A DNA stretch of 64,000 bases. It comes from Candidatus Saccharimonadota bacterium. GTDB taxonomy: Bacteria > Patescibacteriota > Saccharimonadia > Saccharimonadales > Saccharimonadaceae. Positions 1 to 64,000 of the stretch are shown one piece after another; positions within the stretch are counted from its first letter, which is position 1, and every line of letters begins with the position of its first letter. The position numbers were made by a program, and so were the translations under genes. The stretch is from contig JAFWDS010000021.1 in NCBI GenBank assembly GCA_017516075.1, forward strand, positions 17,151 through 81,150. The letters run 5' to 3'. The notes beneath the pieces are model-generated. The model had not been told where the DNA came from, searched no databases, and was given only the letters and a program-made list of their open reading frames with translations.

Positions 1-867
1 TTCGATAATTGGTTTCATCAAAGAAATCTTAAACACATCAAACGAGTCAATTGACGCCGCCGTAATTCGCTCAAGCCCTGCTCCAAAATCCACATTCTTT
101 TTATCGAGTTCTTCAAAACTTCCGTCCGGCATTCTGCGGTATTGCATGAAGACCTGGTTGCCGATTTCCATAAATCTCGCCCCGTCGCTAGCTGGATGCG
201 CTAAACCATATTTCTCCACGTCTTGCTTATCTTCACCGAAATCATAGAATACTTCCGAATCCGGTCCACACGGATCACCAATCGGCGTAGTTTCACACCC
301 GCCACCCCGGCTCCACCAGTTCTCGTGGTCGTCGTAAAAGAAAATCCTCTCTCCTGGCTTGATTCCGCGCTTGTCACCATCCTTTGCTGTACCGATTTCG
401 GCGATTTTGGCCTCAATCCCCGCCTCTTTAAACACCTTCTGCCATATTTCGCCAGCTTCGGTGTCTTTTGGAATTCCATATTTTTCATTACCAATAAAAC
501 AGGTTACATAGATTCGTGAAGGGTCCAGCCCGACTTCGCGCGTCAAAAATTCAAAAAAGTGCCGAATCTGCTCTTCTTTAAAATAGTCTCCTAGAGACCA
601 GTTTCCTAGCATTTCGAAAACTGTAGTGTGCCTAGGGTCACCTACGTCATCGATATCCTGCATCCTCATGCATGGCTGCGAATCGCAGAGCCGAGTCCCT
701 AGCGGGTGGTCTTTACCTAGCAAAAATGGCAGAAGTGGCTGCATCCCAGAGCCAGTAAATAGTGTCGTCGGGTCTCCCTCTAGTACTAGTGGCGCCGGCT
801 GGATTTGCGCATGTCCATGCTTTTTTTGAAAGTTTAAAAACTTGTTTCGAATCGTATTTGCGTCCAT
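1..867 (-). CDS. alaS: Alanine--tRNA ligase, N-terminal part (runs off window start; absent from ORF track because no stop in window)
   Basis: Manual translation open from ATG 867 to base 1: MDANTIRNKFLNFQKKHGH...TTLFTGSGMQPLLPFLLG...QPCMRMQDIDDVGD..H.TVFEMLGNWSLGDYFK...NWWSRGG..PCGPDSEVFYD...MEIGNQVFMQY...NVDFGAGLERI = AlaRS motifs. Confidence 0.95.
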   Translation of the reverse strand, partial: MDANTIRNKFLNFQKKHGHAQIQPAPLVLEGDPTTLFTGSGMQPLLPFLLGKDHPLGTRLCDSQPCMRMQDIDDVGDPRHTTVFEMLGNWSLGDYFKEEQIRHFFEFLTREVGLDPSRIYVTCFIGNEKYGIPKDTEAGEIWQKVFKEAGIEAKIAEIGTAKDGDKRGIKPGERIFFYDDHENWWSRGGGCETTPIGDPCGPDSEVFYDFGEDKQDVEKYGLAHPASDGARFMEIGNQVFMQYRRMPDGSFEELDKKNVDFGAGLERITAASIDSFDVFKISLMKPIIE

Positions 868-1056
868 CCCTATATTATATCACAATTCTTTGGCCGTTTA
901 TTCCTTCGAAAAATGTGTAAAACCTCTTGAAAATTCTTGCCGGGATGGTGGATGAGTTTGTTGGTAAGTATCTGTAGAGAGTTGACAAATAAACCACTAA
1001 AGCTCGGCGCGAGTTAATCATTTAACCAAAACTATGCAAGCTTAAGAGCTATAAAA

Positions 1057-1146
1057 GTGTCTACTTTTAGGGATACACCATACAAGAGCTGCTGCCTACT
1101 TTTTAGGATACAATCAGAAAAAGGTGTCTACTTTTAAGGGTACAAT
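1057..1146. repeat. Three imperfect ~23-bp direct repeats (GTGTCTACTTTTAGGGATACAC-like)
   Basis: gtgtctacttttagggatacac 1057-1078; gctgcctactttttaggatacaat 1091-1114; gtgtctacttttaagggtacaat 1124-1146. Confidence 0.7.
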
Positions 1147-1151
1147 TAAGG

Positions 1152-2966
1152 CTAGGACCCTACCGTACACCTAATACTTTGCCCGCTGCGCTTATAGGTG
1201 TAGGTACCTGGGCTCACGTAGGAACTACTCAGGGGCAGGTAGTAGCTATAGCTGTAATTGAGCGCAGTAGACGACCAATAGTAGCCGAACGACCCTCTAT
1301 TGCCGGCCGACGACGTATTGAAGTTGCCGGAGTAGAGGAAGTTGTTAGGATAAGCTCTTAGCTTATTAGACGCATCACTGCCTTCTGGTGTGCCGGTGTA
1401 ATTTGGATAGGTTGAACTATCGTAATTAGCTGGTTTAATTCCACCATTAATACCATCAACTACTAGTGACCATAGTTCATTATTGGCTTCATTAGACTTA
1501 TCACCACCCTTAGGTAGATGCCAGCCCGCTGGACAGAGCGAAGTTCCCGTAGCTGATTGATTATTAGTACCATTATAAGTAAGGTCAGCAATCGCGGCAT
1601 GCCAAGTATAATAGTTACCGTAGGAATACATATTTCCACTATTGTCAGTTGGGCTAGATGCACGAGTTGAAGTATTGAGGTTATTATATCGTGGCATACG
1701 GTAACCTGGGTAATTTGAGGTGCCTATGTCTATACTAGCAGTACCTTCCTGGGTGCCACTGTAGTAGAGACTGTTTGTGGTATTGAGACTATCGAAGTTT
1801 TCGTTTTCTGCAGTAGCTAAACCTCCGAAGTTACCATAGGTAGCGGAAGTGCCATAGCCTTGGGCGAGAGTACCATCACTGTTATGCTCAGCAGTGCTTT
1901 CTAGTCTGAGGTTTTCAATCATCCAGCAGTTACCATCAGCGAGTTTGGCTACGGCGTAGGTATCGTTGTCGCGCTGATCGGTAAGGGCTGTCACTGCACC
2001 GCTTTGTAAGCTAGAGCAGCCGGACCAGTTTTGTAGATTACCAGCAGATTTAATCCATCTAGCATAAAGCGAAAGCCCAGGATTACTTCCGGTATATTGC
2101 CCGGCTGTGAAGGTGATTGTCTCTTGTGGACCTAAGTAGCCAGTTGTATCAGAATAATCAAAAGTCTTACTCCAACCAGCAAAACCATAACCTTCGCGTG
2201 AGAAGTTAGATGCAAGAAGTGTGGCGGAAGTATCAGAAGCAGTAATCGTCTGACACCCCATGGAGCCTTCTACATTAGAACCATTTGGATAATAGCAAAT
2301 TTGTCCAGCCTGTGTGGTCTCAGGATATAGTGGAGCATCTGCATCATTTGGGTATACCATAGTGTATTTAACTTTACCATTATAGCTTCCAGCTGGTTGA
2401 GTACTAGTTACATATACAGCATAAGTAGATTGTATATTAGCTCCAACTGTAGCATCAGTACCAGCTGTTCTAGTAGCTACTTTAGTATAAGTATCCGGTA
2501 CTGCATGATAGGAATCAAAGTCTGATAGTATGGTAGGAGCATATGTTCCAGTTACACTATTTAGTTTCATTGCCCAATTTGATGTGTTTCCATTTTGTGC
2601 TGTTCCGGTAGCTATATCGTATGTCGGTGCTAGTGTTCCTCCTACTGTAGCTAGCATTTTATTATTACCATATTCTTGGTTAGAATAACCAATGGCATAG
2701 ATAGAAAAACCATTAGCATCATTACATACAGCTTTAAGTGTAGTAGTACCAATATCAGCTACGTAAGTTCCTGATTCTACATTAGCCGTATGTGGTGTAT
2801 CAACAGTTCCAGTCATGGTACAAGCGACTGGGATACTGATAGCTACATCATCAATTATATCGTCAGCAGAAACTACATGAGAAGCCAGTATTGTTCCAGA
2901 ACAAAGAGTCAAGAATAATAAACCTAGAGTTGTTATTATTTGCTTCTTATGCTCTTGATTTATCAT
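1152..2966 (-). CDS. Secreted surface protein: signal peptide, WxL-like N-domain, InlB B-repeat-like segment, C-terminal FISUMP (Fibrobacter succinogenes major paralogous) domain
   Basis: Signal peptide; GY.FAGWS B-repeat motif; YAVAKLADGNCWMIENLRL, YGNYYTW, CPAGWHLP, YYWSST, SIRC motifs of the FISUMP family. Confidence 0.8.
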   Translation of the reverse strand: MINQEHKKQIITTLGLLFLTLCSGTILASHVVSADDIIDDVAISIPVACTMTGTVDTPHTANVESGTYVADIGTTTLKAVCNDANGFSIYAIGYSNQEYGNNKMLATVGGTLAPTYDIATGTAQNGNTSNWAMKLNSVTGTYAPTILSDFDSYHAVPDTYTKVATRTAGTDATVGANIQSTYAVYVTSTQPAGSYNGKVKYTMVYPNDADAPLYPETTQAGQICYYPNGSNVEGSMGCQTITASDTSATLLASNFSREGYGFAGWSKTFDYSDTTGYLGPQETITFTAGQYTGSNPGLSLYARWIKSAGNLQNWSGCSSLQSGAVTALTDQRDNDTYAVAKLADGNCWMIENLRLESTAEHNSDGTLAQGYGTSATYGNFGGLATAENENFDSLNTTNSLYYSGTQEGTASIDIGTSNYPGYRMPRYNNLNTSTRASSPTDNSGNMYSYGNYYTWHAAIADLTYNGTNNQSATGTSLCPAGWHLPKGGDKSNEANNELWSLVVDGINGGIKPANYDSSTYPNYTGTPEGSDASNKLRAYPNNFLYSGNFNTSSAGNRGSFGYYWSSTALNYSYSYYLPLSSSYVSPGTYTYKRSGQSIRCTVGS

Positions 2967-2993
2967 GCTTAAGTATTCCTTTTTTTCTAAATC

Positions 2994-4790
2994 TTACGCA
3001 CCAGGGGCTAAGCAACGAATACTCATTCCGCTGTACTTGTCGCTGTAGATCGTACCTGGGTAGACGCGGGCATTGTAGAGGTGTAGGTAGTAGGCAATAT
3101 CACTAGATAACGATGAAGACGACCAATAGTAGCTGCCGGAGCCACGACTGCCCACCGAGCCACTTCTGACGGAACCGGAAAAAACGAAGTTATTGGGATA
3201 GGCTCTTAGACCTTTGCTTGCAGATGTGTCAGTGGCACCAGTATTCACAGCAGTGTTTAAAGCATAAAACTCACCAGTAGTTCTGCTAGTATAGCCAGTT
3301 GGAATACGCCATCCAGTTGGACAAATAGAAGTAGTATTGCAATCTCTACCTCCGTAAGCAGTAGTGTCAGCAATAGTAGCTGCCCAAGTATAATAGTTGC
3401 CATAGCTATACATACTGGCGTCTGAGGTGCTGTTAGCTGCTGAATTGGAGGTTGGGTTACTTGGTCTGTCTGTAGCTGTGGTGGGAGTGTTTACGTTGTT
3501 ATAACGGGGGAACCTGTAGGCTTGGTCACTACCAGAAATAGTTTTATCGGTAGAGCCATCGGTGCTATATAGGCTATTTGCAGTAGTACTATTACTCGCC
3601 CATGGCGCTTCTGGATTAGCTAATCCAGCAAAGCTAGCATTATAACCTTGTGCTAACGAGCCACCAGTATTATCGGTTCCGGTATTTTCTAGGCGCATGT
3701 TCTCAATCATCCAGCAATTGCCATCGGCAAGTTTCGCCACAGCGTAAGTTTCATTATCGCGTTGGTCCGTAAGAGCTGTGACTGCGCCACTTTGTAAGCT
3801 AGAGCAACCAGTCCAGCCTTGGAGACTACCGGCAGATTTAATCCAATGAGCGTAGAGCGACAAGCCATTATTATTGCCAGAATAAGCACCTTCAGTGAAT
3901 TCTATGTATTCTTGTGGACCAAGGAAGCCAGTTGTATCAGAATAATCAAAGGTCTTACTCCACCCAGCAAAGCCATAACCTGCACGTGAGAAATTGGAGG
4001 CGAGAAGTACGGCAGAAGTTGGAGAAACGCCATCAGTAGTTCCAGACGCAGGAATAGTCTGGCAACCCATGGTTCCTTCAACATTGCTACCATTTGGATA
4101 ATAACAAATCTTGCCAGGTTCAGTTGCTTGTGGCGACAAAGGCGCTTCTGCATCATCCGGATGCACCAAAGTATACCTCACCTTCCCCTGATAAGTCCCA
4201 GCCTGCTGTGTAGGCGAAACAAATATTGCATAAGTAGATTGTATAGTAGAGCCAATTGTATTATCGGTCTGCGCTGCAAATGTCGCAACTTGTGTATATG
4301 TACTAGGTACAGTCCTATAGCTTCCAAATCCATTTAGTATTGTTGGAGCATAAGTCCCTTCTACTGCACTTAGTTTCATTGCCCAGTTAGATGTATTTCC
4401 AGAAGTAGCTGTACCAGTTACTATATTAGAAGGAGCAGGAGTAGCATTTCCTTGATACACCATTTCTGTATTACCATATGTATCTTCACTATATCCTATT
4501 GCATATACACTATATCCATCTTTATCATTACAAAATACTTTAATATTAGTGAGACCAATATCTGATTCATATTCATTATTGCGAATAGTAGCTGTATGTT
4601 CCGTATTACCACTAACCGCTTCAGACATACTACAAGACACTGGTACAGTCACATTTACTACGTCTATCACGTCGTCGGCGAAAGCCACCGCGCTAGATAG
4701 CGACATCGCCAAACCAAAAACAAACAAAACCAACCCCCCACACAAAGACAACTCTAGAGCCGATAATCCACTATGCTTTTTGACTCTCAT
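2994..4790 (-). CDS. Secreted FISUMP-domain surface protein (paralog 2)
   Basis: Same architecture and motifs (LADGNCWMIENMRL, YGNYYTW, CPTGWRIP, YYWSSS, SIRC). Confidence 0.8.
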   Translation of the reverse strand: MRVKKHSGLSALELSLCGGLVLFVFGLAMSLSSAVAFADDVIDVVNVTVPVSCSMSEAVSGNTEHTATIRNNEYESDIGLTNIKVFCNDKDGYSVYAIGYSEDTYGNTEMVYQGNATPAPSNIVTGTATSGNTSNWAMKLSAVEGTYAPTILNGFGSYRTVPSTYTQVATFAAQTDNTIGSTIQSTYAIFVSPTQQAGTYQGKVRYTLVHPDDAEAPLSPQATEPGKICYYPNGSNVEGTMGCQTIPASGTTDGVSPTSAVLLASNFSRAGYGFAGWSKTFDYSDTTGFLGPQEYIEFTEGAYSGNNNGLSLYAHWIKSAGSLQGWTGCSSLQSGAVTALTDQRDNETYAVAKLADGNCWMIENMRLENTGTDNTGGSLAQGYNASFAGLANPEAPWASNSTTANSLYSTDGSTDKTISGSDQAYRFPRYNNVNTPTTATDRPSNPTSNSAANSTSDASMYSYGNYYTWAATIADTTAYGGRDCNTTSICPTGWRIPTGYTSRTTGEFYALNTAVNTGATDTSASKGLRAYPNNFVFSGSVRSGSVGSRGSGSYYWSSSSLSSDIAYYLHLYNARVYPGTIYSDKYSGMSIRCLAPGA

Positions 4791-4923
4791 TTATACCTCT
4801 CATACTTATAATCCTATTTTATCACGCCCAAAATAAAAAACAAGCATTTTAGCTCTTGATTTTTTCCGAAACTTCTGCTATTATAAACATAAGCATATTA
4901 ATTAATATACAAAAGGAGCCAAA

Positions 4924-5112
4924 ATGGCACAAGCAAAAAGAAAAACTGCGACGAAAACTGCGAAAAAGACGACCATGGCGCGTCGTACCACCGGCACTCG
5001 TACTCGCAAGCAAGAACAACAACAAGGGCAGTCGAACATGTTCTTTGTTATCTCGATGAGCGTCCTTGCTGCCACCTTACTATTTGCAAACCTCTTAATG
5101 ATGGTAGCCTAA
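4924..5112 (+). CDS. Small basic protein with C-terminal transmembrane helix, hypothetical
   Basis: 62-aa ORF with AAGGAG SD upstream, Lys/Thr-rich N-terminus, hydrophobic C-terminus, followed by a terminator. Confidence 0.65.
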   Translation: MAQAKRKTATKTAKKTTMARRTTGTRTRKQEQQQGQSNMFFVISMSVLAATLLFANLLMMVA

Positions 5113-5123
5113 GTCGCATAGCT

Positions 5124-5153
5124 AAATACCCCTCGCCATGAGGGGTATTTTTT
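5124..5153. terminator. Intrinsic (probably bidirectional) terminator
   Basis: aaatacccctc-gccat-gaggggtattttt between convergent genes. Confidence 0.8.
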
Positions 5154-6444
5154 ATGCAATAATTCCCCCACCAATGCAAATCTCGCCGTCATATAATACT
5201 GCCGACTGCCCACTCGCCGGCCGCTTCACTTCGTGCTCAAAATGCAACGTTTCGCCATCAAACGTCGCAGGGATTAGGGGCGCACGATGTCTTAAGCGAA
5301 CTAAGACCTGCTTTTTCTGAAGCATAACATGATTTGAATTTTCAACACGTATATTCCTGACGTCACCGACAGGTTCGTCCCGAAGGGACGGTTCTGCCGG
5401 CTGACCAGCGTATGACGTGCTTGAAAATTCAAGTCGCGCTGAAGAAAAAGCAGGTTTAGTTCGCATAAAAACATCTTTCAGTTTTAGTTCCTTAACCCAC
5501 AAATTTTCATCATTCAGATTTTTCGACACATATACGATATTTTGCCCGACATCTTTTTTGACCACATAATACGGCAACCCATCATTTACTACGCCCTTCT
5601 CACCATCTAGATACAACCCATGCCTCTGCCCAATTGTATAAAACACCGCCCCTTCGTGAAAACCGAGCACCTTGTTGCTCTCGATTTCGCGAATCTCACC
5701 TGGTTGAGCATCGATATATTCCTTGAGAAAATCCTTCATTCCTACCTCGCCAACAAAACACACCCCCATGGACTCTTTTTTGTAAGCATTATGCAGCCCA
5801 TGCTTCTTGGCGAGCTCCTTCACCTCCGGTTTCCGCATCTCACCTATGGGAAACAAAGTATGTTCCAAAGCTTCCTCGGAAATGCGATAAAGAAAATACG
5901 TCTGATCCTTATTCTCATCTATGGCGCGCATTAGACAAGTTCGGGACGATTGCGAACTAACTGTTTGGGGGCTTCCGGAGGTTACGACCGAGGATGAGGG
6001 CGCGAGCCCCGTAACGACGGGCGCGAGCGACCCGTCCCCCAAACAGTTATGTTCGAATCGTCCTATTCTCGCATAATGCCCCGTAGCAATATAATCAGCC
6101 CCTGCCTCCATCGCTTTCTCGTAAAAGAGCTTGAATTTAATCTCTTGATTACACATTATATCTGGATTTGGCGTATTCCCGGCGCGAAACTCACGTAGCA
6201 TATATTCCACCACCTTCTCTCGATATTCTTTTTCAAAATCCCAAACGAAAAAATCAATACCGAGCTTCACTGCCACTCTCTTGGCGTCGGCCAGGTCTTC
6301 TGCCCATGGGCACTTCATGCCAGGGAGGTCTCTAGACCAGTTTTTCATATATACACCAACAACGCGATATCCTTGCTGCTTCAAAAGCAAAGTCGATACG
6401 CTCGAATCTACTCCGCCACTCATTCCAACATACGCTGTTTTCAT
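5152..6444 (-). CDS. mnmA: tRNA-specific 2-thiouridylase MnmA carrying two in-frame palindromic insertions
   Basis: SGGVDS, NPDIMCNQEIKF, ATGHYAR, KDQTYFL, KKESMGVCFVG, YTIGQRHGL, GQSAVLYDGE.C.GGG; start reassigned to ATG 6444 (MKTAYVG). Confidence 0.95.
   Translation of the reverse strand: MKTAYVGMSGGVDSSVSTLLLKQQGYRVVGVYMKNWSRDLPGMKCPWAEDLADAKRVAVKLGIDFFVWDFEKEYREKVVEYMLREFRAGNTPNPDIMCNQEIKFKLFYEKAMEAGADYIATGHYARIGRFEHNCLGDGSLAPVVTGLAPSSSVVTSGSPQTVSSQSSRTCLMRAIDENKDQTYFLYRISEEALEHTLFPIGEMRKPEVKELAKKHGLHNAYKKESMGVCFVGEVGMKDFLKEYIDAQPGEIREIESNKVLGFHEGAVFYTIGQRHGLYLDGEKGVVNDGLPYYVVKKDVGQNIVYVSKNLNDENLWVKELKLKDVFMRTKPAFSSARLEFSSTSYAGQPAEPSLRDEPVGDVRNIRVENSNHVMLQKKQVLVRLRHRAPLIPATFDGETLHFEHEVKRPASGQSAVLYDGEICIGGGIIA
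5296..5464. mobile_element. Intragenic palindromic element, family B, in mnmA
   Basis: Arms gcgaactaa(g)acctgctttttct 5296-5318 / agaaaaagcaggtttagttcgc 5443-5464; 41-bp and 73-bp blocks shared with the iscS copy. Confidence 0.85.
5945..6062. mobile_element. Intragenic palindromic element, family A, in mnmA
   Basis: Perfect 14-bp inverted repeat taactgtttggggg / cccccaaacagtta; 80-bp core (5964-6043) identical to dnaX 50649-50728. Confidence 0.9.
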
Positions 6445-6527
6445 AAGTATTATTATACCATAATATGACATAAAAATACCAAAAATCAAGTCTACTAAAA
6501 CTAACATAACCATGATATATAATAAAT

Positions 6528-8360
6528 ATGAGAAAAAGGTGTGTGCTATTTGCGATGCCAATCCCGATTATTTTGGCGATTTTTGGAATTTTGTCACAAA
6601 ACAGTGTTTTTGCTCTTACCTACTCTACCGACGTTAATGTACAGTTTACTTTTAATCCGGCTCTGCAGATAGATTTATCTTCTGCGGATCTTCTAATTTC
6701 TAATCTTTCTCCTGGCACTGCAGCTGATTCTAATGTAATAGATGTAATAGTAAAGACTAATAATATCACCGGCTATACTCTGAATGCTACAGTGGGCAAT
6801 AATACTACATATGATACCCGCGATTTAGTACATGAAGTATCTGGTTCTTCAGCTAATTTTGCTAGTATTAACTACGGCTCTAGCCTAGCTAGTCTTACTA
6901 CTGACAATACTTGGGGTTATTCTTATTCTACTGATGGTGGTACAAATTGGGAAGACTATGATGGATTGCCACTTTATAGTGATGCTACTAATATTGCTAC
7001 ACTAAAAGACTCTACTACCCCTCCTGCTACTAGTACTGGAGATGTAGTAAACTTCAAAATTGCCGCAAAAGCCAGTACTATGCAAGCTTCTGGTGATTAT
7101 AATAACGTGATTAACTTTATTGCTACAGCAAATCCTATACCCACTTTAGGTCCAGTAGCCTGCGAGAGTGGCAAAATTTGTTACAATGCTAACGTATTGG
7201 ATTCAATCGAAGTAGAAGGGACGATGGGGAAACCTACTGCAAATGCAAACACTACCACCATGCTTCTCGCATCTAACTTCAGTAGAGATGGCTATGGTTT
7301 TGCTGGTTGGAGTGATACTTACGACTATAGCGGTAACTTATATGGTCCACAGGAAGAAATCACTACTCCGGCAGATATGTCTAGCGGACTTCCGCTTTAC
7401 GCTATCTGGGTTCAATCCGCTGGCAGTATGCAGACCAGTGATGCAACTAGCGCCTGTAATAGTCTCACTGCCGCTACTCCTGGATTTAAATCTCTTGCTA
7501 GTGTCACGGCTCTTACTGATGAACGCGATGGCGAAACTTACGCCATCGCTAAACTCGCCGATGGTAATTGTTGGATGATTGAAAACCTAAGACTAGATAA
7601 TACCGCAGACCATAATTCCGATGGTACATTAGCGCAGGGTTACAATTCTAGCTTTGCTGGTCTCGCTAGCCCAGAAGCGCCATCGCTCTTCGCTAACGCA
7701 ACCACTGCAAATACTTTGTATAGTATAGATGGCTCCACCGATAAAACTATTTCTGGTAGTGATCAAGGCTACAGATTTCCACGATATAACAATGTAAATA
7801 CTCCTACTGCAGTCGCCGACAGACCGAGCAATCCCACCACTAACTCCGCAACTAATAGCACCTCAAATGCTGGCTTATATAGTTATGGTAATTACTATAC
7901 CTGGTCGGCTGCTATAGCGGACACTACGCATTATCCCACAAATAACCAATCTGTCACCAGTACTTCTATATGTCCTACCGGTTGGCGCTTGCCAAAAGGT
8001 GGCAATAAATCAAATGAGGCAAATAATGATTACTGGGCGCTTGTTGTAACTGGAATTAATGGCGGCATAAATCCATCTAATTACGATAGCGAAACTAGAC
8101 CATATTATACTAGTTCCCCTGAAGGTCCGAGTATCTCGAATGCTCTTAGAGCATACCCCAATAATATTATTTATTCCGGATATGCCGAAGGTGGTTCAGT
8201 GGAAAATCGCGGTTCAGGTGGTGGACATTGGTCGTCTACGGCGGTTTCTACTACTAATGCCTACTCTATAGTGTTTTACAGCAACTACGTTTACACGGGT
8301 ACAGGCAGTAATTCCAAGTATTTCGGAAGAACTATCCGCTGTTTTGCCCCTGGCACATAA
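6528..8360 (+). CDS. Secreted FISUMP-domain surface protein (paralog 3)
   Basis: Signal peptide, WxL-like N-domain, GYGFAGWS, LADGNCWMIENLRL, YGNYYTW, CPTGWRLP, HWSST, TIRC. Confidence 0.8.
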   Translation: MRKRCVLFAMPIPIILAIFGILSQNSVFALTYSTDVNVQFTFNPALQIDLSSADLLISNLSPGTAADSNVIDVIVKTNNITGYTLNATVGNNTTYDTRDLVHEVSGSSANFASINYGSSLASLTTDNTWGYSYSTDGGTNWEDYDGLPLYSDATNIATLKDSTTPPATSTGDVVNFKIAAKASTMQASGDYNNVINFIATANPIPTLGPVACESGKICYNANVLDSIEVEGTMGKPTANANTTTMLLASNFSRDGYGFAGWSDTYDYSGNLYGPQEEITTPADMSSGLPLYAIWVQSAGSMQTSDATSACNSLTAATPGFKSLASVTALTDERDGETYAIAKLADGNCWMIENLRLDNTADHNSDGTLAQGYNSSFAGLASPEAPSLFANATTANTLYSIDGSTDKTISGSDQGYRFPRYNNVNTPTAVADRPSNPTTNSATNSTSNAGLYSYGNYYTWSAAIADTTHYPTNNQSVTSTSICPTGWRLPKGGNKSNEANNDYWALVVTGINGGINPSNYDSETRPYYTSSPEGPSISNALRAYPNNIIYSGYAEGGSVENRGSGGGHWSSTAVSTTNAYSIVFYSNYVYTGTGSNSKYFGRTIRCFAPGT

Positions 8361-8461
8361 AAAGCATCTAGTAAACCTCCTCCCTCACCCCCCTCCCCCA
8401 TATTCCTTAGATATGATATGATTAAATCCAAGAAGGAGATTTCTAATAATAACTTAACCCA

Positions 8462-8490
8462 TTGACAATATGGGATATATGCCATATATT
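8462..8490 (+). promoter_or_regulatory. Sigma70-type promoter of the toxin-antitoxin pair, overlapped by an inverted repeat (possible operator)
   Basis: TTGACA-17 nt-TATATT; atatgg...ccatat palindrome overlapping the spacer and -10. Confidence 0.55.
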
Positions 8491-8513
8491 ATATATAGGC
8501 TGGAAAGGATACT

Positions 8514-8768
8514 ATGCCAACAGTAAGTTATTTTTATGGAATCATCATTGTGATGTATTTGCGTAGCAAGGAGCACAACCCTCCGCACATTCACGCCATC
8601 ACGCAAGATTTCGACGCGCCATTCTCTATAGAAACCGGCGAAATAATGGAAGGCATTTTTCCCAACAAAGCCAAAACTCTTGTTAAAGAGTTCATAATTA
8701 AATATCAAAAGGAATTAAAGGAGATGTGGGACAAAGAAGAATACTTCAAACTCCCACCTTTACAATAA
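8514..8768 (+). CDS. DUF4160-family protein (putative toxin)
   Basis: 84 aa, FYGIIIVMY...EHNPPHIHA motif typical of DUF4160. Confidence 0.8.
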   Translation: MPTVSYFYGIIIVMYLRSKEHNPPHIHAITQDFDAPFSIETGEIMEGIFPNKAKTLVKEFIIKYQKELKEMWDKEEYFKLPPLQ

Positions 8769-9220
8769 TGTTTCATAAAGTAATAAAACTAGAATATAAA
8801 GATAACGTTACTCTAGAAATGACTTTTCAAGATGGTAAAGTTATGCGTTATGACATGTCAGTTCTTTTTGATAAATATCCAGCACTTAAGGCTCTCAAAA
8901 ACAGAGATTTATTCCTGTCCGGTAAAATGAGTTCTTATGGCATCCGCTGGAACGATGATTTAGATATAGAAGCCGAAACTATCTATCAAGATGGCGAATT
9001 GGTTCGCACTACCAAACTCCCCATCAATTTTGAAATAGCCTATATGGTCAGCTCGGCAAGAGCTAAATCTGGTTTGTCGCAAGCAAAACTCTCCGAATTA
9101 ACCGGTATAGATCAAGCAGACATTTCCAAGATAGAAAACGGCTTATCTAATCCATCCATCTCTACGCTTGAAAGAATTGCAAAAGCTCTTCGGGCTGATT
9201 TGGAAATATCGATTAAGTAG
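8768..9220 (+). CDS. DUF2442 + XRE helix-turn-helix protein (putative antitoxin)
   Basis: TAATG coupling to upstream gene; L.F.DG..(Y)D...GI.W.DDLDI..E.IY N-domain; GLSQAKLSELTGIDQADISKIENGLSNPS HTH. Confidence 0.8.
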   Translation: MFHKVIKLEYKDNVTLEMTFQDGKVMRYDMSVLFDKYPALKALKNRDLFLSGKMSSYGIRWNDDLDIEAETIYQDGELVRTTKLPINFEIAYMVSSARAKSGLSQAKLSELTGIDQADISKIENGLSNPSISTLERIAKALRADLEISIK

Positions 9221-10604
9221 TCGCAGTTCTTTGCTTTTCTGCCTGAACTACATCGTTTATGATCTTCGCCGCTTCATGAATCTGGGCCTCGTCGTTAGTC
9301 TCACCAAGAGTAATACGAAGCGAACCTGCAATTTGCGAATCGGAAAGCCCTATTGCTTTTAAAACATGCGAACGCACGCCTTTAGAAGCCGCGCAAGCCG
9401 CCCCTGTAGCTACATATACTTCTTTTTCTTCAAGAAGGAACACTAATCGTTCCGCATCTATATTATTATAGCATATAACTGCAAAATTGTCAAGAGAGTG
9501 CTTCTTGTTGATAAGCTCATACCCCTGTAATTCTTCGAGCAAAATCTTGCGCCATGAAGCGTATTTTTTACGATTGCCGTTTAGATGCTCCTTAGCGAGT
9601 TCCACCGCCTTCGCAAACCCAATCACGCCTGACACGTTTTCCGTACCAGAGCGCAGCCCATTTTCCTGCCCACCACCCATGGTTAATGGCTTCAGTCTTG
9701 CGTCATGTGATACATACAAAGCCCCCACGCCTTTCGGTCCATAAATCTTAGCCGAGTTTAGAGTAAGTAAATCCACACCTAAACGTGCAACATTAATATC
9801 TAGTAGATTCAATGCTTGCGAAGCATCAGAATGCAGCAATAGCTGCTTCTTAATTCCCCGTTTCATTCTATCAATCTTAATCTCGCGAATAATCGAAGCA
9901 ATCTCCGCCATCGGCTGAATCGTCCCCAACTCATTATTCACCAGAGCCACGGATATCAACTCCGTCTCATCAGAAATCTTGCTTCGCAAATCTTTCAAAT
10001 CGATTAGTCCATTTGAAAGCACGCGAACACTCTGTCCTCCGTACCTCTCCGCAACGCGCCTGATGGAATCATGCTCTGTTTCCAGATATAACACGGAAGC
10101 GCGGGTGGCTGAAACCTGTTTTTTCGGATGCATAACATGATTTGAATTTTCAACACGTATATTCCTGACGGACCCGACCGCTGTAGGAGACGATGATACA
10201 GAAAGCTTGCTTTCTGTATCTAGGCGACGCCCAGCGGACGATTTGTTTTCGACAGGTTCGTCCCGAAGGGACGGTTCTGCCGGCTGACCAGTGTATGACG
10301 TGCTTGAAAATTCAAGTCGCGCATCCGAAAAAATAGGTTCAGCCAGGCCCTGCGCCTCGGTACTAAGGCATGTAAACGCCAAATTATTCGCCTCGGTTGC
10401 GCCAGCGGTAATGACGAGGTCGGATGCTTTGGCTCCTATCGCATGCGCTATCACTGCTTTGGCGGCTTCATAATCAGAAGCAACTTTTTTAGCCGGCAAA
10501 TACGCCGCACTTGGATTAAAAAAATCAACCGCAAAATACGGCTCCATCGCCTTCAAAACTTTTTCATTTACCGGCGTTGCAGCCGCATGGTCAAGATATA
10601 TCAT
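9213..10604 (-). CDS. iscS: Cysteine desulfurase (IscS/NifS group I) with in-frame palindromic insertion
   Basis: IYLDHAAATP, ITAGATEANN, VNNELGTIQP, HSDASQA, SAKIYGPKGVGAL, GGQENGLRSGTEN, ATGAACA. Confidence 0.9.
   Translation of the reverse strand: MIYLDHAAATPVNEKVLKAMEPYFAVDFFNPSAAYLPAKKVASDYEAAKAVIAHAIGAKASDLVITAGATEANNLAFTCLSTEAQGLAEPIFSDARLEFSSTSYTGQPAEPSLRDEPVENKSSAGRRLDTESKLSVSSSPTAVGSVRNIRVENSNHVMHPKKQVSATRASVLYLETEHDSIRRVAERYGGQSVRVLSNGLIDLKDLRSKISDETELISVALVNNELGTIQPMAEIASIIREIKIDRMKRGIKKQLLLHSDASQALNLLDINVARLGVDLLTLNSAKIYGPKGVGALYVSHDARLKPLTMGGGQENGLRSGTENVSGVIGFAKAVELAKEHLNGNRKKYASWRKILLEELQGYELINKKHSLDNFAVICYNNIDAERLVFLLEEKEVYVATGAACAASKGVRSHVLKAIGLSDSQIAGSLRITLGETNDEAQIHEAAKIINDVVQAEKQRTATT
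10107..10344. mobile_element. Intragenic palindromic element, family B, with nested 75-bp module, in iscS
   Basis: Arms ggctgaaacctgttttttcggatgc / gcatccgaaaaaataggttcagcc; inner hairpin gatacagaaagc-tt-gctttctgtatc. Confidence 0.85.
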
Positions 10605-10621
10605 AAAAATATTATAACATA

Positions 10622-11215
10622 TTATTGCGCTTCTGTAAATTTACCCTCAAACATATATTCTTTTTCGTCGTCCACTAAGGTCAAAGTTTTCCGGGCCTGG
10701 TCTATGCTATATTCATATTCGTTCACTACGTCGTACAGCCATTTGGTCTCAATTTTGAGCTTCCCATCCTCAATCGCCCAGATAAAATCATAATCATTCT
10801 TATGCGAATTTGTCGTCAAAGTTCCCTTACCAATCTCGGTGAACTTCCAAATCACCGCATCGTCAGATGTACAATTCGGTATCAATTTTTCCTCTTCACT
10901 GGGGTTTTCACCGATAGAATCCGGTTCGATACAATTCGTGTTGCTATCTAGTGTCCACTCCTCCGCTTTTATCAAAAACTCCCCATCAGCGATTCTTTCA
11001 CCACCAGTATATTTTAAAACCAAAACTATTACCCCAGCAATCAAAGCCAGCACTCCAATCGCAAAAACTACCACCGATACAACAAATTTTTTCGGTTTCT
11101 TGTCTTTGTTCTCTGTTTTTTTCTCTTTAGTCGGTGATTTCGGGGCAGTCTTCCCAGTAAATGCCTGGGTCAAATCCGCCTGGCTCACCTTTTTATCTAC
11201 ATTTCCATTATCCAT
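10622..11215 (-). CDS. Hypothetical single-pass membrane protein
   Basis: 197-aa ORF, Lys-rich N-terminus, one TM helix, acidic beta-rich C-domain. Confidence 0.7.
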   Translation of the reverse strand: MDNGNVDKKVSQADLTQAFTGKTAPKSPTKEKKTENKDKKPKKFVVSVVVFAIGVLALIAGVIVLVLKYTGGERIADGEFLIKAEEWTLDSNTNCIEPDSIGENPSEEEKLIPNCTSDDAVIWKFTEIGKGTLTTNSHKNDYDFIWAIEDGKLKIETKWLYDVVNEYEYSIDQARKTLTLVDDEKEYMFEGKFTEAQ

Positions 11216-11224
11216 AACCCTATT

Positions 11225-11578
11225 TTAGCAATAGAGTTTTGATTTGACAAGCTCCAGATACGAGCGCGCCGCCTTGCGAAAATTCAACAGCTCCTCGCCT
11301 TCAATTTTTTTGTAATCCTGCTTCCCTGCCCGCTTATACACTCCGGTTGGTCGAATTTCGTAACGAATTGTCATTTCTTGTGGTATTCCGAACTTATTCA
11401 AGTACCTCTCATGCCAAATCCACACGTTACCTCGAGTCATGAAAAACTCTCTCTGGTGCCCAGCCGGAATCGGTCCAAAAATCGTCCGCCCCAGCGCCGA
11501 TTCAGCATTAATCAGCTCGTCGTAGGTAAATCTATTGGAGTAGCGCGGATTGCGGGTTAGCAATGTTTTGAGCGACAT
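11225..11578 (-). CDS. Hypothetical protein
   Basis: 117-aa ORF with GAGGAG SD, co-oriented in operon. Confidence 0.7.
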   Translation of the reverse strand: MSLKTLLTRNPRYSNRFTYDELINAESALGRTIFGPIPAGHQREFFMTRGNVWIWHERYLNKFGIPQEMTIRYEIRPTGVYKRAGKQDYKKIEGEELLNFRKAARSYLELVKSKLYC

Positions 11579-11680
11579 TCTTCAATCTCCTCTGATATAG
11601 CAGTTAATTCCTGATATACTTCAAGAGTATCTTTGGTAGCCTCAAAATCATAAGCCTCGCACTTGGCGAAGGAAGGAACT

Positions 11681-12508
11681 CTAAATACCGAAGAGTTTTC
11701 TTGCATTTTCCGTAGTCTCCTTCTCTATAATTTCGAACTTTTCGCCTAATTTTTCGCTGAGCCACGTGGCTACCTCGCGAACATAGGCCGGTTCATTAAT
11801 TATACCACGAAATTGCTTTGGAGTCAAGAAGGGAGCATCTGTTTCTAGGAGTATCCGCTCAAGTGGCGGAGTTGGCAAAGTCGAATACGTCGCAAGACCA
11901 TTGACTCCAACATAAAACTCTGTTTCATTTAAAATCCGCTTCAAAATCTTCTTGCTATCAGTAAAAGAATGCACTACGCCTCTTAATTTCGGAAAATTCT
12001 CAATCACCGGGAAAAAATCATAAAACGCCTCTCGCACATGAAAAGAAACCGGCAAATCATTGTCGATAGCGAGCTGGCACATCTGTTCAAATAGCCGAAT
12101 CTGCGCCTCGCAATCATAATCTTCATAATGGTAATCCAGCCCCACCTCCCCAATAGCCACTAAAGAAGAGGGCCTGTCATTTATGTCTCGCTTGGGGGCG
12201 CGTCCGGCCGGCCCGTCGCCACGGGCGGCCGGCGCTACCTCTCGCGCTGCCGCGCTCCGAACCCCCCTTCGCTGAGACATAAATGCCACCCCTTCTTTAG
12301 TTGCTGCTTCCGGATGAATTCCATAAGTCCAATAAACATTATCATGGCTATTAGCAAACTCCATAGCGTTCAAGGAATCTTCGTGACTGGTACCAATGCA
12401 GATTATTTTTTTGACATCTGCTTGATGGGCTCTATTGAGCATTTCGTTTGCTTGCTTTTCGGTAAAAAACTCCCTATCGTGTAGATGACAATGTGAATCA
12501 ATTAACAT
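11681..12508 (-). CDS. tatD: TatD-family hydrolase with in-frame palindromic insertion
   Basis: MLIDSHCHL, GIHP, AIGEVGLDYHY, FHVREA, GVVHSF, LLETDAPFLTP, NEPAYV. Confidence 0.93.
   Translation of the reverse strand: MLIDSHCHLHDREFFTEKQANEMLNRAHQADVKKIICIGTSHEDSLNAMEFANSHDNVYWTYGIHPEAATKEGVAFMSQRRGVRSAAAREVAPAARGDGPAGRAPKRDINDRPSSLVAIGEVGLDYHYEDYDCEAQIRLFEQMCQLAIDNDLPVSFHVREAFYDFFPVIENFPKLRGVVHSFTDSKKILKRILNETEFYVGVNGLATYSTLPTPPLERILLETDAPFLTPKQFRGIINEPAYVREVATWLSEKLGEKFEIIEKETTENARKLFGI
12179..12284. mobile_element. Intragenic palindromic element, family A, in tatD
   Basis: 11-bp inverted repeat atttatgtctc / gagacataaat; core ggggttcggagcgcggcagcgcgagag...cccgtggcgacggg on the - strand. 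Confidence 0.85.
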
Positions 12509-12524
12509 AAAGAGATTATATCAT

Positions 12525-12704
12525 AAACTAAAAAACTAATTCGAATGAGCATTGAGTAAACCCAAGAAAGTTTTTATGGAATTTAGGAAAATTTGACTCG
12601 CGAACCCTGAAGAGAGCCGTGAGACGAGCAAATTTTCCATTAAAAATTTCATAAAAACTTTCCTGGCGTGCAATGAAGTGCGAACGAGAATAGTTTTTTA
12701 GTTT
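12525..12704. repeat. Intergenic ~180-bp imperfect palindrome between typA stop and tatD promoter
   Basis: Nested arm pairs aaactaaaaaacta/tagttttttagttt, gaaagtttttatg/cataaaaactttc, ggaaaatttg/caaattttcc. Confidence 0.8.
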
Positions 12705-14593
12705 TGTATTCTATTTTCTCTTTTACGTTTAATCGGATCAAGTTGTCTCTTGCGTAATCTCAAAGACTTCGGTGTAACTTCGAGAAGTTCATCATCCAAG
12801 AGAAAATCCAAACACTGCTCTAGAGATAGCTGTGTGTATGGCGTTAACTGAATTGCCCCATCCGATGCGTGCGTCCGCATATTTGTCAGCTGTTTTTCGC
12901 GACAAATATTAATGTCCAGGTCATCCTTTTTATTGGAAAGCCCCACAATCATTCCCTGATACACTGGCACTCCTGGCGGAATAAACAGAATCCCGCGTGC
13001 CTGCGCCGAATCCAACGCATACGCAGTGGACACGCCATCTTCAAATGAAATCAATGCACCATTGCGCTCCGGTTTATAGCGATTCTCCACCGGGCGATAT
13101 CCAGATGGAATCGAGGACATTATCACGGTGCCCTTCGTTGCGGTAAGTAGACTATTGCGCAGCCCAATCAGTGCCCCAGTAGATATTTCATACACAAATC
13201 TAGTCGTACCAGATGTTGTCATATCTTGGCTTTTGAGTTCGGCTTTACGGATACCTAGCTCCTGTGATACCGCGCCTACAAAATCCGGTGCCACCTCGAT
13301 AGTCAAATCCTCAATCGGCTCTTGTTTTACGCCGTCAATCTCGCGATACACCACTTCTGGTCGTCCAACCTCAAGCTCGTATCCTTCTCGCCTCATCGTT
13401 TCAATCAAAACTGATAGATGTAACTCTCCGCGCCCTGACACCTTATACCCAAGTCCATCGGGCTGCAGTTTCAAGGCAATATTGGTCTCGAGCTCACGCT
13501 CTAACCTCTCAGCGATTTGTCGTGAAGTCGTAAACTCGCCTTCACGCCCCTTAAGCGGCGAGGTATTCGGCCCGATATAGATAGATAGAGTTGGCGCCTC
13601 AAGCTCGATTGTCGGCAACGCCTTAGGATTATCGCCAGTCGCAATCGTATCACCGATATTTGCCTCAGCTACACCGGTAATTGCCACAATATCCCCCGCA
13701 ATCGCCTCTTGCACCTCCTCCTTAGCAAGACCTTTGTAAATAAACAAATTGTCTATCTTAGCTCGCTTCTCGACGGGTCCTGACGTCGCAGTTTCCCCCA
13801 TCCTCGCAGTGACTCGGCTGGGGGTCCCCCCAGCGACGTCACCCGTCGATGGAGTATGTAATATAGTCACACTTTGGTTCTTTTTCAACTTTCCACTAAA
13901 AATCTTCCCAATACAATATTTCCCAAGATAATTATCACCAGCGAGTGCCGCCACAAGTAATTGCGCCGATTCGGAATCCGCATCCACCGAAGGTGCCGGA
14001 ATGTCGTTGATAATTGATTCAAAAATCACATGTAAATCATCGTCTAGATCGGTAGTTTTTCCGGCACGCCCTTCGCGTGCTATCGCATAATACACTGGGT
14101 AGAATAGCTGCGACTCATCTGTAGCCAGCTCCAAAAATAGCGACTCTACCTCACTCAAAACTTCATCAATTCTAGACCCAGGCTTGTCAATTTTATTTAT
14201 CACTACTACCGGCTTCAGCCCCAGCGAAAGCGCTTTTGACAACACGAATTTCGTCTGCGGCATCGGTCCCTCCTGCGCATCTACGATCAAAAGAACCCCA
14301 TCCGCCATATTCAAAGTCCGTTCTACTTCACCCGAAAAATCTGCATGCCCCGGCGTGTCGATGATATTTATCTTGTATCCATCATAATATACACAAGTCT
14401 GTTTGGCGGTAATCGTAATTCCCCGTTCATGCTCCTGGTCCATCGAATCCATAATCAGCGTTTGTGACATTTCTGCTTGATTCTCGCGAAAAGTATGCGA
14501 CTGCTTAAGAAGTCCATCCACGAGCGTGGTCTTACCATGGTCGACGTGTGCAATTATCGCCACATTCCGAATTCTATCTTTATTTAAAACCAT
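12698..14593 (-). CDS. typA: Translational GTPase TypA/BipA with in-frame palindromic insertion
   Basis: IRNVAIIAHVDHGKTTLVD, ERGITI, NIIDTPGHADFSGEVER, NKID, VSGRGELHL, LEVTPKSLRLRK. Confidence 0.95.
   Translation of the reverse strand: MVLNKDRIRNVAIIAHVDHGKTTLVDGLLKQSHTFRENQAEMSQTLIMDSMDQEHERGITITAKQTCVYYDGYKINIIDTPGHADFSGEVERTLNMADGVLLIVDAQEGPMPQTKFVLSKALSLGLKPVVVINKIDKPGSRIDEVLSEVESLFLELATDESQLFYPVYYAIAREGRAGKTTDLDDDLHVIFESIINDIPAPSVDADSESAQLLVAALAGDNYLGKYCIGKIFSGKLKKNQSVTILHTPSTGDVAGGTPSRVTARMGETATSGPVEKRAKIDNLFIYKGLAKEEVQEAIAGDIVAITGVAEANIGDTIATGDNPKALPTIELEAPTLSIYIGPNTSPLKGREGEFTTSRQIAERLERELETNIALKLQPDGLGYKVSGRGELHLSVLIETMRREGYELEVGRPEVVYREIDGVKQEPIEDLTIEVAPDFVGAVSQELGIRKAELKSQDMTTSGTTRFVYEISTGALIGLRNSLLTATKGTVIMSSIPSGYRPVENRYKPERNGALISFEDGVSTAYALDSAQARGILFIPPGVPVYQGMIVGLSNKKDDLDINICREKQLTNMRTHASDGAIQLTPYTQLSLEQCLDFLLDDELLEVTPKSLRLRKRQLDPIKRKRENRIQN
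13770..13849. mobile_element. Intragenic palindromic element (GGGTGAC...GTCAGGACCC type) in typA
   Basis: tcgacggg(tcc)tgacgtcgc / gcgacgtcacccgtcga; encodes STGDVAGGTPSRVTARMGETATSGPVE. Confidence 0.8.
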
Positions 14594-14685
14594 AAAAGAT
14601 ATTATACCACTTTTTTGCTAAAATGCCAATCCTATCAATCCTGCTAATCTCGGCAATACGTAGCTTCTCGCGAACGCTTAACGTG

Positions 14686-14711
14686 AAAAAGGGCCTCTAG
14701 ATAGAGACCCT
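14686..14711 (-). terminator. Intrinsic terminator
   Basis: - strand agggtctcta-tc-tagaggccct-tttt downstream of 14755 ORF. Confidence 0.65.
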
Positions 14712-14754
14712 CTAATTGATGCTTACGGACAAAACATATCAAAGACTTTACGAT

Positions 14755-15492
14755 TTACTCAAGCTCCTCCAGGATTCTGGTGATAAAAGCTCTATCATCT
14801 TCGTCTAGCATAGACATATCGATACTCTCGATGAATTCGTCCAAAGAAACGCCACTTGTACCACCATGGTCGATGATTTGCGCTAACGTCATGATATCCT
14901 CATAACGACCGGTGTAACCAATTTCTTTGACGAATTGCTCTGACAAACAATTGATATCACCACCGGCACACTCGAAGTCATCGATGAATCTTTCAAGACC
15001 AATATACCTGCTAGCCGATACTATGTCATCCATTGGGATGTTTTCGACTAAGGTGTCAGCCGAAATAGCTTCCGGCAAAGTCGCCAAGTTTGCCAAAAAC
15101 TTGTCTTCGTGCTCCACTAAGAACTTTTTCAGATACTTTACATTTCTGCGACTACAACGCCTTCCCTTCAGAACTTTGTTTGAATCAAGCCCCCTTTCAA
15201 CTAATTCACCCAGGTGTTCCCAGACGAAATCATCAGTCATTCTGCTAGCTATTTCTTCCATGTCAATTATGGCATCGTGCGCCATCAGAAGATCGTAATT
15301 GTAAAAGATATCTTCCGGCGTCAGGCCTCGCAGTATAATCGACCGATCGAATCCGCATTCCAGAAATGTTTTGAGGTTTAAGCTCATGTCGTAATGAACA
15401 TCCTCCGGAAAACCTTCATCCTCTAATCGTCTAGCTAAGTAGTCAAAATGTTCCTGTGCTCTTGCGATTTTTTCGAGATTCTTGCTGTCCAT
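14755..15492 (-). CDS. Acidic hypothetical protein (orphan-like)
   Basis: Long ORF with own terminator; AGGGGG SD-like site before ATG 15492. Confidence 0.7.
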   Translation of the reverse strand: MDSKNLEKIARAQEHFDYLARRLEDEGFPEDVHYDMSLNLKTFLECGFDRSIILRGLTPEDIFYNYDLLMAHDAIIDMEEIASRMTDDFVWEHLGELVERGLDSNKVLKGRRCSRRNVKYLKKFLVEHEDKFLANLATLPEAISADTLVENIPMDDIVSASRYIGLERFIDDFECAGGDINCLSEQFVKEIGYTGRYEDIMTLAQIIDHGGTSGVSLDEFIESIDMSMLDEDDRAFITRILEELE

Positions 15493-15590
15493 AGCATACC
15501 CCCTAAAAAGATCTTTGTCCCCAACCAACAACAATACAATTGTACCACATTTCTCCTAAAAAATCAAGATTTCGTGCTATAATTATAGCT

Positions 15591-15794
15591 ATGGCAAATC
15601 GCAAAAATCACCTCAACCCGAATCAAGTTTACGAGCCCCAACGCTGTTGGGTAGGCGATTCTCATAAAATCTGCTACGCTACAAAAGAAGAAGCCGAGCT
15701 CGCCGCGAGGGTCGCCGAGTACGACCACGGCGCCCCAGAACTCTCTGTTTATAAATGCGAATACGGCAACCACTGGCATCTTAGCTCAAAATAA
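15591..15794 (+). CDS. Small hypothetical protein (C-x4-H-x-H putative metal-binding motif)
   Basis: TGCTATAAT 7 nt before ATG; YKCEYGNHWHLSS C-terminus. Confidence 0.65.
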   Translation: MANRKNHLNPNQVYEPQRCWVGDSHKICYATKEEAELAARVAEYDHGAPELSVYKCEYGNHWHLSSK

Positions 15795-15956
15795 AGCTAT
15801 GCATCTGGAGAAGTAAAACAACGTACTGCTCGCCCTAAGTACTTATCATAGTCACGTGTACCAGGACAAACAAATGAATTATCTAAACGTAAACTATAGG
15901 CACTGACAGAATTTTTTCCTGTAGATGAATAATAAGTGCCATATATGCCACGATTC

Positions 15957-17759
15957 TTAAGGAGAATGGGTAGATAAGCATCGAATAGAAGCGCCAGCGA
16001 CCTTGACACTATATGCTAAACCAGCACTAAAATTATCTTCTGCGACGACTAGATGGTAAGAATGGAGTTCGTCTTTAGTAGTGGATGACCAGTAAATACT
16101 CCCCGAGCCACGCCTCATTGCCGAGGCTTCATAATAAAAGCCAGAATAAAGATAATTATTAGGAAATTTTCTGAATTCTCTATTTACGGCAAATGTATCA
16201 CTACCGCTAATCTGAGAACTAGAATAAATAAAACCGAGAAGAATCGAGAATTCGCCAGACTCGCCACCAGACGGGATATGCCATCCTTCTGGACAAAGCG
16301 AAGTGTTAGAGACACTAGTATCACTCGAAGCGTGCGGAGCAGTATCTGCAATTACGGCCGCCCAAGTATAATAATTGCCATAACTATACATACCTGCATT
16401 AGTGGTGTTATTAACGGCATCAGTAGTAGTAGGTTCCTGTGGGCGATTTTCGGACGCAGATTGGTTATTCCAGTTATTATATCGCGGCATGCGGTAAGCC
16501 GGATAGCTATCGGGGCCAATACTTATGGTGTCGTTGCTGCCATCATAACTATACAAGCTGTTAGCTGAATAATTAACAGAAATTCCTGTACTTTCCGCAT
16601 TGGCCAAACCTCCAAAGTTCCCATAAGTAGCAGATGTGCCATAGCCTTGAGCTAAAGCACCATCGGAGTTATGTTCGGCAGTATTCTCCAATCTCAGATT
16701 TTCAACCATCCAACAATTGCCATCGGCGAGTTTAGCCACAGCGTAGGTCTCATTATCTCGTAAATCGGTCAAAGCGGTCACGGCTCCAACTGGCATAGTG
16801 GTATTATTCGGGCAAGTCCATCCTTGTAGACTACCAGCAGATTCCACCCAATGCGCATAAAGCGACAGACCACTATTGTTGCCAGAATAAGCACCTTCGG
16901 TGAATTCTATGTATTCCTGTGGTCCGAGAAATCCGGTACTATCAGAATAATCAAAGGTCTTGCTCCACCCAGCAAAGCCATATCCTGCGCGTGAGAAGTT
17001 AGATGCAAGAAGAGTAGCAGATGTAGGAGAAACGCCATCGGTAGTTCCAGACTCCGGAATAGTCTGACATCCCATAGTCCCCTCAACGTTAGAGCCATTT
17101 GGATAGTAGCAAATTTTACCAGCTTCGGTGGCTTGCGGGGTAGGCGGTACTTCGCTATTCGGATGCACTAAAGTATACCTCACCTTCCCTTGATAAGTCC
17201 CAGCCTGTTGTGTAGGAGAAACAAATATTGCATAAGTAGATTGTATAGTAGAACCAATCGTATTATCAGTCTGTGCTGCAAATGTCGCAACTTGTGTATA
17301 TGTACTAGGTACAGTCCTATAGCTTCCAAATCCATTTAGTATTGTTGGAGCATAAGTTCCTTCTACTGCACTTAGTTTCATTGCCCAGTTAGATGTATTT
17401 CCACTTGTAGCAGTACCAGTTATTATATTAGAAGGAGCAGGAGTATCATTTCCTTGATACACCATTTCTGTATTACCATATGTATCTTCACTATATCCTA
17501 TTGCATATACACTATATCCATCTTTATCATTACAAAATACATTAATATTTGTGAGTCCAATGTCTGATTCATATTCATTATTACGAATAGTAGCTGTATG
17601 TTCCGTATTACCACTAACCGCTTCAGACATACTACAAGACACTGGTACAGTCACATTTACTACGTCTATTACGTCGTCGGCGAAAACGCTGTGCGCAAAA
17701 ACCAACCCAGCAAATAATACAAATAACACCAATAATGCTCTACACCTCGCATTAACCAT
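15957..17759 (-). CDS. Secreted FISUMP-domain surface protein (paralog 4)
   Basis: N-domain ~96% identical (nt) to paralog 2; FISUMP motifs; start reassigned to ATG 17759. Confidence 0.8.
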   Translation of the reverse strand: MVNARCRALLVLFVLFAGLVFAHSVFADDVIDVVNVTVPVSCSMSEAVSGNTEHTATIRNNEYESDIGLTNINVFCNDKDGYSVYAIGYSEDTYGNTEMVYQGNDTPAPSNIITGTATSGNTSNWAMKLSAVEGTYAPTILNGFGSYRTVPSTYTQVATFAAQTDNTIGSTIQSTYAIFVSPTQQAGTYQGKVRYTLVHPNSEVPPTPQATEAGKICYYPNGSNVEGTMGCQTIPESGTTDGVSPTSATLLASNFSRAGYGFAGWSKTFDYSDSTGFLGPQEYIEFTEGAYSGNNSGLSLYAHWVESAGSLQGWTCPNNTTMPVGAVTALTDLRDNETYAVAKLADGNCWMVENLRLENTAEHNSDGALAQGYGTSATYGNFGGLANAESTGISVNYSANSLYSYDGSNDTISIGPDSYPAYRMPRYNNWNNQSASENRPQEPTTTDAVNNTTNAGMYSYGNYYTWAAVIADTAPHASSDTSVSNTSLCPEGWHIPSGGESGEFSILLGFIYSSSQISGSDTFAVNREFRKFPNNYLYSGFYYEASAMRRGSGSIYWSSTTKDELHSYHLVVAEDNFSAGLAYSVKVAGASIRCLSTHSP

Positions 17760-17817
17760 AACCCTATTATAACACAAATTTTAAATATGCTATAATAAAA
17801 TTATCAATGGAGGAAAT

Positions 17818-18372
17818 ATGAATAAAAAACAGCAAGACTGGGACAAATACTTTATGGAAATTGCCGAGGCGGTTTCCATGAAATCCAAAGACCCTTCCAG
17901 CAAAATGGGTTGCGTCATAGTAGACAAGAACAAACGCGTCGTCTCTACTGGCTACAATGGTTTAGTCCAGGGTTCCCAAGAATCCAAACTGACCTTGTCC
18001 GAGCGCCCTATGAAATATTATTTTGCCATTCATTCCGAGATGAACGCTCTGATTTTTGCGCATCAAGATCTCACTGGCTGCACCGTTTACAATCGCGTCG
18101 CCACTTGTGAGAATTGTCTCAAATACTGTCTTCAGGCTGGCATCAAACGCTTTGTTTACAAAGAGCTCCGCGTGCATTCCTATTCTTCCGACCCCAAAAA
18201 ATCCATGACCAACATCGACACCGACGAAGCCGTCGTGCGCCTCCTCGCTTCTATGCCAGGTGTCGAGACTCTCAATTTATCTAATGGCAAAACTTACATC
18301 GAAGATATCATCGATTCCTACCCTGCCGATTCCCCCGAGCACGCCCGCCTCACCCAATGGATCAAATCATGA
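17818..18372 (+). CDS. dCMP deaminase (cytidine/deoxycytidylate deaminase family)
   Basis: SKDPSSKMGCVIV, STGYNG, HSEMNAL, TCENC Zn motifs. Confidence 0.85.
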   Translation: MNKKQQDWDKYFMEIAEAVSMKSKDPSSKMGCVIVDKNKRVVSTGYNGLVQGSQESKLTLSERPMKYYFAIHSEMNALIFAHQDLTGCTVYNRVATCENCLKYCLQAGIKRFVYKELRVHSYSSDPKKSMTNIDTDEAVVRLLASMPGVETLNLSNGKTYIEDIIDSYPADSPEHARLTQWIKS

Positions 18373-18872
18373 AGCAAAAGCAAAAGAGCATCAACAAAGA
18401 TTTTTGGCTTTGGTTTGGCGGAGCCTCACTGATTTTGATTTTAATAATCTCATTTCTGGCAATTCCCTATGCAAACAATAATTCAGGATCGCAAATTCCT
18501 ACTGAAACCACCAAACCAACCACTAAAACAGAAACCACCAAAACAGAAACAACCAATTCGGAGCCTACATCCGAAACCACCGAAACTCCAGAGCCGACGC
18601 CAACACCAACTCCGGCATCAACACCGGAATCGTCGCCAGAACCCGCTCAGACTCCTGCCCAAACTTACACCACCCCATCCACCACTTCCTCCTGCCACCA
18701 CGAAGAAGCTGGTCGTTGCTGGGACGACCTAGAAGACGAAGCCTATTCCGCCGGACAATACGACAGACAGTTTGGCTATTACGGCGCCACCTTAGAATAT
18801 GCCGATGATTGCAATGCCCTGTGTCGCGAAATCATCGAAGACGCTTACGACGAAGGCTGGTACGATTTTTAA
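18369..18872 (+). CDS. Membrane-anchored Pro/Thr-rich extracellular protein with small Cys-containing C-domain
   Basis: ATGA overlap with upstream stop; TM helix; TETT/PT repeats. Confidence 0.7.
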   Translation: MKQKQKSINKDFWLWFGGASLILILIISFLAIPYANNNSGSQIPTETTKPTTKTETTKTETTNSEPTSETTETPEPTPTPTPASTPESSPEPAQTPAQTYTTPSTTSSCHHEEAGRCWDDLEDEAYSAGQYDRQFGYYGATLEYADDCNALCREIIEDAYDEGWYDF

Positions 18873-19538
18873 TCACCATACAATTTCGCTCATCCCATTT
18901 GCTTTCAAAAACTCATTGCATTTCGAAAACGGTCGGCTCCCAAAGAACCCATTATAAGCCGACAAAGGCGACGGATGCGCCGACTCCAAAACCAAGTGCT
19001 TCGAGGTATCAATTAGCACTTTTTTGTTCCGCGCGTCTCTCCCCCAAAGAATAAACACTAGATGCGGCCTCTTCTCGTTCAAATATTTAATAGTTTCGGT
19101 TGTAAAAATCTCCCAACCCTTCCCGCTATGCGATTTTGGTCGATGTGCTTCCACGGTCAGAACGGTATTTAAAAGTAACACTCCCTGCTTTTGCCAATTA
19201 GACAAACTTCCGCGCGGATTGGCATGTTTACCAATATCCGCATCAATTTCCTTGTATATATTTATTAGACTCGGCGGTATCGGCTGCGAATTTGGCACCG
19301 AAAACGCCAATCCTTCCGCCGCTCCAGGTGTATGGTACGGGTCTTGTCCTAGTATCACCACTTTCACTTCATCGAGATCTGTCATGAACGCCCGAAACAC
19401 CAACTCCTTCCGCGGATAAATTGTTTTCTTCTCGTATTCTTCGTGCAAAAATGCAGATAATTCCTTAAAATACGGCTTTTCAAACTCACTCTTCAAAAAC
19501 GGCTTCCAACTCTCATGCATAAATTGATTATAATTCAT
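18873..19538 (-). CDS. ung: Uracil-DNA glycosylase (family 1)
   Basis: VILGQDPYH, GLAFSV, PPSL.NI, QGVLLLNT, HPSPLSA; start reassigned to ATG 19538. Confidence 0.95.
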   Translation of the reverse strand: MNYNQFMHESWKPFLKSEFEKPYFKELSAFLHEEYEKKTIYPRKELVFRAFMTDLDEVKVVILGQDPYHTPGAAEGLAFSVPNSQPIPPSLINIYKEIDADIGKHANPRGSLSNWQKQGVLLLNTVLTVEAHRPKSHSGKGWEIFTTETIKYLNEKRPHLVFILWGRDARNKKVLIDTSKHLVLESAHPSPLSAYNGFFGSRPFSKCNEFLKANGMSEIVW

Positions 19539-19693
19539 ATTTCTTTTTTTCGAAACATTTTGAAACTGCCCGATAAAAATTACAACAGTCACGGATGAGA
19601 ATCTGATACTGAAATATCAGGGCGAATCCGCCTGACCTGTTGTAATTTTTATGCGGCGCACGTTTCAACGTTGAAAAAAAAGAAATATGAATT
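19532..19693. repeat. Intergenic palindromic element, family C, overlapping ung start
   Basis: 16-bp IR ataaaaattacaacag/ctgttgtaatttttat plus 19-bp outer IR; near-identical inverted copy at 56573-56652. Confidence 0.85.
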
Positions 19694-19707
19694 TCTGATG
19701 AACAATA

Positions 19708-20733
19708 TTAATAAAGCGGAGGGTTTTTAAATAAATGCTCAATAACATTTCTCATTGTTTTTAATACATTTTTATCACGGAATTCAGAAATACCAGCGAT
19801 ACTCTTCCCTGCATCCTTGGACGAAGGACCACAATGATAAATAGTTTCAGAATCGGTACCATAGTCGATTACGATAAATCTATCATGTATTATCCCACGA
19901 GTTTTATAAAACTCTATTTGGATTTCAGGAAACTCTCGCCTAAAAGCATCGATGTCATTCTTATGCAAATAGTGCCCAACATTATCACTAAAAACCACAA
20001 CGCGCACATTGGCGTGAATTGTGGATAGTAGATTTAGGGTATTAATATCAATATAATCATCTATTATATAAATACTCGTTTTCGCCCGGTTGTAAACTCT
20101 TTGATACGTGCTTTTTGCTTCAATTATTTCTCCATTCATAAAAATAATTTCATTAGATTCTTTCAATTTACCAAAAGTTAATAGGAATGGCGCAATTTCG
20201 TCTTTTGTTATAGTTTCTTTCATTCTGTTCTCAACTACATATAAACGATTATCTAAGCTATTGATTCTGTTGTCGATATTTGGATAAGTGCCATTAAGAT
20301 AGAAATAATAATCTTTCAATGCTTTAAAAGTCCTAATCAAAGCCTTACTTTGCTTTGTAGCTAGTTCACCCTTTAAAACCGTCATCAACATATAAATACC
20401 TTGCTCGGTGAAAGCGTATGGTAAGTAGGAACGCCCACCTTTCACGCCCTTTTGTTGGATCGAGGTCAAATTTTTTGACCTCGATAATTCAACAATCTCA
20501 TCCCGACTTAATCTAAACATAAAATCAGAATCAAATTTTGCTATATTATTTTTAACCTGCTGATTAAATGCTTTTGTCGAATAGCCATATATTCTAGCGA
20601 GGTCATAATCTAGTATAACTTGTAGGCCTCTGATTTCGTGTATTATGCCTTTAATACTATGTTCATTAATTAGAATTAGACTTGATAGTTTCTTCGCCGC
20701 TTCTTTTTTAGAATTAGTATCGTTTTCTTTCAT
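19708..20733 (-). CDS. ORF6N-domain protein with C-terminal PLD-like (HDRF) domain
   Basis: IRGLQVILDYDLARIYG..TKAFNQQVKNN..KF..DFMFRL; GGR.YLPYAFTEQG; IYIIDDYI, IHDRFIVID, YHCGPSSKDAG. Confidence 0.75.
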   Translation of the reverse strand: MKENDTNSKKEAAKKLSSLILINEHSIKGIIHEIRGLQVILDYDLARIYGYSTKAFNQQVKNNIAKFDSDFMFRLSRDEIVELSRSKNLTSIQQKGVKGGRSYLPYAFTEQGIYMLMTVLKGELATKQSKALIRTFKALKDYYFYLNGTYPNIDNRINSLDNRLYVVENRMKETITKDEIAPFLLTFGKLKESNEIIFMNGEIIEAKSTYQRVYNRAKTSIYIIDDYIDINTLNLLSTIHANVRVVVFSDNVGHYLHKNDIDAFRREFPEIQIEFYKTRGIIHDRFIVIDYGTDSETIYHCGPSSKDAGKSIAGISEFRDKNVLKTMRNVIEHLFKNPPLY

Positions 20734-20824
20734 ATGGGCAAAGTAACATAAGGAGGCAAACTATTCAACCCCCCACTAGTCAAAAAAACGCAACATAAGA
20801 ATTATAATATGGTAAAATTTGAGT

Positions 20825-21412
20825 ATGGCAAAACTGTATTTTAGATATGGCGCGATGGGGTGTGGCAAGACTATGCAGCTTCTCCAAGTCGCTTTCAATT
20901 ACGAAGAGCGCGGCCACAAAGTCTGCGTGATCAAACCAGCTACCGATACCAAAAACGGCACCAAGCTCCTGACTCGCATCGGTCCGGAAAGAGAAACCGA
21001 CTTTTGTTTTGATCAGAATATAGACATTTTTAAAGAAGTCAAGAAAAACTATAAAAACGTCCAATGTATTTTAGTCGACGAAGCACAATTCCTTACTCCA
21101 GCTCAAGCCGACCAGCTCATGATGATTACTATCAAACTCGACATTCCTGTAATGGCCTATGGGCTTCGTCTCAATTTTCGCCGCGAAGATGGTGGATTTG
21201 AAGGCGCCACTCGGCTACTCCAAATAGCTCACGATATCGAAGAAATCAAAACCATTTGTGAATGTGGCCACAAAGCCACTTTGAATGCTAGATTTTTGGA
21301 TGACAAATTAGTTGCCGATGGTCCAGATATTTTAATAGATGATGGCAAAAGCAAAATCGAATACCGCGCCCTTTGCCCCGCTTGCTATGAAAGGTATTTA
21401 GAATGTATATAG
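20825..21412 (+). CDS. tdk: Thymidine kinase
   Basis: YGAMGCGKT, ILVDEAQFL, YGLR, IKTICECG, CPACY. Confidence 0.93.
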   Translation: MAKLYFRYGAMGCGKTMQLLQVAFNYEERGHKVCVIKPATDTKNGTKLLTRIGPERETDFCFDQNIDIFKEVKKNYKNVQCILVDEAQFLTPAQADQLMMITIKLDIPVMAYGLRLNFRREDGGFEGATRLLQIAHDIEEIKTICECGHKATLNARFLDDKLVADGPDILIDDGKSKIEYRALCPACYERYLECI

Positions 21413-22002
21413 TCATCGAAGGTCAAGACGGCACCGGCAAATCCACTCAAGCCGAATTGCTCAAAAAATACTATGAAGACCAAGGCAAAGAAGTCGTCAT
21501 GCTCGAAGAACCAGACGGAGATTTGCCCCAGGCGCATGATTTGCACGACATGATTCTAACTCGCGGCTACAATTTCGAACCGCTTTCAAACGTCCTATTA
21601 TTCACAGTAGCTCGTATCGAACTCTGGAAAAAAATCGCCGAGCCAGTTTTAAAAAGAAACGGCATTGTAATTTCCGCTCGCAACTATTGGTCTACGCTTG
21701 CCTATCAAGGTTATGGTGAGGGTGTGTCTAGAAGCAAAATCATTCGCCTCACTAAAGAGTTATTACCAGAAAAGTATTTCAATCCAGACTACGGCTTCAT
21801 CCTCACGGTCTCGGACGCAGTTCGTCTGGCTCGCCAAAAGAACCGCGGCAAAGCCACCGAAACTTTTGAGAGAAAAGCCGACGAATTCCAACAAAAAGTC
21901 AATTCCGCCTATCCCAAAATCGCCAAAGAATTCGGCCTCACAATTGTTGACGCCTCCGGCACCATCGAAGAAATCTTCGATTTAATTCTCGCTAAACTGT
22001 GA
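21403..22002 (+). CDS. tmk: Thymidylate kinase
   Basis: IVIEGQDGTGKSTQ, EEP, SARNYWSTLAYQG. Confidence 0.92.
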   Translation: MYIVIEGQDGTGKSTQAELLKKYYEDQGKEVVMLEEPDGDLPQAHDLHDMILTRGYNFEPLSNVLLFTVARIELWKKIAEPVLKRNGIVISARNYWSTLAYQGYGEGVSRSKIIRLTKELLPEKYFNPDYGFILTVSDAVRLARQKNRGKATETFERKADEFQQKVNSAYPKIAKEFGLTIVDASGTIEEIFDLILAKL

Positions 22003-23757
22003 ATTATATAATTCTGCGTAAAAACCATTTTTCTTCAAAAGCTGTTCATGGTTCCCCTGTTCCGCAATCGCTCCATCTTTCATCACTAGTATCAAATCCG
22101 AATTCCGAATCGTAGATAGCCTATGCGCAATCACAAACGACGTCCGTCCATGAGTCAGTTTTTCAAACGAATCTTGAATTAATTGCTCGGTACGCGTATC
22201 CACATTCGACGTCGCTTCGTCTAGTATCATCATCGGCGGATTTGCTACCATTGCGCGCGCGATTGTAATTAGTTGTTTCTCGCCCGCCGAAATATTATCC
22301 GAATCCTCAGATATCTCCGAATGATAATTTTTGGGCAGCGCTTCGATAATATGATCTACGTTTGACGCTTTCGCCGCCTTCCTAATATCGTCTAGCGAAG
22401 CGTGTAAATTCCCGTAGCGCAGGTTCTCCTCCACCGTTCCAGAAAACAGCCAAGTATCCTGCAGCACCATCCCAAATAATTTCCTCACATCCGCTCGTTT
22501 CATTTCGCGCGTCGGCACGCCATCAATCGTGATATACCCACTATCCGTTTCGTAGAATCGCATGAGTAAATTAATCAAAGTCGTCTTGCCGGCACCAGTA
22601 GGTCCTACAATCGCTACTTTCATCCCGGGCTCCACTTTTACCGAAAAATCCTTAATCACTGGTGTACCAGGAAGATACCCAAAGTCCACATGATGAAATT
22701 CTACTTCGCCTTTAATGTTCTCTACTATCCTAGCTGGCTCCGCATCCGGCTCTTCTTCCGGCTCGTTCAAAAATTCAAACACGCGTTCGCTCGCTGCAAG
22801 CAGTGCTTGCAGAGTAGAAGTAGTTGACGCGATCTCAGTAATCGGACGATTAAACCGCGATACATATTGGATGAACGCCTGAATATCACCGATATTGATG
22901 ATATTCTGCACCACAAAGACACCACCCAGTGCGCAGACCGCCACATATCCAAGATTCGTGAAAATATGCGTTACCGGGAATGACAAGGATGAATAGATTT
23001 GCGCCCTCCTTGATACCATCGTGAGCTTTTCGTTAATCTTACTAAACTCAGCCAGCGCTGGACCTTCATACGAATTAGATTTAATCACAATTTCGCCAGC
23101 ATAATCTTCCTCGATTTCACTATTTAGTACCCCCAGCGTACTCTGCTGCTCGCGGAAATACTTTTGCGCATACTTCATAATCTTTCCAACTACGATTACC
23201 GAAACTGGCACCACTACAAACGAAATCAAGGATAGCGGTACCGAAATCGTCAGCATAATAATCATTACGCCGATGAGGGTAGTAAGACTCAGCGAGATGT
23301 CCGCAATTTCCTGCGACATTGATGTAGTCAAAACATCCACATCATTCGCCATTCTCGACAACGTATCGCCATATTGATGTTTATCAAAATAGGCAATCGG
23401 CAGTCGGAAGATTTTTTCCAAAATCTTTTCACGAAGTTCCCTAGTATATTTTGCCGATACGACCGCCAAAATATATGCCTGTGCATAGTTCAAAATCGCA
23501 GAACTAATAAACAAAACAATCGCAAGAATTGCTTTACCACCTAGCGCCGACCAGTCCATTTCTGGATACGTCGTCACCGCGATTGTCGTCATATCGCCAA
23601 GGATTTTTGGAATAAACAGCCCCAAAATTGCTGAACCAATTGTTAGGATTATTGCAACAATAATCGGAAAACGATATCCTCTGATAGACTTCAAGAATAC
23701 TTTAAAAGACTGCCACATGCTTTTATCGAGCTTCTTTTTACCTGGTCTTTTACGCAC
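21982..23757 (-). CDS. ABC exporter, fused TMD-NBD (heterodimer subunit B)
   Basis: GPTGAGKTT, ISAGEKQLITIAR, ILDEATSNVD, IAHRLSTI. Confidence 0.92.
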   Translation of the reverse strand: MRKRPGKKKLDKSMWQSFKVFLKSIRGYRFPIIVAIILTIGSAILGLFIPKILGDMTTIAVTTYPEMDWSALGGKAILAIVLFISSAILNYAQAYILAVVSAKYTRELREKILEKIFRLPIAYFDKHQYGDTLSRMANDVDVLTTSMSQEIADISLSLTTLIGVMIIMLTISVPLSLISFVVVPVSVIVVGKIMKYAQKYFREQQSTLGVLNSEIEEDYAGEIVIKSNSYEGPALAEFSKINEKLTMVSRRAQIYSSLSFPVTHIFTNLGYVAVCALGGVFVVQNIINIGDIQAFIQYVSRFNRPITEIASTTSTLQALLAASERVFEFLNEPEEEPDAEPARIVENIKGEVEFHHVDFGYLPGTPVIKDFSVKVEPGMKVAIVGPTGAGKTTLINLLMRFYETDSGYITIDGVPTREMKRADVRKLFGMVLQDTWLFSGTVEENLRYGNLHASLDDIRKAAKASNVDHIIEALPKNYHSEISEDSDNISAGEKQLITIARAMVANPPMMILDEATSNVDTRTEQLIQDSFEKLTHGRTSFVIAHRLSTIRNSDLILVMKDGAIAEQGNHEQLLKKNGFYAELYNSQFSEN

Positions 23758-25516
23758 GTCGACCTCCTTTCTCCGCCTTTTTCATTTCTGTCTTAAACTC
23801 CTGGTCCGAGAATTGCGACTTAACAATTTCCTGGTAAACTTTACACTTCTTGAGTAGCTCAAGATGCGTGCCTTTCCCTACTACGCGTCCATTGTCTAAC
23901 ACCACGATCTGTTCCGCATCTTTGATGGTAGAAACTCTCTGCGCCACAATCAAAACCACTGCGGAATCGGTGATTTCTTTCAAAGCTTCGCGAAGCCTCG
24001 CGTCGGTTTTCATATCCAGCGCTGAAAAAGCATCGTCGAAGATAAATATATCCGGCTTTTTACAAATCGCCCGAGCAATCGATAAACGCTGTTTCTGTCC
24101 GCCAGACACATTCGTCCCGCCTTGTGAGATGTGCGAATTGTACTTTTCTGGCAATTTTTCGATAAAGTTTTCAGCTTGCGCAATTCTGGCGGACTTGCGC
24201 ATATCCTCATCTGTAGCATCTGGCGCACCAAATTTAATATTAGATTTCACCGTTCCAGCAAATAACATTCCTCTTTGTGGTACATATCCGATTCGCTTCA
24301 TCAAATCATCCTTCGCATATTCCTTGATAGATAAGCCATTGATTAAAATTTCGCCAGCTGTTGCCTCGTAAAATCTTGGCACCAAATTAATGAGTGTGGA
24401 TTTTCCAGATCCAGTCGAACCGATAAATGCCGTCGTCTCGCCAGCTTTCGCTTCGAACGACACATCACCCAGCACCTTTTCATTCGCTTCCGGATAACAA
24501 AAGTCCACATTCTTAAATTCCACTTTGGCTTCCCTATCCGGCACGCCGTTGGTTTTGTTTTTCCAATTAATCTTCGGCACGCGTTTCAAGACATCGTTAA
24601 TTCTATGCGCAGACACATTGGCTCGCGGTAGCATCACAAATAGCATCGACATCATTAAAAACGACATCATTACATGTCCCACATACTGCGCGAACGCCGT
24701 CATATTGCCAAGATATGCGAAATCTTTCGAGAGCAACGAAATCCCCACCCACGAACATAAAAGCGTTGTGCCATTAAATATAATATTTATCAACGGATTC
24801 TGTAGCTCCAAAACTTTATCAATAAAAATCAAAAGTTTAGTCAAAGCGTCATTAGTCTTAGTAAACTTCTTTTTTTCTAACTTTTCATTGTCAAAAGCGC
24901 GTACCACCTTTAGCCCAGTCAAATTCTCTCGCGTAATCAAAGTAATCTTATCAATTAATTCCTGGAAGATCTTGAACTTCGGCATTACCAAAGACATTAT
25001 CAAAATCGCCGAGCCAATAATTGAGACAGCTCCTACCATAATAATCCAACTCATATCCGGCGCGGTCTGGATTGCCATAATAATCGAAATCACCAAGAAT
25101 AGTGGCGCCCGGAGCATAATAGCAAATATCATAATAGTTACCATCTGTACCTGATTTACATCATTGGTCGTACGAGTAATAAGCGAAGCTGTGCTGAACT
25201 CTTTGAGATCTAGCAGATTAAAATTAATAATTCGTGTAAAAATCGCTTCCCGCACATCTCTAGCGTAGCTCGTCCCAACTCTTGCTGCAAAATAGCTCGA
25301 CACCAAAGACGAAATCGCCGAAATCACCGCGAGACCTATCATTCTCGCGCCAGTCACCCATATATAGTCTGTGTTCCCAGGCACGATACCATCATTAATA
25401 ATATCTGCCATCAACGCCGGTAAACGCAGTGTAGTCCATACTTGTACTCCTGTTGCGAGTATTAGTATAATCAACTGCCACCAATATGGTTTCAAAAACC
25501 TAAACAACTTAAACAT
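23750..25516 (-). CDS. ABC exporter, fused TMD-NBD (heterodimer subunit A, degenerate site)
   Basis: GSTGSGKST, VSGGQKQRLSIAR, FDDAFSALD, VAQRVSTI. Confidence 0.92.
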   Translation of the reverse strand: MFKLFRFLKPYWWQLIILILATGVQVWTTLRLPALMADIINDGIVPGNTDYIWVTGARMIGLAVISAISSLVSSYFAARVGTSYARDVREAIFTRIINFNLLDLKEFSTASLITRTTNDVNQVQMVTIMIFAIMLRAPLFLVISIIMAIQTAPDMSWIIMVGAVSIIGSAILIMSLVMPKFKIFQELIDKITLITRENLTGLKVVRAFDNEKLEKKKFTKTNDALTKLLIFIDKVLELQNPLINIIFNGTTLLCSWVGISLLSKDFAYLGNMTAFAQYVGHVMMSFLMMSMLFVMLPRANVSAHRINDVLKRVPKINWKNKTNGVPDREAKVEFKNVDFCYPEANEKVLGDVSFEAKAGETTAFIGSTGSGKSTLINLVPRFYEATAGEILINGLSIKEYAKDDLMKRIGYVPQRGMLFAGTVKSNIKFGAPDATDEDMRKSARIAQAENFIEKLPEKYNSHISQGGTNVSGGQKQRLSIARAICKKPDIFIFDDAFSALDMKTDARLREALKEITDSAVVLIVAQRVSTIKDAEQIVVLDNGRVVGKGTHLELLKKCKVYQEIVKSQFSDQEFKTEMKKAEKGGRRA

Positions 25517-25519
25517 ATT

Positions 25520-26611
25520 TTAATCCTTTTTCTCTCGCTTTCTTTCGTAATGCATCCTCATATAAATAATTGGCCCCATCAATATATAGGCATAATACGA
25601 GAAGAATCTCCATACCAACATTGCCCAAAACACATATCCAGAAGAAAGCGCCGAAAATACCACAAAGAAGGTACCTTCTGCCGCCCCGGCATTACCAGGC
25701 GTTGGTACAAAATACACCGCCGAAGTCACCGCAACTGTTGTCACAAAACACGGCAAAAAATCTACCTGCCCACCAAATGCATTCAAGACAAAAAACGGGA
25801 TCATCGCAATTAACGTATTAAATATCACCGACATCAGTATAGTTTTTAGGAATAATCCTTTTGTCGACAAAATTTTCCTCACACACTTCGCATATTCATT
25901 GATTTCGTAGTTTACTTTCTTGATGGTTTTGTCCTTGTTCTTGACGATATGGATTTTTGCTAGGAATTTTACAATCAAGCCAATGATTTCGGAAGTAGCT
26001 TTCGGCAAAAACGTTGCAATCATCACCGTGACCGGCCAAAAAGCATAAAACAATAAGCCAAAACATGCCGTACCAATCAACATTGCATTATCAATCGATA
26101 GGCTCCCAAACAGAAAACAAAGCACCGCAATTATAATAAATCCGATTTGCCCAGAAATCATTCCAAAAACTGGAATCGAGGTCGAAACACCATTCGGCAA
26201 ATTTGAATTCTTGCGCATATAATAAATCTGAAACGGCTGCCCACCGATTGCGGCTGGCGTTATGTTGTCATAATACCTTCCTAGTAGCACCGTGCGCCTT
26301 GCTACCTTTCGCGCACGCCTATAGTCGAATTTGGCTTTGTCGGGTGACATCTCTCGCATGATTAAAACATATTTGCTAATTTCGAACCAAAGCGCCACCA
26401 CAAAACAAAGTGTCGCCGGAATCAAAAACCACCAATTCATTTTCACATCCGATAGTGCCGCCGCGTTTTCGGAATTACCAAATTCAAGTACCGCAGTAAT
26501 TACGATTACGGCAATATTTATTAAAATGAACAATGCTATCAGTAGTGGCTTTTTGGCGATTTTTTTAGGCACTAACTTCTTACTGTCTATATCTGGTTCT
26601 TCTTGGGGCAT
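25520..26611 (-). CDS. Lysylphosphatidylglycerol synthase TM / flippase-like protein (UPF0104)
   Basis: GRYYDNITPAAIGGQPFQIYYM, VPTPGNAGAAEG, WRFFSYY. Confidence 0.8.
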   Translation of the reverse strand: MPQEEPDIDSKKLVPKKIAKKPLLIALFILINIAVIVITAVLEFGNSENAAALSDVKMNWWFLIPATLCFVVALWFEISKYVLIMREMSPDKAKFDYRRARKVARRTVLLGRYYDNITPAAIGGQPFQIYYMRKNSNLPNGVSTSIPVFGMISGQIGFIIIAVLCFLFGSLSIDNAMLIGTACFGLLFYAFWPVTVMIATFLPKATSEIIGLIVKFLAKIHIVKNKDKTIKKVNYEINEYAKCVRKILSTKGLFLKTILMSVIFNTLIAMIPFFVLNAFGGQVDFLPCFVTTVAVTSAVYFVPTPGNAGAAEGTFFVVFSALSSGYVFWAMLVWRFFSYYAYILMGPIIYMRMHYERKREKKD

Positions 26612-26613
26612 TT

Positions 26614-27714
26614 TTATCTCGCACTTTTGATATTAGGATACTCTTCAATCAATACTCTAATGCAACCAGCAATCGGAATCGCGATAATCGCGCCAAGTAG
26701 TCCAAACATATATACACCAATAGTAACTGCACACAGGATGACTACAGGGCGCAAATTCAAAGCGTTTCCCTGAATCTTTGGTGCAATCAAATTGTTTTCA
26801 ATTTGTGAATAAGATATATAAATAACCGCAAAAATCAAACCACCCCACAGGCTGGACGGAATCAAGAGCAGAGTTACCAAAGTCCCACCAATAAACTGCC
26901 CAAACATCGGGATAAGATAGAATAGTGTAGTAATCAGCCCCATCGGAATAGCTAAACTCGACGAAAAACCAAATATCAACGACAAAACAAACACTATTAA
27001 CATAGTTGCGCAACCATCTATCACTGCAACTAACACCTGTCTTGAAACATATGTCGAAACTACATTAGCCATGCGCGAAACTATTCGCTTGGTCACGCCA
27101 ACACTTTTCTTATCCTCACCAGAACCCAAACTTTTCCAAATGGATTCCATCATATCCGGACCTTCCATCAAGAATAAAAGGGTGAGCACAAGTACTAATG
27201 CTGCTTTCATCACGATGTCTGCTATGCCGCTCACACTAGACATCAGATTATTCCCCAAAACTCCCATCAGGTTTTCCGAAACACCTTTAAGAGCATTTTC
27301 AATTTCAGCATGCAAATCCTGCACACCAATTGACTGACCAAAACTATTAACCCCGTCCCAGCCCCCAAAGGTCCGCTCAAAAGTCTGCGGGAAATTTTGG
27401 ATAAATTTGGCGGTTTCATTTACGACTACTGGCCCCACAATAGCAATAATTCCGCCAATCACGATCACTACAATGAAATACGCCAGTACTGCCGACAGAC
27501 TTCGGTGCTTTTTGTCGTTACCAAAGCATTTAGTAAAAAAATGATTAACCTTATGCACTAGCGGCTTCAAAGCTAACGCCAAGAAAATTGAAATACCGAC
27601 GATGATTAGCCCAGCTGCAGCTTTATACAGGAAAAACAATAAAAAGGCTATAATTAGTGGCACCAACCAAAATTTAGTGAAAGTTTTCATATCGGTTTCA
27701 ATTTGCTTTGACAT
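26614..27714 (-). CDS. AI-2E family (PerM-like) transporter
   Basis: LALALKPLV, LIPMFGQFIG, QIENNLIAPKIQG..LNL.P. Confidence 0.85.
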   Translation of the reverse strand: MSKQIETDMKTFTKFWLVPLIIAFLLFFLYKAAAGLIIVGISIFLALALKPLVHKVNHFFTKCFGNDKKHRSLSAVLAYFIVVIVIGGIIAIVGPVVVNETAKFIQNFPQTFERTFGGWDGVNSFGQSIGVQDLHAEIENALKGVSENLMGVLGNNLMSSVSGIADIVMKAALVLVLTLLFLMEGPDMMESIWKSLGSGEDKKSVGVTKRIVSRMANVVSTYVSRQVLVAVIDGCATMLIVFVLSLIFGFSSSLAIPMGLITTLFYLIPMFGQFIGGTLVTLLLIPSSLWGGLIFAVIYISYSQIENNLIAPKIQGNALNLRPVVILCAVTIGVYMFGLLGAIIAIPIAGCIRVLIEEYPNIKSAR

Positions 27715-27767
27715 AAACCTCCTTATAGATATATTGTAGCATAAATATTATTATGTTGCGAAAGATT

Positions 27768-30700
27768 TTAATACCTAGGCGACAATTCGTGGAGATATGT
27801 CGTCGTAAGGTCTACATTTGAAGTCTCGGAACGTGTCTCCGCACCGCCCCACATATATAAGGTTGGGTCGAAATTAATTATCTCAGCCGGTATAATCGAA
27901 TTAGCACCAGTCGCCGCACCATACGTGCGGTTTGCGATGATGTTTGCCGCTATGATGCCACCATTAATCACTAGTTGTCTAGAATTCTTCTGCTCATTAA
28001 TGTGCTCTTCAATATTATCATTGTCGTTCGGATCGTAGCATGTTATAACTTTTCCATCAGTTATTAGCAAAGCATCGATTCTATTTACATTGCAACCAAT
28101 CCGTATTTCTTTTTTGCCATAAATCACGATTTTTGGTACATCGTACACTGAGGCATAATTGCCAGTATATGTAATATCTCCAGTAATTGTAATCACATTG
28201 TCGCTATGAATGGCTTTTATACCATTACTAACCTCGCCACCCTGAATCGTAATGTTCTTGTCTTTAGAATAAGCATATTTTTTAGTTTCGGCATTAATAG
28301 TAAACTCATAATTATCAATAGTACTTTCTCCGCCAGGTATCAACTTATTGATAATCGAAATCTTGTTCTGTTGGTTGCTCTCGGTGTTCGTTCCATCACC
28401 AATCCCGCTAACACTACTTTCGCAATTATCATTCGAAAAACTTAAGCGCACGCGATTACAAAAGTCCACACGTGGTTCTAAACTCCCGCCAGGAGGAGAA
28501 GATAATATATTATTATTGTTTCCTTCTCCATTCGCTGGGCTAGTGTTTGGCCATACGCCGTATTGATTATTTAGTTCATTGATGCTTTGCAATCTATACC
28601 CTGTCCCCGCACCGCTAGCAAATCCCTCTACGTTACCTCTAGATATCACGGCGAGCTCACCAAACGAACCAAATATATGCGAGCCACCACCACTCCCATT
28701 ACTAATACTATAATTCGTATAACCCGCCAAATCATTCTTTACTGCTACGTTGGTCTCAATTCCAATCGCAGAATACACGTTTCCGCCCCATATCTGAATA
28801 CTCGGTTTTTTAGATATTTCAATACAACGGGATTTAGTAACATTCCATTTGCCGCTCCCTTCGATATTATTCCAGTTGGTATCGACTCCACTACTTGATG
28901 GATATGTTGCCACCGCGAAACAGACTTTGGAGCCAGCTTTTTCGTCTTTAGCATAGAATGTCTTATTCTCAGTTTTAGTTTCGCCCGTCGTATTACTATT
29001 ACTATTAAGTCGCTTATCGCCCCCTTTATATTCCGTCGTCACATAACCACATTTTTGATCATCGGCCGGCAAACCATATAATTCTTCGCAGAGTTGCGCA
29101 TTTCTGCCATTACCATAATTTGTCTTAGCTTCTACTTCTGCTGGACTAGAACCACTTGGATAATACACAATTAGCTTGCTGATGCTCTCTTCAACGACAG
29201 TTGCATAAGCCTCCGTTTCCTTGTTGTTCGTAGTCACAGCGTTTTCGCGTGGCTCGACATTTACGGTATATCCAACCGAAATCGCCTCGCCAGCAGAAAC
29301 TATCTTTTTGTCTGGCACATTCAATTCGGGCACCAGGATAAAATTATAAGGTACTCTCACGCGTGCTGTTTTTTGCAAGCTGCCGGTGTTGACGTTAGCT
29401 TTATTGAGATTACTAGATACCCCAAAAGAAACCTGTCTTGGCGTTGTTTTGGTGTTATTACTATAATTAGTTCTCACGATTTCGTCTAGATTAATACTAT
29501 TAATACCCACATCATCTCCAGAAACTATTCGTTCATTGGTCTCTACTTTTTTCGTAAAGTCACCAGGACGATATTTAGAATTAATGTGTGGATTGGTGGA
29601 AACATAGTAATAATCTCTTCTATATTTTTCAACACTATCATCTCTATTTCGGCTATATATACTTATTCCATTATTCCAATTCCCCATGTTACTAGATTTA
29701 TATGTGTTAAATAGTGAACCTAGGGCAGTAGTTGTATTAACGATAGTTCCTTCCGGACGAAGTACTCCTCCATCGATTTGCATTTTTTCGGGTTTTAGAT
29801 AGTAAGTATATTGTAGCACCGGATTATAAGTTGCTCGATACTCGACGGTTTGAAATGGTTTCGCATAAACTTCGCGCTGAAATCTATTATAAGCATTCAC
29901 ATTTTTATTACGAACCTTAATATTGATAAACGAATCATCTTGAGATGGTTCATTTGGATCCTCTGGCGTGTCTGGGTCACCAGGATCATCCGGCTGGGAT
30001 TTTCCCTCAGCTTTCACACATATTTTCGTATGTGTATAACTAGTCCCCGATTTATTATTGGGTTTAAAGAATAATGTTTCGCAGACTACCATCCCAGGAT
30101 ATAAAACTACATTTTTACTCTGGCTGACTAGCTGTTCGCCAGATTGATTAAAAGTCGTCTCTGATTTAATGGTTCCAGCCGAAACACCCTTAGTGGCATT
30201 AGTTAAATTTGACGACCTAGTTACATAATACGTTGTTGATGCTATTCCAGACGTGCGTTTCAGATAATGCCTGAAGGAGACCTTGCAACCACTAGTGGCT
30301 GAACATTGCGGAATAATCGCATTCTGCTCGCTGACGTTTCCGTTGGCAGTCCAGCCAGCGTTCGTAGTGGTCGAACCATTAATAAGGGTAGTTTTACCTT
30401 CAAACGTAGAAGGTTTAATGTGTGCGCAAGCTCCAACCACTTTCTCAGTAGTGTTGTCCAAACTGCCAAATGGTTTGTATTTTATTCTAAAACAAGCAGT
30501 GCTATCAATACCAAGCTTTAAACTTCCAAAATATACTCTTTCGCCATCAGTTGTGTTGTTTGAAGTAGCCGGGGCAAGCGTGTTGGTTATAATACTACCA
30601 ATTGTAGCATTACTCCAAGTTCCATTTGTATTTTTTCTTTGTACTACGTACGTAGTCATTCCGGAGCCGTGGATAGTTTTTAAGTCGAACCAAAATCCGG

Positions 30701-31730
30701 CCGTGCAACCACTATTGTCAGCACACTCTATTTCGGAAGTAGGAGCATTCCCCTCTGTGACCCAACCAGAACTCTGTCCGTATGCCACATTACTCCAATC
30801 TGTACCACTACCTACTCGTGCTCTAGCTTTAAATTCGTTACGAATGTAAACCGCGTACATTGTTGCATTTGAACCAATTGATTTAATATTGATTTTAGTA
30901 TTAGAATCCGAAACATAGACGTCGCTATTGGTGTTTGTGCTCGTGACATAGTTACCCGTTTTTCCGTTGTCGACCGAACTAGCAAACCCAAGAAATGTAT
31001 ATCCATCAGCAACTCCACGCTCAACGGTTGCTCTATCCCCAGCATTTACTTTACCAGAATCTCTATTCGGGATTACGCTAGAAAGTGAAGATCCATCCGC
31101 GTTTATAGATTGCAGAGTTAAAACATAGCTATCCTCCACACAGAAATAGCCAACACCATTTGGAATACTAGCGACATTAGGATGCCCGGCTTCTCTATAC
31201 AAGGCCAATGCGGCTCCTTCAGTAATCTTGGTGTTATTTGAATAATTATTTTTAATCTGTTCGTAATTCTTTGCGCCGTAATTATTGTAAGACGCCCACG
31301 CGATTAATCCATTTCGGTTTGCGGGACCAATCTGAAAGTTAAAATTAGAGTACCCATAATTGCTTCCATACATTCCATCCCATCCAAAAGACGCAAACCA
31401 TCCTGTCCTTCCGCACTCCCTCATTGCTTGACCTTTATAACCCGCCTGAAGTATATCGCCGCCATATCCAGTCCAATCATCAAGCCCCCATCCATTGTCT
31501 GTTTTAAAAATTCTCCAACTAGCTCCGCCGCCTTCACTTCCATTTGAACCGCAAAGATACAAATAAGCATTATTCGAGCAATTAGCATCAGTTCCACCAG
31601 TATTTCCACCACCCCCTTCAATGCTAAACGCAATTTCATTTAAAACTAACAGCACACCAAAGAAAGAAAGTACGATGACAAACATCATTTTGGTAAAGTA
31701 CAAACGACCTAGAGACCATCTTTTATTCAT
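27768..31730 (-). CDS. Very large secreted Asn/Thr/Gly/Cys-rich surface protein
   Basis: N-terminal signal/TM; ~1320 aa; C-terminal LVINGGIIAAN...RTYGAATG...PAEIINFDPTLY motif reminiscent of Saccharibacteria giant surface proteins. Confidence 0.7.
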   Translation of the reverse strand: MNKRWSLGRLYFTKMMFVIVLSFFGVLLVLNEIAFSIEGGGGNTGGTDANCSNNAYLYLCGSNGSEGGGASWRIFKTDNGWGLDDWTGYGGDILQAGYKGQAMRECGRTGWFASFGWDGMYGSNYGYSNFNFQIGPANRNGLIAWASYNNYGAKNYEQIKNNYSNNTKITEGAALALYREAGHPNVASIPNGVGYFCVEDSYVLTLQSINADGSSLSSVIPNRDSGKVNAGDRATVERGVADGYTFLGFASSVDNGKTGNYVTSTNTNSDVYVSDSNTKINIKSIGSNATMYAVYIRNEFKARARVGSGTDWSNVAYGQSSGWVTEGNAPTSEIECADNSGCTAGFWFDLKTIHGSGMTTYVVQRKNTNGTWSNATIGSIITNTLAPATSNNTTDGERVYFGSLKLGIDSTACFRIKYKPFGSLDNTTEKVVGACAHIKPSTFEGKTTLINGSTTTNAGWTANGNVSEQNAIIPQCSATSGCKVSFRHYLKRTSGIASTTYYVTRSSNLTNATKGVSAGTIKSETTFNQSGEQLVSQSKNVVLYPGMVVCETLFFKPNNKSGTSYTHTKICVKAEGKSQPDDPGDPDTPEDPNEPSQDDSFINIKVRNKNVNAYNRFQREVYAKPFQTVEYRATYNPVLQYTYYLKPEKMQIDGGVLRPEGTIVNTTTALGSLFNTYKSSNMGNWNNGISIYSRNRDDSVEKYRRDYYYVSTNPHINSKYRPGDFTKKVETNERIVSGDDVGINSINLDEIVRTNYSNNTKTTPRQVSFGVSSNLNKANVNTGSLQKTARVRVPYNFILVPELNVPDKKIVSAGEAISVGYTVNVEPRENAVTTNNKETEAYATVVEESISKLIVYYPSGSSPAEVEAKTNYGNGRNAQLCEELYGLPADDQKCGYVTTEYKGGDKRLNSNSNTTGETKTENKTFYAKDEKAGSKVCFAVATYPSSSGVDTNWNNIEGSGKWNVTKSRCIEISKKPSIQIWGGNVYSAIGIETNVAVKNDLAGYTNYSISNGSGGGSHIFGSFGELAVISRGNVEGFASGAGTGYRLQSINELNNQYGVWPNTSPANGEGNNNNILSSPPGGSLEPRVDFCNRVRLSFSNDNCESSVSGIGDGTNTESNQQNKISIINKLIPGGESTIDNYEFTINAETKKYAYSKDKNITIQGGEVSNGIKAIHSDNVITITGDITYTGNYASVYDVPKIVIYGKKEIRIGCNVNRIDALLITDGKVITCYDPNDNDNIEEHINEQKNSRQLVINGGIIAANIIANRTYGAATGANSIIPAEIINFDPTLYMWGGAETRSETSNVDLTTTYLHELSPRY

Positions 31731-32250
31731 TTTTACTCCTCTCTTCTTGATAAAGGTTTTCCCATTTTTCCCGCAGCTCATCATCTTCACAATCTATCGC
31801 CACTGAGGCAACACGAGAAGCTAAGTACATTTTTTCTTCTTTTGAGTACGGCGACAAATCAATAGAGCCTACATCGTTCTTAATAGCGGCACAATCTTGC
31901 ATTATGGTGGCATAATAATTAATTTTCTGGATAATTATCTCAATAGCGAGCATGGAGTCATTGTTATCGAGAGCTTCACGGATTTTTGTATTATAATAAG
32001 AAACGATATCATCGTTGTTATATTGTGGATTGTTTAGCATCAAAGTTACATCCTTAACTACCTGATCGGGTTTAGAGAGATTATTGTCTTTCAGTTCGTC
32101 TGGTAGTACAGAGTTATTGCCCATTTCGGGATTAGGCTTCGGTAGATGAATCACAACTATTGTAGCTACTAATATGACTGAAAGCAGACTTAGGGCAATC
32201 AAAACAACAAGAAGCCCATTATTATTGTTTTTTTCAACACCACCACTCAT
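31723..32250 (-). CDS. Membrane-anchored hypothetical protein
   Basis: One N-terminal TM helix, helical acidic C-domain; overlaps start of the giant protein. Confidence 0.7.
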   Translation of the reverse strand: MSGGVEKNNNNGLLVVLIALSLLSVILVATIVVIHLPKPNPEMGNNSVLPDELKDNNLSKPDQVVKDVTLMLNNPQYNNDDIVSYYNTKIREALDNNDSMLAIEIIIQKINYYATIMQDCAAIKNDVGSIDLSPYSKEEKMYLASRVASVAIDCEDDELREKWENLYQEERSKNE

Positions 32251-32368
32251 ATACTTATATATTAACACAAGAATTATGTTTTTTTAAAAAAATCTCACAA
32301 AAGTATCAAGCTAAAAACTATAAGATATGGTACAATAATATATAATAAATATAATAAAAAGGATTGCC

Positions 32369-32918
32369 GTGAAGCTTCTTATGCATGTTTGTTGCGCGCC
32401 GTGTAGCGTGTATTGTATTGATAGTCTGCGTCAGGAAGGTCTCGAGCCGACGTTTTTTTGGTACAATCCCAACATCCATCCGTTCATCGAATACAAAACT
32501 CGCCGTGATTGTTTAAAAGATTACGCAAGGCAGGTCGACGCAAAACTAATAATCAACGAAGAATATGGTCTCGATGAGTTCTGTCGAAATGTCATAGATG
32601 ATATCTCGAATCGTTGCGTGAATTATTGCTACCAAAAACGTCTCGGCGAAACTGTGCGTTATGCCGCAGAAAACGGCTATGACGCCTTCACCACCACGCT
32701 CTTAGTCTCGCCTTACCAAAAACACGATGAGCTAAAAAAAGTTTGCGAGGATTTAGCTCAGAAATCTGGCATCAAATTCATCTATCGCGATTTTCGTGAA
32801 GGCTTCCGTGAAGGTCAGAAAAAAGCCCGCGAGCTAGGCCTCTATATGCAAAAATACTGCGGCTGTATTTTTTCCGAAGAAGAGCGTTATCAAAAACAAA
32901 TCGAAAAGGATTCAAAAA

Positions 32919-32932
<14 letters not shown>
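32369..32932 (+). CDS. queH: Epoxyqueuosine reductase QueH (DUF208)
   Basis: LLMHVCCAPCS, YNPNIHP, C..CY..RL, FTTTLLVSP, YMQKYCGCIFS; adjacent to queA/tgt. Confidence 0.9.
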
Positions 32933-35452
<2,520 letters not shown>

Positions 35453-35467
35453 ACATCCATAAGTCTC

Positions 35468-35496
35468 TTGACAAATCTTACCTTAAGCGCTATAAT
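35468..35496 (+). promoter_or_regulatory. Consensus sigma70 promoter for FISUMP paralog 5
   Basis: TTGACA-17 nt-TATAAT. Confidence 0.8.
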
Positions 35497-35576
35497 GAAA
35501 GTAGCTTAATTAATCTGGATAAGGTCATACCAGTTAACAAAAAGCCAAAACAAAAACAAACAGAAAGGTCAAGAAA

Positions 35577-37367
35577 ATGAAAATCAAACGGCGAGTTATC
35601 ATTCTTGGTAGCCTCATTGGCACCACGTTTATACAAGGCATCGCATTAATGTCTACGCATGCACAGGCGGAAAATAGCGTTGTCGATAATGTCACTATCA
35701 CCGTTCCTTCTGCTTGTTCGATGAGCGCCAATGGTATGACCAGCCACAACGCCGAAATTAATAACGGCACCTATCGAGACAATATCGGTACTACTACCTT
35801 TCAAGTATTTTGTAATGACGAAGGAGGTTTTTCTGTTTATGCTGTAGGCTTTACTGGCGAAGAGTTTGGTAGCACTGTTCTCACTAGCTCAGCGTTAGGC
35901 TCAAATCACGATATCATTACGGGTACTGCCACATCAGCCGGTACACCAGATGTCTCCAACTGGGCTATGAGAGTTCAGACCAATTCCGGCGCAGCCTATC
36001 CAGTAGCTATTGAAAACGATTTTGATGAGTATCATGTAGTACCAGACGATTATACCAGAGTAATCAGCCGTGAGAATCCTACAGATATCGGTGCGTCCGC
36101 AACTGGTGCTTCGTTTACTACGACCTATTCGGCTTATATTAGTAAAACTCAACTTGCCGGCACTTACACTGGGCAAGTTAAATATACTCTTATTCATCCC
36201 GCCAGCGAGCTCCCGATAGAACCTCAAGTCACTCCTTCTGGATACATCGGCTACTATCCTAACGCGTCAAACGTCACAGATACCATGAGTGACCAACCTG
36301 TCGAAACCACTGATACTGGTGCAACTCTTTGGGGTTCCAATTTCAAACGCAAAGGCTACGGTTTTGCCGGCTGGTCCTCGACATACGACTATTCTGATCC
36401 AAATGGTTTCTATGGGCCTAATGCAGATATTGATTTCACGGCTGGTACTTATACTGGTGATAACGACGGCTTATCTCTATATGCTTATTGGATCAAATCT
36501 GCTGGGACTTTTCAAGAATGGGACGGCTGTAGTAGTCTAAATGTTGGTGACGTTACTGCTCTCACCGACTCACGCGATGACGAAACTTACGCTGTCGCCA
36601 AGTTAGCTGATGGCAATTGCTGGACTATCGAAAACCTTCGTCTTGGTCATGATGCAACTATTACCCCCGCAGACACTCAATCCACCAATGACGCATTTGG
36701 CGGCGCCTTCACTACTCTCGCCGAAGCCGAAACCAACACCTTTAATAACACTGGCACGGCTAATACTCTTTATAGTTCATCCAATATTACTGGTAGCTAT
36801 GCCGAATACCGCTACCCGCGTTATAACGACAACAACACCAGACTAGGTTCGGTTGCAAACGAAATGCAAGATCCAAGCGATAATATTAGAAGCTACGGTC
36901 ATTATTATACTTGGTCTGCCGCTATCGCCAATACCGAATACTTTTCGCAAAACAATCAAAACGCCACTACCGCATCACTTTGCCCAAGCAGTTGGACTCT
37001 GCCGGTCGCCGGTAATGATACTAGGAGCTCTAGTAGTGATTATCGCATTCTAGCCGAATCTATCATTGGTACAACTCCAAACGATACTTGGACCACTAAT
37101 CGTTCCAGATATTATAATGTAGATGGTGGCACCAATGGTACTATAGCGTCAAAGCTCATGAGAAGCTTCCCTGCTAACTTTATCTATTCTGGCAGCATTA
37201 CCGGCTCTTCCAATTCCGGAAAAGGTGTCAGTGGATACTATTGGTCGGCTACGTCTGCTAGTAGTAACTATGCTTATAGCTTTGGCCTCACTGCCACTAC
37301 AGTCTATCCAGGCACCAACTTCAACACCAAAACCGAAGGTGTCTCCATCCGCTGTGTCAAAAAATAG
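35577..37367 (+). CDS. Secreted FISUMP-domain surface protein (paralog 5)
   Basis: Same architecture; LADGNCWTIENLRL, YGHYYTW, CPSSWTLP, YYWSAT, SIRC. Confidence 0.8.
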   Translation: MKIKRRVIILGSLIGTTFIQGIALMSTHAQAENSVVDNVTITVPSACSMSANGMTSHNAEINNGTYRDNIGTTTFQVFCNDEGGFSVYAVGFTGEEFGSTVLTSSALGSNHDIITGTATSAGTPDVSNWAMRVQTNSGAAYPVAIENDFDEYHVVPDDYTRVISRENPTDIGASATGASFTTTYSAYISKTQLAGTYTGQVKYTLIHPASELPIEPQVTPSGYIGYYPNASNVTDTMSDQPVETTDTGATLWGSNFKRKGYGFAGWSSTYDYSDPNGFYGPNADIDFTAGTYTGDNDGLSLYAYWIKSAGTFQEWDGCSSLNVGDVTALTDSRDDETYAVAKLADGNCWTIENLRLGHDATITPADTQSTNDAFGGAFTTLAEAETNTFNNTGTANTLYSSSNITGSYAEYRYPRYNDNNTRLGSVANEMQDPSDNIRSYGHYYTWSAAIANTEYFSQNNQNATTASLCPSSWTLPVAGNDTRSSSSDYRILAESIIGTTPNDTWTTNRSRYYNVDGGTNGTIASKLMRSFPANFIYSGSITGSSNSGKGVSGYYWSATSASSNYAYSFGLTATTVYPGTNFNTKTEGVSIRCVKK

Positions 37368-37403
37368 CTATCGTCTATATAACACATATGTTATAATAAG
37401 AAC

Positions 37404-39239
37404 ATGAAAAAGGCTGTGCTTATTGATGTTGGGTTTATTACCGCTATGCTTATTTCTGCACAAATACTCACATCTAGCGTTTCTCGTGCCGAAAGCGCTA
37501 CGGCTAATGCTACAGTGACAGTAGCAGAGGCCTGCACTATGACTGCTACGATAGACTCGGCTCATTCTACTATAGTAAACCCTGGGCAATATGTAGACGA
37601 GATAGGACAAACTACACTTAAAGTAGTATGTAATGATGCAGAAGGATATGCTATATATGCAGTAGGAAATGCTAATAATGAATATGGGAATAATAAACTA
37701 CTAGCGAGTCTAGGCGGAACACTTAATCCAACTTACGATATAGCTACTGGTACCGCTACTTCTGGGAATACTTCTAACTGGGCGATGAAAGTAAATGCTG
37801 TAAGTGGTGCTTATACCCCTACTATTCAAAACAGTTTTGGTAGTTATCACGAAGTACCAAATGCTTACATGAAAGTAGCTGAGTATGCTTCTAATACCGA
37901 TACTTCTACTGGCTCTTCTATTACTTCTACTTACGCCGCTTTTGTAAAGCCCGATCAACCAGCCGGAAACTATAATGGAAAAGTCAAATACACCATGGTA
38001 CATCCAGTTAGCGCAAATTCGGTTGCTCCGCAAACTACTGGGGCAGGACAAATCTGCTATTATCCAAATGGACAAAACGTAGAAGGCACTATGGGCTGCC
38101 AAACAGTGTCCGCATCCGATACTTCAATTACGCTGCTAGCTTCAAACTTTTCCCGCGAAGGCTATGGCTTCGCGGGATGGAGCAAGACTTATGATTATTC
38201 CGATGGCACCGGCTTCTTCGGACCACAAGAAGACATTACCTTCACAGCTGGTGAATACACTGGAGATAATTCAGGACTTTCGCTCTATGCTCATTGGATT
38301 AAGTCGGCTGGCAACCTCCAGAGCTTCTCTTGCCCGAACAATACTACTATGTCGATAGGCTCCGTCACCGCCCTTACCGACCAACGCGATAACGAAACCT
38401 ACGCAGTAGCAAAACTCGCCGACGGCAACTGCTGGATGATAGAAAACCTCCGCCTAGAAAGCACTAATGTTGATAACTCTACTGGTTTACTAGCGGAGGG
38501 GTATGGCACTAGTTCAACTTATGGTAACTTTTCTGGCTTAGCTGTGGCGGAAAGTACCAATTTTTCTGACACCACCGCTGCAAATAGTCTTTATTATTCT
38601 GGCACCCAGGAAGGTACCGCTACTATAAATATAGGTACATTGGATGGTCCCGGCTATCGTATGCCGCGTTACAACAATACAAATACGTCTGCTAGGGCTA
38701 CCAATAACCCAACAACTAATAATAGCGCTATGTATTCTTATGGTAATTATTATAATTGGCACGCCGCTATAGCAGACCTTATTTACAACGACACGCTCAA
38801 CCAATCTACTACTGGCACTTCGCTCTGCCCTAATAGTTGGCACTTGCCAACAGGTGGAACAATTACCACAACTGTGAACGTTACAGGAGATCCAACCACC
38901 TGGCGCGAATTCTACAATCTAGGGTACACTATTATGGGTAGTGTAGCAAACGATAGCGTGGCTCAGGCAGATGCATATTACGATAATAATACTACCAATG
39001 CAAATAACGATACTGCTACCAAAGCTTTTCGTAAATACCCTAATAACTTTATTTATTCCGGCAACTATAATAATTCGTCGGTAGTTAATCAGGGTAAATA
39101 TGGTCTTTATTGGTCGTCTACTTCATATAGTTATAATCTTGCCGACTATCTGTACGTTAGTAACTCTAACGTTTATCCGGGTACGCGTTATTACAATAAG
39201 AGCTACGCCAGAAGTATTAGATGTCTTAGATCATCCTAG
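37404..39239 (+). CDS. Secreted FISUMP-domain surface protein (paralog 6)
   Basis: Same architecture; LADGNCWMIENLRL, YGNYYNW, CPNSWHLP, LYWSST, SIRC. Confidence 0.8.
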   Translation: MKKAVLIDVGFITAMLISAQILTSSVSRAESATANATVTVAEACTMTATIDSAHSTIVNPGQYVDEIGQTTLKVVCNDAEGYAIYAVGNANNEYGNNKLLASLGGTLNPTYDIATGTATSGNTSNWAMKVNAVSGAYTPTIQNSFGSYHEVPNAYMKVAEYASNTDTSTGSSITSTYAAFVKPDQPAGNYNGKVKYTMVHPVSANSVAPQTTGAGQICYYPNGQNVEGTMGCQTVSASDTSITLLASNFSREGYGFAGWSKTYDYSDGTGFFGPQEDITFTAGEYTGDNSGLSLYAHWIKSAGNLQSFSCPNNTTMSIGSVTALTDQRDNETYAVAKLADGNCWMIENLRLESTNVDNSTGLLAEGYGTSSTYGNFSGLAVAESTNFSDTTAANSLYYSGTQEGTATINIGTLDGPGYRMPRYNNTNTSARATNNPTTNNSAMYSYGNYYNWHAAIADLIYNDTLNQSTTGTSLCPNSWHLPTGGTITTTVNVTGDPTTWREFYNLGYTIMGSVANDSVAQADAYYDNNTTNANNDTATKAFRKYPNNFIYSGNYNNSSVVNQGKYGLYWSSTSYSYNLADYLYVSNSNVYPGTRYYNKSYARSIRCLRSS

Positions 39240-39257
39240 TACCGCTTAATCGTTCTT

Positions 39258-39544
39258 AATCAATCCTCTCTCTATTTTCAGAACATTTACTAGATTTGGC
39301 ACGTTGTAGTCTCTACGATTTTTCAGCGTATAAGCGACCCCCTTGAGTATTACTTAAACAAGCATCGCATAAGGGTGGCAAGAATCGTAAAACGCCATAA
39401 GAACGACCGCAATTCTGCATAAAGCGCTCACATCTGCCGGATTTTGTCAAAACTATCAACAGAACAAGTCTAGCGAAGAAAACTAATGGAGTTTGTTCTA
39501 AGGAAGTAGCAAGTCAAGTTCTGAAAATAGAGTGAGGGTTGATT
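39258..39544. repeat. 27-bp imperfect inverted repeat enclosing ~230 bp of partly self-complementary sequence
   Basis: aatcaatcctctctctattttcagaac 39258-39284 / gttctgaaaatagagtgagggttgatt 39518-39544. Confidence 0.7.
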
Positions 39545-39718
39545 GGAAGCGGCATAATTTTTATGCGCAGATTCCAGAGCAAATCGCCAGATTTATATGT
39601 TTTAAAAACGAACATTCTTTGGGAATTAAAATCTCCTACAGGTAACGGAAAGCATACGATTCAAAATAATCTAAGAGAAACCGATGGACAATCAGATAAC
39701 GTTATTCTAGATTATTAA
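39536..39718 (+). pseudogene. Remnant resembling CdiA C-terminal tRNA-nuclease-like (PD-(D/E)XK) domain
   Basis: Manual translation GLIGSGIIFMRRFQSKSPDLYVLKTNILWELKSPTGNGKHTIQNNLRETDGQSDNVILDY*; PD...WE.KSP.G.G..TI..NL...QS.NVI.D pattern; stops on both sides. Confidence 0.5.
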
Positions 39719-39757
39719 GCGCACAAGGCACTAATCCTAGTGTGTATTTTATGTTAT

Positions 39758-41170
39758 CTATTTCAGATACTGCCACACTGGGCCAGTTGGAGTGTCTTTG
39801 ACGGTAATCCCCTGCTCTGCCAATAAGTCTCTAATCTCATCTGATTTAGCATATTCTTTCGCTTCGCGCGCTTTCTGACGCTCAACAATCAGCTTCTTAA
39901 CTTCCTCAGAAATCTCCGGCGAATCAGCAATTAATCTTAGTCCAAACAACTCATCAACCTTCTGCCAATCCTCCATCGATAGCTCTGAATTGTCGATAAT
40001 CGCGAATGCCTCGGCAGAATTGAGATTATTGTTGACGGAGGAGAGTATATTTTGGGCGGGTGACGGGCATGGAGGGGGTCCCCCAAAAATGCCGTCATTT
40101 TTGGGGGAGGAAAATGCCCGGCAGGACCCGCCCAGAGATGTGCTATCGACTTTCTGATATAGCAGCGCTATCCTATTCCGCCAATTCAACCTGCGATTCT
40201 TCGCAGACTCCAATGATTCAAATGTAAAATTCCTCGTCCCTTGATAATGCCCAGACAGCACCCACATTTTATAATCCATCGGCGAAAACCCACGCTCTGC
40301 CAAGTTGCTCAGAGAATAAGTATTACCTAGCGATTTCGACACCTTCTCTCCATCAATCGTAATAAAATCGCAATGCAGCCAATAGCGAGAAAGCTTCCTC
40401 CCAGTCATTGCATGCATTTCAGCTATTTCATTGCTATGATGTACCGGAATGTGATCTATGCCGCCTGTATGAATATCAATCGGCTCACCAAGTTCCTTAT
40501 GAATAATCGTAGCACACTCTAGATGCCAGCCAGGATACCCAGGTCGCCCCAAATAATCCCAACGCATCGCATGTTTTTCGCCTGGCTTAATGAACTTCCA
40601 GACTGCAAAATCCGAAATATTACGCTTCTCATCCGAAAATCCTACTCTAGCACCAGCCTGTAATCCAGCTAGGTCCAATTTAGCAAAATCCGCATACTCA
40701 GGAAATCTAGAAGTATCATAATATATGCCATCGGTTGTTTCATAGGTAAAACCATTCTCAGTCATCTTATCTACAGCATCCATATCGGCTTCGATGTAAT
40801 CCGTCGCTCTCGCCCAAATCTCCGGTTGCAAAAGTTCCAAACTATCATAATCTTTGCGGAACTTCTCTATATAATAATCCGCCACTTCATACACGCTTTT
40901 CCCTTCGCGCTCGGCCCCTTTTTCTAGTTTATCCTCACCCGAATCTGCATCAGATACCAAATGCCCTACATCTGTGAGATTCAATACTCTCTTTACTTTA
41001 TAACCATTTGTGCGCAGAGCTCTCACTAGCAAATCCCAATAGATATAGGCTGTGAGATTTCCAATATGAGCTTCGGCGTATACCGTCGGCCCACAGGTAT
41101 ATATTTTCACAACATCATCCCGAGGCTTGAACTCCTCTAGTTCGCGCCCCAAAGTATTATAGAGTTTCAT
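39758..41170 (-). CDS. cysS: Cysteine--tRNA ligase with in-frame palindromic insertion
   Basis: YTCGPTVY...HIGN, NLTDVGH, DFAVWK, GYPGWHLECA, DIHTGGIDH..VHHSNEIA, KVSKSLGN. Confidence 0.95.
   Translation of the reverse strand: MKLYNTLGRELEEFKPRDDVVKIYTCGPTVYAEAHIGNLTAYIYWDLLVRALRTNGYKVKRVLNLTDVGHLVSDADSGEDKLEKGAEREGKSVYEVADYYIEKFRKDYDSLELLQPEIWARATDYIEADMDAVDKMTENGFTYETTDGIYYDTSRFPEYADFAKLDLAGLQAGARVGFSDEKRNISDFAVWKFIKPGEKHAMRWDYLGRPGYPGWHLECATIIHKELGEPIDIHTGGIDHIPVHHSNEIAEMHAMTGRKLSRYWLHCDFITIDGEKVSKSLGNTYSLSNLAERGFSPMDYKMWVLSGHYQGTRNFTFESLESAKNRRLNWRNRIALLYQKVDSTSLGGSCRAFSSPKNDGIFGGPPPCPSPAQNILSSVNNNLNSAEAFAIIDNSELSMEDWQKVDELFGLRLIADSPEISEEVKKLIVERQKAREAKEYAKSDEIRDLLAEQGITVKDTPTGPVWQYLK
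40053..40134. mobile_element. Intragenic palindromic element (GGGTGAC/CAGGACCC type) in cysS
   Basis: tgggcgggt/acccgccca, cgggcat/atgcccg, cccccaaaaatg/catttttggggg; encodes LGGSCRAFSSPKNDGIFGGPPPCPSPAQ. Confidence 0.85.
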
Positions 41171-41891
41171 TCGCCATCACCTCCTTTAAAATCGCCGGGA
41201 TTTTGGTGTATTTATCGCGCGAAACACCATGGCGTCCAGCAGTCCTAATCGCAGTAATATTTGGATTCTGTTTGAGAAGTTGCGGTATATTGTGTGGTGC
41301 AATCAACTTGTCATCCTTACCATATATTATTACTGTCGGTACTTTCACTTTAGCCAGCACACCATAATTCTTGCGGTCCATCACAATGTTCTCCATCGAA
41401 CCAATAAATGCTTTTTCTTTTAAGATGTCTTCACTACGCGCCGCTACGGATTTTTTGAATGCCTCCATGCCTAGCAAGAATAACGGATTATCGTAATCTT
41501 TTTCAGTGTAAATCGGTGGCGAAATCAAAATCAGTTTAGCTACCTCACTAGGATAAAAGCTAGCATATCTCGTTACGATAAAAGTCCCCAGCGAATGCCC
41601 CACTAGCACCAAAGGTACCTCGGATTTGAGCTCTAGGATTGCATTCCGGAGAGCTTCTAACTGCTCGTCATAATTATAATTCAAAGCATCATCCTTCAAA
41701 GATAATCCAGAACCTAGTAAATCCAGCTTCACAAACCTAACATCCTTCAAAGATTCTTCTGCCTCAAAGAATTCGTGTGCCTCATTATATGTTGTCGAAT
41801 CGGAAGCAATTCCGTGAATCATTACTACGCATACTTTTGGTTCTCCACTTCTACAAACATCATAAGTATTAGTTAGAATCAATTTCTTCAT
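41157..41891 (-). CDS. Alpha/beta hydrolase
   Basis: VMIHGI, DLLGSG, GHSLG nucleophile elbow, IYGKDD, GRH. Confidence 0.88.
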   Translation of the reverse strand: MKKLILTNTYDVCRSGEPKVCVVMIHGIASDSTTYNEAHEFFEAEESLKDVRFVKLDLLGSGLSLKDDALNYNYDEQLEALRNAILELKSEVPLVLVGHSLGTFIVTRYASFYPSEVAKLILISPPIYTEKDYDNPLFLLGMEAFKKSVAARSEDILKEKAFIGSMENIVMDRKNYGVLAKVKVPTVIIYGKDDKLIAPHNIPQLLKQNPNITAIRTAGRHGVSRDKYTKIPAILKEVMANETL

Positions 41892-42871
41892 AACAGCTCC
41901 CCTAATAATTCTGGCACAATCCGAACCAAATCCTGTACGACTTCTTCATAGGAAACATCATAAGTACGAAATCCAGAAGCAAAAGCATGTCCACCACCAC
42001 CAAAATACCCGGCGACTTTCTCCGCAATTGGCGCATCCGAAGCTGTGCGCACTTTACCAGTTAATTTACCATCTGGATAAGTCTTGATTGCTACAGCTAC
42101 TTTCACACCCTCCACCAATCTCATCTCCTCCAAAATCAAGACATTCGGGTTGTATTCATCAGAATATTCGCGGATGTCATCCCACGGAATATGCACTGTA
42201 GCCAGTTCCCCATCTAATGAATATTCAATTCTTTTAATTAAATCCGCCTTGTAATCTAAAATTCTTTGAGATTTTTTCATATATTCGCGGCGTCTTTCTT
42301 CTAACTCCGAAATATTTGCTCCTAGTCGTGACAAATCTGCGCAAACTTCAAAAGTATCCGCTGTCACCGAAGCACTAGTTAGCCCCAAAGTGTCAGATAA
42401 TAATCCTTGGAACATTGCCTCCGCCGCATCCTTGCCAATTTCAAGCTCCTGGTCTTTTGCAATCCGATAAATCAGTTCCGCACATGCCGGCCGTACTTCA
42501 ATAATGCTTTCATGTGGGAATGCTATATCATCTGGAGTCTCATGGTGATCTATCACTAAAATTGGTGCTGAGTATAACTTATTCCGAATCGCTGTATCGT
42601 CTAATAGCTTTGATAGCAATACTTGCGCGGCTGTATCTACAATAATGTACCCATCTGCTTTATAATCAAACTCGTTCGTAATTCTGGACCAATCGGAAAA
42701 ATAATGCAAGTATTTCGGGATATCTACAGGGCAATACAAAGAAACATCCTTAGCGTCCAGCAAGTAGTCTAGCGCCAAAGCCGACCCCAAAGAATCTCCA
42801 TCCGGATTCTCCGCCTGGATAATGCAAATCTTCTCTTTATCTTCCAGAAATTTTGTAAATTTATCGTACAT
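41888..42871 (-). CDS. DHH/DHHA1 phosphoesterase (NrnA-like)
   Basis: NPDGDSLGS, IVDTA, IDHH, LSDT, FGGGGHAFASG; start reassigned to ATG 42871. Confidence 0.9.
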   Translation of the reverse strand: MYDKFTKFLEDKEKICIIQAENPDGDSLGSALALDYLLDAKDVSLYCPVDIPKYLHYFSDWSRITNEFDYKADGYIIVDTAAQVLLSKLLDDTAIRNKLYSAPILVIDHHETPDDIAFPHESIIEVRPACAELIYRIAKDQELEIGKDAAEAMFQGLLSDTLGLTSASVTADTFEVCADLSRLGANISELEERRREYMKKSQRILDYKADLIKRIEYSLDGELATVHIPWDDIREYSDEYNPNVLILEEMRLVEGVKVAVAIKTYPDGKLTGKVRTASDAPIAEKVAGYFGGGGHAFASGFRTYDVSYEEVVQDLVRIVPELLGELL

Positions 42872-42877
42872 ATCTAA

Positions 42878-43032
42878 ATTATAGCACATCGATGGGTGGC
42901 GACAACATTTCAGCGAAGGGGGGTTCGGAGCGCGGCAGCGCGAGAGGTAGCGCGCGAGCCCCGTGGCGACGGGAGCGAGCGACGCGCCCCCGAGCGAAAT
43001 GTTTCGACAGGACCCATCGAAAGTGCTATAAT
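42878..43032. mobile_element. Intergenic family A element between two divergent promoters
   Basis: Arms attatagcac/gtgctataat, tcgatgggt/acccatcga, aacatttc/gaaatgtt; core shared with tatD and tgt copies. Confidence 0.85.
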
Positions 43033-43038
43033 ATAAAT

Positions 43039-43470
43039 ATGACTATTTTTCGTGCAGACAAGAAATTTGAACGATTCGAAGACGTCACGCCAAAATTATT
43101 AAAAAAAGAAGGCGTCAAACTTCTCTTATGTGATTTAGATAATACTTTGAGACTTCATTCCGAAAAGGAACCAGCCGATGAGCTCCAAGAGTGGGTCAAA
43201 GAATGCAATTCCGCTGGCACTAGAATAGTAGTTATATCTAACAATGGCCGCAAAAAGATGATGCAAAAATTCTGCGAACCAATCGGCGTAGATTGTGTTT
43301 GGTGGGCCAAAAAACCCATGAGCACCAAACTCACCGAAGCAATGAAAGAATACAAAACCAAACCTAGCGAGACGGTCATGCTCGGTGACAAATGGTCTAC
43401 CGACGTCCTCGCCGCCAAATTTGCTCGCATCCGTGCTTGGCAAGTAGAACATCGAAAGGATGTGTTATGA
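43039..43470 (+). CDS. yqeG: YqeG-family HAD IIIA phosphatase
   Basis: LLLCDLDNTL, VISNN, AKKP, MLGDKWSTDV; start reassigned to ATG 43039. Confidence 0.85.
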   Translation: MTIFRADKKFERFEDVTPKLLKKEGVKLLLCDLDNTLRLHSEKEPADELQEWVKECNSAGTRIVVISNNGRKKMMQKFCEPIGVDCVWWAKKPMSTKLTEAMKEYKTKPSETVMLGDKWSTDVLAAKFARIRAWQVEHRKDVL

Positions 43471-44120
43471 GTGATAAACATGGGCAGGTGACGGCTCTAG
43501 AGGGGACGCCTCGCGAGAGCTCGAATGGAAGAGAGCAAGGCTCGGCAAGACCCGTCCAAACTATAACCGGTCCCACCATTCTTACAATTATTAGGATGGT
43601 GTTATCTATACTATTTATGGTATTCGTATTACTACCAGACACGTGGGCCAAAATCGTCGCGCTGGTCGTCTTTGTCATCGCCTGCATCACCGACAAAATC
43701 GATGGCATCTGGGCCAGAAATAGCAAACAGGTTACCGATCTCGGTGCTTTCCTTGACCCTTTAGCCGATAAAATGCTTACTAGTCTTGCTTTCCTCACTC
43801 TTGTTTGTCTCGGCATTGTACCAATTTGGGTATTTGCTATCATCTTAGTGCGCGATTATGCTGTAGATGGCATGCGAATGATGGCAGCGCGAGATGGTAT
43901 CACTATCGCTGCCTCGTTTTACGGCAAACTCAAAACCACCATTCAGATGATTGCGCTCATTATCCTTCTTCTTAATCTCATCGTCAACCTAGAATTCTTT
44001 ACCATCCTTGGCAATGTTGCTCTGTATTTAGCGCTTGCTCTTACTATCTTCTCAGGCATAGATTACCTATACAAAGGCTACAAAACAGTTATCAAAAAAC
44101 CTACGCAAAAAACGAAATAA
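43467..44120 (+). CDS. pgsA: CDP-diacylglycerol--glycerol-3-phosphate 3-phosphatidyltransferase with N-terminal palindromic insertion
   Basis: PTILTIIR, TDKIDGIWAR, GAFLDPLADK, RD..VDGMR, GKLKTTIQ; ATGA overlap with yqeG stop. Confidence 0.9.
   Translation: MSDKHGQVTALEGTPRESSNGREQGSARPVQTITGPTILTIIRMVLSILFMVFVLLPDTWAKIVALVVFVIACITDKIDGIWARNSKQVTDLGAFLDPLADKMLTSLAFLTLVCLGIVPIWVFAIILVRDYAVDGMRMMAARDGITIAASFYGKLKTTIQMIALIILLLNLIVNLEFFTILGNVALYLALALTIFSGIDYLYKGYKTVIKKPTQKTK
43481..43558. mobile_element. Degenerate intragenic palindromic element in the pgsA 5' end
   Basis: tgggcaggtgacgg...cggcaagacccgtcca vs cysS copy tgggcgggtgacgg...cggcaggacccgccca. Confidence 0.65.
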
Positions 44121-44787
44121 TTAAAAGTACAGTCGTTGCAAAAGCAGTAGAATCAATTCTATCCAAGAATCCCCCATGTCCTTCTGTGCCACCTACTACA
44201 AGCTCTAACTTTTCAAAGAATTGATTCTTAATTAGGATTTCATTCGAGTCCTTGACATTAAAGGTGCGTTTCAAATGACTTTCAAATAAATCTCCCATTA
44301 GAGCTAGTGGGCCACAAAGCAAATATGCCCAATCTGTTCTAAAATTCCCTAGCGTTATCATCAAAATTAAGACCAACATAAAAGAAGATAGTAGTCCCAA
44401 AACTGTTCCTTCCCAAGTTTTATTCTTCGAAATATGCGGGAATGGACGCGATTTCCTAAAAATCTTCCCGCCAAAAGCCTTGCCAAACAAATATGCAAAA
44501 ATATCGTATCCGCATACACCGAAGATAATATACCAAAAATGCATCGCATCAATCTGCGCTACAAATATCGTCCCGTAAATCAAAAATCCAGTCTCTAAAA
44601 TTGCCAAGATAATATTAGAAAAAGAATACTTTTTTTTGAAAAAACTCATTAACTCAATAAATGACACAAAGGCAAATAGTCCAAAGATAATTTTAAAAGG
44701 GATACTATCGAAAGAATACAATGCAATCAGAGCCACAAAGAACATACTAAATCCTACGATGAGTCTAACTCTAAAATTCTTGTCCAT
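44101..44787 (-). CDS. cdsA: Phosphatidate cytidylyltransferase
   Basis: DIFAYLFGK, PHISKNKTWEG, GDLFESHLKR..NVKDS, GHGGFLDRIDS. Confidence 0.9.
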   Translation of the reverse strand: MDKNFRVRLIVGFSMFFVALIALYSFDSIPFKIIFGLFAFVSFIELMSFFKKKYSFSNIILAILETGFLIYGTIFVAQIDAMHFWYIIFGVCGYDIFAYLFGKAFGGKIFRKSRPFPHISKNKTWEGTVLGLLSSFMLVLILMITLGNFRTDWAYLLCGPLALMGDLFESHLKRTFNVKDSNEILIKNQFFEKLELVVGGTEGHGGFLDRIDSTAFATTVLLIISFFA

Positions 44788-44832
44788 AACCAGATTATAT
44801 CATAATTTATTGTAATGTGCTAAAATATACCT

Positions 44833-46566
44833 ATGCCTTTAGAATACATTTATAACAAACTCAAAAACACTTTGCGCAGGCTTGATATGAAGCTTGAGCG
44901 CGCCAAGTACTCTTACATAGATAAAATGCCACACGATATCGAATACTTCGATGGTGGTATGTACGATGTTGTGTATGAATCATCTTGTAAGTGGCCACAC
45001 AATATCGCTTTGCAATATTTCGACACTGAAATCACCTACAAAGAAATGGTCAAAAAAATCAATAAAGTCGCCGCCGCGCTAAAAGCAATTGGAGCCGAGA
45101 AGGGCGACCGGATTTCTGTCTGTATGCCCAACACCCCAGAAGCAATCTACATGTTCTATGCTATCAACGAAATCGGCGCCGTCGCTAACATGATTCATCC
45201 GCTCTCTAGCGAAAAAGAAATTGAAGACTACGTCAATCAAGCCCATTCCAATATCATCTTATGCATTGACATTTCCTACCCCAAAGTCGAAGCTATCATC
45301 AAAAACACCGAGCTCGAACAAGTTATCGTTGTCTCCCCCACGCGCTCGATGGCAAGCGTAGTTCGCATAATCTACAAACTCACCAAGGGGCGCAAAAACC
45401 ACATCAAGAAATCTCAAAACATTATCACCTGGGATAAATTCTTGCTCAAAGCCAATAAGTTCATCGGTAATCCTCATGCGCGCGTTAATCCTAAAGACGA
45501 TGCCGTAATCATGTATTCGGGCGGCACCACCGGCAAACCCAAAGGTATCATGCTCTCAAACCTCAATTTCAATGCTCAGGCTCTCGGTGCGAAATACCTA
45601 GTCCCGGAATTGTTTAAATCCGAATACTCCTTTATGGCATTCTTGCCCAACTTTCACGCCTTTGGTCTAGGATGCTGCATTCATATGCCATTATATAATG
45701 GCGCGCGCTCTTTTCTGATTCCGCAGTTCAACCCCAAGAAATTCAAGAGCTATATCGTAAAGTATAAAGTCAGTATTTTAGTTGGGGTCCCCACAGTGTT
45801 CGAATACCTCACTAAGATCAAGTTCAAAAAGGACGCCCTGAAAAACGTCAAATACGTCGTTTCTGGTGGCGACATGATTAGTATGTCAAGCAAAGAATCG
45901 ATCAATGATTTTCTTAAGGAGCATGGCTCCAAAGCCAAGATTGAAAACGGCTATGGTCTCACTGAAGCATCTGGTGGTTTCATTTTTTCACCACCCAAAG
46001 TCGCCGAAGATCCGGACGCTATCGGCTATCCTCTACCAGACAACGAGGTGCTTATCATGGACCTCAAGACCAAAAAACCCGCCAAACAAGGCAATGATGG
46101 CGAAATACTGGTCCGCGGTCTTGCAGTCATGAAAGGTTATATCAACAAGCCTAAAGAAACCGCCGAAGCCTTCATCACTGTTAACGGCAAAAAATACCTT
46201 CGCACCGGAGACGTAGGCTATATAGATGAAAACGGCGTAGTCCATTTCCGTACCCGTCTCAAACGTATGATTATTAGTAATGGCTACAATATTTATCCAG
46301 CCAACATCGAGGACGTTACTTTAAAATGCAAAAACGTTGCCGCTTGCGCCGCCGTAGGTCATGAAGACAAACTTCGCGGCGAAATAGTCGTCGTATTTGT
46401 CGTGGCAAATCCAGACACATCAGAACGCGCCATCAAAAAAGAACTAAACAGTATCTACAAAAAACATCTCGCCAAATACGAGATTCCACGCGAAATCCGC
46501 TTCCTGCCCGAACTCCCCAAGACTAAAATGGCTAAAGTAGACTTTAAAGCATTAGAGCAATTATAA
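44833..46566 (+). CDS. Class I adenylate-forming enzyme (long-chain acyl-CoA ligase-like)
   Basis: YSGGTTGKPKG, LPNFHAFG, NGYGLTE, LRTGDVG, R.KRMIISNGYNIYP, LPKTKMAKVD. Confidence 0.85.
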   Translation: MPLEYIYNKLKNTLRRLDMKLERAKYSYIDKMPHDIEYFDGGMYDVVYESSCKWPHNIALQYFDTEITYKEMVKKINKVAAALKAIGAEKGDRISVCMPNTPEAIYMFYAINEIGAVANMIHPLSSEKEIEDYVNQAHSNIILCIDISYPKVEAIIKNTELEQVIVVSPTRSMASVVRIIYKLTKGRKNHIKKSQNIITWDKFLLKANKFIGNPHARVNPKDDAVIMYSGGTTGKPKGIMLSNLNFNAQALGAKYLVPELFKSEYSFMAFLPNFHAFGLGCCIHMPLYNGARSFLIPQFNPKKFKSYIVKYKVSILVGVPTVFEYLTKIKFKKDALKNVKYVVSGGDMISMSSKESINDFLKEHGSKAKIENGYGLTEASGGFIFSPPKVAEDPDAIGYPLPDNEVLIMDLKTKKPAKQGNDGEILVRGLAVMKGYINKPKETAEAFITVNGKKYLRTGDVGYIDENGVVHFRTRLKRMIISNGYNIYPANIEDVTLKCKNVAACAAVGHEDKLRGEIVVVFVVANPDTSERAIKKELNSIYKKHLAKYEIPREIRFLPELPKTKMAKVDFKALEQL

Positions 46567-47166
46567 ATCAGTCCGATTTTCAAGTGCTGCACTTAAGGTA
46601 ATTTGATCTGCATATGAGAGATCGATACCGAGCGGAAGCCCCCGTGCAAGTCTCGTGAGTTTGAGATTCGGATTTTGCTCGTGTAAGATTCTCTCTAGAT
46701 ATAGTGCGGTTGATTCTCCTTCAACCGAAGGATTAGTCGCGATAATTATCTCTTTGACATTGTCATTATTCGCACGTTTAATTAGCTCACCAATATGTAA
46801 TTGTTCAGGCGTCACGCCATCGATGGGAGAGATTGCTCCACCCAATACGTGATAAGTTCCCTTGTACCCACGCGTCTGTTCAATCGCATAAATATCTAGA
46901 GGTTCTTCCACTACTAGAATAGTAGTTTTATCGCGTTCAGGGTCGCTATAAAAAGGCGAAACTTCATCTTCGGCATCAATTAATGCAAAAGTTACAGGGC
47001 AAGACTTAACGCTAGAATGTAGATTTGACAGCGCCAAAGCAATATTATCAGATATTTTATCGTTTGATTTAAAAAGATAATAAGCATATCGCTCGGCAGT
47101 GCGCGGACCAACTCCGGGGAGCATAGACAAAGCGTCAATTACGTTATTAAAAGCTTGTGGCAGCAT
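46561..47166 (-). CDS. recR: Recombination mediator RecR (Zn-finger cysteines mostly lost)
   Basis: LPGVGPRTAER, VVEEPLD, YHVLGGAISP.DG, EIIIATNPSVEGESTA, RLARGLP.G. Confidence 0.93.
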   Translation of the reverse strand: MLPQAFNNVIDALSMLPGVGPRTAERYAYYLFKSNDKISDNIALALSNLHSSVKSCPVTFALIDAEDEVSPFYSDPERDKTTILVVEEPLDIYAIEQTRGYKGTYHVLGGAISPIDGVTPEQLHIGELIKRANNDNVKEIIIATNPSVEGESTALYLERILHEQNPNLKLTRLARGLPLGIDLSYADQITLSAALENRTDL

Positions 47167-47168
47167 TA

Positions 47169-47474
47169 TTACATTCCGCCAAGACCGAGACCAGAAAGTC
47201 CACCCATTAGAGGCTTCATTTTGTCGGTTGCAATTTCCTGAGCCTTTGCGAATCCATCACGCATACAATTCTCAATCCAACGCTCAAGTTCGTGAATATC
47301 GTCTAAGTCAACTTTTTCAGGATCGATTTTAACTTTTTTGACTTTGAGCTCACCATTAATCTGCACGACTACAGCGCCATCACCAGCCTCAACTTCGACT
47401 ATTTCGTTCTTTAGTTCTTTCTGAGCTTTGCGCAACTGATTTAGTAGTTTCATTTGGTCTAATGTTTGACCCAT
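47169..47474 (-). CDS. ybaB: YbaB/EbfC nucleoid-associated protein
   Basis: AQKEL...VEVEAGDGAVVVQING...IDP; adjacent to recR. Confidence 0.88.
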   Translation of the reverse strand: MGQTLDQMKLLNQLRKAQKELKNEIVEVEAGDGAVVVQINGELKVKKVKIDPEKVDLDDIHELERWIENCMRDGFAKAQEIATDKMKPLMGGLSGLGLGGM

Positions 47475-47475
47475 G

Positions 47476-48921
47476 TTATTCTCCTTCCTTCTTTTCGGTA
47501 AAAGTATATAGATATATTATATCAGAGTTATCTCTCATTGGCGAGGTGATAATTTTAGATAGAGAGTAATTTTCCGGAACTTTTTCCAGTTTGCCTAGCA
47601 CAGCAAAAATCGGCAAATTCGTCATATTGTCGACAATTTCGATATCAGAAGAACCCTCGAGTATCTTATAGAAGTCATATCTATTATTAACTACTAGTTT
47701 TTCGTTCGTTAAGTTCTTCTTTATTATTTCCACATCGTAGTTAAATTCATTTGCTACGGTCGGGCTATACCGATAACCATAGATATACTGCATCAAACTC
47801 GGGAAAATCATAATACTAAACAAGATAGTTAGCGGCAAGAGCGCCGAGATTCTTGCATAGGGGTTTTCCGGGAATAATCCATACCATTTTTCAAGCAAAT
47901 ACTTTAGACCATGCGCAATGAGTATCGAAAAAGGCAGAATAAAGAAGATAACGGCGCTAGGATTAAAACCAGTAATAATAATACAGAACACTAGAAGAAT
48001 TGTAGCGATAGAATTTCTTGAGGCAAAGAAACCCTTGGTAGTCGAAAAAAGTCCAATTAATGCAAGCGCGAATGTTGGCAAACTAATCAACGGAGATAGA
48101 TAAACACTTTCAACGCTATTATACCAAGAGAATACCGGCATAAATCCTTTCACGATATTACCGAAGAAATTACCAATCTGGAAATTATTGGTAAACAATA
48201 GTTCCATGATAGTATCGGTATGGTTATAGATGCTAATTCCAAGCAATACAAAACCCCCAACCAAGATTAACCCGACAATAATCAGCGGAAGTTTAGGCAA
48301 ATCTTTCACTATAAAACGTAAATGTGGCTGAAGTGCCACAAATAGTACACAAAATATCGCAAAATAAATCATATATGGTGTAAAAATAGATAGTAGCATT
48401 GCGATAGCAAACATGAACGAATACATCGGCTTTGGGCGTTTCTCGCCCTGGATTTTTGAACCCAACCACAGAAGGAGAGTAGGCCAAAAAACGACCATAA
48501 TCAGCGGTGTACCATTCCCTGCCAAAAACAAGAACGGAGTCGACAACACAATAAGACATGAAGCCAAAAGCGAAACATTGCTTTTAAACCATCTGTTAAG
48601 CAGTAGTATTAGCAAGAACCCCAGTAATATTCCAACCAGAATACTCGGAAGCTTAACACTAAAAGCAGATAAACCCAAAAATGTTATGGAATACTTTTGT
48701 ACTATTCTGTAAGGCAAATCTACTAAGTCGCCATTCAAAATACCATTTCGCCCTAAATAATAAGAGCTCGTAGCCGAATCCATCTCCGCATCAGATAAAC
48801 CAGTTTGTGCTATTAATGGCAACGTAAAAAGAAGAGCCAAAAAAGTAATTCCAAGCAAAATATACCCAATCACAAATCGATATCTGTACAAAAAAAGTTT
48901 AGAAACAATTGTTTTCTTCAC
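47476..48921 (-). CDS. Polytopic membrane protein, GT-C (ArnT/PMT-like) glycosyltransferase-like
   Basis: ~11 TM helices; DLPY, KLPS motifs; GTG start. Confidence 0.55.
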   Translation of the reverse strand: MKKTIVSKLFLYRYRFVIGYILLGITFLALLFTLPLIAQTGLSDAEMDSATSSYYLGRNGILNGDLVDLPYRIVQKYSITFLGLSAFSVKLPSILVGILLGFLLILLLNRWFKSNVSLLASCLIVLSTPFLFLAGNGTPLIMVVFWPTLLLWLGSKIQGEKRPKPMYSFMFAIAMLLSIFTPYMIYFAIFCVLFVALQPHLRFIVKDLPKLPLIIVGLILVGGFVLLGISIYNHTDTIMELLFTNNFQIGNFFGNIVKGFMPVFSWYNSVESVYLSPLISLPTFALALIGLFSTTKGFFASRNSIATILLVFCIIITGFNPSAVIFFILPFSILIAHGLKYLLEKWYGLFPENPYARISALLPLTILFSIMIFPSLMQYIYGYRYSPTVANEFNYDVEIIKKNLTNEKLVVNNRYDFYKILEGSSDIEIVDNMTNLPIFAVLGKLEKVPENYSLSKIITSPMRDNSDIIYLYTFTEKKEGE

Positions 48922-48956
48922 AAATCTATTATATCATAAACAAAATCAAAACAACA

Positions 48957-50315
48957 CTATCGTTCTTTGTCGAGCGACATAAATCTGAGTAGTTCGGGAT
49001 GAAAATATAATTCAATCTTACCTACAGCGCCATGACGATGCTTAGCGATCAATAGCTCAGTGATATTAGTTTCTTCGTAGTTATCATCATTTTGGTGATA
49101 ATAGTCGGGGCGATGCAAAAACATCACTAGGTCAGCATCTTGCTCAATAGAGCCAGATTCACGCAAATCCGACAAAATCGGTCTAGGATTCTCTCTACCT
49201 GTCACATTACGAGAAAGCTGTGCGAGAGCTATTACTGGAATACCTAATTCACGCGCTAAAATCTTTAATCCGCGCGAAACCTCCGAAACCTCTTGCGTAC
49301 GTTGCCCCCTGTAGCGTTCAGAACCCTGAATGAGCTGCAAATAATCAACAATCACTATGCCGATATCATGGTCGTGCATAGCACGGCGGGCTTTATTTCG
49401 AAGCTCAGAAATCGTCATCGAGCTAGTATCGTCAATATAAATCGGTATTTCGTCCATTTCGGCGAGCGCATCGCCAATTCTCTGGAACTCCTCGTCGGTG
49501 AGATTGCCTGTTCTGATATTCCAGTTATTGACTCCAGAAACGTCCGAAACAATTCTGTCTACAATTTCATTTGACGCCATCTCCATCGAAAAGAACAAAA
49601 CAGCCTTTTTGTTGATACTAGCAATATTATATGCTAAATTTTGCGCCAATGTGGTTTTACCCATTGCCGGCCTTGCACCAATGATAACCAAATCGCCTTT
49701 CTGGAAACCAGCCGTTTTCTTATCGAGATCCCGAAATCCAGTCTTCAGTCCTCGGAGTGCACCCTTGTTTTTATGCAAGTTCTCAATTCTGTCAAATGCA
49801 TCGGCTAGGAGTGAATCCATCGAAACATAATCACTCCGTACAATCTTGTCAGAAACCTCGAATAGCTTCGCCTCCGCAGAGCCAATTAAGTCATCTGTAT
49901 TAACATCATCCTCAAACGCCTTTTCAGTAATCAAGCTTCCGGCGCTAATTAACCTGCGACGAATCGCCATTTTTTCAATAATTTCAGCGTAGGCTTTAGC
50001 ATGTGAAGCCGCCGGAACAAAATTAGAAAGTTCAGCTAAGTATTCGCCTCCACCAATATCTTTTAATACTTTTCTCGATTTTAATTCCGATGTTAGCGTC
50101 AACAAATCAATTGGCTTGTGTTGGTCATACAAACTAGCCATTGCATCAAATATAATCTGATGACGTTTTTCGTAAAAATCGTTCGGTGTTAAAACATTCA
50201 GAATTTCTGGCAAAACCGAATCCTGTAACAAGACCGCACCAAGCAAAGACTTCTCCGCAACTTCGTCGTGCGGTGGCACCTTGATGCTATTAGAATGGGC
50301 TTTTTCCTCCGTCAT
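48957..50315 (-). CDS. dnaB: Replicative DNA helicase
   Basis: PPHDEVAEKSLLG, TGFRDLD, GARPAMGKT, FSMEM, IVDYLQL, LAQLSR, LRESGSIEQDAD, KHRHG. Confidence 0.97.
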   Translation of the reverse strand: MTEEKAHSNSIKVPPHDEVAEKSLLGAVLLQDSVLPEILNVLTPNDFYEKRHQIIFDAMASLYDQHKPIDLLTLTSELKSRKVLKDIGGGEYLAELSNFVPAASHAKAYAEIIEKMAIRRRLISAGSLITEKAFEDDVNTDDLIGSAEAKLFEVSDKIVRSDYVSMDSLLADAFDRIENLHKNKGALRGLKTGFRDLDKKTAGFQKGDLVIIGARPAMGKTTLAQNLAYNIASINKKAVLFFSMEMASNEIVDRIVSDVSGVNNWNIRTGNLTDEEFQRIGDALAEMDEIPIYIDDTSSMTISELRNKARRAMHDHDIGIVIVDYLQLIQGSERYRGQRTQEVSEVSRGLKILARELGIPVIALAQLSRNVTGRENPRPILSDLRESGSIEQDADLVMFLHRPDYYHQNDDNYEETNITELLIAKHRHGAVGKIELYFHPELLRFMSLDKER

Positions 50316-51753
50316 TTCTTACCTCTCCACCCATTATATCAGATATTTTTTCGAGCACAGCGTCCTTTTTTTCGCTACTAGGGTGCTCATCAGCCTCATG
50401 TATTGTAATTTTTACAAGCCCATCCGTTGCTTGCACTATGACTTTTTTATTGTTTTCTTTTGTTAGAATTGTCTTTATTATATTCCGCATCGGATAAATA
50501 TCTAGCGTATTATCGGTATAAGTGTATTTGCACTTTTTAATCTGTGAATAAACCACATCACTAAGATTCTGCACCCTCGTCAAAAACCCATCCCAGTCGA
50601 AATCGACAGATTGTGAAGGTTGATTGGACGGCAATCGCAAACTATTACTTTGGGGGCTTCCGGAGGTTACGACCGAGGATGAGGGCGCGAGCCCCGTAAC
50701 GACGGGCGCGAGCGACCCGTCCCCCAAAGTAATATGTTTGGATTGACGTCCTTCAGCCTTTCCCGGCGGTCCAGCGTATGAGGTGCTTAAAAATCCAAGT
50801 CGCGCATCCGAAGAAACAGGTTTAACCACGTTTTGAAGAGATAAAGCAACCAACAATTTCGCTTCTGGAAACGGCGCTTTTACATCGGGCAATTTAGCAA
50901 GTAATTTAATTAACGTCGGTTTCGGATTTTCAATGATTTTGGCAATGATTTCCTCTGCCAACGTCTCCGCCTTTACTCCAGACGACAACAAATCTTTCAA
51001 AAGCCCAGATATTTGCTGAGAATCGCCAGCCTCATAACAGGTCAGTAGTTTATTAATCTGTTCATCTTGCGGTAGCCCCAAAGCCTTCACGACCAGTTTT
51101 TCATCAATTAACTCGTCAGATAAGGTTGAAATTTGTTCCAAAAGCGATAGAGAGTCTCTAAATGATCCACCGCCTCGCCTCACAATTATAGAAAGAGCAT
51201 CATCCGAAATACTATAATTTTCTTTGCTGGCGACAGACTTCAGATAATCAAACATCGTTTTTGAATCAGCAAGCTTAAAAGTATAGGTCTGCGCTCTTGA
51301 AGTAATCGTTACTGGTACTTTATAAGCGTCAGTGGTCGCCATAATAAATATAGCGTGTTCGGGCGGCTCTTCTAGAGTCTTTAGAAGTGCATTGAAGGCT
51401 TCCTTAGTTAGCATATGAACTTCATCTATAATATATATTTTGTATTTTGCGTGCGTCGGCGCAATAGCGACCTTCTCGCGAAGATCCCTAATATTATCAA
51501 TCCCGCGATTACTCGCGCCATCGATTTCGATAATATCAACATATTCGTCTTCGACTTTATAATCAAAACCATTCACGGCGTGAGCAAAAATTCTCGCCAC
51601 GCTTGTTTTGCCGCAACCTCTCGGACCAATAAAAAGATATGCATGAGAAACCCGATTTTGTTCCAATGATTTAATCAAAGGCTCAGTCACTTGTGGCTGC
51701 GCAACAACATCCTCCAGCCTCGTCGGCCGATACTTTCTATATAAAGCCTTCAT
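50290..51753 (-). CDS. dnaX: DNA polymerase III subunit gamma/tau with composite in-frame palindromic insertion
   Basis: ALYRKYRP, GPRGCGKTS, EIDGASNRG, IIDEVHML, AFNALLKTLEEP, SRAQ, GSFRDSLS. Confidence 0.95.
   Translation of the reverse strand: MKALYRKYRPTRLEDVVAQPQVTEPLIKSLEQNRVSHAYLFIGPRGCGKTSVARIFAHAVNGFDYKVEDEYVDIIEIDGASNRGIDNIRDLREKVAIAPTHAKYKIYIIDEVHMLTKEAFNALLKTLEEPPEHAIFIMATTDAYKVPVTITSRAQTYTFKLADSKTMFDYLKSVASKENYSISDDALSIIVRRGGGSFRDSLSLLEQISTLSDELIDEKLVVKALGLPQDEQINKLLTCYEAGDSQQISGLLKDLLSSGVKAETLAEEIIAKIIENPKPTLIKLLAKLPDVKAPFPEAKLLVALSLQNVVKPVSSDARLGFLSTSYAGPPGKAEGRQSKHITLGDGSLAPVVTGLAPSSSVVTSGSPQSNSLRLPSNQPSQSVDFDWDGFLTRVQNLSDVVYSQIKKCKYTYTDNTLDIYPMRNIIKTILTKENNKKVIVQATDGLVKITIHEADEHPSSEKKDAVLEKISDIMGGEVRNDGGKSPF
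50625..50822. mobile_element. Composite intragenic element in dnaX: full family A hairpin (50625-50751) plus isolated family B arm (50771-50822)
   Basis: 14-bp IR tattactttggggg/cccccaaagtaata; ccagcgtatgaggtgcttaaaaatccaagtcgcgcatccgaagaaacagg matches family B right arm. Confidence 0.85.
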
Positions 51754-51760
51754 ATATTAA

Positions 51761-52282
51761 TTATAACATAGCTTCGACGGCAGCCCAGGTAGCTTCGTCG
51801 TTCTTGGCAGGGATGGTTACAGAAACCTGTGAACCTTCGTGCAAATGGAAATAAGTTACCGATGCGTACAAAATCTGGTATTCCTTACCAGCAACTTCTA
51901 CAAAGTATTTATCATCATGGTGAGTTAGAGTTCCGATCACGGTCTTTCGCTCTACTGGACCAATCTGCTTATAGAGGAATCTGCCATCTTCAGTGATAGT
52001 AAGTTTCATAATATCACCTTCGACAAGCTTTGATTTCGAAGCATAATTAGCCGGGACTGGATAATTTTTGCCATCTGGACCAATCATTATTTGACCATCG
52101 AAGATTCCTTCAATGACTTTACCTTCTGGGCTAGAAACTACCGTCTCGCGCGGAGCAGTAATAGTCTCTCCATCACCAAGGATAGAAATTAATAGTTCTT
52201 TCGCAGCCGATAAATTAGTCTCTGCTTCTCCAAGCAGACTGCGCAAGCGCTTTATTTGTTTTTCTGGTATTTCAGACATCAC
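51761..52282 (-). CDS. Conserved hypothetical protein (CPR-type)
   Basis: Coiled-coil N-terminus; KVIEGIFDGQIMIGPDGKNYPVPANYASKSKLVEGD motif. Confidence 0.75.
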   Translation of the reverse strand: MMSEIPEKQIKRLRSLLGEAETNLSAAKELLISILGDGETITAPRETVVSSPEGKVIEGIFDGQIMIGPDGKNYPVPANYASKSKLVEGDIMKLTITEDGRFLYKQIGPVERKTVIGTLTHHDDKYFVEVAGKEYQILYASVTYFHLHEGSQVSVTIPAKNDEATWAAVEAML

Positions 52283-52423
52283 CTCGCATTCCTGTCTAAA
52301 TATGGTATTATTATTATAATATACCTACTCCATAGTAAAGTCAAGTAGAATTATGCGTAGTTATCCACCTAAAAAACCTCGGTCGATTAAAAAATGTTGT
52401 AAATTTTACATAAAAACTAATGC

Positions 52424-53479
52424 TTATTCTCCTGGCTTCCAAAGCCCAGTATGCTTCTTGCCATCGATAATCATAGTTGGAATACCTTTAACCCTCAGTT
52501 GCTTTTCGACTATTTCGCGGTTCTCATTCATCTTGTCAGCAGTCTCTGGATAGTTAGCGATCTCTCGTATCTTTTCAACGCCATTTTTATCGACTCCAGC
52601 CTCTTTAAGCCACGATTCAATTTTGTTAATTGCTTCTTCGCGTGAATAATCGTCATTAAACTTTTGTTGGTACGAAAGTCCCTCGCTGTTTTTACCAGTA
52701 TAGATTTTATCTATGATATACAGTGACAAATCTGATTTGTACTGTTCTGAAGCAAACATATATCGTACCACAATCTCTGAATTTTTGAATTTGTAGTTGT
52801 CATCGGCATCTTGAATCGCAAATGGTACCAACCTCACATTATGCGTGTCAAAGAAGCCAGTGTCTTTTTGGTTACGATACGAAATCATACAAACAGAGCA
52901 ACCTGGATCGAAAATATCTACCACGACAGGTAAACCAGCAACTTCACCGTTATTAATACTAATATAAGCAAAATCGTAATCATCGGCGTTATAGGTTTTG
53001 AATTTGTCTGGAATTGCCTCAAAGATTTCACCCCACTCCGTAAACCATCTACCAGTAGCCTCAAAAACATTGGAAGGTTCGGATTCGTCTATCGAGCAGA
53101 CCTCAGCGCCTAGAGAACACGCCGAAGGTTTAGTCACGTTACAAGACCCCAGTGCCCAGAGTGCTAGCAATGATTTAATGGCAGTCAAAATCGCCCAAAC
53201 CGCTACTACTACGATTACAATCGAAAAAACCTCAATTATTATCGACAAAGGCTTCACCCACTTTGGATGTTTAATTATCACCTTCGAAAGTAAGCTATTT
53301 TTCACATCATCTTTAAAGCCGGTCTCGCATTTCTGCAAACGCACCTTTTTCCAAAGGCATCCCCATGCCTTTTTCATAGCTTTAAGATAAGCCTTACCAA
53401 CCTTTGGTTTAAATATCGAAATCAGCGCCACAAACACGCCAATAAGAGCAAGAATAATAAAAGCAGCTATGCACACCAT
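52424..53479 (-). CDS. Membrane protein with C-terminal thioredoxin/DsbA-like domain
   Basis: Two TM segments; FDPGCSVC (CxxC) and GIPT cis-Pro loop. Confidence 0.65.
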   Translation of the reverse strand: MVCIAAFIILALIGVFVALISIFKPKVGKAYLKAMKKAWGCLWKKVRLQKCETGFKDDVKNSLLSKVIIKHPKWVKPLSIIIEVFSIVIVVVAVWAILTAIKSLLALWALGSCNVTKPSACSLGAEVCSIDESEPSNVFEATGRWFTEWGEIFEAIPDKFKTYNADDYDFAYISINNGEVAGLPVVVDIFDPGCSVCMISYRNQKDTGFFDTHNVRLVPFAIQDADDNYKFKNSEIVVRYMFASEQYKSDLSLYIIDKIYTGKNSEGLSYQQKFNDDYSREEAINKIESWLKEAGVDKNGVEKIREIANYPETADKMNENREIVEKQLRVKGIPTMIIDGKKHTGLWKPGE

Positions 53480-53486
53480 AATACAA

Positions 53487-54650
53487 CTATTGTATCACTT
53501 TTTTCATGATAGTTTTAACTTTTTCGATATCTTCAGGACGATTATGCAGTCCAAGCGAAAAACGAACCAGAGGCGGTAATCCTAGAACATGGTCGAGATA
53601 ATAATGGACGCAAAAATACCCAGTTCGCGCCATAATATTCTCGCGAGACAAAGCCGAACCGAGAAGATGCGAATCTAATCCATCCACATAAAAAGACATC
53701 GTTGGATTGGCTTTAGTATTCACCATATGAACCTTGTCTGAGTCATCTAAAAACTCAAACAATTCCGTATAGTTTGCCTCCAGGTTCTTCCAAGCAGACT
53801 TCGGTAAACCATTTATCCAATCGATAGCTTTGCCTAGCGCCACAATCTCGCCCCATGCCTGCAAGCCAGATTCAAATCTAGTGTAGCGATGTTCCTTCCC
53901 TTCTGCCGACAAAACAAATGAATCTTTTTCAACATCGTCCACCATGCCGCCCCCGAGAAAGCCATTAACGAGATATTTCATTAAATCATCGCGCCACACA
54001 ATCACGCCGAGCGATGCTGAATACATCTTGTGTGCCGAAAAACAAATCGCATCAGCCTCAATTCCCTGTACAATATCAAGGGAGTGTGCCATTGTTTGTG
54101 CGCCATCGATAATAATGATTCCGCCGGCCTTATGCACGGCCTTTACTACGTCTTTAATATTAAGTAATTTCCTACCATCGATATTTGATGCACAATTTAA
54201 TACCACAACAGCTTTAGAAAAATCACATTCTTTTACATCAATGGAACCATCCTCATTTCTTTCTATTACTTCGCGTGGTAGCCCCGTTCGCTCAGAAAAT
54301 GCCATCGTTGCGAGAAACGGCGAATTATGTTCAATTTCGCTCGTAATCACTTTTTTAAAATGACTTGGCTCAATTTGCGATAAAATCAGATTTATACCAT
54401 AAGTCGTATTGAGTGTAAAAGATACTGTATACTTACGCCCAGAAAGTTTCAGGAGTTTCAATACCTTTTCCCTAGTCGCTTCGACTTTTTCATCTGTCTC
54501 TACGCCCCATTTATATTTCACGCGTTCACCGCAAGAATTATGTTTGTAATAATAGTTATCGAGCGCATCAACCACGCACTTTGGGCGAAGGGACTGGCAT
54601 GCTGAGTCAAGATAAACCTCTCCCGTTCCTAAATAGTCAAAATCTTTCAT
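53487..54650 (-). CDS. Aminotransferase class V / SufS-CsdA-type cysteine desulfurase
   Basis: YLDSACQSLRP, EIEHNS, IDGAQ, SAHKMY, GGGM, RFESG, RTGYFCVH. Confidence 0.8.
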   Translation of the reverse strand: MKDFDYLGTGEVYLDSACQSLRPKCVVDALDNYYYKHNSCGERVKYKWGVETDEKVEATREKVLKLLKLSGRKYTVSFTLNTTYGINLILSQIEPSHFKKVITSEIEHNSPFLATMAFSERTGLPREVIERNEDGSIDVKECDFSKAVVVLNCASNIDGRKLLNIKDVVKAVHKAGGIIIIDGAQTMAHSLDIVQGIEADAICFSAHKMYSASLGVIVWRDDLMKYLVNGFLGGGMVDDVEKDSFVLSAEGKEHRYTRFESGLQAWGEIVALGKAIDWINGLPKSAWKNLEANYTELFEFLDDSDKVHMVNTKANPTMSFYVDGLDSHLLGSALSRENIMARTGYFCVHYYLDHVLGLPPLVRFSLGLHNRPEDIEKVKTIMKKVIQ

Positions 54651-54705
54651 AATATATATTATAGCTGTAATTGCAAAATAAATCAAAGTGTGATATAATA
54701 GAAGA

Positions 54706-54780
54706 TAGTTACCAAAGACAGTGGCGGGAGAAATCCTTAATCATGCCACCGAGGCAAATTCTTGTATTGTTTGGTGACGC
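54706..54780 (+). promoter_or_regulatory. Ribosomal protein L10 leader (autoregulatory RNA)
   Basis: gttaccaaAGACAGtggc...TTAA...gccaCCGAGG...tttggtgac directly upstream of rplJ. Confidence 0.75.
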
Positions 54781-54835
54781 TATTTAACAATTAGCTAGCT
54801 CATCGACTAATATTAAAATAACCAAAGGACTTTTT

Positions 54836-55357
54836 ATGGCAATTTCAAAGGATAAAAAGAACACATTGGTTGCTGATTTAACGGAACTCTTAGAGAACGC
54901 CAAGTCTACCGTCTATGCCAAATATCAAGGCTTGACCGTAGCTGAGCTTCAAGAGCTTCGTAAAAATGCTCGCGAAGCGGGTGTGAAGATCAAAGTCGTC
55001 AAAAACCGTTTAGTGCGAGTTGCGATGAATCAAATTGCAGTCTACAAAGACACTGATACTACTGGGCTCACTGGCCAGTTACTTTACGCCATCTCTGATG
55101 ACGATGAGGTCGCTCCAGCCAAAGTCCTAGCCGAGTTTGCCAAGAAGCATAACGCCCTAGACCTCATTGGCGGGTTCAGTGATCTTGGTATTAGCTTGTC
55201 TCAGGACGAAGTCAAGTCTCTAGCTGCAATGCCAAGCAAGAACGAGCTGATCGCTCAGGTCGTCGCACAACTTCTCTCTCCAGTTACCGACTCGATTTCC
55301 GGCCTTTCTGGCGGGTTATCCGGTATCGTATCTGGGCTTGAAGCTCACGCAAATTAG
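54836..55357 (+). CDS. rplJ: 50S ribosomal protein L10
   Basis: YQGLTVAELQELRK, KVVKNRL, AAMPSKNELIAQV. Confidence 0.95.
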   Translation: MAISKDKKNTLVADLTELLENAKSTVYAKYQGLTVAELQELRKNAREAGVKIKVVKNRLVRVAMNQIAVYKDTDTTGLTGQLLYAISDDDEVAPAKVLAEFAKKHNALDLIGGFSDLGISLSQDEVKSLAAMPSKNELIAQVVAQLLSPVTDSISGLSGGLSGIVSGLEAHAN

Positions 55358-55380
55358 TAACCAAATAACCATTTAAAAAT

Positions 55381-55493
55381 GAGGTGGAAATTTTTCGACT
55401 CGGGGGATTCCGGAGGCTGCTGCCGAGGGTTAGCGCCCGAGCCCCGTGAAGACGGGCGCGAGGGACGCGACCCCGAGTGAAAAATTTCACCTC
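55381..55493. mobile_element. Intergenic family A element between rplJ and rplL
   Basis: Arms gaggtg(g)aaatttttc(g)actcgggg / ccccgagtgaaaaatttcacctc; core with cccgt-gaag-acggg. Confidence 0.85.
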
Positions 55494-55511
55494 CTATATA
55501 AAGGAGAAATT

Positions 55512-55895
55512 ATGGCAACTGATATTAAAAAATTAGCTGAGGAACTAGTCAAGTTGACTGTTCTCGAAGTAAACGAACTCAAAAACGTCCTCAAGGACGA
55601 ATATGGCATTGAGCCTGCCGCTGCAGCTGTTGCTGTTGCTGCTGGTCCAGCCGCCGGTGCAGAAGCTGCTGCTGACGAAGGCAAATCTGAATATGACGTC
55701 GTCTTGAAAGACGCCGGTTCTCAGAAGATTGCTGTAATCAAAGCAGTTAAGGAAGCTACCGGACTAGGTCTTGGCGAAGCCAAGGCTATCGTTGATGGTG
55801 CTCCTGCCACCGTCAAAGAGAAAGTCGCCAAAGCTGATGCTGAAGCAATGAAGAAGGCTCTCGAAGAAGCCGGCGCAACTGTCGAACTCGCTTAA
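55512..55895 (+). CDS. rplL: 50S ribosomal protein L7/L12
   Basis: [11 protein letters not shown]...[32 protein letters not shown]; AAGGAG SD; start ATG 55512. Confidence 0.97.
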
Positions 55896-55917
55896 ACAAC
55901 CGCTAGCTAATTGTATC

Positions 55918-55945
55918 AAAAACCACCTCGAAAGAGGTGGTTTTT
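55918..55945. terminator. Bidirectional intrinsic terminator
   Basis: aaaaaccacctc-gaaa-gaggtggttttt. Confidence 0.85.
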
Positions 55946-55948
55946 GTT

Positions 55949-56512
55949 TTATGATACATGTTTTGTCGTCAAGAACTGGACTCCGGCGCCAATCGCCGCA
56001 ATACCGATTAAAACTGGCCAATAGTATGTCTCGAAGCTGAGAGATGTGACAAAAGCAAAAATAGCAAGTGTCAAAGCATATGAACCCGCCACAGCAGTTG
56101 CAATAATGATCGCTGGTTTCATTAGCGCTACTGCGGCACCGGCCATTACGATACCAATAACCGCACCAATCGCAAGCGTCGACATTTCCGTACCAAAGTA
56201 TTGAATTGTTGTCATCATCACAAGCACGAAGCATATCCCACCAACGCATAGTTTTTCAATCGTAAACCCTAGCATCGCGAGAAGAACTCCGCCCGCAATT
56301 GGAAGCAAGAATTGATATATATCATTATTTGCGATATCTGGCACAAGATTATTGATAGTCGGCATAAAATAGGTCATTAAAGTAAACCCCAGCAAAAACC
56401 AAATGATAAAAAACGCAATTTTCTTAATACGATACCCGAAAAAAAGTATCGCCAGCCCAATCGCGATAAATATTAATAGTTCATATAATTCTAAGCTTTT
56501 TATCATTTCCAT
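55949..56512 (-). CDS. Integral membrane protein (DUF4203/TMEM198-like)
   Basis: ~6 TM helices, FFGYR motif, ATAVAGSY. Confidence 0.65.
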   Translation of the reverse strand: MEMIKSLELYELLIFIAIGLAILFFGYRIKKIAFFIIWFLLGFTLMTYFMPTINNLVPDIANNDIYQFLLPIAGGVLLAMLGFTIEKLCVGGICFVLVMMTTIQYFGTEMSTLAIGAVIGIVMAGAAVALMKPAIIIATAVAGSYALTLAIFAFVTSLSFETYYWPVLIGIAAIGAGVQFLTTKHVS

Positions 56513-56535
56513 AAGCATATTATAACACGTTTATC

Positions 56536-56688
56536 AAATAATATAATTTTGGGACGATAAAATACGCGCCATATAAAAATCACAACAGATCAGGCGGACT
56601 CGCCCTGATATTTCAGTATCAGATTCTCGTCCGTGACTGTTGTAATTTTTATTGGGCGATTTTATATGTCCCAAGAATTATATTATTT
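56536..56688. repeat. Intergenic palindromic element, family C, downstream of rplA
   Basis: ~150-bp imperfect hairpin; core is the reverse complement of 19573-19652 with few mismatches. Confidence 0.85.
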
Positions 56689-56693
56689 GATGC

Positions 56694-57632
56694 TTAGTTA
56701 TAAATATTCTCAAGTTGAATCGAAGGACCCATCGTAGTCGTAATGAAAACAGACTTTACATAAGTACCTTTTAGCGAAGCCGGTTTCTGAGCTTTCAATG
56801 AATTAAAGAAGGCCTCAGCATTTTGTACTAGTTTATCGGCACCAAAGGAAACTTTACCAACACCAATATGTACAATAGCTTGCTTGTCAACGCGGTATTC
56901 AACTTTACCCGCCTTGGCTTCTTTGACGGCTTTCTCGACATCCATGGTGACGGTACCAGCCTTTGGATTTGGCATTAAACCTTTAGGACCAAGCAGTCTC
57001 GCAAACTTACCAAGTTTCGGCATGTATTGTGGAGTAGAAATCAGGATGTCGAAATTAATCGTCCCCTTTTCGAGCTGTTTCAAAAATTCTTCATCTTCAG
57101 CAATGTCGGCGCCAGCGGTTTTAGCATTCTTGCAAACGTCGAGCGGAGCAAACACTGCTACGCGTACAGTCTTACCATTGCCATTAGGAAGAACCAAGGT
57201 GGTACGAATATTTTGATCAGCTTGGCGTGGATCGACACCAAGTCTCGCATGAATTTCAACGCTGGCATCAAATTTGGCAGGATTTGACTTGATAGCTAGC
57301 TCGATAGCTTCTTTCAAACTATAAGTCTTTGTCTTGTCAATGAGTTTAGCAGATTCCTGGTATTTCTTGCCACGACGTTCGATTTTAGGACGAGTCACTG
57401 GTGCTGCACCTTTTGGCTTCTCAACAGCTTCAGCGGCTTTGCGCTCGAGTTTGCGTGCTTGGCGTTCCTCCTCGGCTTTTACTTCTTCAATGTGTTTCTT
57501 CGATTTTTTTCCAGATTTTGCAAATGTCTCTGGCTCTGTGTTTTCGGTAGTTTCGACCACTTCAGCCTGTTCAGCTTTGTCGTCAACTACTTCAATAGCT
57601 TCATTAGTATTTTTGACCTCTTCTTCGGCCAT
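56694..57632 (-). CDS. rplA: 50S ribosomal protein L1 with long charged N-terminal extension
   Basis: KFDASVEIHARLGVDPRQADQ, LGKFARLLGPKGLMPNPK.GTVT, TTTMGP; start reassigned to ATG 57632. Confidence 0.95.
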   Translation of the reverse strand: MAEEEVKNTNEAIEVVDDKAEQAEVVETTENTEPETFAKSGKKSKKHIEEVKAEEERQARKLERKAAEAVEKPKGAAPVTRPKIERRGKKYQESAKLIDKTKTYSLKEAIELAIKSNPAKFDASVEIHARLGVDPRQADQNIRTTLVLPNGNGKTVRVAVFAPLDVCKNAKTAGADIAEDEEFLKQLEKGTINFDILISTPQYMPKLGKFARLLGPKGLMPNPKAGTVTMDVEKAVKEAKAGKVEYRVDKQAIVHIGVGKVSFGADKLVQNAEAFFNSLKAQKPASLKGTYVKSVFITTTMGPSIQLENIYN

Positions 57633-57644
57633 AATTGTCCTTTC

Positions 57645-57672
57645 TTGGTACAAACGGCTATCTGCCTCCCAA
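57645..57672 (-). promoter_or_regulatory. Putative L1-binding autoregulatory site upstream of rplA
   Basis: - strand TTGG-GAG-GC agata GC-CGTTTGT-ACCAA resembles the GGGAG-hairpin-ACC L1 operator. Confidence 0.5.
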
Positions 57673-57720
57673 ATATTAATTAACACTATTATTATAACAA
57701 TATTTTGAATAAAAAGCAAG

Positions 57721-57745
57721 GAAAAGGGCTCGCCGCTGCGAGCCC
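57721..57745 (-). terminator. Intrinsic terminator of 57758 ORF
   Basis: - strand gggctcgc-agcg-gcgagccc-tttt. Confidence 0.7.
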
Positions 57746-57757
57746 AGGGGTCAGATC

Positions 57758-58168
57758 TTAGTCCGTAATAACTTTTATCTCGTAAAGATAAGTTGACGGA
57801 CGCTCCTGATCTGCAATGTCCTGCTCGTGAAACCTGACTCTCCGTCGCAAAATGTTGAAACCACTGCATTCTGCTACAACTTCAGTCTCGATTTCATAAA
57901 TGAGATTTTTCAGCTCAGTCGGAGTCATGTCTTCGATGTATTCGACAACATCTTCCCGACTCGCTTTTTCGAGCAGTTCGATACCTACCGGGTAGTCACG
58001 AAGAATTGGACCATCCTTCTTGTTGCGAAGGATATAGCCACGCCTCTTCTTCTTTTCGATTAACGCCGAATACCTCGAGCGTAAACTCTGGTAATCCGTA
58101 TGATACGTTTCCCAGTAACCGAGCAACTTGTTCGTTGCTTGCCCGTAATCAAATTGATTCTTCACCAT
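57758..58168 (-). CDS. Orphan hypothetical protein between rplK and rplA
   Basis: Open ORF with own TGCTATAAT promoter and terminator. Confidence 0.65.
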   Translation of the reverse strand: MVKNQFDYGQATNKLLGYWETYHTDYQSLRSRYSALIEKKKRRGYILRNKKDGPILRDYPVGIELLEKASREDVVEYIEDMTPTELKNLIYEIETEVVAECSGFNILRRRVRFHEQDIADQERPSTYLYEIKVITD

Positions 58169-58231
58169 ACTAAATAACCCCCTTTTCAGTATGTAAATAC
58201 AGGTATCCATATAATTATAGCACACTTAAAC

Positions 58232-58261
58232 AAAAAAGTCAAGCCGCTTAAGCTTGACTTT
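58232..58261 (-). terminator. Intrinsic terminator after rplK
   Basis: - strand aaagtcaagc-ttaagcg-gcttgacttt-ttt. Confidence 0.75.
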
Positions 58262-58277
58262 CTCGCATTAAAACAGA

Positions 58278-58706
58278 TTAATCGGTGACTTCTACGCCCA
58301 TCGAACGAGCGGTCCCAGCCACAATCTTGATTGCACCTTCTAGATCGATAGCATTAAGCTGGTCCATTTTTTTCTTAGCAATTTCCTCGAGCTGTGCGTG
58401 TGAAATCTTACCTACCTTGTCAGTGTTTGGTTTTCCAGAACCTTTGTCAATCTTAATAGCTTCACGAATCAAATCATCCACTGGCTGTCCGAGACAAGTC
58501 CAATCAAAAGTCCTATCTTCAAACACCCGAATATGAACAATTACGTTCTTACCCATTAAATCTTTGGTTTTTTCATTAAAAGGATTAATGAAATCCATCA
58601 TATTAAGACCCCACTGACCGAGCGTCGAACCAACTGGAGGTCCAGCAGTCGCCCTTCCGGCTGGGATACGAAGTTTCAAATTCCCAATTACTTTCTTTTC
58701 TGCCAT
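58278..58706 (-). CDS. rplK: 50S ribosomal protein L11
   Basis: AGRATAGPPVGSTLGQWG, GSGKPN, GTARSMGV. Confidence 0.97.
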   Translation of the reverse strand: MAEKKVIGNLKLRIPAGRATAGPPVGSTLGQWGLNMMDFINPFNEKTKDLMGKNVIVHIRVFEDRTFDWTCLGQPVDDLIREAIKIDKGSGKPNTDKVGKISHAQLEEIAKKKMDQLNAIDLEGAIKIVAGTARSMGVEVTD

Positions 58707-58767
58707 AAAATACCTTTCTAGTGCGTAACCACATAATTATAACAAATAATGAATAAAAAAGCAATTG

Positions 58768-59316
58768 TTAATTGAGTTGTTTAACTTGTAAAGCGTCGAG
58801 CTCGACAGGTGTTTCACGCCCAAACATCGAGACCATCACCTTGAGTTTACCCTTAGCGGCGTCAATCTCAGAAATCGAACCATCAAAACCTTTGAACGGA
58901 CCATCAGTGATCGAAACAACTTCGCCGACCTCGTATTTAACAGAAAACTTTGGATCCTCGACACCCATGCGCTTTTTAATCTTAGCGATTTCCTTTTCAG
59001 AAACCGGCGTTGGCTGAGTACCTGTGCCAATAAATCCGGTTACGCCAGGAGTATTACGAATAATATACCAAGTCTCATCGGATAGTTTCATATCTACTAG
59101 TACATAACCTTGCAAAATCTTGCGATCGACGATTTTGCGCTTGCCATTCTTAATCTCAATCTGTTTTTCCTTTGGAACGATAGCCTCAAAAATCTTATCC
59201 GCCATCTCTACGGTATCAGTACGTTGATTGATTGAATCCGCAACCTTATCTTCATAGCCGCTATAAGTCGAAATTGCGTACCATGCTCTTCTATCATCAT
59301 ATCTATTTACTGCCAT
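58768..59316 (-). CDS. nusG: Transcription termination/antitermination factor NusG
   Basis: WYAISTYSGYEDKV, GYVLV.M, RNTPGVTGF, DGPFKGF.G, FGRETPVEL. Confidence 0.97.
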   Translation of the reverse strand: MAVNRYDDRRAWYAISTYSGYEDKVADSINQRTDTVEMADKIFEAIVPKEKQIEIKNGKRKIVDRKILQGYVLVDMKLSDETWYIIRNTPGVTGFIGTGTQPTPVSEKEIAKIKKRMGVEDPKFSVKYEVGEVVSITDGPFKGFDGSISEIDAAKGKLKVMVSMFGRETPVELDALQVKQLN

Positions 59317-59317
59317 T

Positions 59318-59710
59318 TTAACCCTTTCCTAATATTAAATTAAATAACCATGTAAAGAACAAATCGAGTAAAGAAATAAATACTACAAACAAAGCCGTAT
59401 AGATAAATACTGCTAGTACCATCTTCCAGGTAGCCTTGCGATTTGGCCAACGCACTTGACGGATTTCGCGCCAGGAATCACGTAAATATCGCCAAAGGTA
59501 TACAAACGGGCGGAATAGTACAAAAGGTTTCTTCTCGTCAGTTTTCTTCTCGCTCTTTAATGCCTTCTTTTCGGCTTTACGAATTTCTTTCTGCTTTTGT
59601 TTCGCGACTTTTTTATCTTTGACTACTACTTTTTTGCGAGTAATAGTCGGCTCTTCGCCCTGCTCCTTCGCGGACGATTCCCCAGCTTTAATTCGCGTAA
59701 TTTTAGCCAT
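59318..59710 (-). CDS. secE: Preprotein translocase subunit SecE with Lys-rich N-extension
   Basis: SWREIRQVRWPNRK + TM helix, directly upstream of nusG. Confidence 0.88.
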   Translation of the reverse strand: MAKITRIKAGESSAKEQGEEPTITRKKVVVKDKKVAKQKQKEIRKAEKKALKSEKKTDEKKPFVLFRPFVYLWRYLRDSWREIRQVRWPNRKATWKMVLAVFIYTALFVVFISLLDLFFTWLFNLILGKG

Positions 59711-59772
59711 CTTGCTCCTTAACTTTATTAATGGTATCAAAAAAGTCTGATACCAGACTTGTCAAGATTATA

Positions 59773-61515
59773 CTACTTGCTAAATAAATAGTCAAGATAA
59801 TCCTTTAACATTCTGGCCCCCGAAATAATCGGAATAAATGCCGAGAGCTGCTTTTTTACTGCAAATTCCAAATCAAAGTCGTTTTCAAATATTTCGATGC
59901 TTTCTTCCATTCTCTGATAAAGCATATCGAGCTCGTCTTCTTCGGAACTGCCAGACACATTTAGGTACGCGCTAATTGGTCCATCCGCTACACCGCCATC
60001 ATGTGTAGAAATAAGTAGCCCCATATTACCGACGTCCTTCATCCACGATGTGCCACAGGCCTCTAGTCCCACAATGGGAACATTAATTGCTGTATTGCAG
60101 CCCACCGACAAGCCATAGGCTAGTTCCTCATCATAATCAGGCAAATAGTGCACATGTGTGCGCAAATATTCGTCATCAGAAACACGCTTGAGAATAGATG
60201 AAAGCTTACCGGACATAATCTCATCACCAGTATGTACGCGTCCAGTTAAAATATAATGTGCATTTCTAGATTGCAAAATAGCCTTAAATCTATTTATGTC
60301 GCGAAAAGGCAAGTCCGGTCTTTTGTAGTCCACAAATCTACGTTTGAAATCAAAAATATAATCATCGTCTCTAAATTGCAGAATCTTACCCTCGAAATCA
60401 GGGTGCTTCATTAATATCGCATTCAAAGCATGTCGTCCCATAGTCTTGAAATCTCGTATATCGCTCGCGTTCAAATACTCGATTTTGTTCGTATAGTCAG
60501 GCGTTGGCGCCAAATCTTGATCCAAAATCCCAGCATCTAGATAATAATTCAATATCTCGGGCAAAAGCCAGGTCTCCAAATCTATACCATTTGTCACCGC
60601 TTTGAATTTTACCTTGTTTCCCGCAATATCGTGATAGTTCGCTACTCTTGCATGCAGCTTTGAAACACCTGAACGGAGTTCTGCAATTTCAATCGTCACC
60701 GAAGACAGTTTTAATTTGCCATTATCGAACTTGTCGCGCAACCATTTTTTTACAGCCAAAGAATGTAGATTCGGGAAAACAAAACGCTCGAATTGCTCAA
60801 TACCAAACTCCGCCTCGGCCGCTTGCACAAGAGTATGATTAGTGTATAGTGTATGCTTACGTGTGTATACTACGGCCTCGTAAAAATCCATACCATTCTT
60901 GACTAACTCATCGAGTCTAGCTAGAGCTGCAAAAAAAGTCGCAACCTCGTTTAGCTGCATGATTGCTGGCTTTAGACCCAGTAGCTTCAAAGCTTGATAG
61001 CCACCAAAACCCAAAGAAACTTCTTGGTATAAACGATGGTCAGAGCCACTTGTATCGGAGTAGAGTTCACCAAAATTCGGTTCATAAATACATATTATTC
61101 TAGTATTCTTGAATTGTTTTTGGATGACTTCTAATTTACTTAATTCGCCACAACATTTGATATTGATAGTATCCACCAATCTAAAACCGTAATCGTGATA
61201 ATCTTTCTTTTGGTGGCCATCAATCACCTTGCCATCAACAACAACCTGATGGGTCTCAGAAGGATAGAACGGCGTAATGAGTGCAAAAGGCACTCCCATT
61301 CTTTCGGCTACACGTCTCGTATCTGCCGCGAGAACACCTAGTCCGCCACCGCCGCGGATTCCATTTTGCTGGTCATATAATTCAATTGTCCAATAAGTAT
61401 ATGGACGCTCCGCGGAAATTGCTTTTGTTAAGCGATTGCGCTCCACCGACTCGTAAAAAATATCAACATCTTCAATATTCTCTAACGGATGGTAAAAAAA
61501 ATCGTTTTCGTCCAT
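59773..61515 (-). CDS. glgP: Alpha-glucan (glycogen) phosphorylase family, GT35
   Basis: GGGGLGVLAADT, QEVSLGFGG, YTNHT, RRFVDYKRP, EACGTSWMK. Confidence 0.85.
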   Translation of the reverse strand: MDENDFFYHPLENIEDVDIFYESVERNRLTKAISAERPYTYWTIELYDQQNGIRGGGGLGVLAADTRRVAERMGVPFALITPFYPSETHQVVVDGKVIDGHQKKDYHDYGFRLVDTINIKCCGELSKLEVIQKQFKNTRIICIYEPNFGELYSDTSGSDHRLYQEVSLGFGGYQALKLLGLKPAIMQLNEVATFFAALARLDELVKNGMDFYEAVVYTRKHTLYTNHTLVQAAEAEFGIEQFERFVFPNLHSLAVKKWLRDKFDNGKLKLSSVTIEIAELRSGVSKLHARVANYHDIAGNKVKFKAVTNGIDLETWLLPEILNYYLDAGILDQDLAPTPDYTNKIEYLNASDIRDFKTMGRHALNAILMKHPDFEGKILQFRDDDYIFDFKRRFVDYKRPDLPFRDINRFKAILQSRNAHYILTGRVHTGDEIMSGKLSSILKRVSDDEYLRTHVHYLPDYDEELAYGLSVGCNTAINVPIVGLEACGTSWMKDVGNMGLLISTHDGGVADGPISAYLNVSGSSEEDELDMLYQRMEESIEIFENDFDLEFAVKKQLSAFIPIISGARMLKDYLDYLFSK

Positions 61516-61542
61516 ACTGCTTATGATTATAGCACAAATTTT

Positions 61543-62505
61543 TTAGTACCAAAAATCTTTTGGTAATTTATCAGCAATTCTTTGATGGAAATCGTAGTCG
61601 AATCCTTCAAGACGCTTAGGGTTTTTGGTTTTGAAGTATTTTTTGCGGATTTCGGCTGCAGACATTATTTCACCCGGTATTAAACGATATTTCTTTCGGA
61701 AATTTAAACCACGCTTGTAGTTTTTGGGTGGAAGTATTGCTAAAGGTACAAAATCGCAATTCATTTCTGGATCTGAATAAAGCTTTAGAGCCAACATCGA
61801 CATGGTCGGTATGATGTCCTCTTTTTTATTAAAGACATCTTCGTTTTTAAAAACGGTTGCTTGTCTGGTAGCAGAAGGCGCTACGAACACTACGCCACCC
61901 TCTTTTATTCCATCGTGCGAAATCTTAGTATATATATCTCGAAACTCCTTTTTGAGTCTACTACCCTCTTCATAAAGAAAAGTTCCCTCCTTTAAATCCA
62001 TCTTTTTCCATGTAGCAGGAGTAATAGTCGGCGTTATAATGATACCAAGCCTCTTAATTCTGTCATAATTTGGTGCAAGCGATTCATACCAGGGCAGATT
62101 AACTGGAAAAAACATCGGCTTATCGCCCATAATATCAATTTTCATAGTTAAAATACGTGCGATTTCGCCTAGGGATGGATGATTAAAACCTACCACCATG
62201 CCATTTGGGTTATCCTTTGGCATTCCACTATACGAACCAGGAGTAATTTTTGAAAGAATTCTGACTAACTTCTTGCGCGCAGCTTGGTTATGTTTCTCTA
62301 TATCTTTTTTAGGCCCAGTGGTACGAAAGAAATAATTAATAGCCGTATTGCATGCTTTTCCCACGGGCACCATTTCTTTGCGAAGCTTTTCTGCGCCCAA
62401 AGTCGTTAATAAAGAATAGTTTTCGTGTTGTAGTTTATCAATTACTTGTTCAGCAGTTAATTCTTTAAGTTCTTTTTTGGTAAATGTTTTTTTCTTCTTA
62501 GCCAT
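61543..62505 (-). CDS. Putative lysophospholipid acyltransferase (PlsC-like, divergent)
   Basis: VVGFNHPSLGE and VFVAPSATR resemble acyltransferase motifs NHxSxxD and FPEGTR; TGATATAAT 7 nt before ATG 62505. Confidence 0.45.
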   Translation of the reverse strand: MAKKKKTFTKKELKELTAEQVIDKLQHENYSLLTTLGAEKLRKEMVPVGKACNTAINYFFRTTGPKKDIEKHNQAARKKLVRILSKITPGSYSGMPKDNPNGMVVGFNHPSLGEIARILTMKIDIMGDKPMFFPVNLPWYESLAPNYDRIKRLGIIITPTITPATWKKMDLKEGTFLYEEGSRLKKEFRDIYTKISHDGIKEGGVVFVAPSATRQATVFKNEDVFNKKEDIIPTMSMLALKLYSDPEMNCDFVPLAILPPKNYKRGLNFRKKYRLIPGEIMSAAEIRKKYFKTKNPKRLEGFDYDFHQRIADKLPKDFWY

Positions 62506-62626
62506 ACCATATATTATATCACAAATAAAACAAGTTTGGATATCACGATAAAATTCATTAATTTTTCCATTTTTTATTATGATTATGCTATAATAAAAAC
62601 ATGCGAGAGTGTTGGAGTGAGGACCT

Positions 62627-64000
62627 GTGAGGGGTCCGATAAAAAAGTTATTATTTATAAATATACTCGCATTTGTCAGCCTACTTTTCACCAGTCAGGC
62701 GGTTTTTGCTGAGTCGGATTTATCAATTTCAATTTCTTCCGATTCTGTTCATTTGAATCTATTTGCAGGTGAATTTGGCGCCGGGAGTCAGACTATCACC
62801 GCTTCTACTACTAACTCAGCCGGTTATACAATCAGATTAACCACGGCGGGTGATTCCTCTGCTCTAGTAGATAGTCTAGATAATTCGAAAATCATTCCTA
62901 CTTTCACCCCACCGAGTGGTTCATCTAGTATCCCAGTTGACTCAATTAGTGATGGCTATGGCTATAGTGTAGATAGTGGTGCAAACTATTTACCAATACC
63001 AGAACCTCTAGACGCACCCGCCGTGTTGTTCCAAACTTCAAATTCTGGTTCCAATGAACACATATTGACTTTCGGTGTGAAAGCCCCTATCTCTACCCAA
63101 TCCGGTAGTTACAGCAATACTTTTAATATTATTATAGTAGCAAACTTATTGCCCTGCCCAGAAGATAACATTTGCTATGCTGGCAATGGGGATGATGGTA
63201 CTGGGACAATGCCAAATCAATCTGCTAGTTCAAATTCAAACATTGACTTATTAGCATCTAATTTCTCTCGCCCAGGATATGGCTTTGCGGGCTGGAATAC
63301 TGAACCAGATGGCTCAGGCACTAATTATGGCCCCAACCAATCAATCACTACTGGTGATATTTCTGTCGCAGGGCTACAACTTTATGCTCGCTGGATAAAG
63401 TCATCAGGCAATCTACAAGGTTGGGATGGCTGCAGTGAAATGACGGCTATCCATTATGACGAAGTAACTGGCGACCTGATTGTGGCTCCAAATAGCATTA
63501 CGGCCCTCACGGATTCTCGTGACCAGAATACATATGCTGTGGCTAAATTTGCTGATAATCAGTGTTGGATGATTGAAAACCTTCGCCTAGACCTTAATGC
63601 TCAAGGTCTTGAGATAAACAGCGACAATACAAACAAGCCAACTGCTGATTTTATCACAGCAGCAAATCAACATCCTGATTCATCGAATAGTTTCTGCACC
63701 GGTAATAACGCTAGTTGCAACGATCAGATAAAGTTTAACACTAACAACACGAATCGCGATTTAACCGCTTCGTATTATGAAAATACTAACTCCGCATCCT
63801 GGTATTCTTACGGGCATTATTACAACTGGTATACCGCTACTGCTGGTAACGGCACTTACGGCTTGAGTACTGAAGGTGCAGCAGCAAGTGGTGATATTTG
63901 CCCAGTGAATTGGCGATTGCCATCTGGGTATGGCGATCTTGGCGACTTGGCGGTTTTAGACATTTCTATGGGCGGAGATGGCAAAAAACGGACTACTAGT
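62627..64000 (+). CDS. Secreted FISUMP-domain surface protein (paralog 7), truncated by window end
   Basis: Manual translation from GTG 62627: signal peptide, SNFSRPGYGFAGWNT, YAVAKFADNQCWMIENLRL, YGHYYNW, CPVNWRLP; open to 64000. Confidence 0.8.
   Translation, partial: MRGPIKKLLFINILAFVSLLFTSQAVFAESDLSISISSDSVHLNLFAGEFGAGSQTITASTTNSAGYTIRLTTAGDSSALVDSLDNSKIIPTFTPPSGSSSIPVDSISDGYGYSVDSGANYLPIPEPLDAPAVLFQTSNSGSNEHILTFGVKAPISTQSGSYSNTFNIIIVANLLPCPEDNICYAGNGDDGTGTMPNQSASSNSNIDLLASNFSRPGYGFAGWNTEPDGSGTNYGPNQSITTGDISVAGLQLYARWIKSSGNLQGWDGCSEMTAIHYDEVTGDLIVAPNSITALTDSRDQNTYAVAKFADNQCWMIENLRLDLNAQGLEINSDNTNKPTADFITAANQHPDSSNSFCTGNNASCNDQIKFNTNNTNRDLTASYYENTNSASWYSYGHYYNWYTATAGNGTYGLSTEGAAASGDICPVNWRLPSGYGDLGDLAVLDISMGGDGKKRTTS

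What the first reader, a model, noticed from the sequence alone, without database searches (positions are those of the whole stretch)
1152..39239. Seven FISUMP surface-protein paralogs are segmental mosaics of each other
Seen: paralog 1 (1152) shares GCSSLQSGAVTALTDQRDN with paralog 2, AEHNSDG.LAQGYGTSATYGNFGGLA with paralog 4, LYYSGTQEGTA.I.IG...PGYRMPRYNN and WHAAIADL.YN...NQS.TGTSLCP with paralog 6, and LPKGG.KSNEANN..W.LVV.GINGGI.P.NYDS with paralog 3. Paralogs 2 and 3 share LYS.DGSTDKTISGSDQ.YRFPRYNNVNTPT...DRPSNPT.NS. The nearest relative switches every 20-50 aa, at conserved motifs. Inference: recurrent gene conversion or cassette shuffling generates a combinatorial adhesin repertoire, plausibly for host-range variation of an epibiont.
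Basis: partly seen in the sequence, partly recalled or inferred. Interest (0 to 1): 0.72.

Follow-up and report, generated by a model that had tools for sequence, protein, structure and literature searches.

The report
Mosaic FISUMP surface-protein gene family
A tiny-genome gut bacterium (Saccharibacteria, from ruminants) spends about 11% of its DNA on some 50 copies of one secreted protein family, and these copies have repeatedly swapped pieces with each other; this is a familiar way of varying surface proteins, seen here in a family where I found no earlier description.

Summary
The mosaic is real. Coordinates 1152-39239 hold six, not seven, full-length FISUMP (TIGR02145) genes. A seventh starts at 62627. 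They belong to a 53-ORF family covering 11.3% of a 924-kb Saccharibacteria MAG from ruminant gut.

Four tests support recombination:
- The nearest paralog switches along each gene in nucleotide sliding windows.
- 49 tracts of 92-541 nt are 94-99% identical inside gene pairs that are otherwise 52-83% identical.
- Synonymous divergence is 0.04-0.24 inside the tracts tested and above 1 or saturated outside.

The reading needs correction. They are old segment types, also found in other species and present in all pairwise combinations. The recent tracts lie mostly in the N-terminal and middle parts and link window genes to paralogs on other contigs; within the window only P2 and P4 share one. Breakpoints are not enriched at conserved motifs.

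Most copies have their own promoter, so this is not a silent-cassette system. The last ~55 codons carry a DGR-like NNC pattern. Congeners have true DGRs on FISUMP genes; this genome has no reverse transcriptase.

Ongoing exchange and host-range function remain untested.

The parts
1152..2966 (-). P1, 604-aa FISUMP paralog. Layout: signal peptide, N-terminal beta-sandwich, Listeria-Bacteroides-type repeat region, FISUMP domain.
   Evidence: TIGR02145 59.9 bits against a cutoff of 41.65. AF2 model pLDDT 88. It lies 28 nt downstream of P2 and has no -10 box of its own.
2319..2876 (-). Recent exchange tract in P1 (about aa 31-216), shared with paralogs on contigs C31 and C27.
   Evidence: 431-484 nt at 94.8-95.7% identity against 69-74% elsewhere in the same pairs. 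dS is 0.19-0.24 in the tract and 0.6 to above 2 outside.
2994..4790 (-). P2, 598-aa paralog.
   Evidence: Its best donors switch along the gene: P4 (aa 35-211), then C31_8891, C36_33689, and C9_61856/C19_3.
4158..4683 (-). P2 side of the P2/P4 shared tract.
   Evidence: 516 nt at 96.1% identity against 61.8% in the rest of the pair. dS is 0.146 in the tract, 1.23 in the middle part and saturated in the C-terminal part. Differences fall in blocks separated by 83-94 identical nt.
6528..8360 (+). P3, 610-aa paralog with the second, very divergent type of N-terminal domain.
   Evidence: aa 28-339 group with C34_729, C13_6687 and C9_61856. aa 340-572 group with C20_19873 and C34_21242.
15957..17777 (-). 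P4, paralog (likely start ATG at 17759, giving 600 aa).
   Evidence: The 600-aa form is the one on record in public assemblies. TGTTATAAT lies just upstream of that ATG.
17160..17685 (-). P4 side of the P2/P4 shared tract.
15797..15955 (-). Orphan relic of about 52 C-terminal codons directly after the P4 stop codon (NRGIYGTYYSST...RAVRCFTSPDA*).
   Evidence: tblastn hit outside any family ORF. Translation shown. Mismatches to the paralog C-termini show no excess at adenines, so it is not a DGR template. A like relic follows paralog C37_3498.
35577..37367 (+). P5, 596-aa divergent paralog with no recent tract.
   Evidence: Best windowed identity to any paralog is 73% or less. It has the weakest mosaic signal.
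37404..39239 (+). P6, 611-aa paralog.
   Evidence: aa 38-181 are 86-93% identical to C11_15543, C34_21242 and C36_33689, lower elsewhere. TGTTATAAT lies 6 nt before the ATG.
1173..1325 (-). Example (P1) of the DGR-variable-region-like last ~50 codons present in all core paralogs.
   Evidence: About 19 codons of NNC/NNY type. Entropy at codon positions 1 and 2 (mostly 1.2-1.9) exceeds that at position 3 (0.7-1.3).
62627..64000 (+). Start of a 1833-aa multi-FISUMP protein: the seventh family gene in the window, outside the stated range.
   Evidence: hmmsearch hit C14_79777_85275.

Best explanation
What it is. The six genes are members of a large, dispersed multigene family: 53 ORFs, 104.5 kb, 11.3% of the genome. 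The proteins are secreted and have four parts: a signal peptide, a pilin/TasA-like beta-sandwich, a Listeria-Bacteroides-type repeat, and a FISUMP domain.

How it works. The genes evolve by repeated homologous recombination between paralogs, most likely non-reciprocal gene conversion dependent on RecA. Collinear in-frame segments of about 90-540 nt are overwritten by the sequence of another copy.

Two age layers are visible.
- Old: discrete segment types within the FISUMP domain have been reassorted into many combinations and are shared with other species.
- Young: tracts of 94-99% identity, mostly in the N-terminal and middle parts, connect copies on different contigs. Within the window only P2 and P4 share one.

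A third source of variation is confined to the last ~55 codons. This is the footprint of diversity-generating-retroelement (DGR) mutagenesis. It is active on FISUMP genes in congeners, but this genome lacks the enzyme.

Most copies carry their own promoter, so the result is a standing repertoire of many different expressed proteins rather than switching at one expression site.

Shown: the mosaic structure, its statistical support, the age layers, and the presence of recA. Inferred: non-reciprocity, the intragenomic source of donors, surface ligand binding, and a role in attachment to a host cell.
For: Family and domains.

Switching of the nearest paralog along each gene at nucleotide level.

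Tracts: 49 high-identity tracts inside diverged gene pairs.

Synonymous divergence: 0.04-0.24 inside the tracts tested, above 1 or saturated outside them in the same pair. This excludes plain differences in selective constraint.

PHI test: z=-14.6 for the six genes and -58 for 16 genes; third codon positions alone give -5.2 and -18.8; 0 of 500 permutations in every case.

Segment trees: four segment trees are mutually rejected (AU p<=5e-4). Three sub-segments within the FISUMP domain are also mutually rejected (AU p<=0.014).

Copying-model likelihood: the real column order beats shuffled columns by about 300-600 log units for P1-P4 and P6.

Four-gamete pattern of segment types, which also occur in other species.

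Internal position of the P2/P4 tract: it is flanked on both sides by diverged sequence.

Orphan 3' relics after two genes.

RecA is present.

In-genome paralogs are closer to each other than to any other species' homologue: at most 66% amino-acid identity to P1 in other species, against 76% for the best in-genome copy.

Independent metaSPAdes scaffolds reproduce P1, P2 and P3 apart from small blocks in P1 and P2.

The MAG is not a mixture of strains.
Against: No raw or long reads were available, so the long-range phasing of each mosaic gene rests on assemblies.

Several paralogs are cut at contig ends, so the donor set is incomplete.

The direction and non-reciprocity of exchange cannot be shown from one genome.

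No tract is 100% identical over more than 140 nt, so nothing proves exchange is still going on. Truly identical tracts would, however, have broken the k=141 assembly.

My PHI test, Nei-Gojobori dS estimate and copying HMM are my own implementations. The HMM parameters were arbitrary and over-switch in regions of low identity.

ComEC is present, so import of alleles from other strains is not excluded.
Confidence: 0.8

Rival explanations
1. The donors are other strains or species. Alleles enter by natural transformation and replace parts of resident copies, so the mosaic reflects exchange between genomes rather than conversion within one genome.
For: ComEC and RecA are present. Segment types are shared with other species. 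P1, P2 and P3 are absent from the syntenic locus of four congeners, so the family turns over quickly.
Against: For the young tracts the matching sequence, at 94-99% identity, is present in the same genome. The best homologue of P1 in any other species genome is only 66% identical in protein. Strains of the same species could not be surveyed as donors.
Confidence: 0.12
2. The mosaic is an artefact. Short-read metagenome assembly threaded or collapsed paths between similar paralogs and produced chimeric genes.
For: Seven core paralogs are cut at contig ends. Logan contigs over the locus are fragmented into pieces of 150-650 nt.

metaSPAdes scaffolds of the same strain differ from the window only in blocks inside P1 and P2 (one further SNP in bipA, in one scaffold). 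All 12 P2 variants equal the P4 base. In those assemblies P2 and P4 carry the same haplotype at the marker residues of both blocks (N-AV in both genes, or K-DI in both genes). That is what bubble collapse would give, because 83-94 nt identical stretches separate the blocks.
Against: Collapse can only blur near-identical tracts. It cannot create them next to 60%-identical sequence. Both P2-type and P4-type N-termini and both C-termini exist whichever way they are joined.

The window assembly used k=141, which is longer than any identical stretch between P2 and P4 (94 nt).

Two assemblers give the same full-length P1, P2 and P3 outside the small blocks in P1 and P2.
Confidence: 0.05
3. There was no recombination. 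The paralogs share one duplication history, and the patchwork reflects uneven constraint, chance retention of ancestral motifs, and DGR hypermutation of the C-terminus.
For: The cited peptides are saturated at synonymous sites, so they could be old conserved states. The C-terminal codons show a DGR-like pattern, and congeners have DGRs on FISUMP genes.
Against: dS differs 5- to 10-fold or more between segments of the same gene pair. Trees are mutually rejected. P2's best match changes from P4 (96%) to C29_2/C9_61856/C19_3 (97%), while P4 is below 60% there. DGR action covers only about 55-95 terminal codons and only adenines.
Confidence: 0.03

Closest known systems
Helicobacter pylori outer-membrane-protein paralogs (babA/babB/babC, sabA/sabB, hop family) evolving by inter-locus gene conversion (from my own knowledge)
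   Same: Dispersed, full-length, separately promoted surface-protein genes. Segments are overwritten by RecA-dependent conversion, producing chimeric adhesins. Conserved parts act as homology and variable parts bind ligands.
   Different: About 50 copies in a 0.92-Mb genome, against a handful per subfamily. The fold is different (FISUMP, not a beta-barrel OMP). No phase-variable repeats were seen. Function and ongoing exchange are untested here.
Neisseria opa gene family (from my own knowledge)
   Same: A multicopy family of complete genes in which hypervariable segments are reassorted among loci, giving combinatorial variants.
   Different: opa genes are switched on and off by pentamer repeats. 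No such repeats were found here, and the copy number is far larger relative to genome size.
Expression-site plus silent-cassette systems (Neisseria pilE/pilS, Borrelia vlsE, Mycoplasma genitalium MgPa/MgPar, Treponema tprK; from my own knowledge)
   Same: Segmental, collinear, in-frame conversion generates mosaics of a surface protein.
   Different: Here the copies are full-length ORFs with signal peptides, and most have their own -10 box. Only two short orphan 3' relics exist. There is no single expression locus.
DGR-diversified proteins with a Fib_succ_major domain (listed among DGR target domains in PMC4159848 and PMC5758913)
   Same: Same domain family. Three congener loci have the layout target, ~300-aa ORF, reverse transcriptase, plus a TR/VR pair with adenine-specific mismatches over the last 70-95 codons. 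The window genes show the matching NNC codon pattern.
   Different: The own genome has no RVT_1 hit and no match to the congeners' RT or accessory ORF. The congener TRs find only 59-78% matches to divergent family members' C-termini, not a template copy. DGR action cannot explain exchange in the N-terminal and middle parts.
Plasmodium falciparum var genes (from my own knowledge)
   Same: A large family, a sizeable share of a small genome, with ancient segment types reshuffled by ectopic recombination into mosaics that persist across lineages.
   Different: Eukaryotic, with mutually exclusive expression. Here the organism is bacterial and expression control is unknown.

Membership tests
FISUMP / Fib_succ_major domain proteins (TIGR02145, PF09603) | Match to the family HMM above the curated cutoff | tested here: met
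   All six score 48.6-65.4 bits against a TIGR02145 cutoff of 41.65. On the Pfam model only P4 passes its cutoff of 33.9.
Multigene family evolving by inter-paralog gene conversion | High-identity tracts embedded in diverged paralog pairs, with lower synonymous divergence inside the tracts | tested here: met
   49 tracts. dS is 0.04-0.24 inside the tracts tested and above 1 outside.
Multigene family evolving by inter-paralog gene conversion | Phylogenetic incongruence along the gene beyond chance | tested here: met
   PHI gives 0/500 permutations. AU tests reject the other segments' trees.
Multigene family evolving by inter-paralog gene conversion | Non-reciprocal transfer, with the donor left unchanged | not testable with these tools
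   This needs ancestral and derived genomes, or long-read populations. Synteny of the flanking housekeeping genes is conserved in congeners, which fits but does not prove it.
Multigene family evolving by inter-paralog gene conversion | Homologous recombination machinery present | tested here: met
   RecA at C10, 466.8 bits.
Expression-site / silent-cassette antigenic variation (pilE/pilS, vlsE, MgPa type) | One expressed locus plus promoterless, truncated donor cassettes | tested here: not met
   The core copies not cut by a contig end are full-length ORFs with signal peptides. Most have TGnTATAAT or TATAAT a few nt before the ATG. Only two relics of about 50 codons lie outside ORFs.
Expression-site / silent-cassette antigenic variation (pilE/pilS, vlsE, MgPa type) | Variant alleles arising within a clonal population | tested here: inconclusive
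   Assemblies of the same strain differ in blocks of P2 that equal P4. Within each such assembly, however, P2 and P4 carry the same haplotype at the marker residues, as expected from assembly collapse. No raw reads were available.
Diversity-generating retroelement system | Reverse transcriptase gene | tested here: not met
   No RVT_1 hit in the own genome, which is 95.7% complete. No tblastn hit to the congener RT or accessory ORF. RVT_1 is present in 61 of 201 genomes of the family.
Diversity-generating retroelement system | TR/VR repeat pair with mismatches at template adenines | tested here: not met
   No TR-like copy in the own genome when searched with the congener TRs, which find only 59-78% matches to divergent family members' C-termini. 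The orphan relic after P4 shows no adenine bias. The feature is met in congener loci L098, L099 and L101.
Diversity-generating retroelement system | Variable region with NNC/NNY codons on a fixed scaffold at the C-terminus | tested here: met
   About 19 such codons in the last ~55 alignment columns.
Donor-strand-exchange fibre subunits (TasA, chaperone-usher pilins, Pam pilins of CPR bacteria) | Fold of the N-terminal domain matches fibre subunits, with a free N-terminal strand | tested here: inconclusive
   Foldseek hits TLP-1a, a TasA fibre, CfaB and FimA with probability 0.97-1.0, but E is about 1e-3 to 5e-2 and TM (target-normalised) is 0.35-0.59. Residues 29-44 have low confidence. Pam pilins have a different two-domain layout (PMC13278184), and no Pam sequence was compared.

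The most novel reading that the evidence does not exclude
An obligate episymbiont with a 0.92-Mb genome keeps more than 10% of its DNA as a library of about 50 independently promoted fibre-plus-lectin-like genes. The binding end of these genes is varied by stacked mechanisms. One is DGR mutagenesis of the last ~55 codons, active in congeners and fossil here. The other is RecA-driven reassortment of older, trans-specific segment types. On this reading, paralog recombination has taken over as the diversity generator after the retroelement was lost. The N-terminal TasA/pilin-like domain would polymerise into a surface fibre displaying the variable domain for host-cell recognition.
Probability: 0.25. 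Interest if true: 0.7.

Novelty: new member of a known kind. Interest (0 to 1): 0.5.

Why it matters
Saccharibacteria live attached to other bacteria, and how they recognise hosts is largely unknown. A family that takes 11% of a minimal genome, is secreted, is a DGR target in sister species, and is kept as a recombining mosaic is a strong candidate for the recognition layer.

It gives concrete genes to test for binding. It also offers a natural comparison between lineages that keep the retroelement and one that relies on recombination alone.

There is a practical warning too. Short-read assemblies of such loci differ between pipelines in ways that mimic gene conversion.

Tried and rejected
1. 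Ongoing conversion from allele variants. Five metaSPAdes scaffolds of the same strain differ from the window only in blocks of P1 and P2 (one further SNP in bipA, in one scaffold), and all 12 P2 variants equal the P4 base. This looked like live conversion. The P4 proteins on the same scaffolds carry the same haplotype as P2 at the marker residues. I therefore judge this to be assembly collapse across the 83-94 nt identical stretches.

2. Read-level phasing. Only Logan contigs were available, not raw reads. They are fragmented over the locus, and three of the four runs I laid appear to be the same data.

3. Expression or strain check with runs X21-X23. A ~98% relative holds P5, but P6 is not recovered. 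Depth is 3-6x and the library kind is unknown, so this is inconclusive.

4. DGR in the own genome. No RT, no accessory ORF and no TR were found. The relic after P4 is not a TR.

5. Fold of the FISUMP domain. A confident AF2 model (pLDDT 84) has no PDB match (best E 0.13), and there is no PDB sequence match. The C-type-lectin assignment therefore remains unverified here.

6. Breakpoints at conserved motifs: not supported.

7. The copying HMM over-switches where identity is below 80%. I used it only for the likelihood contrast and the long segments.

9. Literature searches for FISUMP or Fibrobacter succinogenes major domain together with Saccharibacteria, and for gene conversion in Saccharibacteria, found nothing relevant.
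Full report
WHAT IS THERE

The window is C14:17151-81150 of a 923,922-bp, 37-contig genome that is 95.7% complete. Titles of related loci place it among Candidatus Saccharibacteria (Ca. Nanosyncoccus-type) MAGs from yak, sheep, goat and buffalo gut.

Coordinates 1152-39239 hold six ORFs of about 600 aa: P1 1152-2966(-), P2 2994-4790(-), P3 6528-8360(+), P4 15957-17777(-), P5 35577-37367(+) and P6 37404-39239(+). All six pass the curated cutoff of TIGR02145, 'FISUMP domain-containing protein'. I found no seventh copy in that range. The other large ORFs there are MnmA, BipA, ABC transporters and a 1340-aa protein. A seventh family gene starts at 62627 and runs off the window.

A profile built from the six genes finds 53 ORFs in the genome, covering 104,547 bp or 11.3%. 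About 23 are close 'core' relatives. Seven of those are cut at contig ends.

TIGR02145 hits occur in only 37 of 201 genomes of the taxonomic family. This genome has the most candidate domains, 65.

THE OBSERVATION

One needs four rather than three free residues. Three are exclusive to the named pair among the 23 paralogs examined.

At nucleotide level the nearest paralog of each window gene changes along its length.
- P1 is 92-99% identical to C27_4395, C31_8891 and C31_32837 over about aa 40-215. It then matches C30_33273, C29_2 and C27_4395. Beyond about aa 340 it is only 60-80% identical to a changing set.
- P2 is 93-99% identical to P4 over aa 26-200. It then matches C31_8891, C36_33689, and C29_2/C9_61856 (up to 98%).
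- P3 joins an N-terminal half of one clade to a FISUMP half of another.
- P5 has no close segment with any paralog.

IS IT MORE THAN CHANCE, AND IS IT RECOMBINATION?

1. A maximal-segment scan found 49 tracts of 92-541 nt at 94-99% identity. They sit inside gene pairs whose remaining sequence is 52-83% identical.

2. Nei-Gojobori estimates give dS 0.04-0.24 inside the tracts tested. Outside them, in the same pair, dS is above 1 or beyond saturation. For example, P2/P4 give 0.146 in the tract, 1.23 in the middle part and saturation in the C-terminal part. C27_4395/C9_61856 give 0.119 against 1.41. Differences in protein constraint cannot produce this.

3. My implementation of the PHI test gives z=-14.6 for the six genes and -58 for 16 full-length genes. 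Using third codon positions only gives -5.2 and -18.8. None of 500 permutations was as low.

4. ML trees for four segments differ strongly. C34_729 sits with P3 in the N-terminal segment but with C30_33273 (100% support) in the last segment. Each segment's data reject the other three trees (AU p<=5e-4).

5. The same holds inside the FISUMP domain alone. PHI gives z=-3.6 and -7.7, and sub-segments of 70-120 codons reject each other's trees (AU p<=0.014).

6. In a copying model the true column order is favoured over shuffled columns by about 300-600 log units for P1-P4 and P6, and by about 90 for P5.

CORRECTIONS TO THE READING

The quoted peptides have pS 0.63-0.83 between the two genes that share them, and their nucleotide identity is only 72-82%. 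They are old.

I classified four variable regions of the FISUMP domain into a/b types. The same types occur in homologues from other species. All four combinations exist for each pair of neighbouring regions. The C-terminal patchwork among the window genes is thus an ancient, selectively maintained set of segment types that has been reassorted. It is not recent conversion among neighbours.

The young tracts lie mainly in the N-terminal domain and the middle region, and they mostly link window genes to copies on other contigs. Within the window only P2 and P4, 13 kb apart, share one. The tandem pairs P1-P2 and P5-P6 do not.

Tract boundaries are not enriched in conserved columns: 0.608 against 0.601, P=0.21. 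They do cluster at the end of the N-terminal domain.

IS EXCHANGE STILL GOING ON?

Exact copies of P1, P2, P5, P6 and the 600-aa form of P4 occur on 5-17 public contigs each. P3 occurs there as gene calls with later start codons. Near-identical variants also exist.

Five metaSPAdes scaffolds covering up to 14.8 kb of the window differ from it only in three small blocks, apart from one SNP in bipA in one scaffold. The blocks are P1 2577-2736, P2 4356-4444 and P2 4539-4581. All 12 P2 variants equal the P4 base, which at first looks like live conversion.

However, the P4 proteins on the same scaffolds show the same haplotype as P2 at the marker residues of the two blocks. It is N-AV in both genes on one scaffold and K-DI in both on another. 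The blocks are separated by 83-94 nt of identity between P2 and P4.

That pattern is what collapse of a two-copy repeat in a small-k de Bruijn assembly gives. The window's own k141 contigs keep the two copies distinct. I therefore treat these variants as probable artefacts.

Only Logan contigs, not raw reads, were available. They are fragmented across the locus. Ongoing exchange is neither shown nor excluded.

COULD THE WHOLE MOSAIC BE AN ARTEFACT?

This is unlikely. Near-identical tracts next to 60%-identical sequence exist whichever way contigs are joined. k=141 exceeds the longest identical stretch between P2 and P4, which is 94 nt. Two assemblers agree on full-length P1-P3 outside the small blocks in P1 and P2. 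The MAG has no long duplicated regions other than this family, and C28/C29 share only the gene and not its flanks, so it is not a strain mixture.

MECHANISM AND CONTEXT

RecA and ComEC are present.

All exchanges are collinear and in frame. The P2/P4 tract is internal, with diverged signal-peptide and downstream sequence on either side. This fits gene conversion better than duplication.

Directly after the stop codons of P4 (window about 15797-15955) and of C37_3498 lie orphan copies of the last ~50 codons. They are not adenine-biased, and I read them as leftovers of a 3' segment replacement.

Most copies have TGnTATAAT or TATAAT a few nt before the ATG. P1 sits 28 nt behind P2. This is therefore not an expression-site plus silent-cassette system.

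In four congeners the housekeeping order alaS-mnmA-iscS-tatD-bipA is kept, but P1, P2 and P3 are absent. A family member follows bipA, the P4 position, in two of them. The family is turning over quickly.

A SECOND DIVERSIFIER

The last ~55 alignment columns contain about 19 codons of NNC/NNY type (AAC, AGC, TAC, GGC, GAC and others). Positions 1 and 2 are more variable than position 3.

Fib_succ_major is a listed DGR target domain (PMC4159848, PMC5758913).

This genome has no reverse transcriptase. It has no match to the congeners' RT or accessory ORF, and the congener TRs match only the C-termini of divergent family members at 59-78% identity. RVT_1 occurs in 61 of 201 genomes of the family.

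Three loci in two congeners are complete DGRs. Each has a FISUMP target, a ~300-aa ORF and an RT. Each also has an inverted TR whose mismatches to the target's last 70-95 codons fall at adenines in 34/35, 28/33 and 25/26 cases.

The window genes thus carry a DGR footprint without a DGR. This bears on the last ~55 codons only and cannot explain the mosaic upstream.

WHAT THE PROTEINS ARE

AlphaFold2 with a 46-sequence alignment gives pLDDT 88 for P1.

The N-terminal beta-sandwich weakly resembles subunits of donor-strand-exchange fibres: TLP-1a, TasA, CfaB and FimA. Probability is 0.97-1.0, E is about 1e-3 to 5e-2, and target-normalised TM is 0.35-0.59.

The FISUMP domain, modelled separately at pLDDT 84, has no PDB fold or sequence match.

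Pam pilins of CPR bacteria also use donor-strand exchange, but their two-domain layout is different (PMC13278184). I did not test membership.

A secreted ligand-binding fibre or adhesin is a reasonable inference. A role in host range is untested.

VERDICT

This is a real, statistically solid case of a recombining surface-protein multigene family. It is ordinary in mechanism. It is notable for its size relative to the genome, for its two age layers, and for coexisting with DGR-type variation in the same domain. I found no description of it in the searchable literature.

Noticed in passing
L098:6441-10574; L099:3-3303; L101:2337-7823 (congener genomes G144 and G196): Three complete DGRs target FISUMP genes. 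Each has the layout target, unannotated ~300-aa ORF with no Pfam hit, RT. In each the template repeat lies beyond the RT and is inverted relative to the target and RT. Adenine-specific mismatches: 34/35, 28/33 and 25/26.
   Followed up: partly
window 15797-15955 (-); genome C37:3350-3508: Orphan, stop-terminated copies of the last ~50 codons of a FISUMP gene lie immediately after the stop codons of P4 and of C37_3498. They look like leftovers of a replaced 3' end, or possible donor fragments.
   Followed up: partly
upstream of P3, P4, P6 (window 6514-6519, 17766-17774, 37389-37397) and many other paralogs: An extended -10 box (TGnTATAAT) sits only 6-8 nt before the ATG of most family genes. 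No Shine-Dalgarno sequence lies between, which suggests leaderless or near-leaderless transcripts.
   Followed up: no
window 2577-2736, 4356-4444, 4539-4581: Public metaSPAdes scaffolds of the same strain differ from the k141 assembly only in these blocks inside P1 and P2 (one further SNP in bipA, in one scaffold). In those scaffolds P2 and P4 carry the same haplotype at the marker residues. This is probable repeat collapse that mimics gene conversion, and a warning for population analyses of such loci.
   Followed up: yes
window 1-15000 compared with L102-L105: The order alaS-mnmA-iscS-tatD-bipA is conserved in four congeners, but P1, P2 and P3 are missing there. These copies were inserted between housekeeping genes in this lineage, with no mobile-element gene noticed beside them.
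   Followed up: partly
window 37404-39239: In runs X21-X23 a ~98%-identical relative covers P5 and the intergenic region, but P6 is not recovered at 97% identity or above. Either P6 is replaced in that strain, or the depth (3-6x) is too low to tell.
   Followed up: partly
window 5152-6561 (mnmA): Most congener MnmA matches split into two pieces (query residues about 39-168 and 207-469). The window's MnmA therefore carries an extra ~40-residue insert. This agrees with other first-stage notes on in-frame inserted elements in housekeeping genes of this genome.
   Followed up: no
genome C4:5316-5795 and 10844-11401 compared with C30:78414-78894 and 73329-73884: These are the repeats of 400 bp or more at 90% identity or above that lie outside the family ORFs found. 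They are two 480-560 bp segments at 91-95% identity shared by contigs C4 and C30. I did not identify them.
   Followed up: no

What the first reader, a model, noticed from the sequence alone, without database searches (positions are those of the whole stretch)
5296..56688. Family of modular palindromic elements inserted in frame into housekeeping proteins (Rickettsia-palindromic-element-like system in a probable Saccharibacterium)
Seen: eleven GC-rich hairpins of ~80-240 bp inside nine intact ORFs (mnmA 5296-5464 and 5945-6062, iscS 10107-10344, tatD 12179-12284, typA 13770-13849, queA 33243-33422 and 33825-33926, tgt 34742-34880, cysS 40053-40134, pgsA 43481-43558, dnaX 50625-50822). Related copies are intergenic (42878-43032, 55381-55493). 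All host ORFs stay open, giving ~26-80-aa foreign peptides. The same DNA is read in different frames and strands: GVRSAAARE in tatD/que[11 protein letters not shown] in tgt, and antisense GDGSLAPVVTGLAPSSSVVTSGSPQ in mnmA/dnaX. Established: Rickettsia palindromic elements behave this way, adding peptides to surface loops. Inference: this is an independent, recently active family that creates new protein sequence and is mobilised in trans; no transposase is in the window. I do not know of such a family described in Saccharibacteria but cannot check the literature.
Basis: partly seen in the sequence, partly recalled or inferred. Interest (0 to 1): 0.92.

Follow-up and report, generated by a model that had tools for sequence, protein, structure and literature searches.

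The report
Translated hairpin DNA parasites in Saccharibacteria genes
This tiny gut bacterium (Saccharibacteria) carries about 130 hairpin-forming DNA repeats, and those rich in G and C sit in frame inside about 46 ordinary genes without breaking them, as the palindromic elements of Rickettsia do, but with private stems, nesting and a replication-strand bias that no described family shows.

Summary
All 13 listed stretches fold into strong hairpins, all nine host genes stay open, and independent metagenomes contain the same sequence.

Genome-wide there are about 130 repeat places (1.8% of 0.92 Mb).
- GC-rich copies lie in frame inside 46 ORFs or in spacers.
- AT-rich relatives, which are full of stop codons, lie only between genes.

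Orthologues in related species have empty sites, different elements at the same site, or the same element with or without a nested 75-nt module. These are therefore insertions, not ancient loops.

Each copy has a conserved, covarying Y-shaped interior and a long, strictly Watson-Crick stem that is private to that copy. Similar stems recur at unrelated loci, so the whole hairpin moves.

The core is read sense or antisense equally often, in 5 of 6 frames. Its orientation follows local GC skew: 22/26 copies here and 27/35 in other metagenome contigs.

No Y1/HUH, TnpB, DDE, rve or RT gene was found in this genome. It has only one Xer-type recombinase.

Best reading: these are selfish, structure-defined hairpin elements that are translated through. 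They probably move as single-stranded DNA at the replication fork, through an unidentified agent.

They behave like RPEs but are not RPEs or MITEs. I found no published description.

The parts
5296..5464 (+). Family B hairpin (47% GC), in frame in mnmA (gene on the - strand), site a
   Evidence: Fold of -89 kcal/mol. The ORF stays open. It is 89-91% identical to the iscS copy (D8/D17). The orthologous site is empty in L013 and holds other elements in L011, L014 and G017.
5945..6062 (+). Family A hairpin (subtype with GGTT-ACGA-CC sub-hairpin), antisense in mnmA, site b
   Evidence: Its 80-nt core is identical to the dnaX copy. G011 has a different family A subtype with different stems at the same site.
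10107..10344 (+). Family B hairpin with a nested ~79-nt module in its apical loop, in frame in the iscS-like gene
   Evidence: The site is empty in L011, L013 and L014 and holds another element in L012. Related strains carry family B copies without the module (joint 10178-10272).
12179..12284 (-). Family A hairpin with GGGTGRC...GWCAGGNCCC clamp, sense in tatD
   Evidence: At the same site L011 carries a family B element and L012 another. This is the only family A copy in the window whose orientation goes against the GC-skew rule.
13770..13849 (.). Short clamp-type hairpin, in frame in typA
   Evidence: The site is empty in L012, L014 and L015. The gene is 81-96 nt longer than empty orthologues, which equals the whole 80-nt hairpin.
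33243..33422 (+). Family A hairpin carrying the nested 75-nt module C, sense in queA site 1
   Evidence: Relatives show it empty, with family A alone, or with family A plus the module. AlphaFold pLDDT is below 30 over residues 111-168.
33825..33926 (+). Family A-related hairpin, sense in queA site 2; orthologous in many species
   Evidence: Element DNA is 78-95% identical across species whose host third-codon positions are 40-80% identical. Eight of 36 pairs show double compensatory changes.
34742..34880 (+). Family A hairpin with clamp, sense (another frame) in tgt
   Evidence: Metagenome word depth over the core is 2600-4100 against about 25 in the flanks.
40053..40134 (.). Clamp-type hairpin with a different interior, in frame in cysS
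   Evidence: Six further copies of this type lie elsewhere in the genome.
43481..43558 (.). Weaker clamp-type hairpin near the N-terminus of the PgsA-like gene
   Evidence: (MFE only -26).
50625..50822 (+). Composite of a family A hairpin plus the right half of a family B element, antisense in dnaX
   Evidence: (D6, D8).
42878..43032 (+). Family A hairpin with clamp, in the spacer upstream of the HAD-phosphatase gene
   Evidence: Two other copies (C9 59680, C13 57533) are 94% identical except for the stem patch.
55381..55493 (+). Family A hairpin in the rplJ-rplL spacer
   Evidence: The G017 copy L134 has a 97% identical core with unrelated stems.
56533..56691 (.). AT-rich palindrome (cluster 0, about 17 copies) just downstream of the neighbouring conserved gene; same architecture (conserved centre, private stem)
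   Evidence: G006 has an exact empty site. G011, G004 and G007 have a short terminator-like GC hairpin followed by a T run there instead (G002 has other sequence).
19532..19693 (.). AT-rich palindrome (cluster 0), intergenic
   Evidence: (I10).
12562..12666 (.). AT-rich palindrome (cluster 2), tatD-typA spacer
39258..39544 (.). AT-rich long palindrome (cluster 6), intergenic

Best explanation
These are copies of a genus-wide superfamily of selfish, structure-defined palindromic DNA elements. Shown: they are insertions relative to orthologues. Each consists of a conserved, covarying, Y-shaped interior closed by a 15-30-bp strictly Watson-Crick stem whose sequence is private to the copy. Smaller modules sit nested in the apical loops of larger ones. 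The whole hairpin, stem included, recurs at unrelated loci. Where copies survive is decided by stop-codon content: GC-rich copies have about 3 of 6 frames open and occur in genes in proportion to the coding fraction, always in frame, while AT-rich copies have about 0.4 open frames and occur only between genes. Inferred: the inserts are translated into disordered surface loops. Also inferred: insertion is strand-specific and coupled to replication, acting on DNA folded as a single-stranded hairpin. This rests on the core orientation following GC skew rather than gene direction. The agent would recognise the conserved interior and only the shape of the stem. It has not been identified and is not any of the usual transposase families. 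After insertion, pairing is kept by compensatory change, either through selection or through arm-to-arm template-switch correction. Interiors are exchanged between copies in a way that looks like gene conversion.
For: Insertions, not ancient loops.
- QueA is 332 aa in most species of the genus and 430 aa here. The BLAST pieces break exactly at the two inserts.
- Close relatives show three states: empty, family A alone, and family A plus the module.
- TypA, IscS, TatD and MnmA sites are empty or hold different families in L011-L015 and G017/G011.
- The copy at 56533-56691 is absent from an exact empty site in G006.

Census.
- There are 130 places. At GC of 50% or more, 47 are in ORFs and 11 are not. 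At GC below 42%, 0 are in ORFs and 43 are not. About 87.5% of the genome lies in long ORFs.
- GC-rich copies have 3.2 open frames and AT-rich copies 0.4.
- No element splits a gene; 46 host ORFs out of about 667 are affected.

Architecture.
- Alignment of 27 family A copies.
- Interior pairing is 98.9% against 82.3% in shuffles, 11 of 20 pairs covary, 0/500.
- Own-arm duplex dG is -39 against -16 for arms of different copies.
- Outer stems hold 577 Watson-Crick pairs, 8 G-T and 7 A-C, so the palindromy is of the DNA type, not RNA wobble.

Whole-hairpin mobility.
- Similar stems with compensated differences occur at loci with unrelated flanks: L175/L201, L168/L197, L185/L221.

Orientation.
- Sense 12 and antisense 12, in 5 of 6 frames.
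- Orientation agrees with GC skew in 22 of 26 copies (Fisher p=0.0013).
- This was replicated in other metagenome contigs, 27/35, p=0.004. Family B gives 11/13 and AT-rich cluster 0 gives 12/15.
- Published precedent: IS200/IS605 elements insert into the lagging-strand template (PMC5027513, PMC6006769).

Evolution in place.
-.

Generality.
- The family A core hits 14 of 18 genomes of the genus and 0 of 12 genomes of other genera.
- There are 51 distinct copies in public metagenome contigs, 40 of them inside ORFs.
Against: - No enzyme was found. Y1_Tnp and TnpB are absent from all 19 genomes of the genus. rve, DDE_Tnp_1 and RVT_1 are absent from this genome. It has only one Xer-type recombinase. 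The assembly is a 95.7%-complete draft and the search covers Pfam families only.
- No target motif or target-site duplication was identified.
- GC skew is only a proxy for the replication strand, and these are draft contigs.
- There are no RNA or protein data, so translation is inferred from frame preservation alone.
- Elements at orthologous sites evolve more slowly than host synonymous sites. Purely selfish, inert DNA would not be expected to do so.
- Several 'hot spots' carry different elements in different species. This could reflect site preference rather than only which sites tolerate an insert.
Confidence: 0.62

Rival explanations
1. The hairpins are host-beneficial structured elements at the DNA or RNA level. 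Examples would be pause sites, stability or termination signals, or replication and recombination signals. On this view they are kept by purifying selection and are not parasites.
For: The orthologous queA site-2 element is 78-95% identical across species whose host third-codon positions are 40-80% identical. Eight of 36 pairs changed on both sides and stayed paired. Stems are conserved with compensated changes in L138/C28 and L139/C11. An AT-rich copy sits where relatives have a terminator-like hairpin.
Against: The core is sense and antisense to its host gene equally often, in 5 of 6 frames. Stems show no G-U excess over A-C (8 against 7), which argues against selection on RNA. Copies are present or absent between close relatives, and different families occupy the same site. 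Hosts are unrelated genes and spacers, and copy number in the genus runs from 0 to 27.
Confidence: 0.12
2. No dedicated enzyme exists. The hairpins spread and are reshaped by replication errors at hairpins (template switching, slipped synthesis) and by gene conversion between copies, in a lineage that tolerates palindromes.
For: No transposase, RT or integrase family was found in this genome. Interior sub-helices are swapped between alternative versions at orthologous copies while the stems stay the same. Pairing is strictly Watson-Crick, as expected from templated copying. Orientation is tied to skew. The SbcD C-terminal domain was not detected in any of 31 genomes of the order. That last point is weak, because the control genomes matched in only 5 of 14.
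Against: Whole hairpins appear at new loci with no homology between arm and flank. The longest common substring between own arm and flank is the same as the control, and no duplicated target sequence is seen. The interior is conserved across many species and thousands-fold in word depth, which suggests recognition by a specific factor.
Confidence: 0.15
3. These are classical MITEs, non-autonomous deletion derivatives of an insertion sequence that a DDE transposase moves through conserved terminal inverted repeats and that leave target-site duplications.
For: They are small, palindromic, multi-copy and lack a coding gene of their own.
Against: The termini are the least conserved part; the conserved part is the centre. 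No target-site duplication was seen at the exact empty/filled pair. No rve or DDE_Tnp_1 hit was found in this genome. A strand-biased orientation is not expected for cut-and-paste DDE elements.
Confidence: 0.06
4. Only the interior is mobile. The private stem is made at insertion by fold-back copying of the host flank, so that one arm is original host coding sequence.
For: In one QueA lineage the 'empty' gene (P0085, L094) still has the right arm, and it aligns with a host beta-strand segment. Two earlier notes of this scan proposed this for other genomes.
Against: Length accounting shows that both arms are extra. QueA is 430 against 332 aa (294 nt) for hairpins of 180+102 nt. TypA is 81-96 nt longer for an 80-nt hairpin. 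Both arms are absent from the exact empty site in G006. Arms are no more similar to their own flanks than to other copies' flanks. Similar stems recur at unrelated loci. P0085 is better read as a deletion that left one arm behind.
Confidence: 0.05

Closest known systems
Rickettsia palindromic elements (RPE-1 to RPE-10; Ogata et al. 2000, as summarised in PMC10969869)
   Same: Both are about 100-150-bp palindromic repeats in a small-genome, host-dependent bacterium. Both are inserted in frame into many unrelated housekeeping genes and add peptides without breaking the gene. Both form several families and have no associated transposase.
   Different: The phylum and the sequences are unrelated. 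Here the conserved part is the interior and each copy has a private stem. Modules nest in loops. AT-rich sister families are confined to spacers. Orientation follows the replication strand. The density is about 46 host ORFs in 0.92 Mb. Sequence homology to RPEs was not tested.
IS200/IS605-derived hairpin elements and REP/REPIN-RAYT systems (PMC5027513, PMC6006769)
   Same: Both depend on hairpins formed in single-stranded DNA, are recognised by shape plus a few bases, and show an orientation bias relative to the replication fork. Both exist as non-autonomous copies.
   Different: Their defining Y1 HUH transposase (Pfam PF01797) is absent from all 19 genomes of this genus, although it is present in other genera of the order. 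REPs are extragenic and have conserved sequence motifs at their ends. No target tetranucleotide was found here.
Integron attC sites
   Same: Both are imperfect palindromes recombined as folded single strands. In both, structure is conserved while sequence varies, with an asymmetric extrahelical bulge (here the 3-nt bulge in the GGGTGRC...GWCAGGACCC clamp).
   Different: In attC the ends are conserved and the centre varies, which is the reverse of what is seen here. There are no cassettes and no integron integrase, only one Xer-type recombinase. These elements lie inside coding sequence.
Bacterial MITEs found inside genes (ERIC, Correia, Nezha and others; PMC10969869)
   Same: Both are small non-coding repeats that can create in-frame fusions.
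   Different: MITEs have conserved terminal inverted repeats, target-site duplications and a cognate transposase. None of the three was found here.
Mitochondrial hairpin elements and coding palindromes (sponge RHEs PMC2800124; Nematomorpha PMC6649704)
   Same: Both involve long, near-perfect inverted repeats that are tolerated and translated inside essential genes of reduced genomes.
   Different: In Nematomorpha both arms encode conserved host protein rather than inserted sequence. Those are organellar genomes with no conserved shared interior.

Membership tests
Rickettsia palindromic elements (RPE) | Dispersed palindromic repeats of about 100-150 bp | tested here: met
Rickettsia palindromic elements (RPE) | In-frame insertion in unrelated protein genes with the ORF preserved | tested here: met
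   (46 host ORFs, none split).
Rickettsia palindromic elements (RPE) | Sequence homology to RPE consensus sequences; Rickettsiales host | not tested
   No RPE sequences were compared. The host is a Saccharibacterium, so common descent is very unlikely. The resemblance is in behaviour only.
MITE | Conserved terminal inverted repeats shared by all copies | tested here: not met
   The termini are private to each copy and the centre is conserved.
MITE | Target-site duplication | tested here: inconclusive
   None is visible at the exact empty/filled pair, and there is no excess of arm-flank repeats. Element boundaries are known only to within a few nt.
MITE | Cognate autonomous insertion sequence or transposase in the genome | tested here: not met
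   PF00665 and PF01609 give no hit in G000. The genome is a 95.7%-complete draft.
IS200/IS605-derived or REP/RAYT elements | Y1 HUH transposase (TnpA/RAYT) present | tested here: not met
   PF01797 is absent in 19/19 genomes of the genus and present in 5 other genera. TnpB is absent.
IS200/IS605-derived or REP/RAYT elements | Strand-specific orientation relative to replication | tested here: met
   22/26, p=0.0013; 27/35, p=0.004; family B 11/13. GC skew was used as the proxy.
IS200/IS605-derived or REP/RAYT elements | Insertion 3' of a fixed tetra- or pentanucleotide, with no duplication | not tested
   Boundaries are too imprecise; near-identical filled/empty pairs are needed.
Integron attC | Integron integrase and gene cassettes bounded by the sites | tested here: not met
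   There is only one Xer-type tyrosine recombinase in G000. The elements lie inside genes.
Known RNA families (Rfam 15) | Match above a family's gathering score | tested here: not met
   The only hit in the window is the L10 leader at 54694-54845.

The most novel reading that the evidence does not exclude
The elements may belong to an undescribed kind of mobile DNA. On this reading they are defined by shape rather than by terminal sequence and are inserted strand-specifically at the replication fork as folded single strands, preferentially into hairpin loops, which would explain the nesting. The agent would be either an enzyme outside all known transposase families or the host's own replication and repair machinery. 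Such a system would be a major, continuing source of new protein segments in Saccharibacteria, and the in-place conservation of the hairpins may mean that some have been taken over for host use.
Probability: 0.35. Interest if true: 0.9.

Novelty: new variant of a known kind. Interest (0 to 1): 0.78.

Why it matters
About 7% of the longer genes of a minimal, host-dependent bacterium carry translated foreign hairpins, including core translation, tRNA-modification and replication genes. [quoted passage not shown] It comes with many natural filled and empty sites for study.

Three features point to a single-strand, replication-coupled mechanism whose enzyme is unknown: the private stems, the nesting, and the link to the replication strand without any known transposase. 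That makes an old question testable, namely how such elements move and whether they create useful protein novelty.

There are practical consequences as well:
- the repeats break metagenome assemblies;
- they inflate protein lengths;
- they can mislead annotation and phylogenomics of Saccharibacteria.

Tried and rejected
- **Sliding-window folding census.** It first timed out and was then far too permissive (456 regions). I replaced it with a minus-strand self-BLAST and a similarity census.
- **Self-BLAST for multi-copy insertion sequences.** It returned only diverged surface-protein paralogues and no IS-like repeat.
- **RNA evidence.** No clear RNA run was found. Runs X14, X16 and X17 are of unknown kind and hold only fragments of relatives. 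Nothing can be said about the transcripts.
- **Clean 'skip' joints for empty sites in metagenome contigs.** Only joints from other organisms and from repeats appeared.
- **Arms copied from the adjacent flank.** Own arm-flank similarity equalled the control.
- **12-mer search for a remote source of the arms.** It was uninformative because the control gave as many hits.
- **Removal at the RNA level or ribosome bypass.** Rejected because every genic copy is in frame and free of stops, and no gene is split.
- **RNA-structure selection.** Disfavoured by G-T being about equal to A-C and by equal sense and antisense use.
- **Phage carriage.** Family A and B cores gave no match in viral contigs.
- **Link between copy number and RT or integrase genes across the genus.** None was seen.
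- **AlphaFold model of QueA.** Overall quality was only moderate (mean pLDDT 57.7). I used it only to note that the inserts are low-confidence.

Full report
**What is there.**
- The window is C14:17151-81150 of a 0.92-Mb, 37-contig genome that is 95.7% complete.
- Its closest named relatives are gut and rumen Saccharibacteria, such as Ca. Nanosyncoccus and a sheep-duodenum MAG.
- The eleven genic copies lie inside nine uninterrupted ORFs. Pfam identifies these as MnmA, an IscS-like aminotransferase, TatD, TypA, QueA, Tgt, CysS, a PgsA-like transferase and DnaX.
- The quoted peptides are present.
- Rfam and tRNA scans find nothing at these places.

**Not an artefact.**
- Metagenome runs from three separate studies hold 97-99% of the sampled words of window 32919-35452.
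- Contigs with zero differences run through the queA site-2 insert.
- Contigs tend to break inside the elements. Word depth over the family A core is 2600-4100 against about 25 in the flanks, so the core is hugely repeated in these communities.
- A strain about 3% diverged keeps both queA inserts and has one 12-nt in-frame indel.

**Insertions, not ancient loops.**
- Among 120 listed QueA homologues at 64-89% identity (plus the query's own cluster at 100%), lengths run from 332 to 482 aa.
- Alignment shows two sites. Site 1 is empty, or holds family A, or family A plus a 25-codon nested module, or larger composites. Site 2 is empty or holds a well-conserved element.
- In most species of the genus QueA is 332 aa, and the match to the window protein breaks exactly at both inserts.
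- At the DNA level, window and L096 (95% identical proteins) differ by the 75-nt module sitting in the CCCGT-loop-ACGGG tip of family A.
- TypA, IscS, TatD and MnmA sites are empty in some of L011-L015 and carry different families in others. For example, tatD has family A here and family B in L011. The mnmA site a has family B here and family A in G017.
- These shared 'hot spots' fit sites that tolerate an insert. A preference for already occupied sites is not excluded.

**Genome-wide picture.**
- A similarity and palindrome census finds 130 places, 1.8% of the genome.
- Places with GC of 50% or more: 47 inside long ORFs and 11 outside. This is close to the 87.5% of the genome that lies in long ORFs.
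- Places with GC below 42%: 0 inside ORFs and 43 outside.
- GC-rich copies have 3.2 of 6 frames free of stops, whether genic or not. AT-rich copies have 0.4.
- No element splits a gene. The non-genic copies sit in spacers. There are 46 distinct host ORFs out of roughly 667 ORFs of 150 aa or more.
- The split between genic and intergenic families is therefore explained by survival (stop content), not by targeting.

**Anatomy.**
- Family A has an interior of about 60-65 nt (about 80 nt with the G and C runs that close it): a G-run, TTCGGAG or TCCGGAG, sub-hairpin 1, GAG..TAG, sub-hairpin 2 with a CCCGT-NNNN-ACGGG tip, GAC.CG, and a C-run.
- Over 36 copies, 98.9% of cells pair against 82.3% in shuffles. 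Eleven of 20 pairs show changes on both sides (0/500 shuffles). Shifted controls pair at 47% or less.
- Outside the interior lies a 15-30-bp stem that differs in sequence from copy to copy but is complementary within each copy. Own-arm duplex dG is -39.0±8.7. Arms of different copies give -15.8±5.7 (alignments).
- Many copies add an outer 'clamp', GGGTGRC...GWCAGGACCC, with a 3-nt bulge. The short typA, cysS and pgsA elements share this clamp.
- Stems are strictly Watson-Crick: 577 Watson-Crick pairs, 8 G-T and 7 A-C (a cruder whole-hairpin count gave 192 against 207). This is DNA-type palindromy rather than an RNA helix.
- The AT-rich intergenic cluster 0 has the same plan of conserved centre and private stem.

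**Where do the private stems come from?** I tested the idea that one arm is host sequence copied in reverse at insertion. Earlier notes of this scan also raised it for other genomes. It fails here on five counts:
- The extra length equals the whole hairpin. QueA gains 294 nt for hairpins of 180+102 nt. TypA gains 81-96 nt for an 80-nt hairpin.
- Both arms are missing from the exact empty site in G006.
- Arms resemble their own flanks no more than they resemble other copies' flanks.
- Similar stems, differing by compensated changes, occur at loci with unrelated flanks in metagenome contigs.
- The one 'empty' QueA that keeps a right arm (P0085) is best read as a deletion that left one arm in place of a host strand.

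The whole hairpin is therefore the unit that moves. Stems then drift under a pairing constraint while the interior stays fixed.

**Evolution in place.**
- The queA site-2 element was compared across six species. Element DNA is 78-95% identical, with third codon positions at 71-94%. The host gene is 73-91% identical overall and only 40-80% at third positions.
- Eight of 36 pairs changed on both sides and stayed paired.
- In orthologous copies L139/C11 and L138/C28 the stems are kept with compensated changes. The interior sub-helices switch between alternative versions that also occur in other copies, which looks like gene conversion between copies.
- At other orthologous sites the stems are unrelated, which points to replacement or independent insertion.
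- Pairing is thus maintained after insertion. This may happen by selection or by arm-to-arm template-switch correction. The latter is established knowledge for quasipalindromes in E. coli; it comes from my own knowledge and was not tested here.

**Orientation.**
- The family A core is sense to its host gene in 12 cases and antisense in 12, and it uses 5 of the 6 frames.
- Its orientation nonetheless follows local GC skew in 22 of 26 copies (Fisher p=0.0013).
- The same rule holds in independent metagenome contigs: 27/35 (p=0.004), and 18/21 where |skew| exceeds 0.08. It also holds for family B (11/13) and for AT-rich cluster 0 (12/15).
- A replication-strand bias that ignores gene direction is the signature of elements that insert as single strands at the fork, such as IS200/IS605 (PMC5027513, PMC6006769).
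- GC skew is only a proxy for the replication strand.

**No known enzyme.**
- Pfam Y1_Tnp and the TnpB zinc ribbon are absent from all 19 genomes of the genus. Y1_Tnp is present in five other genera of the order, which lack family A.
- rve, DDE_Tnp_1 and RVT_1 give no hit in this genome.
- Reverse transcriptases occur in 12 of the other 18 genomes of the genus, with no relation to copy number.
- The genome has only one Xer-type tyrosine recombinase.
- The cores are absent from viral contigs.
- SbcD_C was not detected anywhere in the order. This is weak evidence, because the control genomes matched in only 5 of 14. It fits a lineage that tolerates palindromes.

**Distribution and literature.**
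- The family A core is found in 14 of 18 other genomes of the genus (0-21 copies each) and in none of 12 genomes of other genera.
- A metagenome scan returned 57 contigs with 51 distinct copies away from contig ends, 40 of them in ORFs, 22 sense and 18 antisense.
- Full-text searches found no paper linking Saccharibacteria or Patescibacteria with palindromic elements, MITEs or in-frame insertions.
- The RPE literature is summarised in PMC10969869. Translated coding palindromes are known in hairworm mitochondria (PMC6649704).
- Within this scan the phenomenon has been noted in at least 39 genomes. It is therefore recurrent in the phylum, though apparently unpublished.

**Verdict.**
- The RPE-like reading holds for behaviour, but the elements are not RPEs, MITEs, REPs or attC sites by their defining features.
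- The most likely account: these are selfish, shape-defined hairpins that are translated through and tolerated where they stay open and in frame. They are inserted strand-specifically as single-stranded DNA by an unknown agent and are afterwards kept paired and exchanged between copies.
- The main open points are the agent, the exact boundaries and target, direct proof of translation, and why the hairpins evolve more slowly than synonymous sites.

Noticed in passing
window 56533-56691 and loci L160-L164: The AT-rich palindrome downstream of the conserved gene at 56694-57869 sits where G011, G004 and G007 have a short GC hairpin followed by a T run, which looks like a terminator. G002 has other sequence there, and G006 has nothing there. 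The element may now act as the terminator.
   Followed up: partly
window 1152-4790, 6528-8360, 15957-17777, 35577-39239, 62627-64000: There is a large family of diverged paralogous genes of about 600 aa, 66-93% identical over long blocks and on both strands. Copies lie on many contigs and often at contig ends. They are probably surface proteins.
   Followed up: no
window 54694-54845: Rfam L10 leader (RF00557, 56 bits) lies upstream of rplJ. The family A copy at 55381-55493 sits in the rplJ-rplL spacer of this autoregulated operon.
   Followed up: no
L094 (P0085) against L095 (P0005), queA site 1: One QueA lineage lost the left arm and core of its element but kept the right arm (DEKNLT). That arm now stands where other species have a host beta-strand (EKIIIT). 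This is a possible case of an element-derived segment taken over into the protein fold.
   Followed up: partly
G019, G024, G026, G029, G030 (other genera of the order): These genomes carry 1-6 copies each of a 194-242-aa Y1_Tnp (HUH) ORF, although they lack family A. The genus studied here has none. They may carry their own hairpin repeats with a known type of enzyme.
   Followed up: no
G014:C40:783-1442 and C39:1047-1700; other genomes of the genus: Reverse transcriptase genes occur in 12 of the other 18 genomes of the genus. Two ORFs of about 560 aa in G014 match the full RVT_1 model, and ORFs of about 375-500 aa occur elsewhere. None is found in this genome.
   Followed up: no
window 34789-34873 in runs X1-X3: Word depth over the family A core is 100-160 times the flanking depth, and contigs end inside the elements. 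These repeats are likely a main cause of fragmented Saccharibacteria MAGs.
   Followed up: partly
31 genomes of the order: The SbcD C-terminal domain (PF12320) was not detected in any genome. If SbcCD is truly missing, long palindromes would be more stable in this lineage.
   Followed up: no

Follow-up and report, generated by a model that had tools for sequence, protein, structure and literature searches.

Two housekeeping genes in a 64,000-nt stretch of DNA (the window) from the 924-kb genome of a rumen Candidatus Nanosyncoccus (Candidatus Saccharibacteria) contain the same block of 80 nt, and in each gene the block lies between arms that pair with each other and differ from those of the other copy. 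How did the same block come to lie in both genes, and what is maintained there? The identity itself, first noted in a reading made from the sequence alone, was confirmed: positions 5964-6043 of the window match positions 50649-50728 at 80/80 nt. Each block is the tip of a near-perfect hairpin of ~120 nt within an intact open reading frame (ORF), that of mnmA or dnaX. The two genes and the parts of the two copies are as follows.

5152-6561, minus strand: mnmA ORF (tRNA 2-thiouridylase; Pfam PF03054, PF20258, PF20259), open through two inserts
5944-6063, plus strand: family A palindromic element, mnmA copy, antisense to mnmA; CM match at 5953-6053, 97.5 bits
5944-5957, plus strand: mnmA copy, 5' outer arm, GGACGATTGCGAAC
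5958-5963, plus strand: mnmA copy, variable box, TAACTG
5964-6043, plus strand: mnmA copy, Y-shaped core, 100% identical to 50649-50728
Helix P1 of this core: GGGGG/CCCCC
Hairpin 1 of this core: GGT-TACG-ACC, enclosed by TCC...GGA
Hairpin 2 of this core: GGGCGCGAGCCCCGT-AACG-ACGGGCGCGAGCGACCC
6044-6049, plus strand: mnmA copy, box', CAGTTA
6050, plus strand: mnmA copy, bulged T
6051-6063, plus strand: mnmA copy, 3' outer arm, GTTCGAATCGTCC
50290-51753, minus strand: dnaX ORF (DNA polymerase III gamma/tau; PF13177, PF22608), with the element in a variable linker
50626-50751, plus strand: family A element, dnaX copy, antisense to dnaX; CM match at 50638-50738, 99.4 bits
50626-50642, plus strand: dnaX copy, 5' outer arm, GGACGGCAATCGCAAAC
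50643-50648, plus strand: dnaX copy, box, TATTAC
50649-50728, plus strand: dnaX copy, core
50729-50734, plus strand: dnaX copy, box', GTAATA
50735, plus strand: dnaX copy, bulged T
50736-50751, plus strand: dnaX copy, 3' outer arm, GTTTGGATTGACGTCC

The boxes of the two copies differ by transversions, which leaves no passage from one to the other via G-T intermediates. The outer arms have GGACG...(A)TTGCG/ATCGCAAAC in common and are probably homologous; this corrects the earlier view of them as unrelated. No direct repeats were visible at either copy, where filled and empty pairs are too divergent for base-exact junctions.

An assembly artefact, that is a collapsed or chimeric repeat misplaced in two genes of a metagenome-assembled genome (MAG), has a probability that is practically nil. 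The source genome is a MAG of 37 contigs, and in source-like metagenomes the core is ~340x as abundant as its flanks and short unitigs break within it. However, Logan unitigs connect the core on either side with the flank and arm of each copy, the mnmA element recurs unchanged in L056 and the dnaX element in L175, both independent ENA assemblies from other samples, both ORFs remain open, and the same anatomy recurs in hundreds of copies from other genomes. The misassembly that the sequence-only reading had allowed for is thus ruled out. The Logan unitigs of DNA runs, in which an excision polymorphism was sought, broke in the repeat and contained no clean empty allele.

Next we analyzed the folding of the element. 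The RNA folding energies of the mnmA and dnaX copies are -73 and -71 kcal/mol, with z scores of -8.4 and -7.3 relative to shuffled sequences. As DNA the two copies fold with -42 kcal/mol (z about -7; 0/200 shuffles as good), and the two strands of the element fold almost equally well. Pairing in a fixed register on a MAFFT alignment gave 64% paired outer stems because of bulges; in its place we used a CM-based alignment and a comparison of cognate with non-cognate duplexes, the latter with the outer 20 nt of the arms from 30 copies of the source genome. Cognate arms paired with -20.4 kcal/mol vs -7.2 +/- 3.2 kcal/mol for non-cognate arms. In the CM-based alignment of 114 copies from other species 92.9% of the cells were paired vs 69% after shuffling, and sliding the pairing register reduced this value to 37-49%. 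The suspicion that the arms pair no better than shuffled ones therefore fails. The core helices are 95-98% paired over the 114 copies, with compensatory changes at 15/20 pairs. At every position of the outer stem AU, UA, GC and CG all occur, and arms from copies with cores of >=90% identity are ~55% identical, with a shuffled value of 49%. The ratio of G-T to A-C mismatches is 74:35 in the stems and 81:11 in the core. In some copies a conserved clamp encloses the variable stem, a feature that neither of the simple models discussed below accounts for. A BLAST search of every arm against the genome returned as sole matches the arm itself and its partner; this rules out that the arms are guides or copies of other genomic sequence. 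In a search of Rfam at the gathering score the sole match in the window was the L10 leader, and at the element there were only chance matches to miRNA hairpins, with 15-18 bits vs gathering scores of 80-95.

The sequence-only reading had proposed that base pairing, not sequence or encoded peptide, is kept, and this proposal held. Pairing is maintained in ~150 copies in which the stem sequence is free. Since the element is read in all six reading frames, the conserved feature is a nucleic-acid structure, neither a sequence nor a peptide.

The two copies belong to a family, family A, with ~38 copies in the source genome. It is present in 56/61 sampled congeners with copy numbers between 0 and 38, five genomes being without any copy, and in 0/199 other sampled genomes of the order. 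The searched literature contained no description of this hairpin repeat family, which is apparently undescribed so far. The window contains the following further copies and a partial module of a second family, family B.

12180-12284, minus strand: family A copy in tatD (11681-12508, minus strand), sense; outer clamp GGGTG.C...G.CAGG.CCC
33250-33415, plus strand: family A copy in queA, 166 nt, with another module nested within; CM match with 49.1 bits
34759-34860, plus strand: family A copy in tgt (34205-35452, plus strand), sense; CM match
42903-43003, plus strand: family A copy, intergenic; CM match
50733-50825, plus strand: partial family B module, adjoining the dnaX family A copy; 61% identical to 5367-5459; encodes SSDARLGFLSTSYAGPPGK
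55388-55487, plus strand: family A copy, intergenic, rplJ/rplL; CM match

The tgt copy consists of three layers (clamp, variable stem and core), and its net insertion amounts to 41-45 codons (+123-135 nt) relative to congeners with an empty site. At the rplJ-rplL site in the contig of a relative, 25 other bases replace the family A copy. The mnmA gene is occupied at two sites; site 1 has the family A element, a net insertion of 39 codons between ATGHYAR and LMRAIDENKDQ, and site 2 a family B element at about 5296-5464. DnaX homologues with 68-69% identity are without the insert.

In the source genome 31/37 copies (84%) lie in frame within genes, and no copy disrupts an ORF; overall about 70-85% of the copies have such an in-frame genic position. 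The frames used by the host ORFs are distributed 33/20/5 in sense and 20/16/2 in antisense orientation, and in ~100 genic copies the host frame is open, with no stop codon, in six frames or phases. The element appears to be translated as an extra loop of ~39 residues, as judged solely from frame and stop-codon statistics, and the predicted peptide (e.g. ...GDGSLAPVVTGLAPSSSVVTSGSPQ...) would be joined to the MnmA or DnaX flanks. In mRNA the stems would be perfect over 25-35 bp, and the source genome encodes RNase III. A loss of this enzyme as the reason why long mRNA stems are tolerated was ruled out, because rnc is found throughout the genus.

The model strand of the element lies on the C-rich strand in 31/37 copies here and in 78/100 copies in other species (p = 1.6e-8), and this orientation by GC skew holds whichever strand carries the host gene. 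Relative to the host gene 17 copies are sense and 14 antisense in the source genome, with 44 and 25 elsewhere. The almost equal DNA folding of the two strands does not account for this bias. Because the orientation follows GC skew and not transcription, the form in which the hairpin matters is most likely single-stranded DNA. This bears on the idea that the element acts as RNA, namely as a cis-regulatory RNA, a small RNA precursor or an intervening sequence that is excised, for example by RNase III cutting the long stem before ligation, which would leave the proteins free of the insert. A search for RNA evidence on splicing yielded two candidate runs, both with contigs of relatives and not with transcripts of this organism. 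The strong covariation is typical of functional RNAs, the loops resemble tetraloops (UACG), U-G pairs are conserved, and the encoded RNase III is expected to cleave such stems. We nevertheless regard action at the RNA level as very unlikely, given an orientation that is independent of the host gene, a host frame that is kept open in the genic copies and would be needless under excision, and the lack of an Rfam match.

Comparison of copies at the same and at different sites shows how stems and cores change. Among three orthologous alleles of the mnmA element there are 8 compensated double changes, of which 7 are transitions, and 2 single changes; the box is TAACTGTTTG, TAATCACTCG or TGATG(C)CTCG, and in every allele it pairs with the 3' arm of the same copy. 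An exact-pattern scan of JGI metagenome contigs for further alleles of the mnmA site gave no matches. The cores of the paralogs in mnmA and dnaX differ at 0/80 positions and the core of the orthologue in a related lineage at ~12/80. This result indicates that the cores are homogenised within the genome, and it supports the earlier suggestion of recent movement or gene conversion. The identity of the cores could also come from a very recent transposition of the core alone into older hairpins rather than from gene conversion.

Orthologous stems are usually 77-100% identical where their flanks are ~76-80% identical, which rules out hypermutation of the stems. A DGR-like adenine mutagenesis of the box was likewise dismissed, because the differences are not adenine-specific. 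Some elements are more conserved than their flanks; for instance, the orthologous elements of L066 and L105 are 98% identical with flanks at 76%. An identical dnaX element was found in an island of 800 bp with 97-99% identity on a contig that is otherwise ~80% identical, and in the sole close comparison all three elements lie within islands of 97-100% identity in DNA of ~80% identity. Eight comparisons with more distant species revealed no excess of identity around shared elements; recombination or identity islands at elements are thus an observation from that one close pair. In near-identical strains the element families are swapped between the two mnmA sites.

The sequence-only reading had also asked whether the outer arms derive from the target DNA, and the comparison with empty sites gave a divided answer. 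At mnmA the net gain is +117 nt vs a hairpin of 120 nt, and empty sites have only 4-5 codons at this position; here, as in tgt, the whole hairpin is extra. At 6/9 other sites the net insertion of 81-96 nt equals the core plus about one arm vs a hairpin of 113-130 nt, in filled/empty pairs of 56-89% protein identity in which an insertion with a deletion is indistinguishable from overwriting. Because the insertion is shorter than the hairpin at these 6/9 sites, the stems may at least sometimes be built from or over the host flank. Judged from these alignments, whole-element transposition does not explain the short insertions.

This raises the alternative that only the ~80-nt core is mobile and that the stem is made locally by inverted copying of one host flank across it, through a replication template switch or fold-back synthesis. 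The mnmA and dnaX arms would then be derived from their targets. The short insertions at the 6/9 sites fit this idea. In L076 and L109 the 5' arm aligns to native residues of contig C5 of the source genome (DELEKA/NSAIR vs EDFNEA/NEAVR) and the 3' arm is the inverted copy of the 5' arm. Partial tandem duplicates of an arm and a core end, as expected from slippage at hairpins, lie beside elements in C10 (8142-8237), L086 and L061; in addition, the orientation tracks replication asymmetry and each locus has unique arms. Mobility of the core alone is nonetheless unlikely in our judgement, since the extra DNA at mnmA comprises the whole hairpin and the mnmA and dnaX outer arms are like each other and like those of a third copy, which occupies site 2 of mnmA in a sister strain and has the arms ATTCGAAC/GTTCGCAAT with the same bulge included. 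The likeness of these three sets of arms suggests that the arms were carried along instead of being built anew from each target. Moreover, copies like the one in tgt have their variable stem between the core and a conserved clamp, and this whole arrangement is extra. We give a still lower probability to a DNA site with a benefit for the host and an orientation tied to replication, such as a recombination hotspot, a DNA-uptake signal or a signal of chromosome architecture. The orientation bias resembles that of Chi/KOPS-type signals, and both the identity islands around three elements in the one close comparison and the elements that exceed their flanks in conservation would be in keeping with such a role. 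A copy number that falls to zero in five sampled genomes is unexpected for an essential signal, however, the eight distant comparisons had no identity excess, and placement in essential genes is costly when intergenic placement is possible.

The explanation that we prefer, with a probability of roughly 0.6, is that the copies in mnmA and dnaX are paralogs and belong to a palindromic DNA repeat that is specific to the genus and non-autonomous, a hairpin parasite of selfish or neutral nature. Each copy would consist of a long outer stem that ends in the conserved GC-rich, Y-shaped core (P1 and two hairpins). The element would persist in genes because its length is a multiple of three, it has no stops in the host frame and it sits in permissive protein loops. 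The hairpin would matter as single-stranded DNA of one strand at replication, be it for copying, for perfecting of the arms by template switching or for survival against deletion. Cores may be homogenised or replaced between copies via ectopic gene conversion or copy-choice restricted to the shared core, while the arms, which are not shared, would drift independently and stay paired; this would produce the symmetric boundaries of the identical block. The sub-lineage in mnmA and dnaX probably moved as a whole hairpin of ~117 nt, because the outer arms of its copies are related and mnmA has gained the entire hairpin. Homologous recombination may in addition transfer elements together with their flanks from one lineage to another.

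A bolder reading, which we put forward tentatively and consider clearly less probable than this, is that the element represents a new type of prokaryotic mobile DNA: a Y-shaped ssDNA module of ~80 nt that moves by transposase-less copy-choice at hairpin tips during replication and then recruits or rebuilds a locus-specific palindromic stem from adjacent sequence. If true, it would account for the copy-specific stems, the nested modules and the repeated use of gene sites, as well as for the partial duplications of arm plus core and the orientation bias relative to the replication strand.

A partner enzyme was sought with the profile PF01797 (Y1_Tnp), which had 0 matches here and was absent in 55/61 genomes of the genus that were searched, the source genome among them; control genomes behaved as expected. 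No ORF of the genome is multicopy, near-identical and transposase-like; near-identical ORF pairs are limited to ClpP, a VirB4-like ATPase and two unknowns. Classical MITEs are therefore a poor match, because the terminal arms differ at every locus here and a multicopy transposase-like ORF is lacking.

REP and REPIN sequences are GC-rich imperfect palindromes in which the ssDNA hairpin is important and compensatory changes occur, and strand effects linked to replication are found in their superfamily. The present elements are like those of the REP/REPIN-RAYT system (Y1/HUH, IS200/IS605) in being GC-rich palindromes with a structure kept by compensatory change. REPs are extragenic and accompanied by a RAYT gene, whereas 84% of the copies here are inside ORFs and PF01797 is absent. 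In the attC sites of integrons a folded single strand defines the site, the structure is conserved with free sequence and length, one strand is active and the orientation relative to replication matters. However, attC sites lie between cassettes beside an integron integrase and have R and L boxes; the elements here are inside ORFs chromosome-wide, with copies within mnmA, dnaX, tgt, tatD and queA, and the arm ends of the mnmA and dnaX copies, GCGAAC/GTTCGAA and GCAAAC/GTTTGGA, deviate from the GTTRRRY of RYYYAAC...GTTRRRY. Template switching at quasipalindromes creates complementary arms without selection, changes several bases in two arms together and is linked to replication, but it is a mutational process that accounts for neither the conserved core nor its spread; 7/8 of the compensated changes in mnmA are transitions, which fits selection via G-T intermediates equally well. 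The GC clusters and byp elements of yeast mitochondria are GC-rich hairpin mini-elements that invade coding genes in a reduced genome richer in AT. Ribosomes skip the byp elements, which do not require a frame; here, in contrast, frame and stop avoidance are strictly kept, and the sequence is unrelated. Self-splicing introns and inteins also differ, as the element has ~120 nt with no Rfam intron match and 39 codons in any frame or orientation.

The closest known analogue is the Rickettsia palindromic elements (RPEs), although the family does not appear to belong to them. RPEs are short palindromic repeats in Rickettsia that form families with a conserved peptide and are conserved over their full length (PMC10969869). 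As with RPEs (PMC10969869), we find transposase-less palindromes of ~100-150 bp in a reduced genome, many of them in frame in unrelated housekeeping genes, apparently read through and tolerated in surface loops. The dispersed in-frame palindromes that define RPEs are seen here too, with 31/37 copies genic and the ORFs open. Unlike RPEs, the elements have no fixed frame but use all six, their arms are ~55% identical vs 49% after shuffling, and the shared part is a covarying two-hairpin core of ~80 nt on a locus-specific stem. The review PMC10969869 describes no orientation bias by GC skew among RPEs. The hosts are Saccharibacteria, and because the family is confined to one genus of these bacteria, common descent with RPEs seems implausible.

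Together, if these conclusions are true, hairpin repeats within genes such as dnaX, mnmA, tgt and truB make up ~0.5% of a minimal, host-dependent genome, and the host proteins have insertions of ~40 residues that differ among strains. The RPE phenomenon would then be known from a second phylum, as an independent case, with features not reported for RPEs: a covarying core, stems of free sequence, a replication-strand bias and a swapping of occupants at fixed sites. For practical work, the repeats break short-read assemblies, inflate the variation in protein length in Saccharibacteria MAGs and mark tracts of interspecies recombination. The free stem sequence with its kept pairing amounts to a natural experiment on how secondary structure of DNA or RNA is maintained, for which selection via G-T intermediates and templated copying of the arms are the candidate modes.

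The 80 nt at window positions 5964-6043 and 50649-50728 are identical, and the stems that flank them differ, as the sequence-only reading had noted. Beside each core a 6-bp box pairs within its own copy, and imperfect outer arms beyond the boxes bring each hairpin to about 120 nt.

The two hairpins and their host genes
5152-6561, minus strand: ORF of mnmA (tRNA 2-thiouridylase, MnmA), open through the hairpin
50290-51753, minus strand: ORF of dnaX (DNA polymerase III gamma/tau, DnaX), open through the hairpin
Copy in mnmA: box TAACTG/CAGTTA, paired within the copy and different from the dnaX box
Copy in dnaX: box TATTAC/GTAATA, paired within the copy and different from the mnmA box

RNA folding of the two hairpins gave -73 and -71 kcal/mol (z of -8.4 and -7.3 against shuffled sequences); DNA folding gave about -42 kcal/mol for both (z about -7). 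Misassembly, which the earlier reading had allowed for, is ruled out by independent ENA assemblies with matching elements (mnmA in L056, dnaX in contig L175) and by public-run unitigs that connect both flanks of each copy with the core. The observation of an identical core with paired stems is real and lies far above chance.

These copies belong to a repeat family (family A) with about 38 members in the host genome (Candidatus Saccharibacteria, genus Nanosyncoccus, ruminant gut; 924 kb, 43% G+C, 37 contigs), as found by iterated nhmmer and covariance model searches. Among 61 congeneric species the model has matches in 56 (range over the species, 0-38 copies), and it matches none of 199 other sampled genomes of the order (151 other genera). 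Rfam contains no match, and no description was found in the literature searched. All copies have a GC-rich core in common. It consists of a GGGG/CCCC helix (P1), frequently with a GA/GA internal loop ahead of it, a short hairpin 1 within a conserved GGAG...CGAG frame, and a longer hairpin 2 (GCGCGAGCCCCGT-NNNN-ACGGGCGCGAGCGAC and variants). In several copies an outer clamp (GGGTGAC...GTCAGGACCC) is conserved beyond the variable stem. In some copies a further hairpin module sits precisely within the apical loop of hairpin 1 or 2 (window 33250-33415, in queA; L114 6834-6970; L059; L096), and metagenome unitigs contain a similar nested piece (CGCCCCTTGGGACGCG...) within the core.

RNAalifold gives the same core fold, with compensatory change at 13 of 23 pairs. 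When 114 distinct copies from other species were aligned with the model, 92.9% of cells proved to be paired, as compared with 69.4% after shuffling and 36-49% when the register is slid. Double changes occur at 32 of 37 pairs, and every outer-stem position shows all four Watson-Crick pairs (one such position has 31 GC, 28 UA, 19 AU and 18 CG). Because this alignment was fitted to the structure, an alignment-free test of arm pairing was added. In 30 copies of the host genome the outer 20 nt of the 5' arm pair with their own 3' arm at -20.4 kcal/mol, whereas pairing with the 3' arms of other copies gives only -7.2 +/- 3.2 kcal/mol. Arm identity is about 55% even among copies with cores at least 90% identical (shuffled arms, 49%), and the arm sequences have no other match anywhere in the host genome. 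The interpretation proposed from the sequence, that pairing is kept rather than sequence or encoded peptide, is supported.

The same constraint is seen among orthologues. Three alleles of the mnmA element (this genome, L058 and L206) retain the outer arm, while the 10-bp box beside P1 reads TAACTGTTTG, TAATCACTCG or TGATG(C)CTCG and is matched each time by its own 3' arm. The alleles differ by eight compensated double changes, seven of them transitions, and by just two uncompensated singles; between this genome and L058 there are five changes, every one a transition. Other orthologous pairs, compared at 75-80% flank identity, follow the same pattern: L074 and L086 differ at 8 of 27 stem positions, all compensated. 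Some elements are conserved above their flanks (L066 vs L105, 98% vs 76%). By these comparisons the stems are not hypermutable; they are held to pairing.

In the host genome 31 of 37 copies lie inside long ORFs, all left open, and six are truly intergenic; none of the 37 interrupts a gene. A tally of 134 copies from the host and other genomes shows that host ORFs use all six combinations of frame and orientation (sense 33/20/5, antisense 20/16/2) with no conserved peptide, so that the nucleic acid is what is constrained. As the host frame is kept and stop codons are avoided, translation of the insert is indicated. RNase III is encoded in the host genome (contig C29 8558-9208) and throughout the genus, and about 30 mRNAs are expected to carry near-perfect stems of 25-35 bp despite it.

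The mnmA and dnaX cores differ at 0 of 80 positions, while the orthologous mnmA core of L058 differs from that of this genome at about 12 of 80 with identical outer arms; recent movement or gene conversion, as had been suggested, fits this result. The mnmA and dnaX arms are related, roughly 30-40% diverged, and a third related copy, at mnmA site 2 of a sister strain, has in common ATTCGAAC/GTTCGCAAT including the same bulge. The most economical account runs in three steps: the paralogs would have arisen by duplication of a whole hairpin, their arms would have drifted while held to pairing, and the core would recently have been homogenised via ectopic gene conversion or replacement limited to the common core. 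The identical block ends symmetrically because the differences between paired arms are mirror-symmetric.

Derivation of the arms from target DNA was examined at nine element sites of other species against empty orthologous sites, and it held in part. At six sites the net insertion (81-96 nt) is shorter than the hairpin (113-130 nt). This is clearest in L076 and L109 when compared with contig C5 of this genome: native residues align to the 5' arm, of which the 3' arm is an inverted copy. The entire hairpin is extra, on the other hand, in mnmA (+117 nt), L088 (+138 nt) and tgt (+123-135 nt; the hairpin here has three layers and 150 nt). Partial tandem duplicates of arm and core end adjoin some elements, as expected from slippage at hairpins. 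In a truB-like gene outside the window (host contig C10 8047-8240) the core 3' end, the 3' arm and about 14 nt of flank recur as a tandem repeat 72 bp downstream, duplicating the peptide GDASDKIQSHLISDTGR; this and similar arm-plus-core repeats in L086 and L061 look like scars of slippage or template switching. Local, template-switch-like stem building thus probably occurs in family A, but it does not explain the mnmA and dnaX arms.

Many congeners have an empty mnmA site, with just 4-5 codons between ATGHYAR and L.RA.DENKDQ, where the host genome has 39 additional codons (117 nt, for a hairpin of 120 nt). At this position other species carry inserts of 78, 81, 117 or 120 nt, which can lie either way round. 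A second palindromic repeat, family B, occupies mnmA site 2 and iscS, with peptides like FSSARLEFSSTSYAG..PAEPSLRDEP..VRNIRVENSNH; a partial module adjoins the dnaX copy of family A.

Family B in the window
5296-5464: mnmA site 2
10107-10345: family B copy
50733-50825: partial module next to the dnaX copy of family A

Occupants of mnmA sites 1 and 2
This genome: family A, family B
Strain P0002: family A, family A
Strain P0007: family B, family A

The occupant family varies between near-identical strains, the two families having exchanged positions in sister strains, and the changed tracts reach into flanking mnmA codons, a sign that lineages have recombined by homology. Contig L175 is about 80% identical to window 44290-57467 apart from two islands.

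High-identity islands against L175
50290-51090: 97-99% identity, centred on the dnaX element
55289-57088: 91-100%, mostly 96-100%; holds an intergenic copy and another hairpin repeat

The islands reflect recent recombination between lineages that brought the elements along. Around elements at eight sites shared with more distant species, identity was not raised in general, so the islands point to travel with flanks by recombination and not to a hotspot function. Another dispersed repeat of 116 nt (19563-19678 vs 56547-56662, 85% complementary) makes its own AT-rich-stemmed hairpin (56533-56691), unmatched by the family A model. A family A copy lies in the rplJ-rplL spacer, downstream of the ribosomal protein L10 leader (54694-54845, Rfam RF00557, 56.4 bits), itself upstream of rplJ. 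The sole large multigene family in the host genome encodes paralogous surface proteins (about 550-610 aa, 60-86% identical; window 1152-39239, 63254-63847 and many contigs) with the Fibrobacter-type repeat TALTD.RD..TY...KLADG.CWM.ENL. The sheep-ileum MAG contig L117 (JAFWJE010000010.1) is 99.7% identical to host contig C9 54011-60735, hence the same species or strain assembled independently.

The orientation of the elements bears no relation to that of the host gene (17 sense, 14 antisense in the host genome) and tracks local GC skew. With the model strand defined as the one that reads hairpin 1 before hairpin 2, it coincides with the C-rich strand in 31 of 37 host-genome copies and in 78 of 100 from other species (p = 1.6e-8).

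Elements with model strand C-rich:G-rich, by strand of the host gene
Gene on C-rich strand: 13:1 in this genome, 29:2 in other species
Gene on G-rich strand: 13:4 in this genome, 23:15 in other species

Mismatches on the model strand are likewise asymmetric (G-T vs A-C, 74:35 in stems and 81:11 in the core); the two DNA strands fold almost equally well. Orientation and mismatch asymmetry speak against a role at the mRNA level, and argue for a stage of replication at which one particular DNA strand would be single-stranded. A Y1/HUH transposase is absent from 55 of 61 Nanosyncoccus genomes searched, host genome included, and the latter has no near-identical multicopy transposase-like ORF.

By their defining tests, the elements fall outside the Rickettsia palindromic elements (RPE), MITE, REP/RAYT and attC. 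They are like RPE in being in-frame palindromic repeats tolerated in a reduced genome. What sets them apart is a Y-shaped core with covariation, stems of free sequence that always pair, an orientation linked to replication-associated strand asymmetry, and the exchange of cores and whole elements at fixed gene sites.
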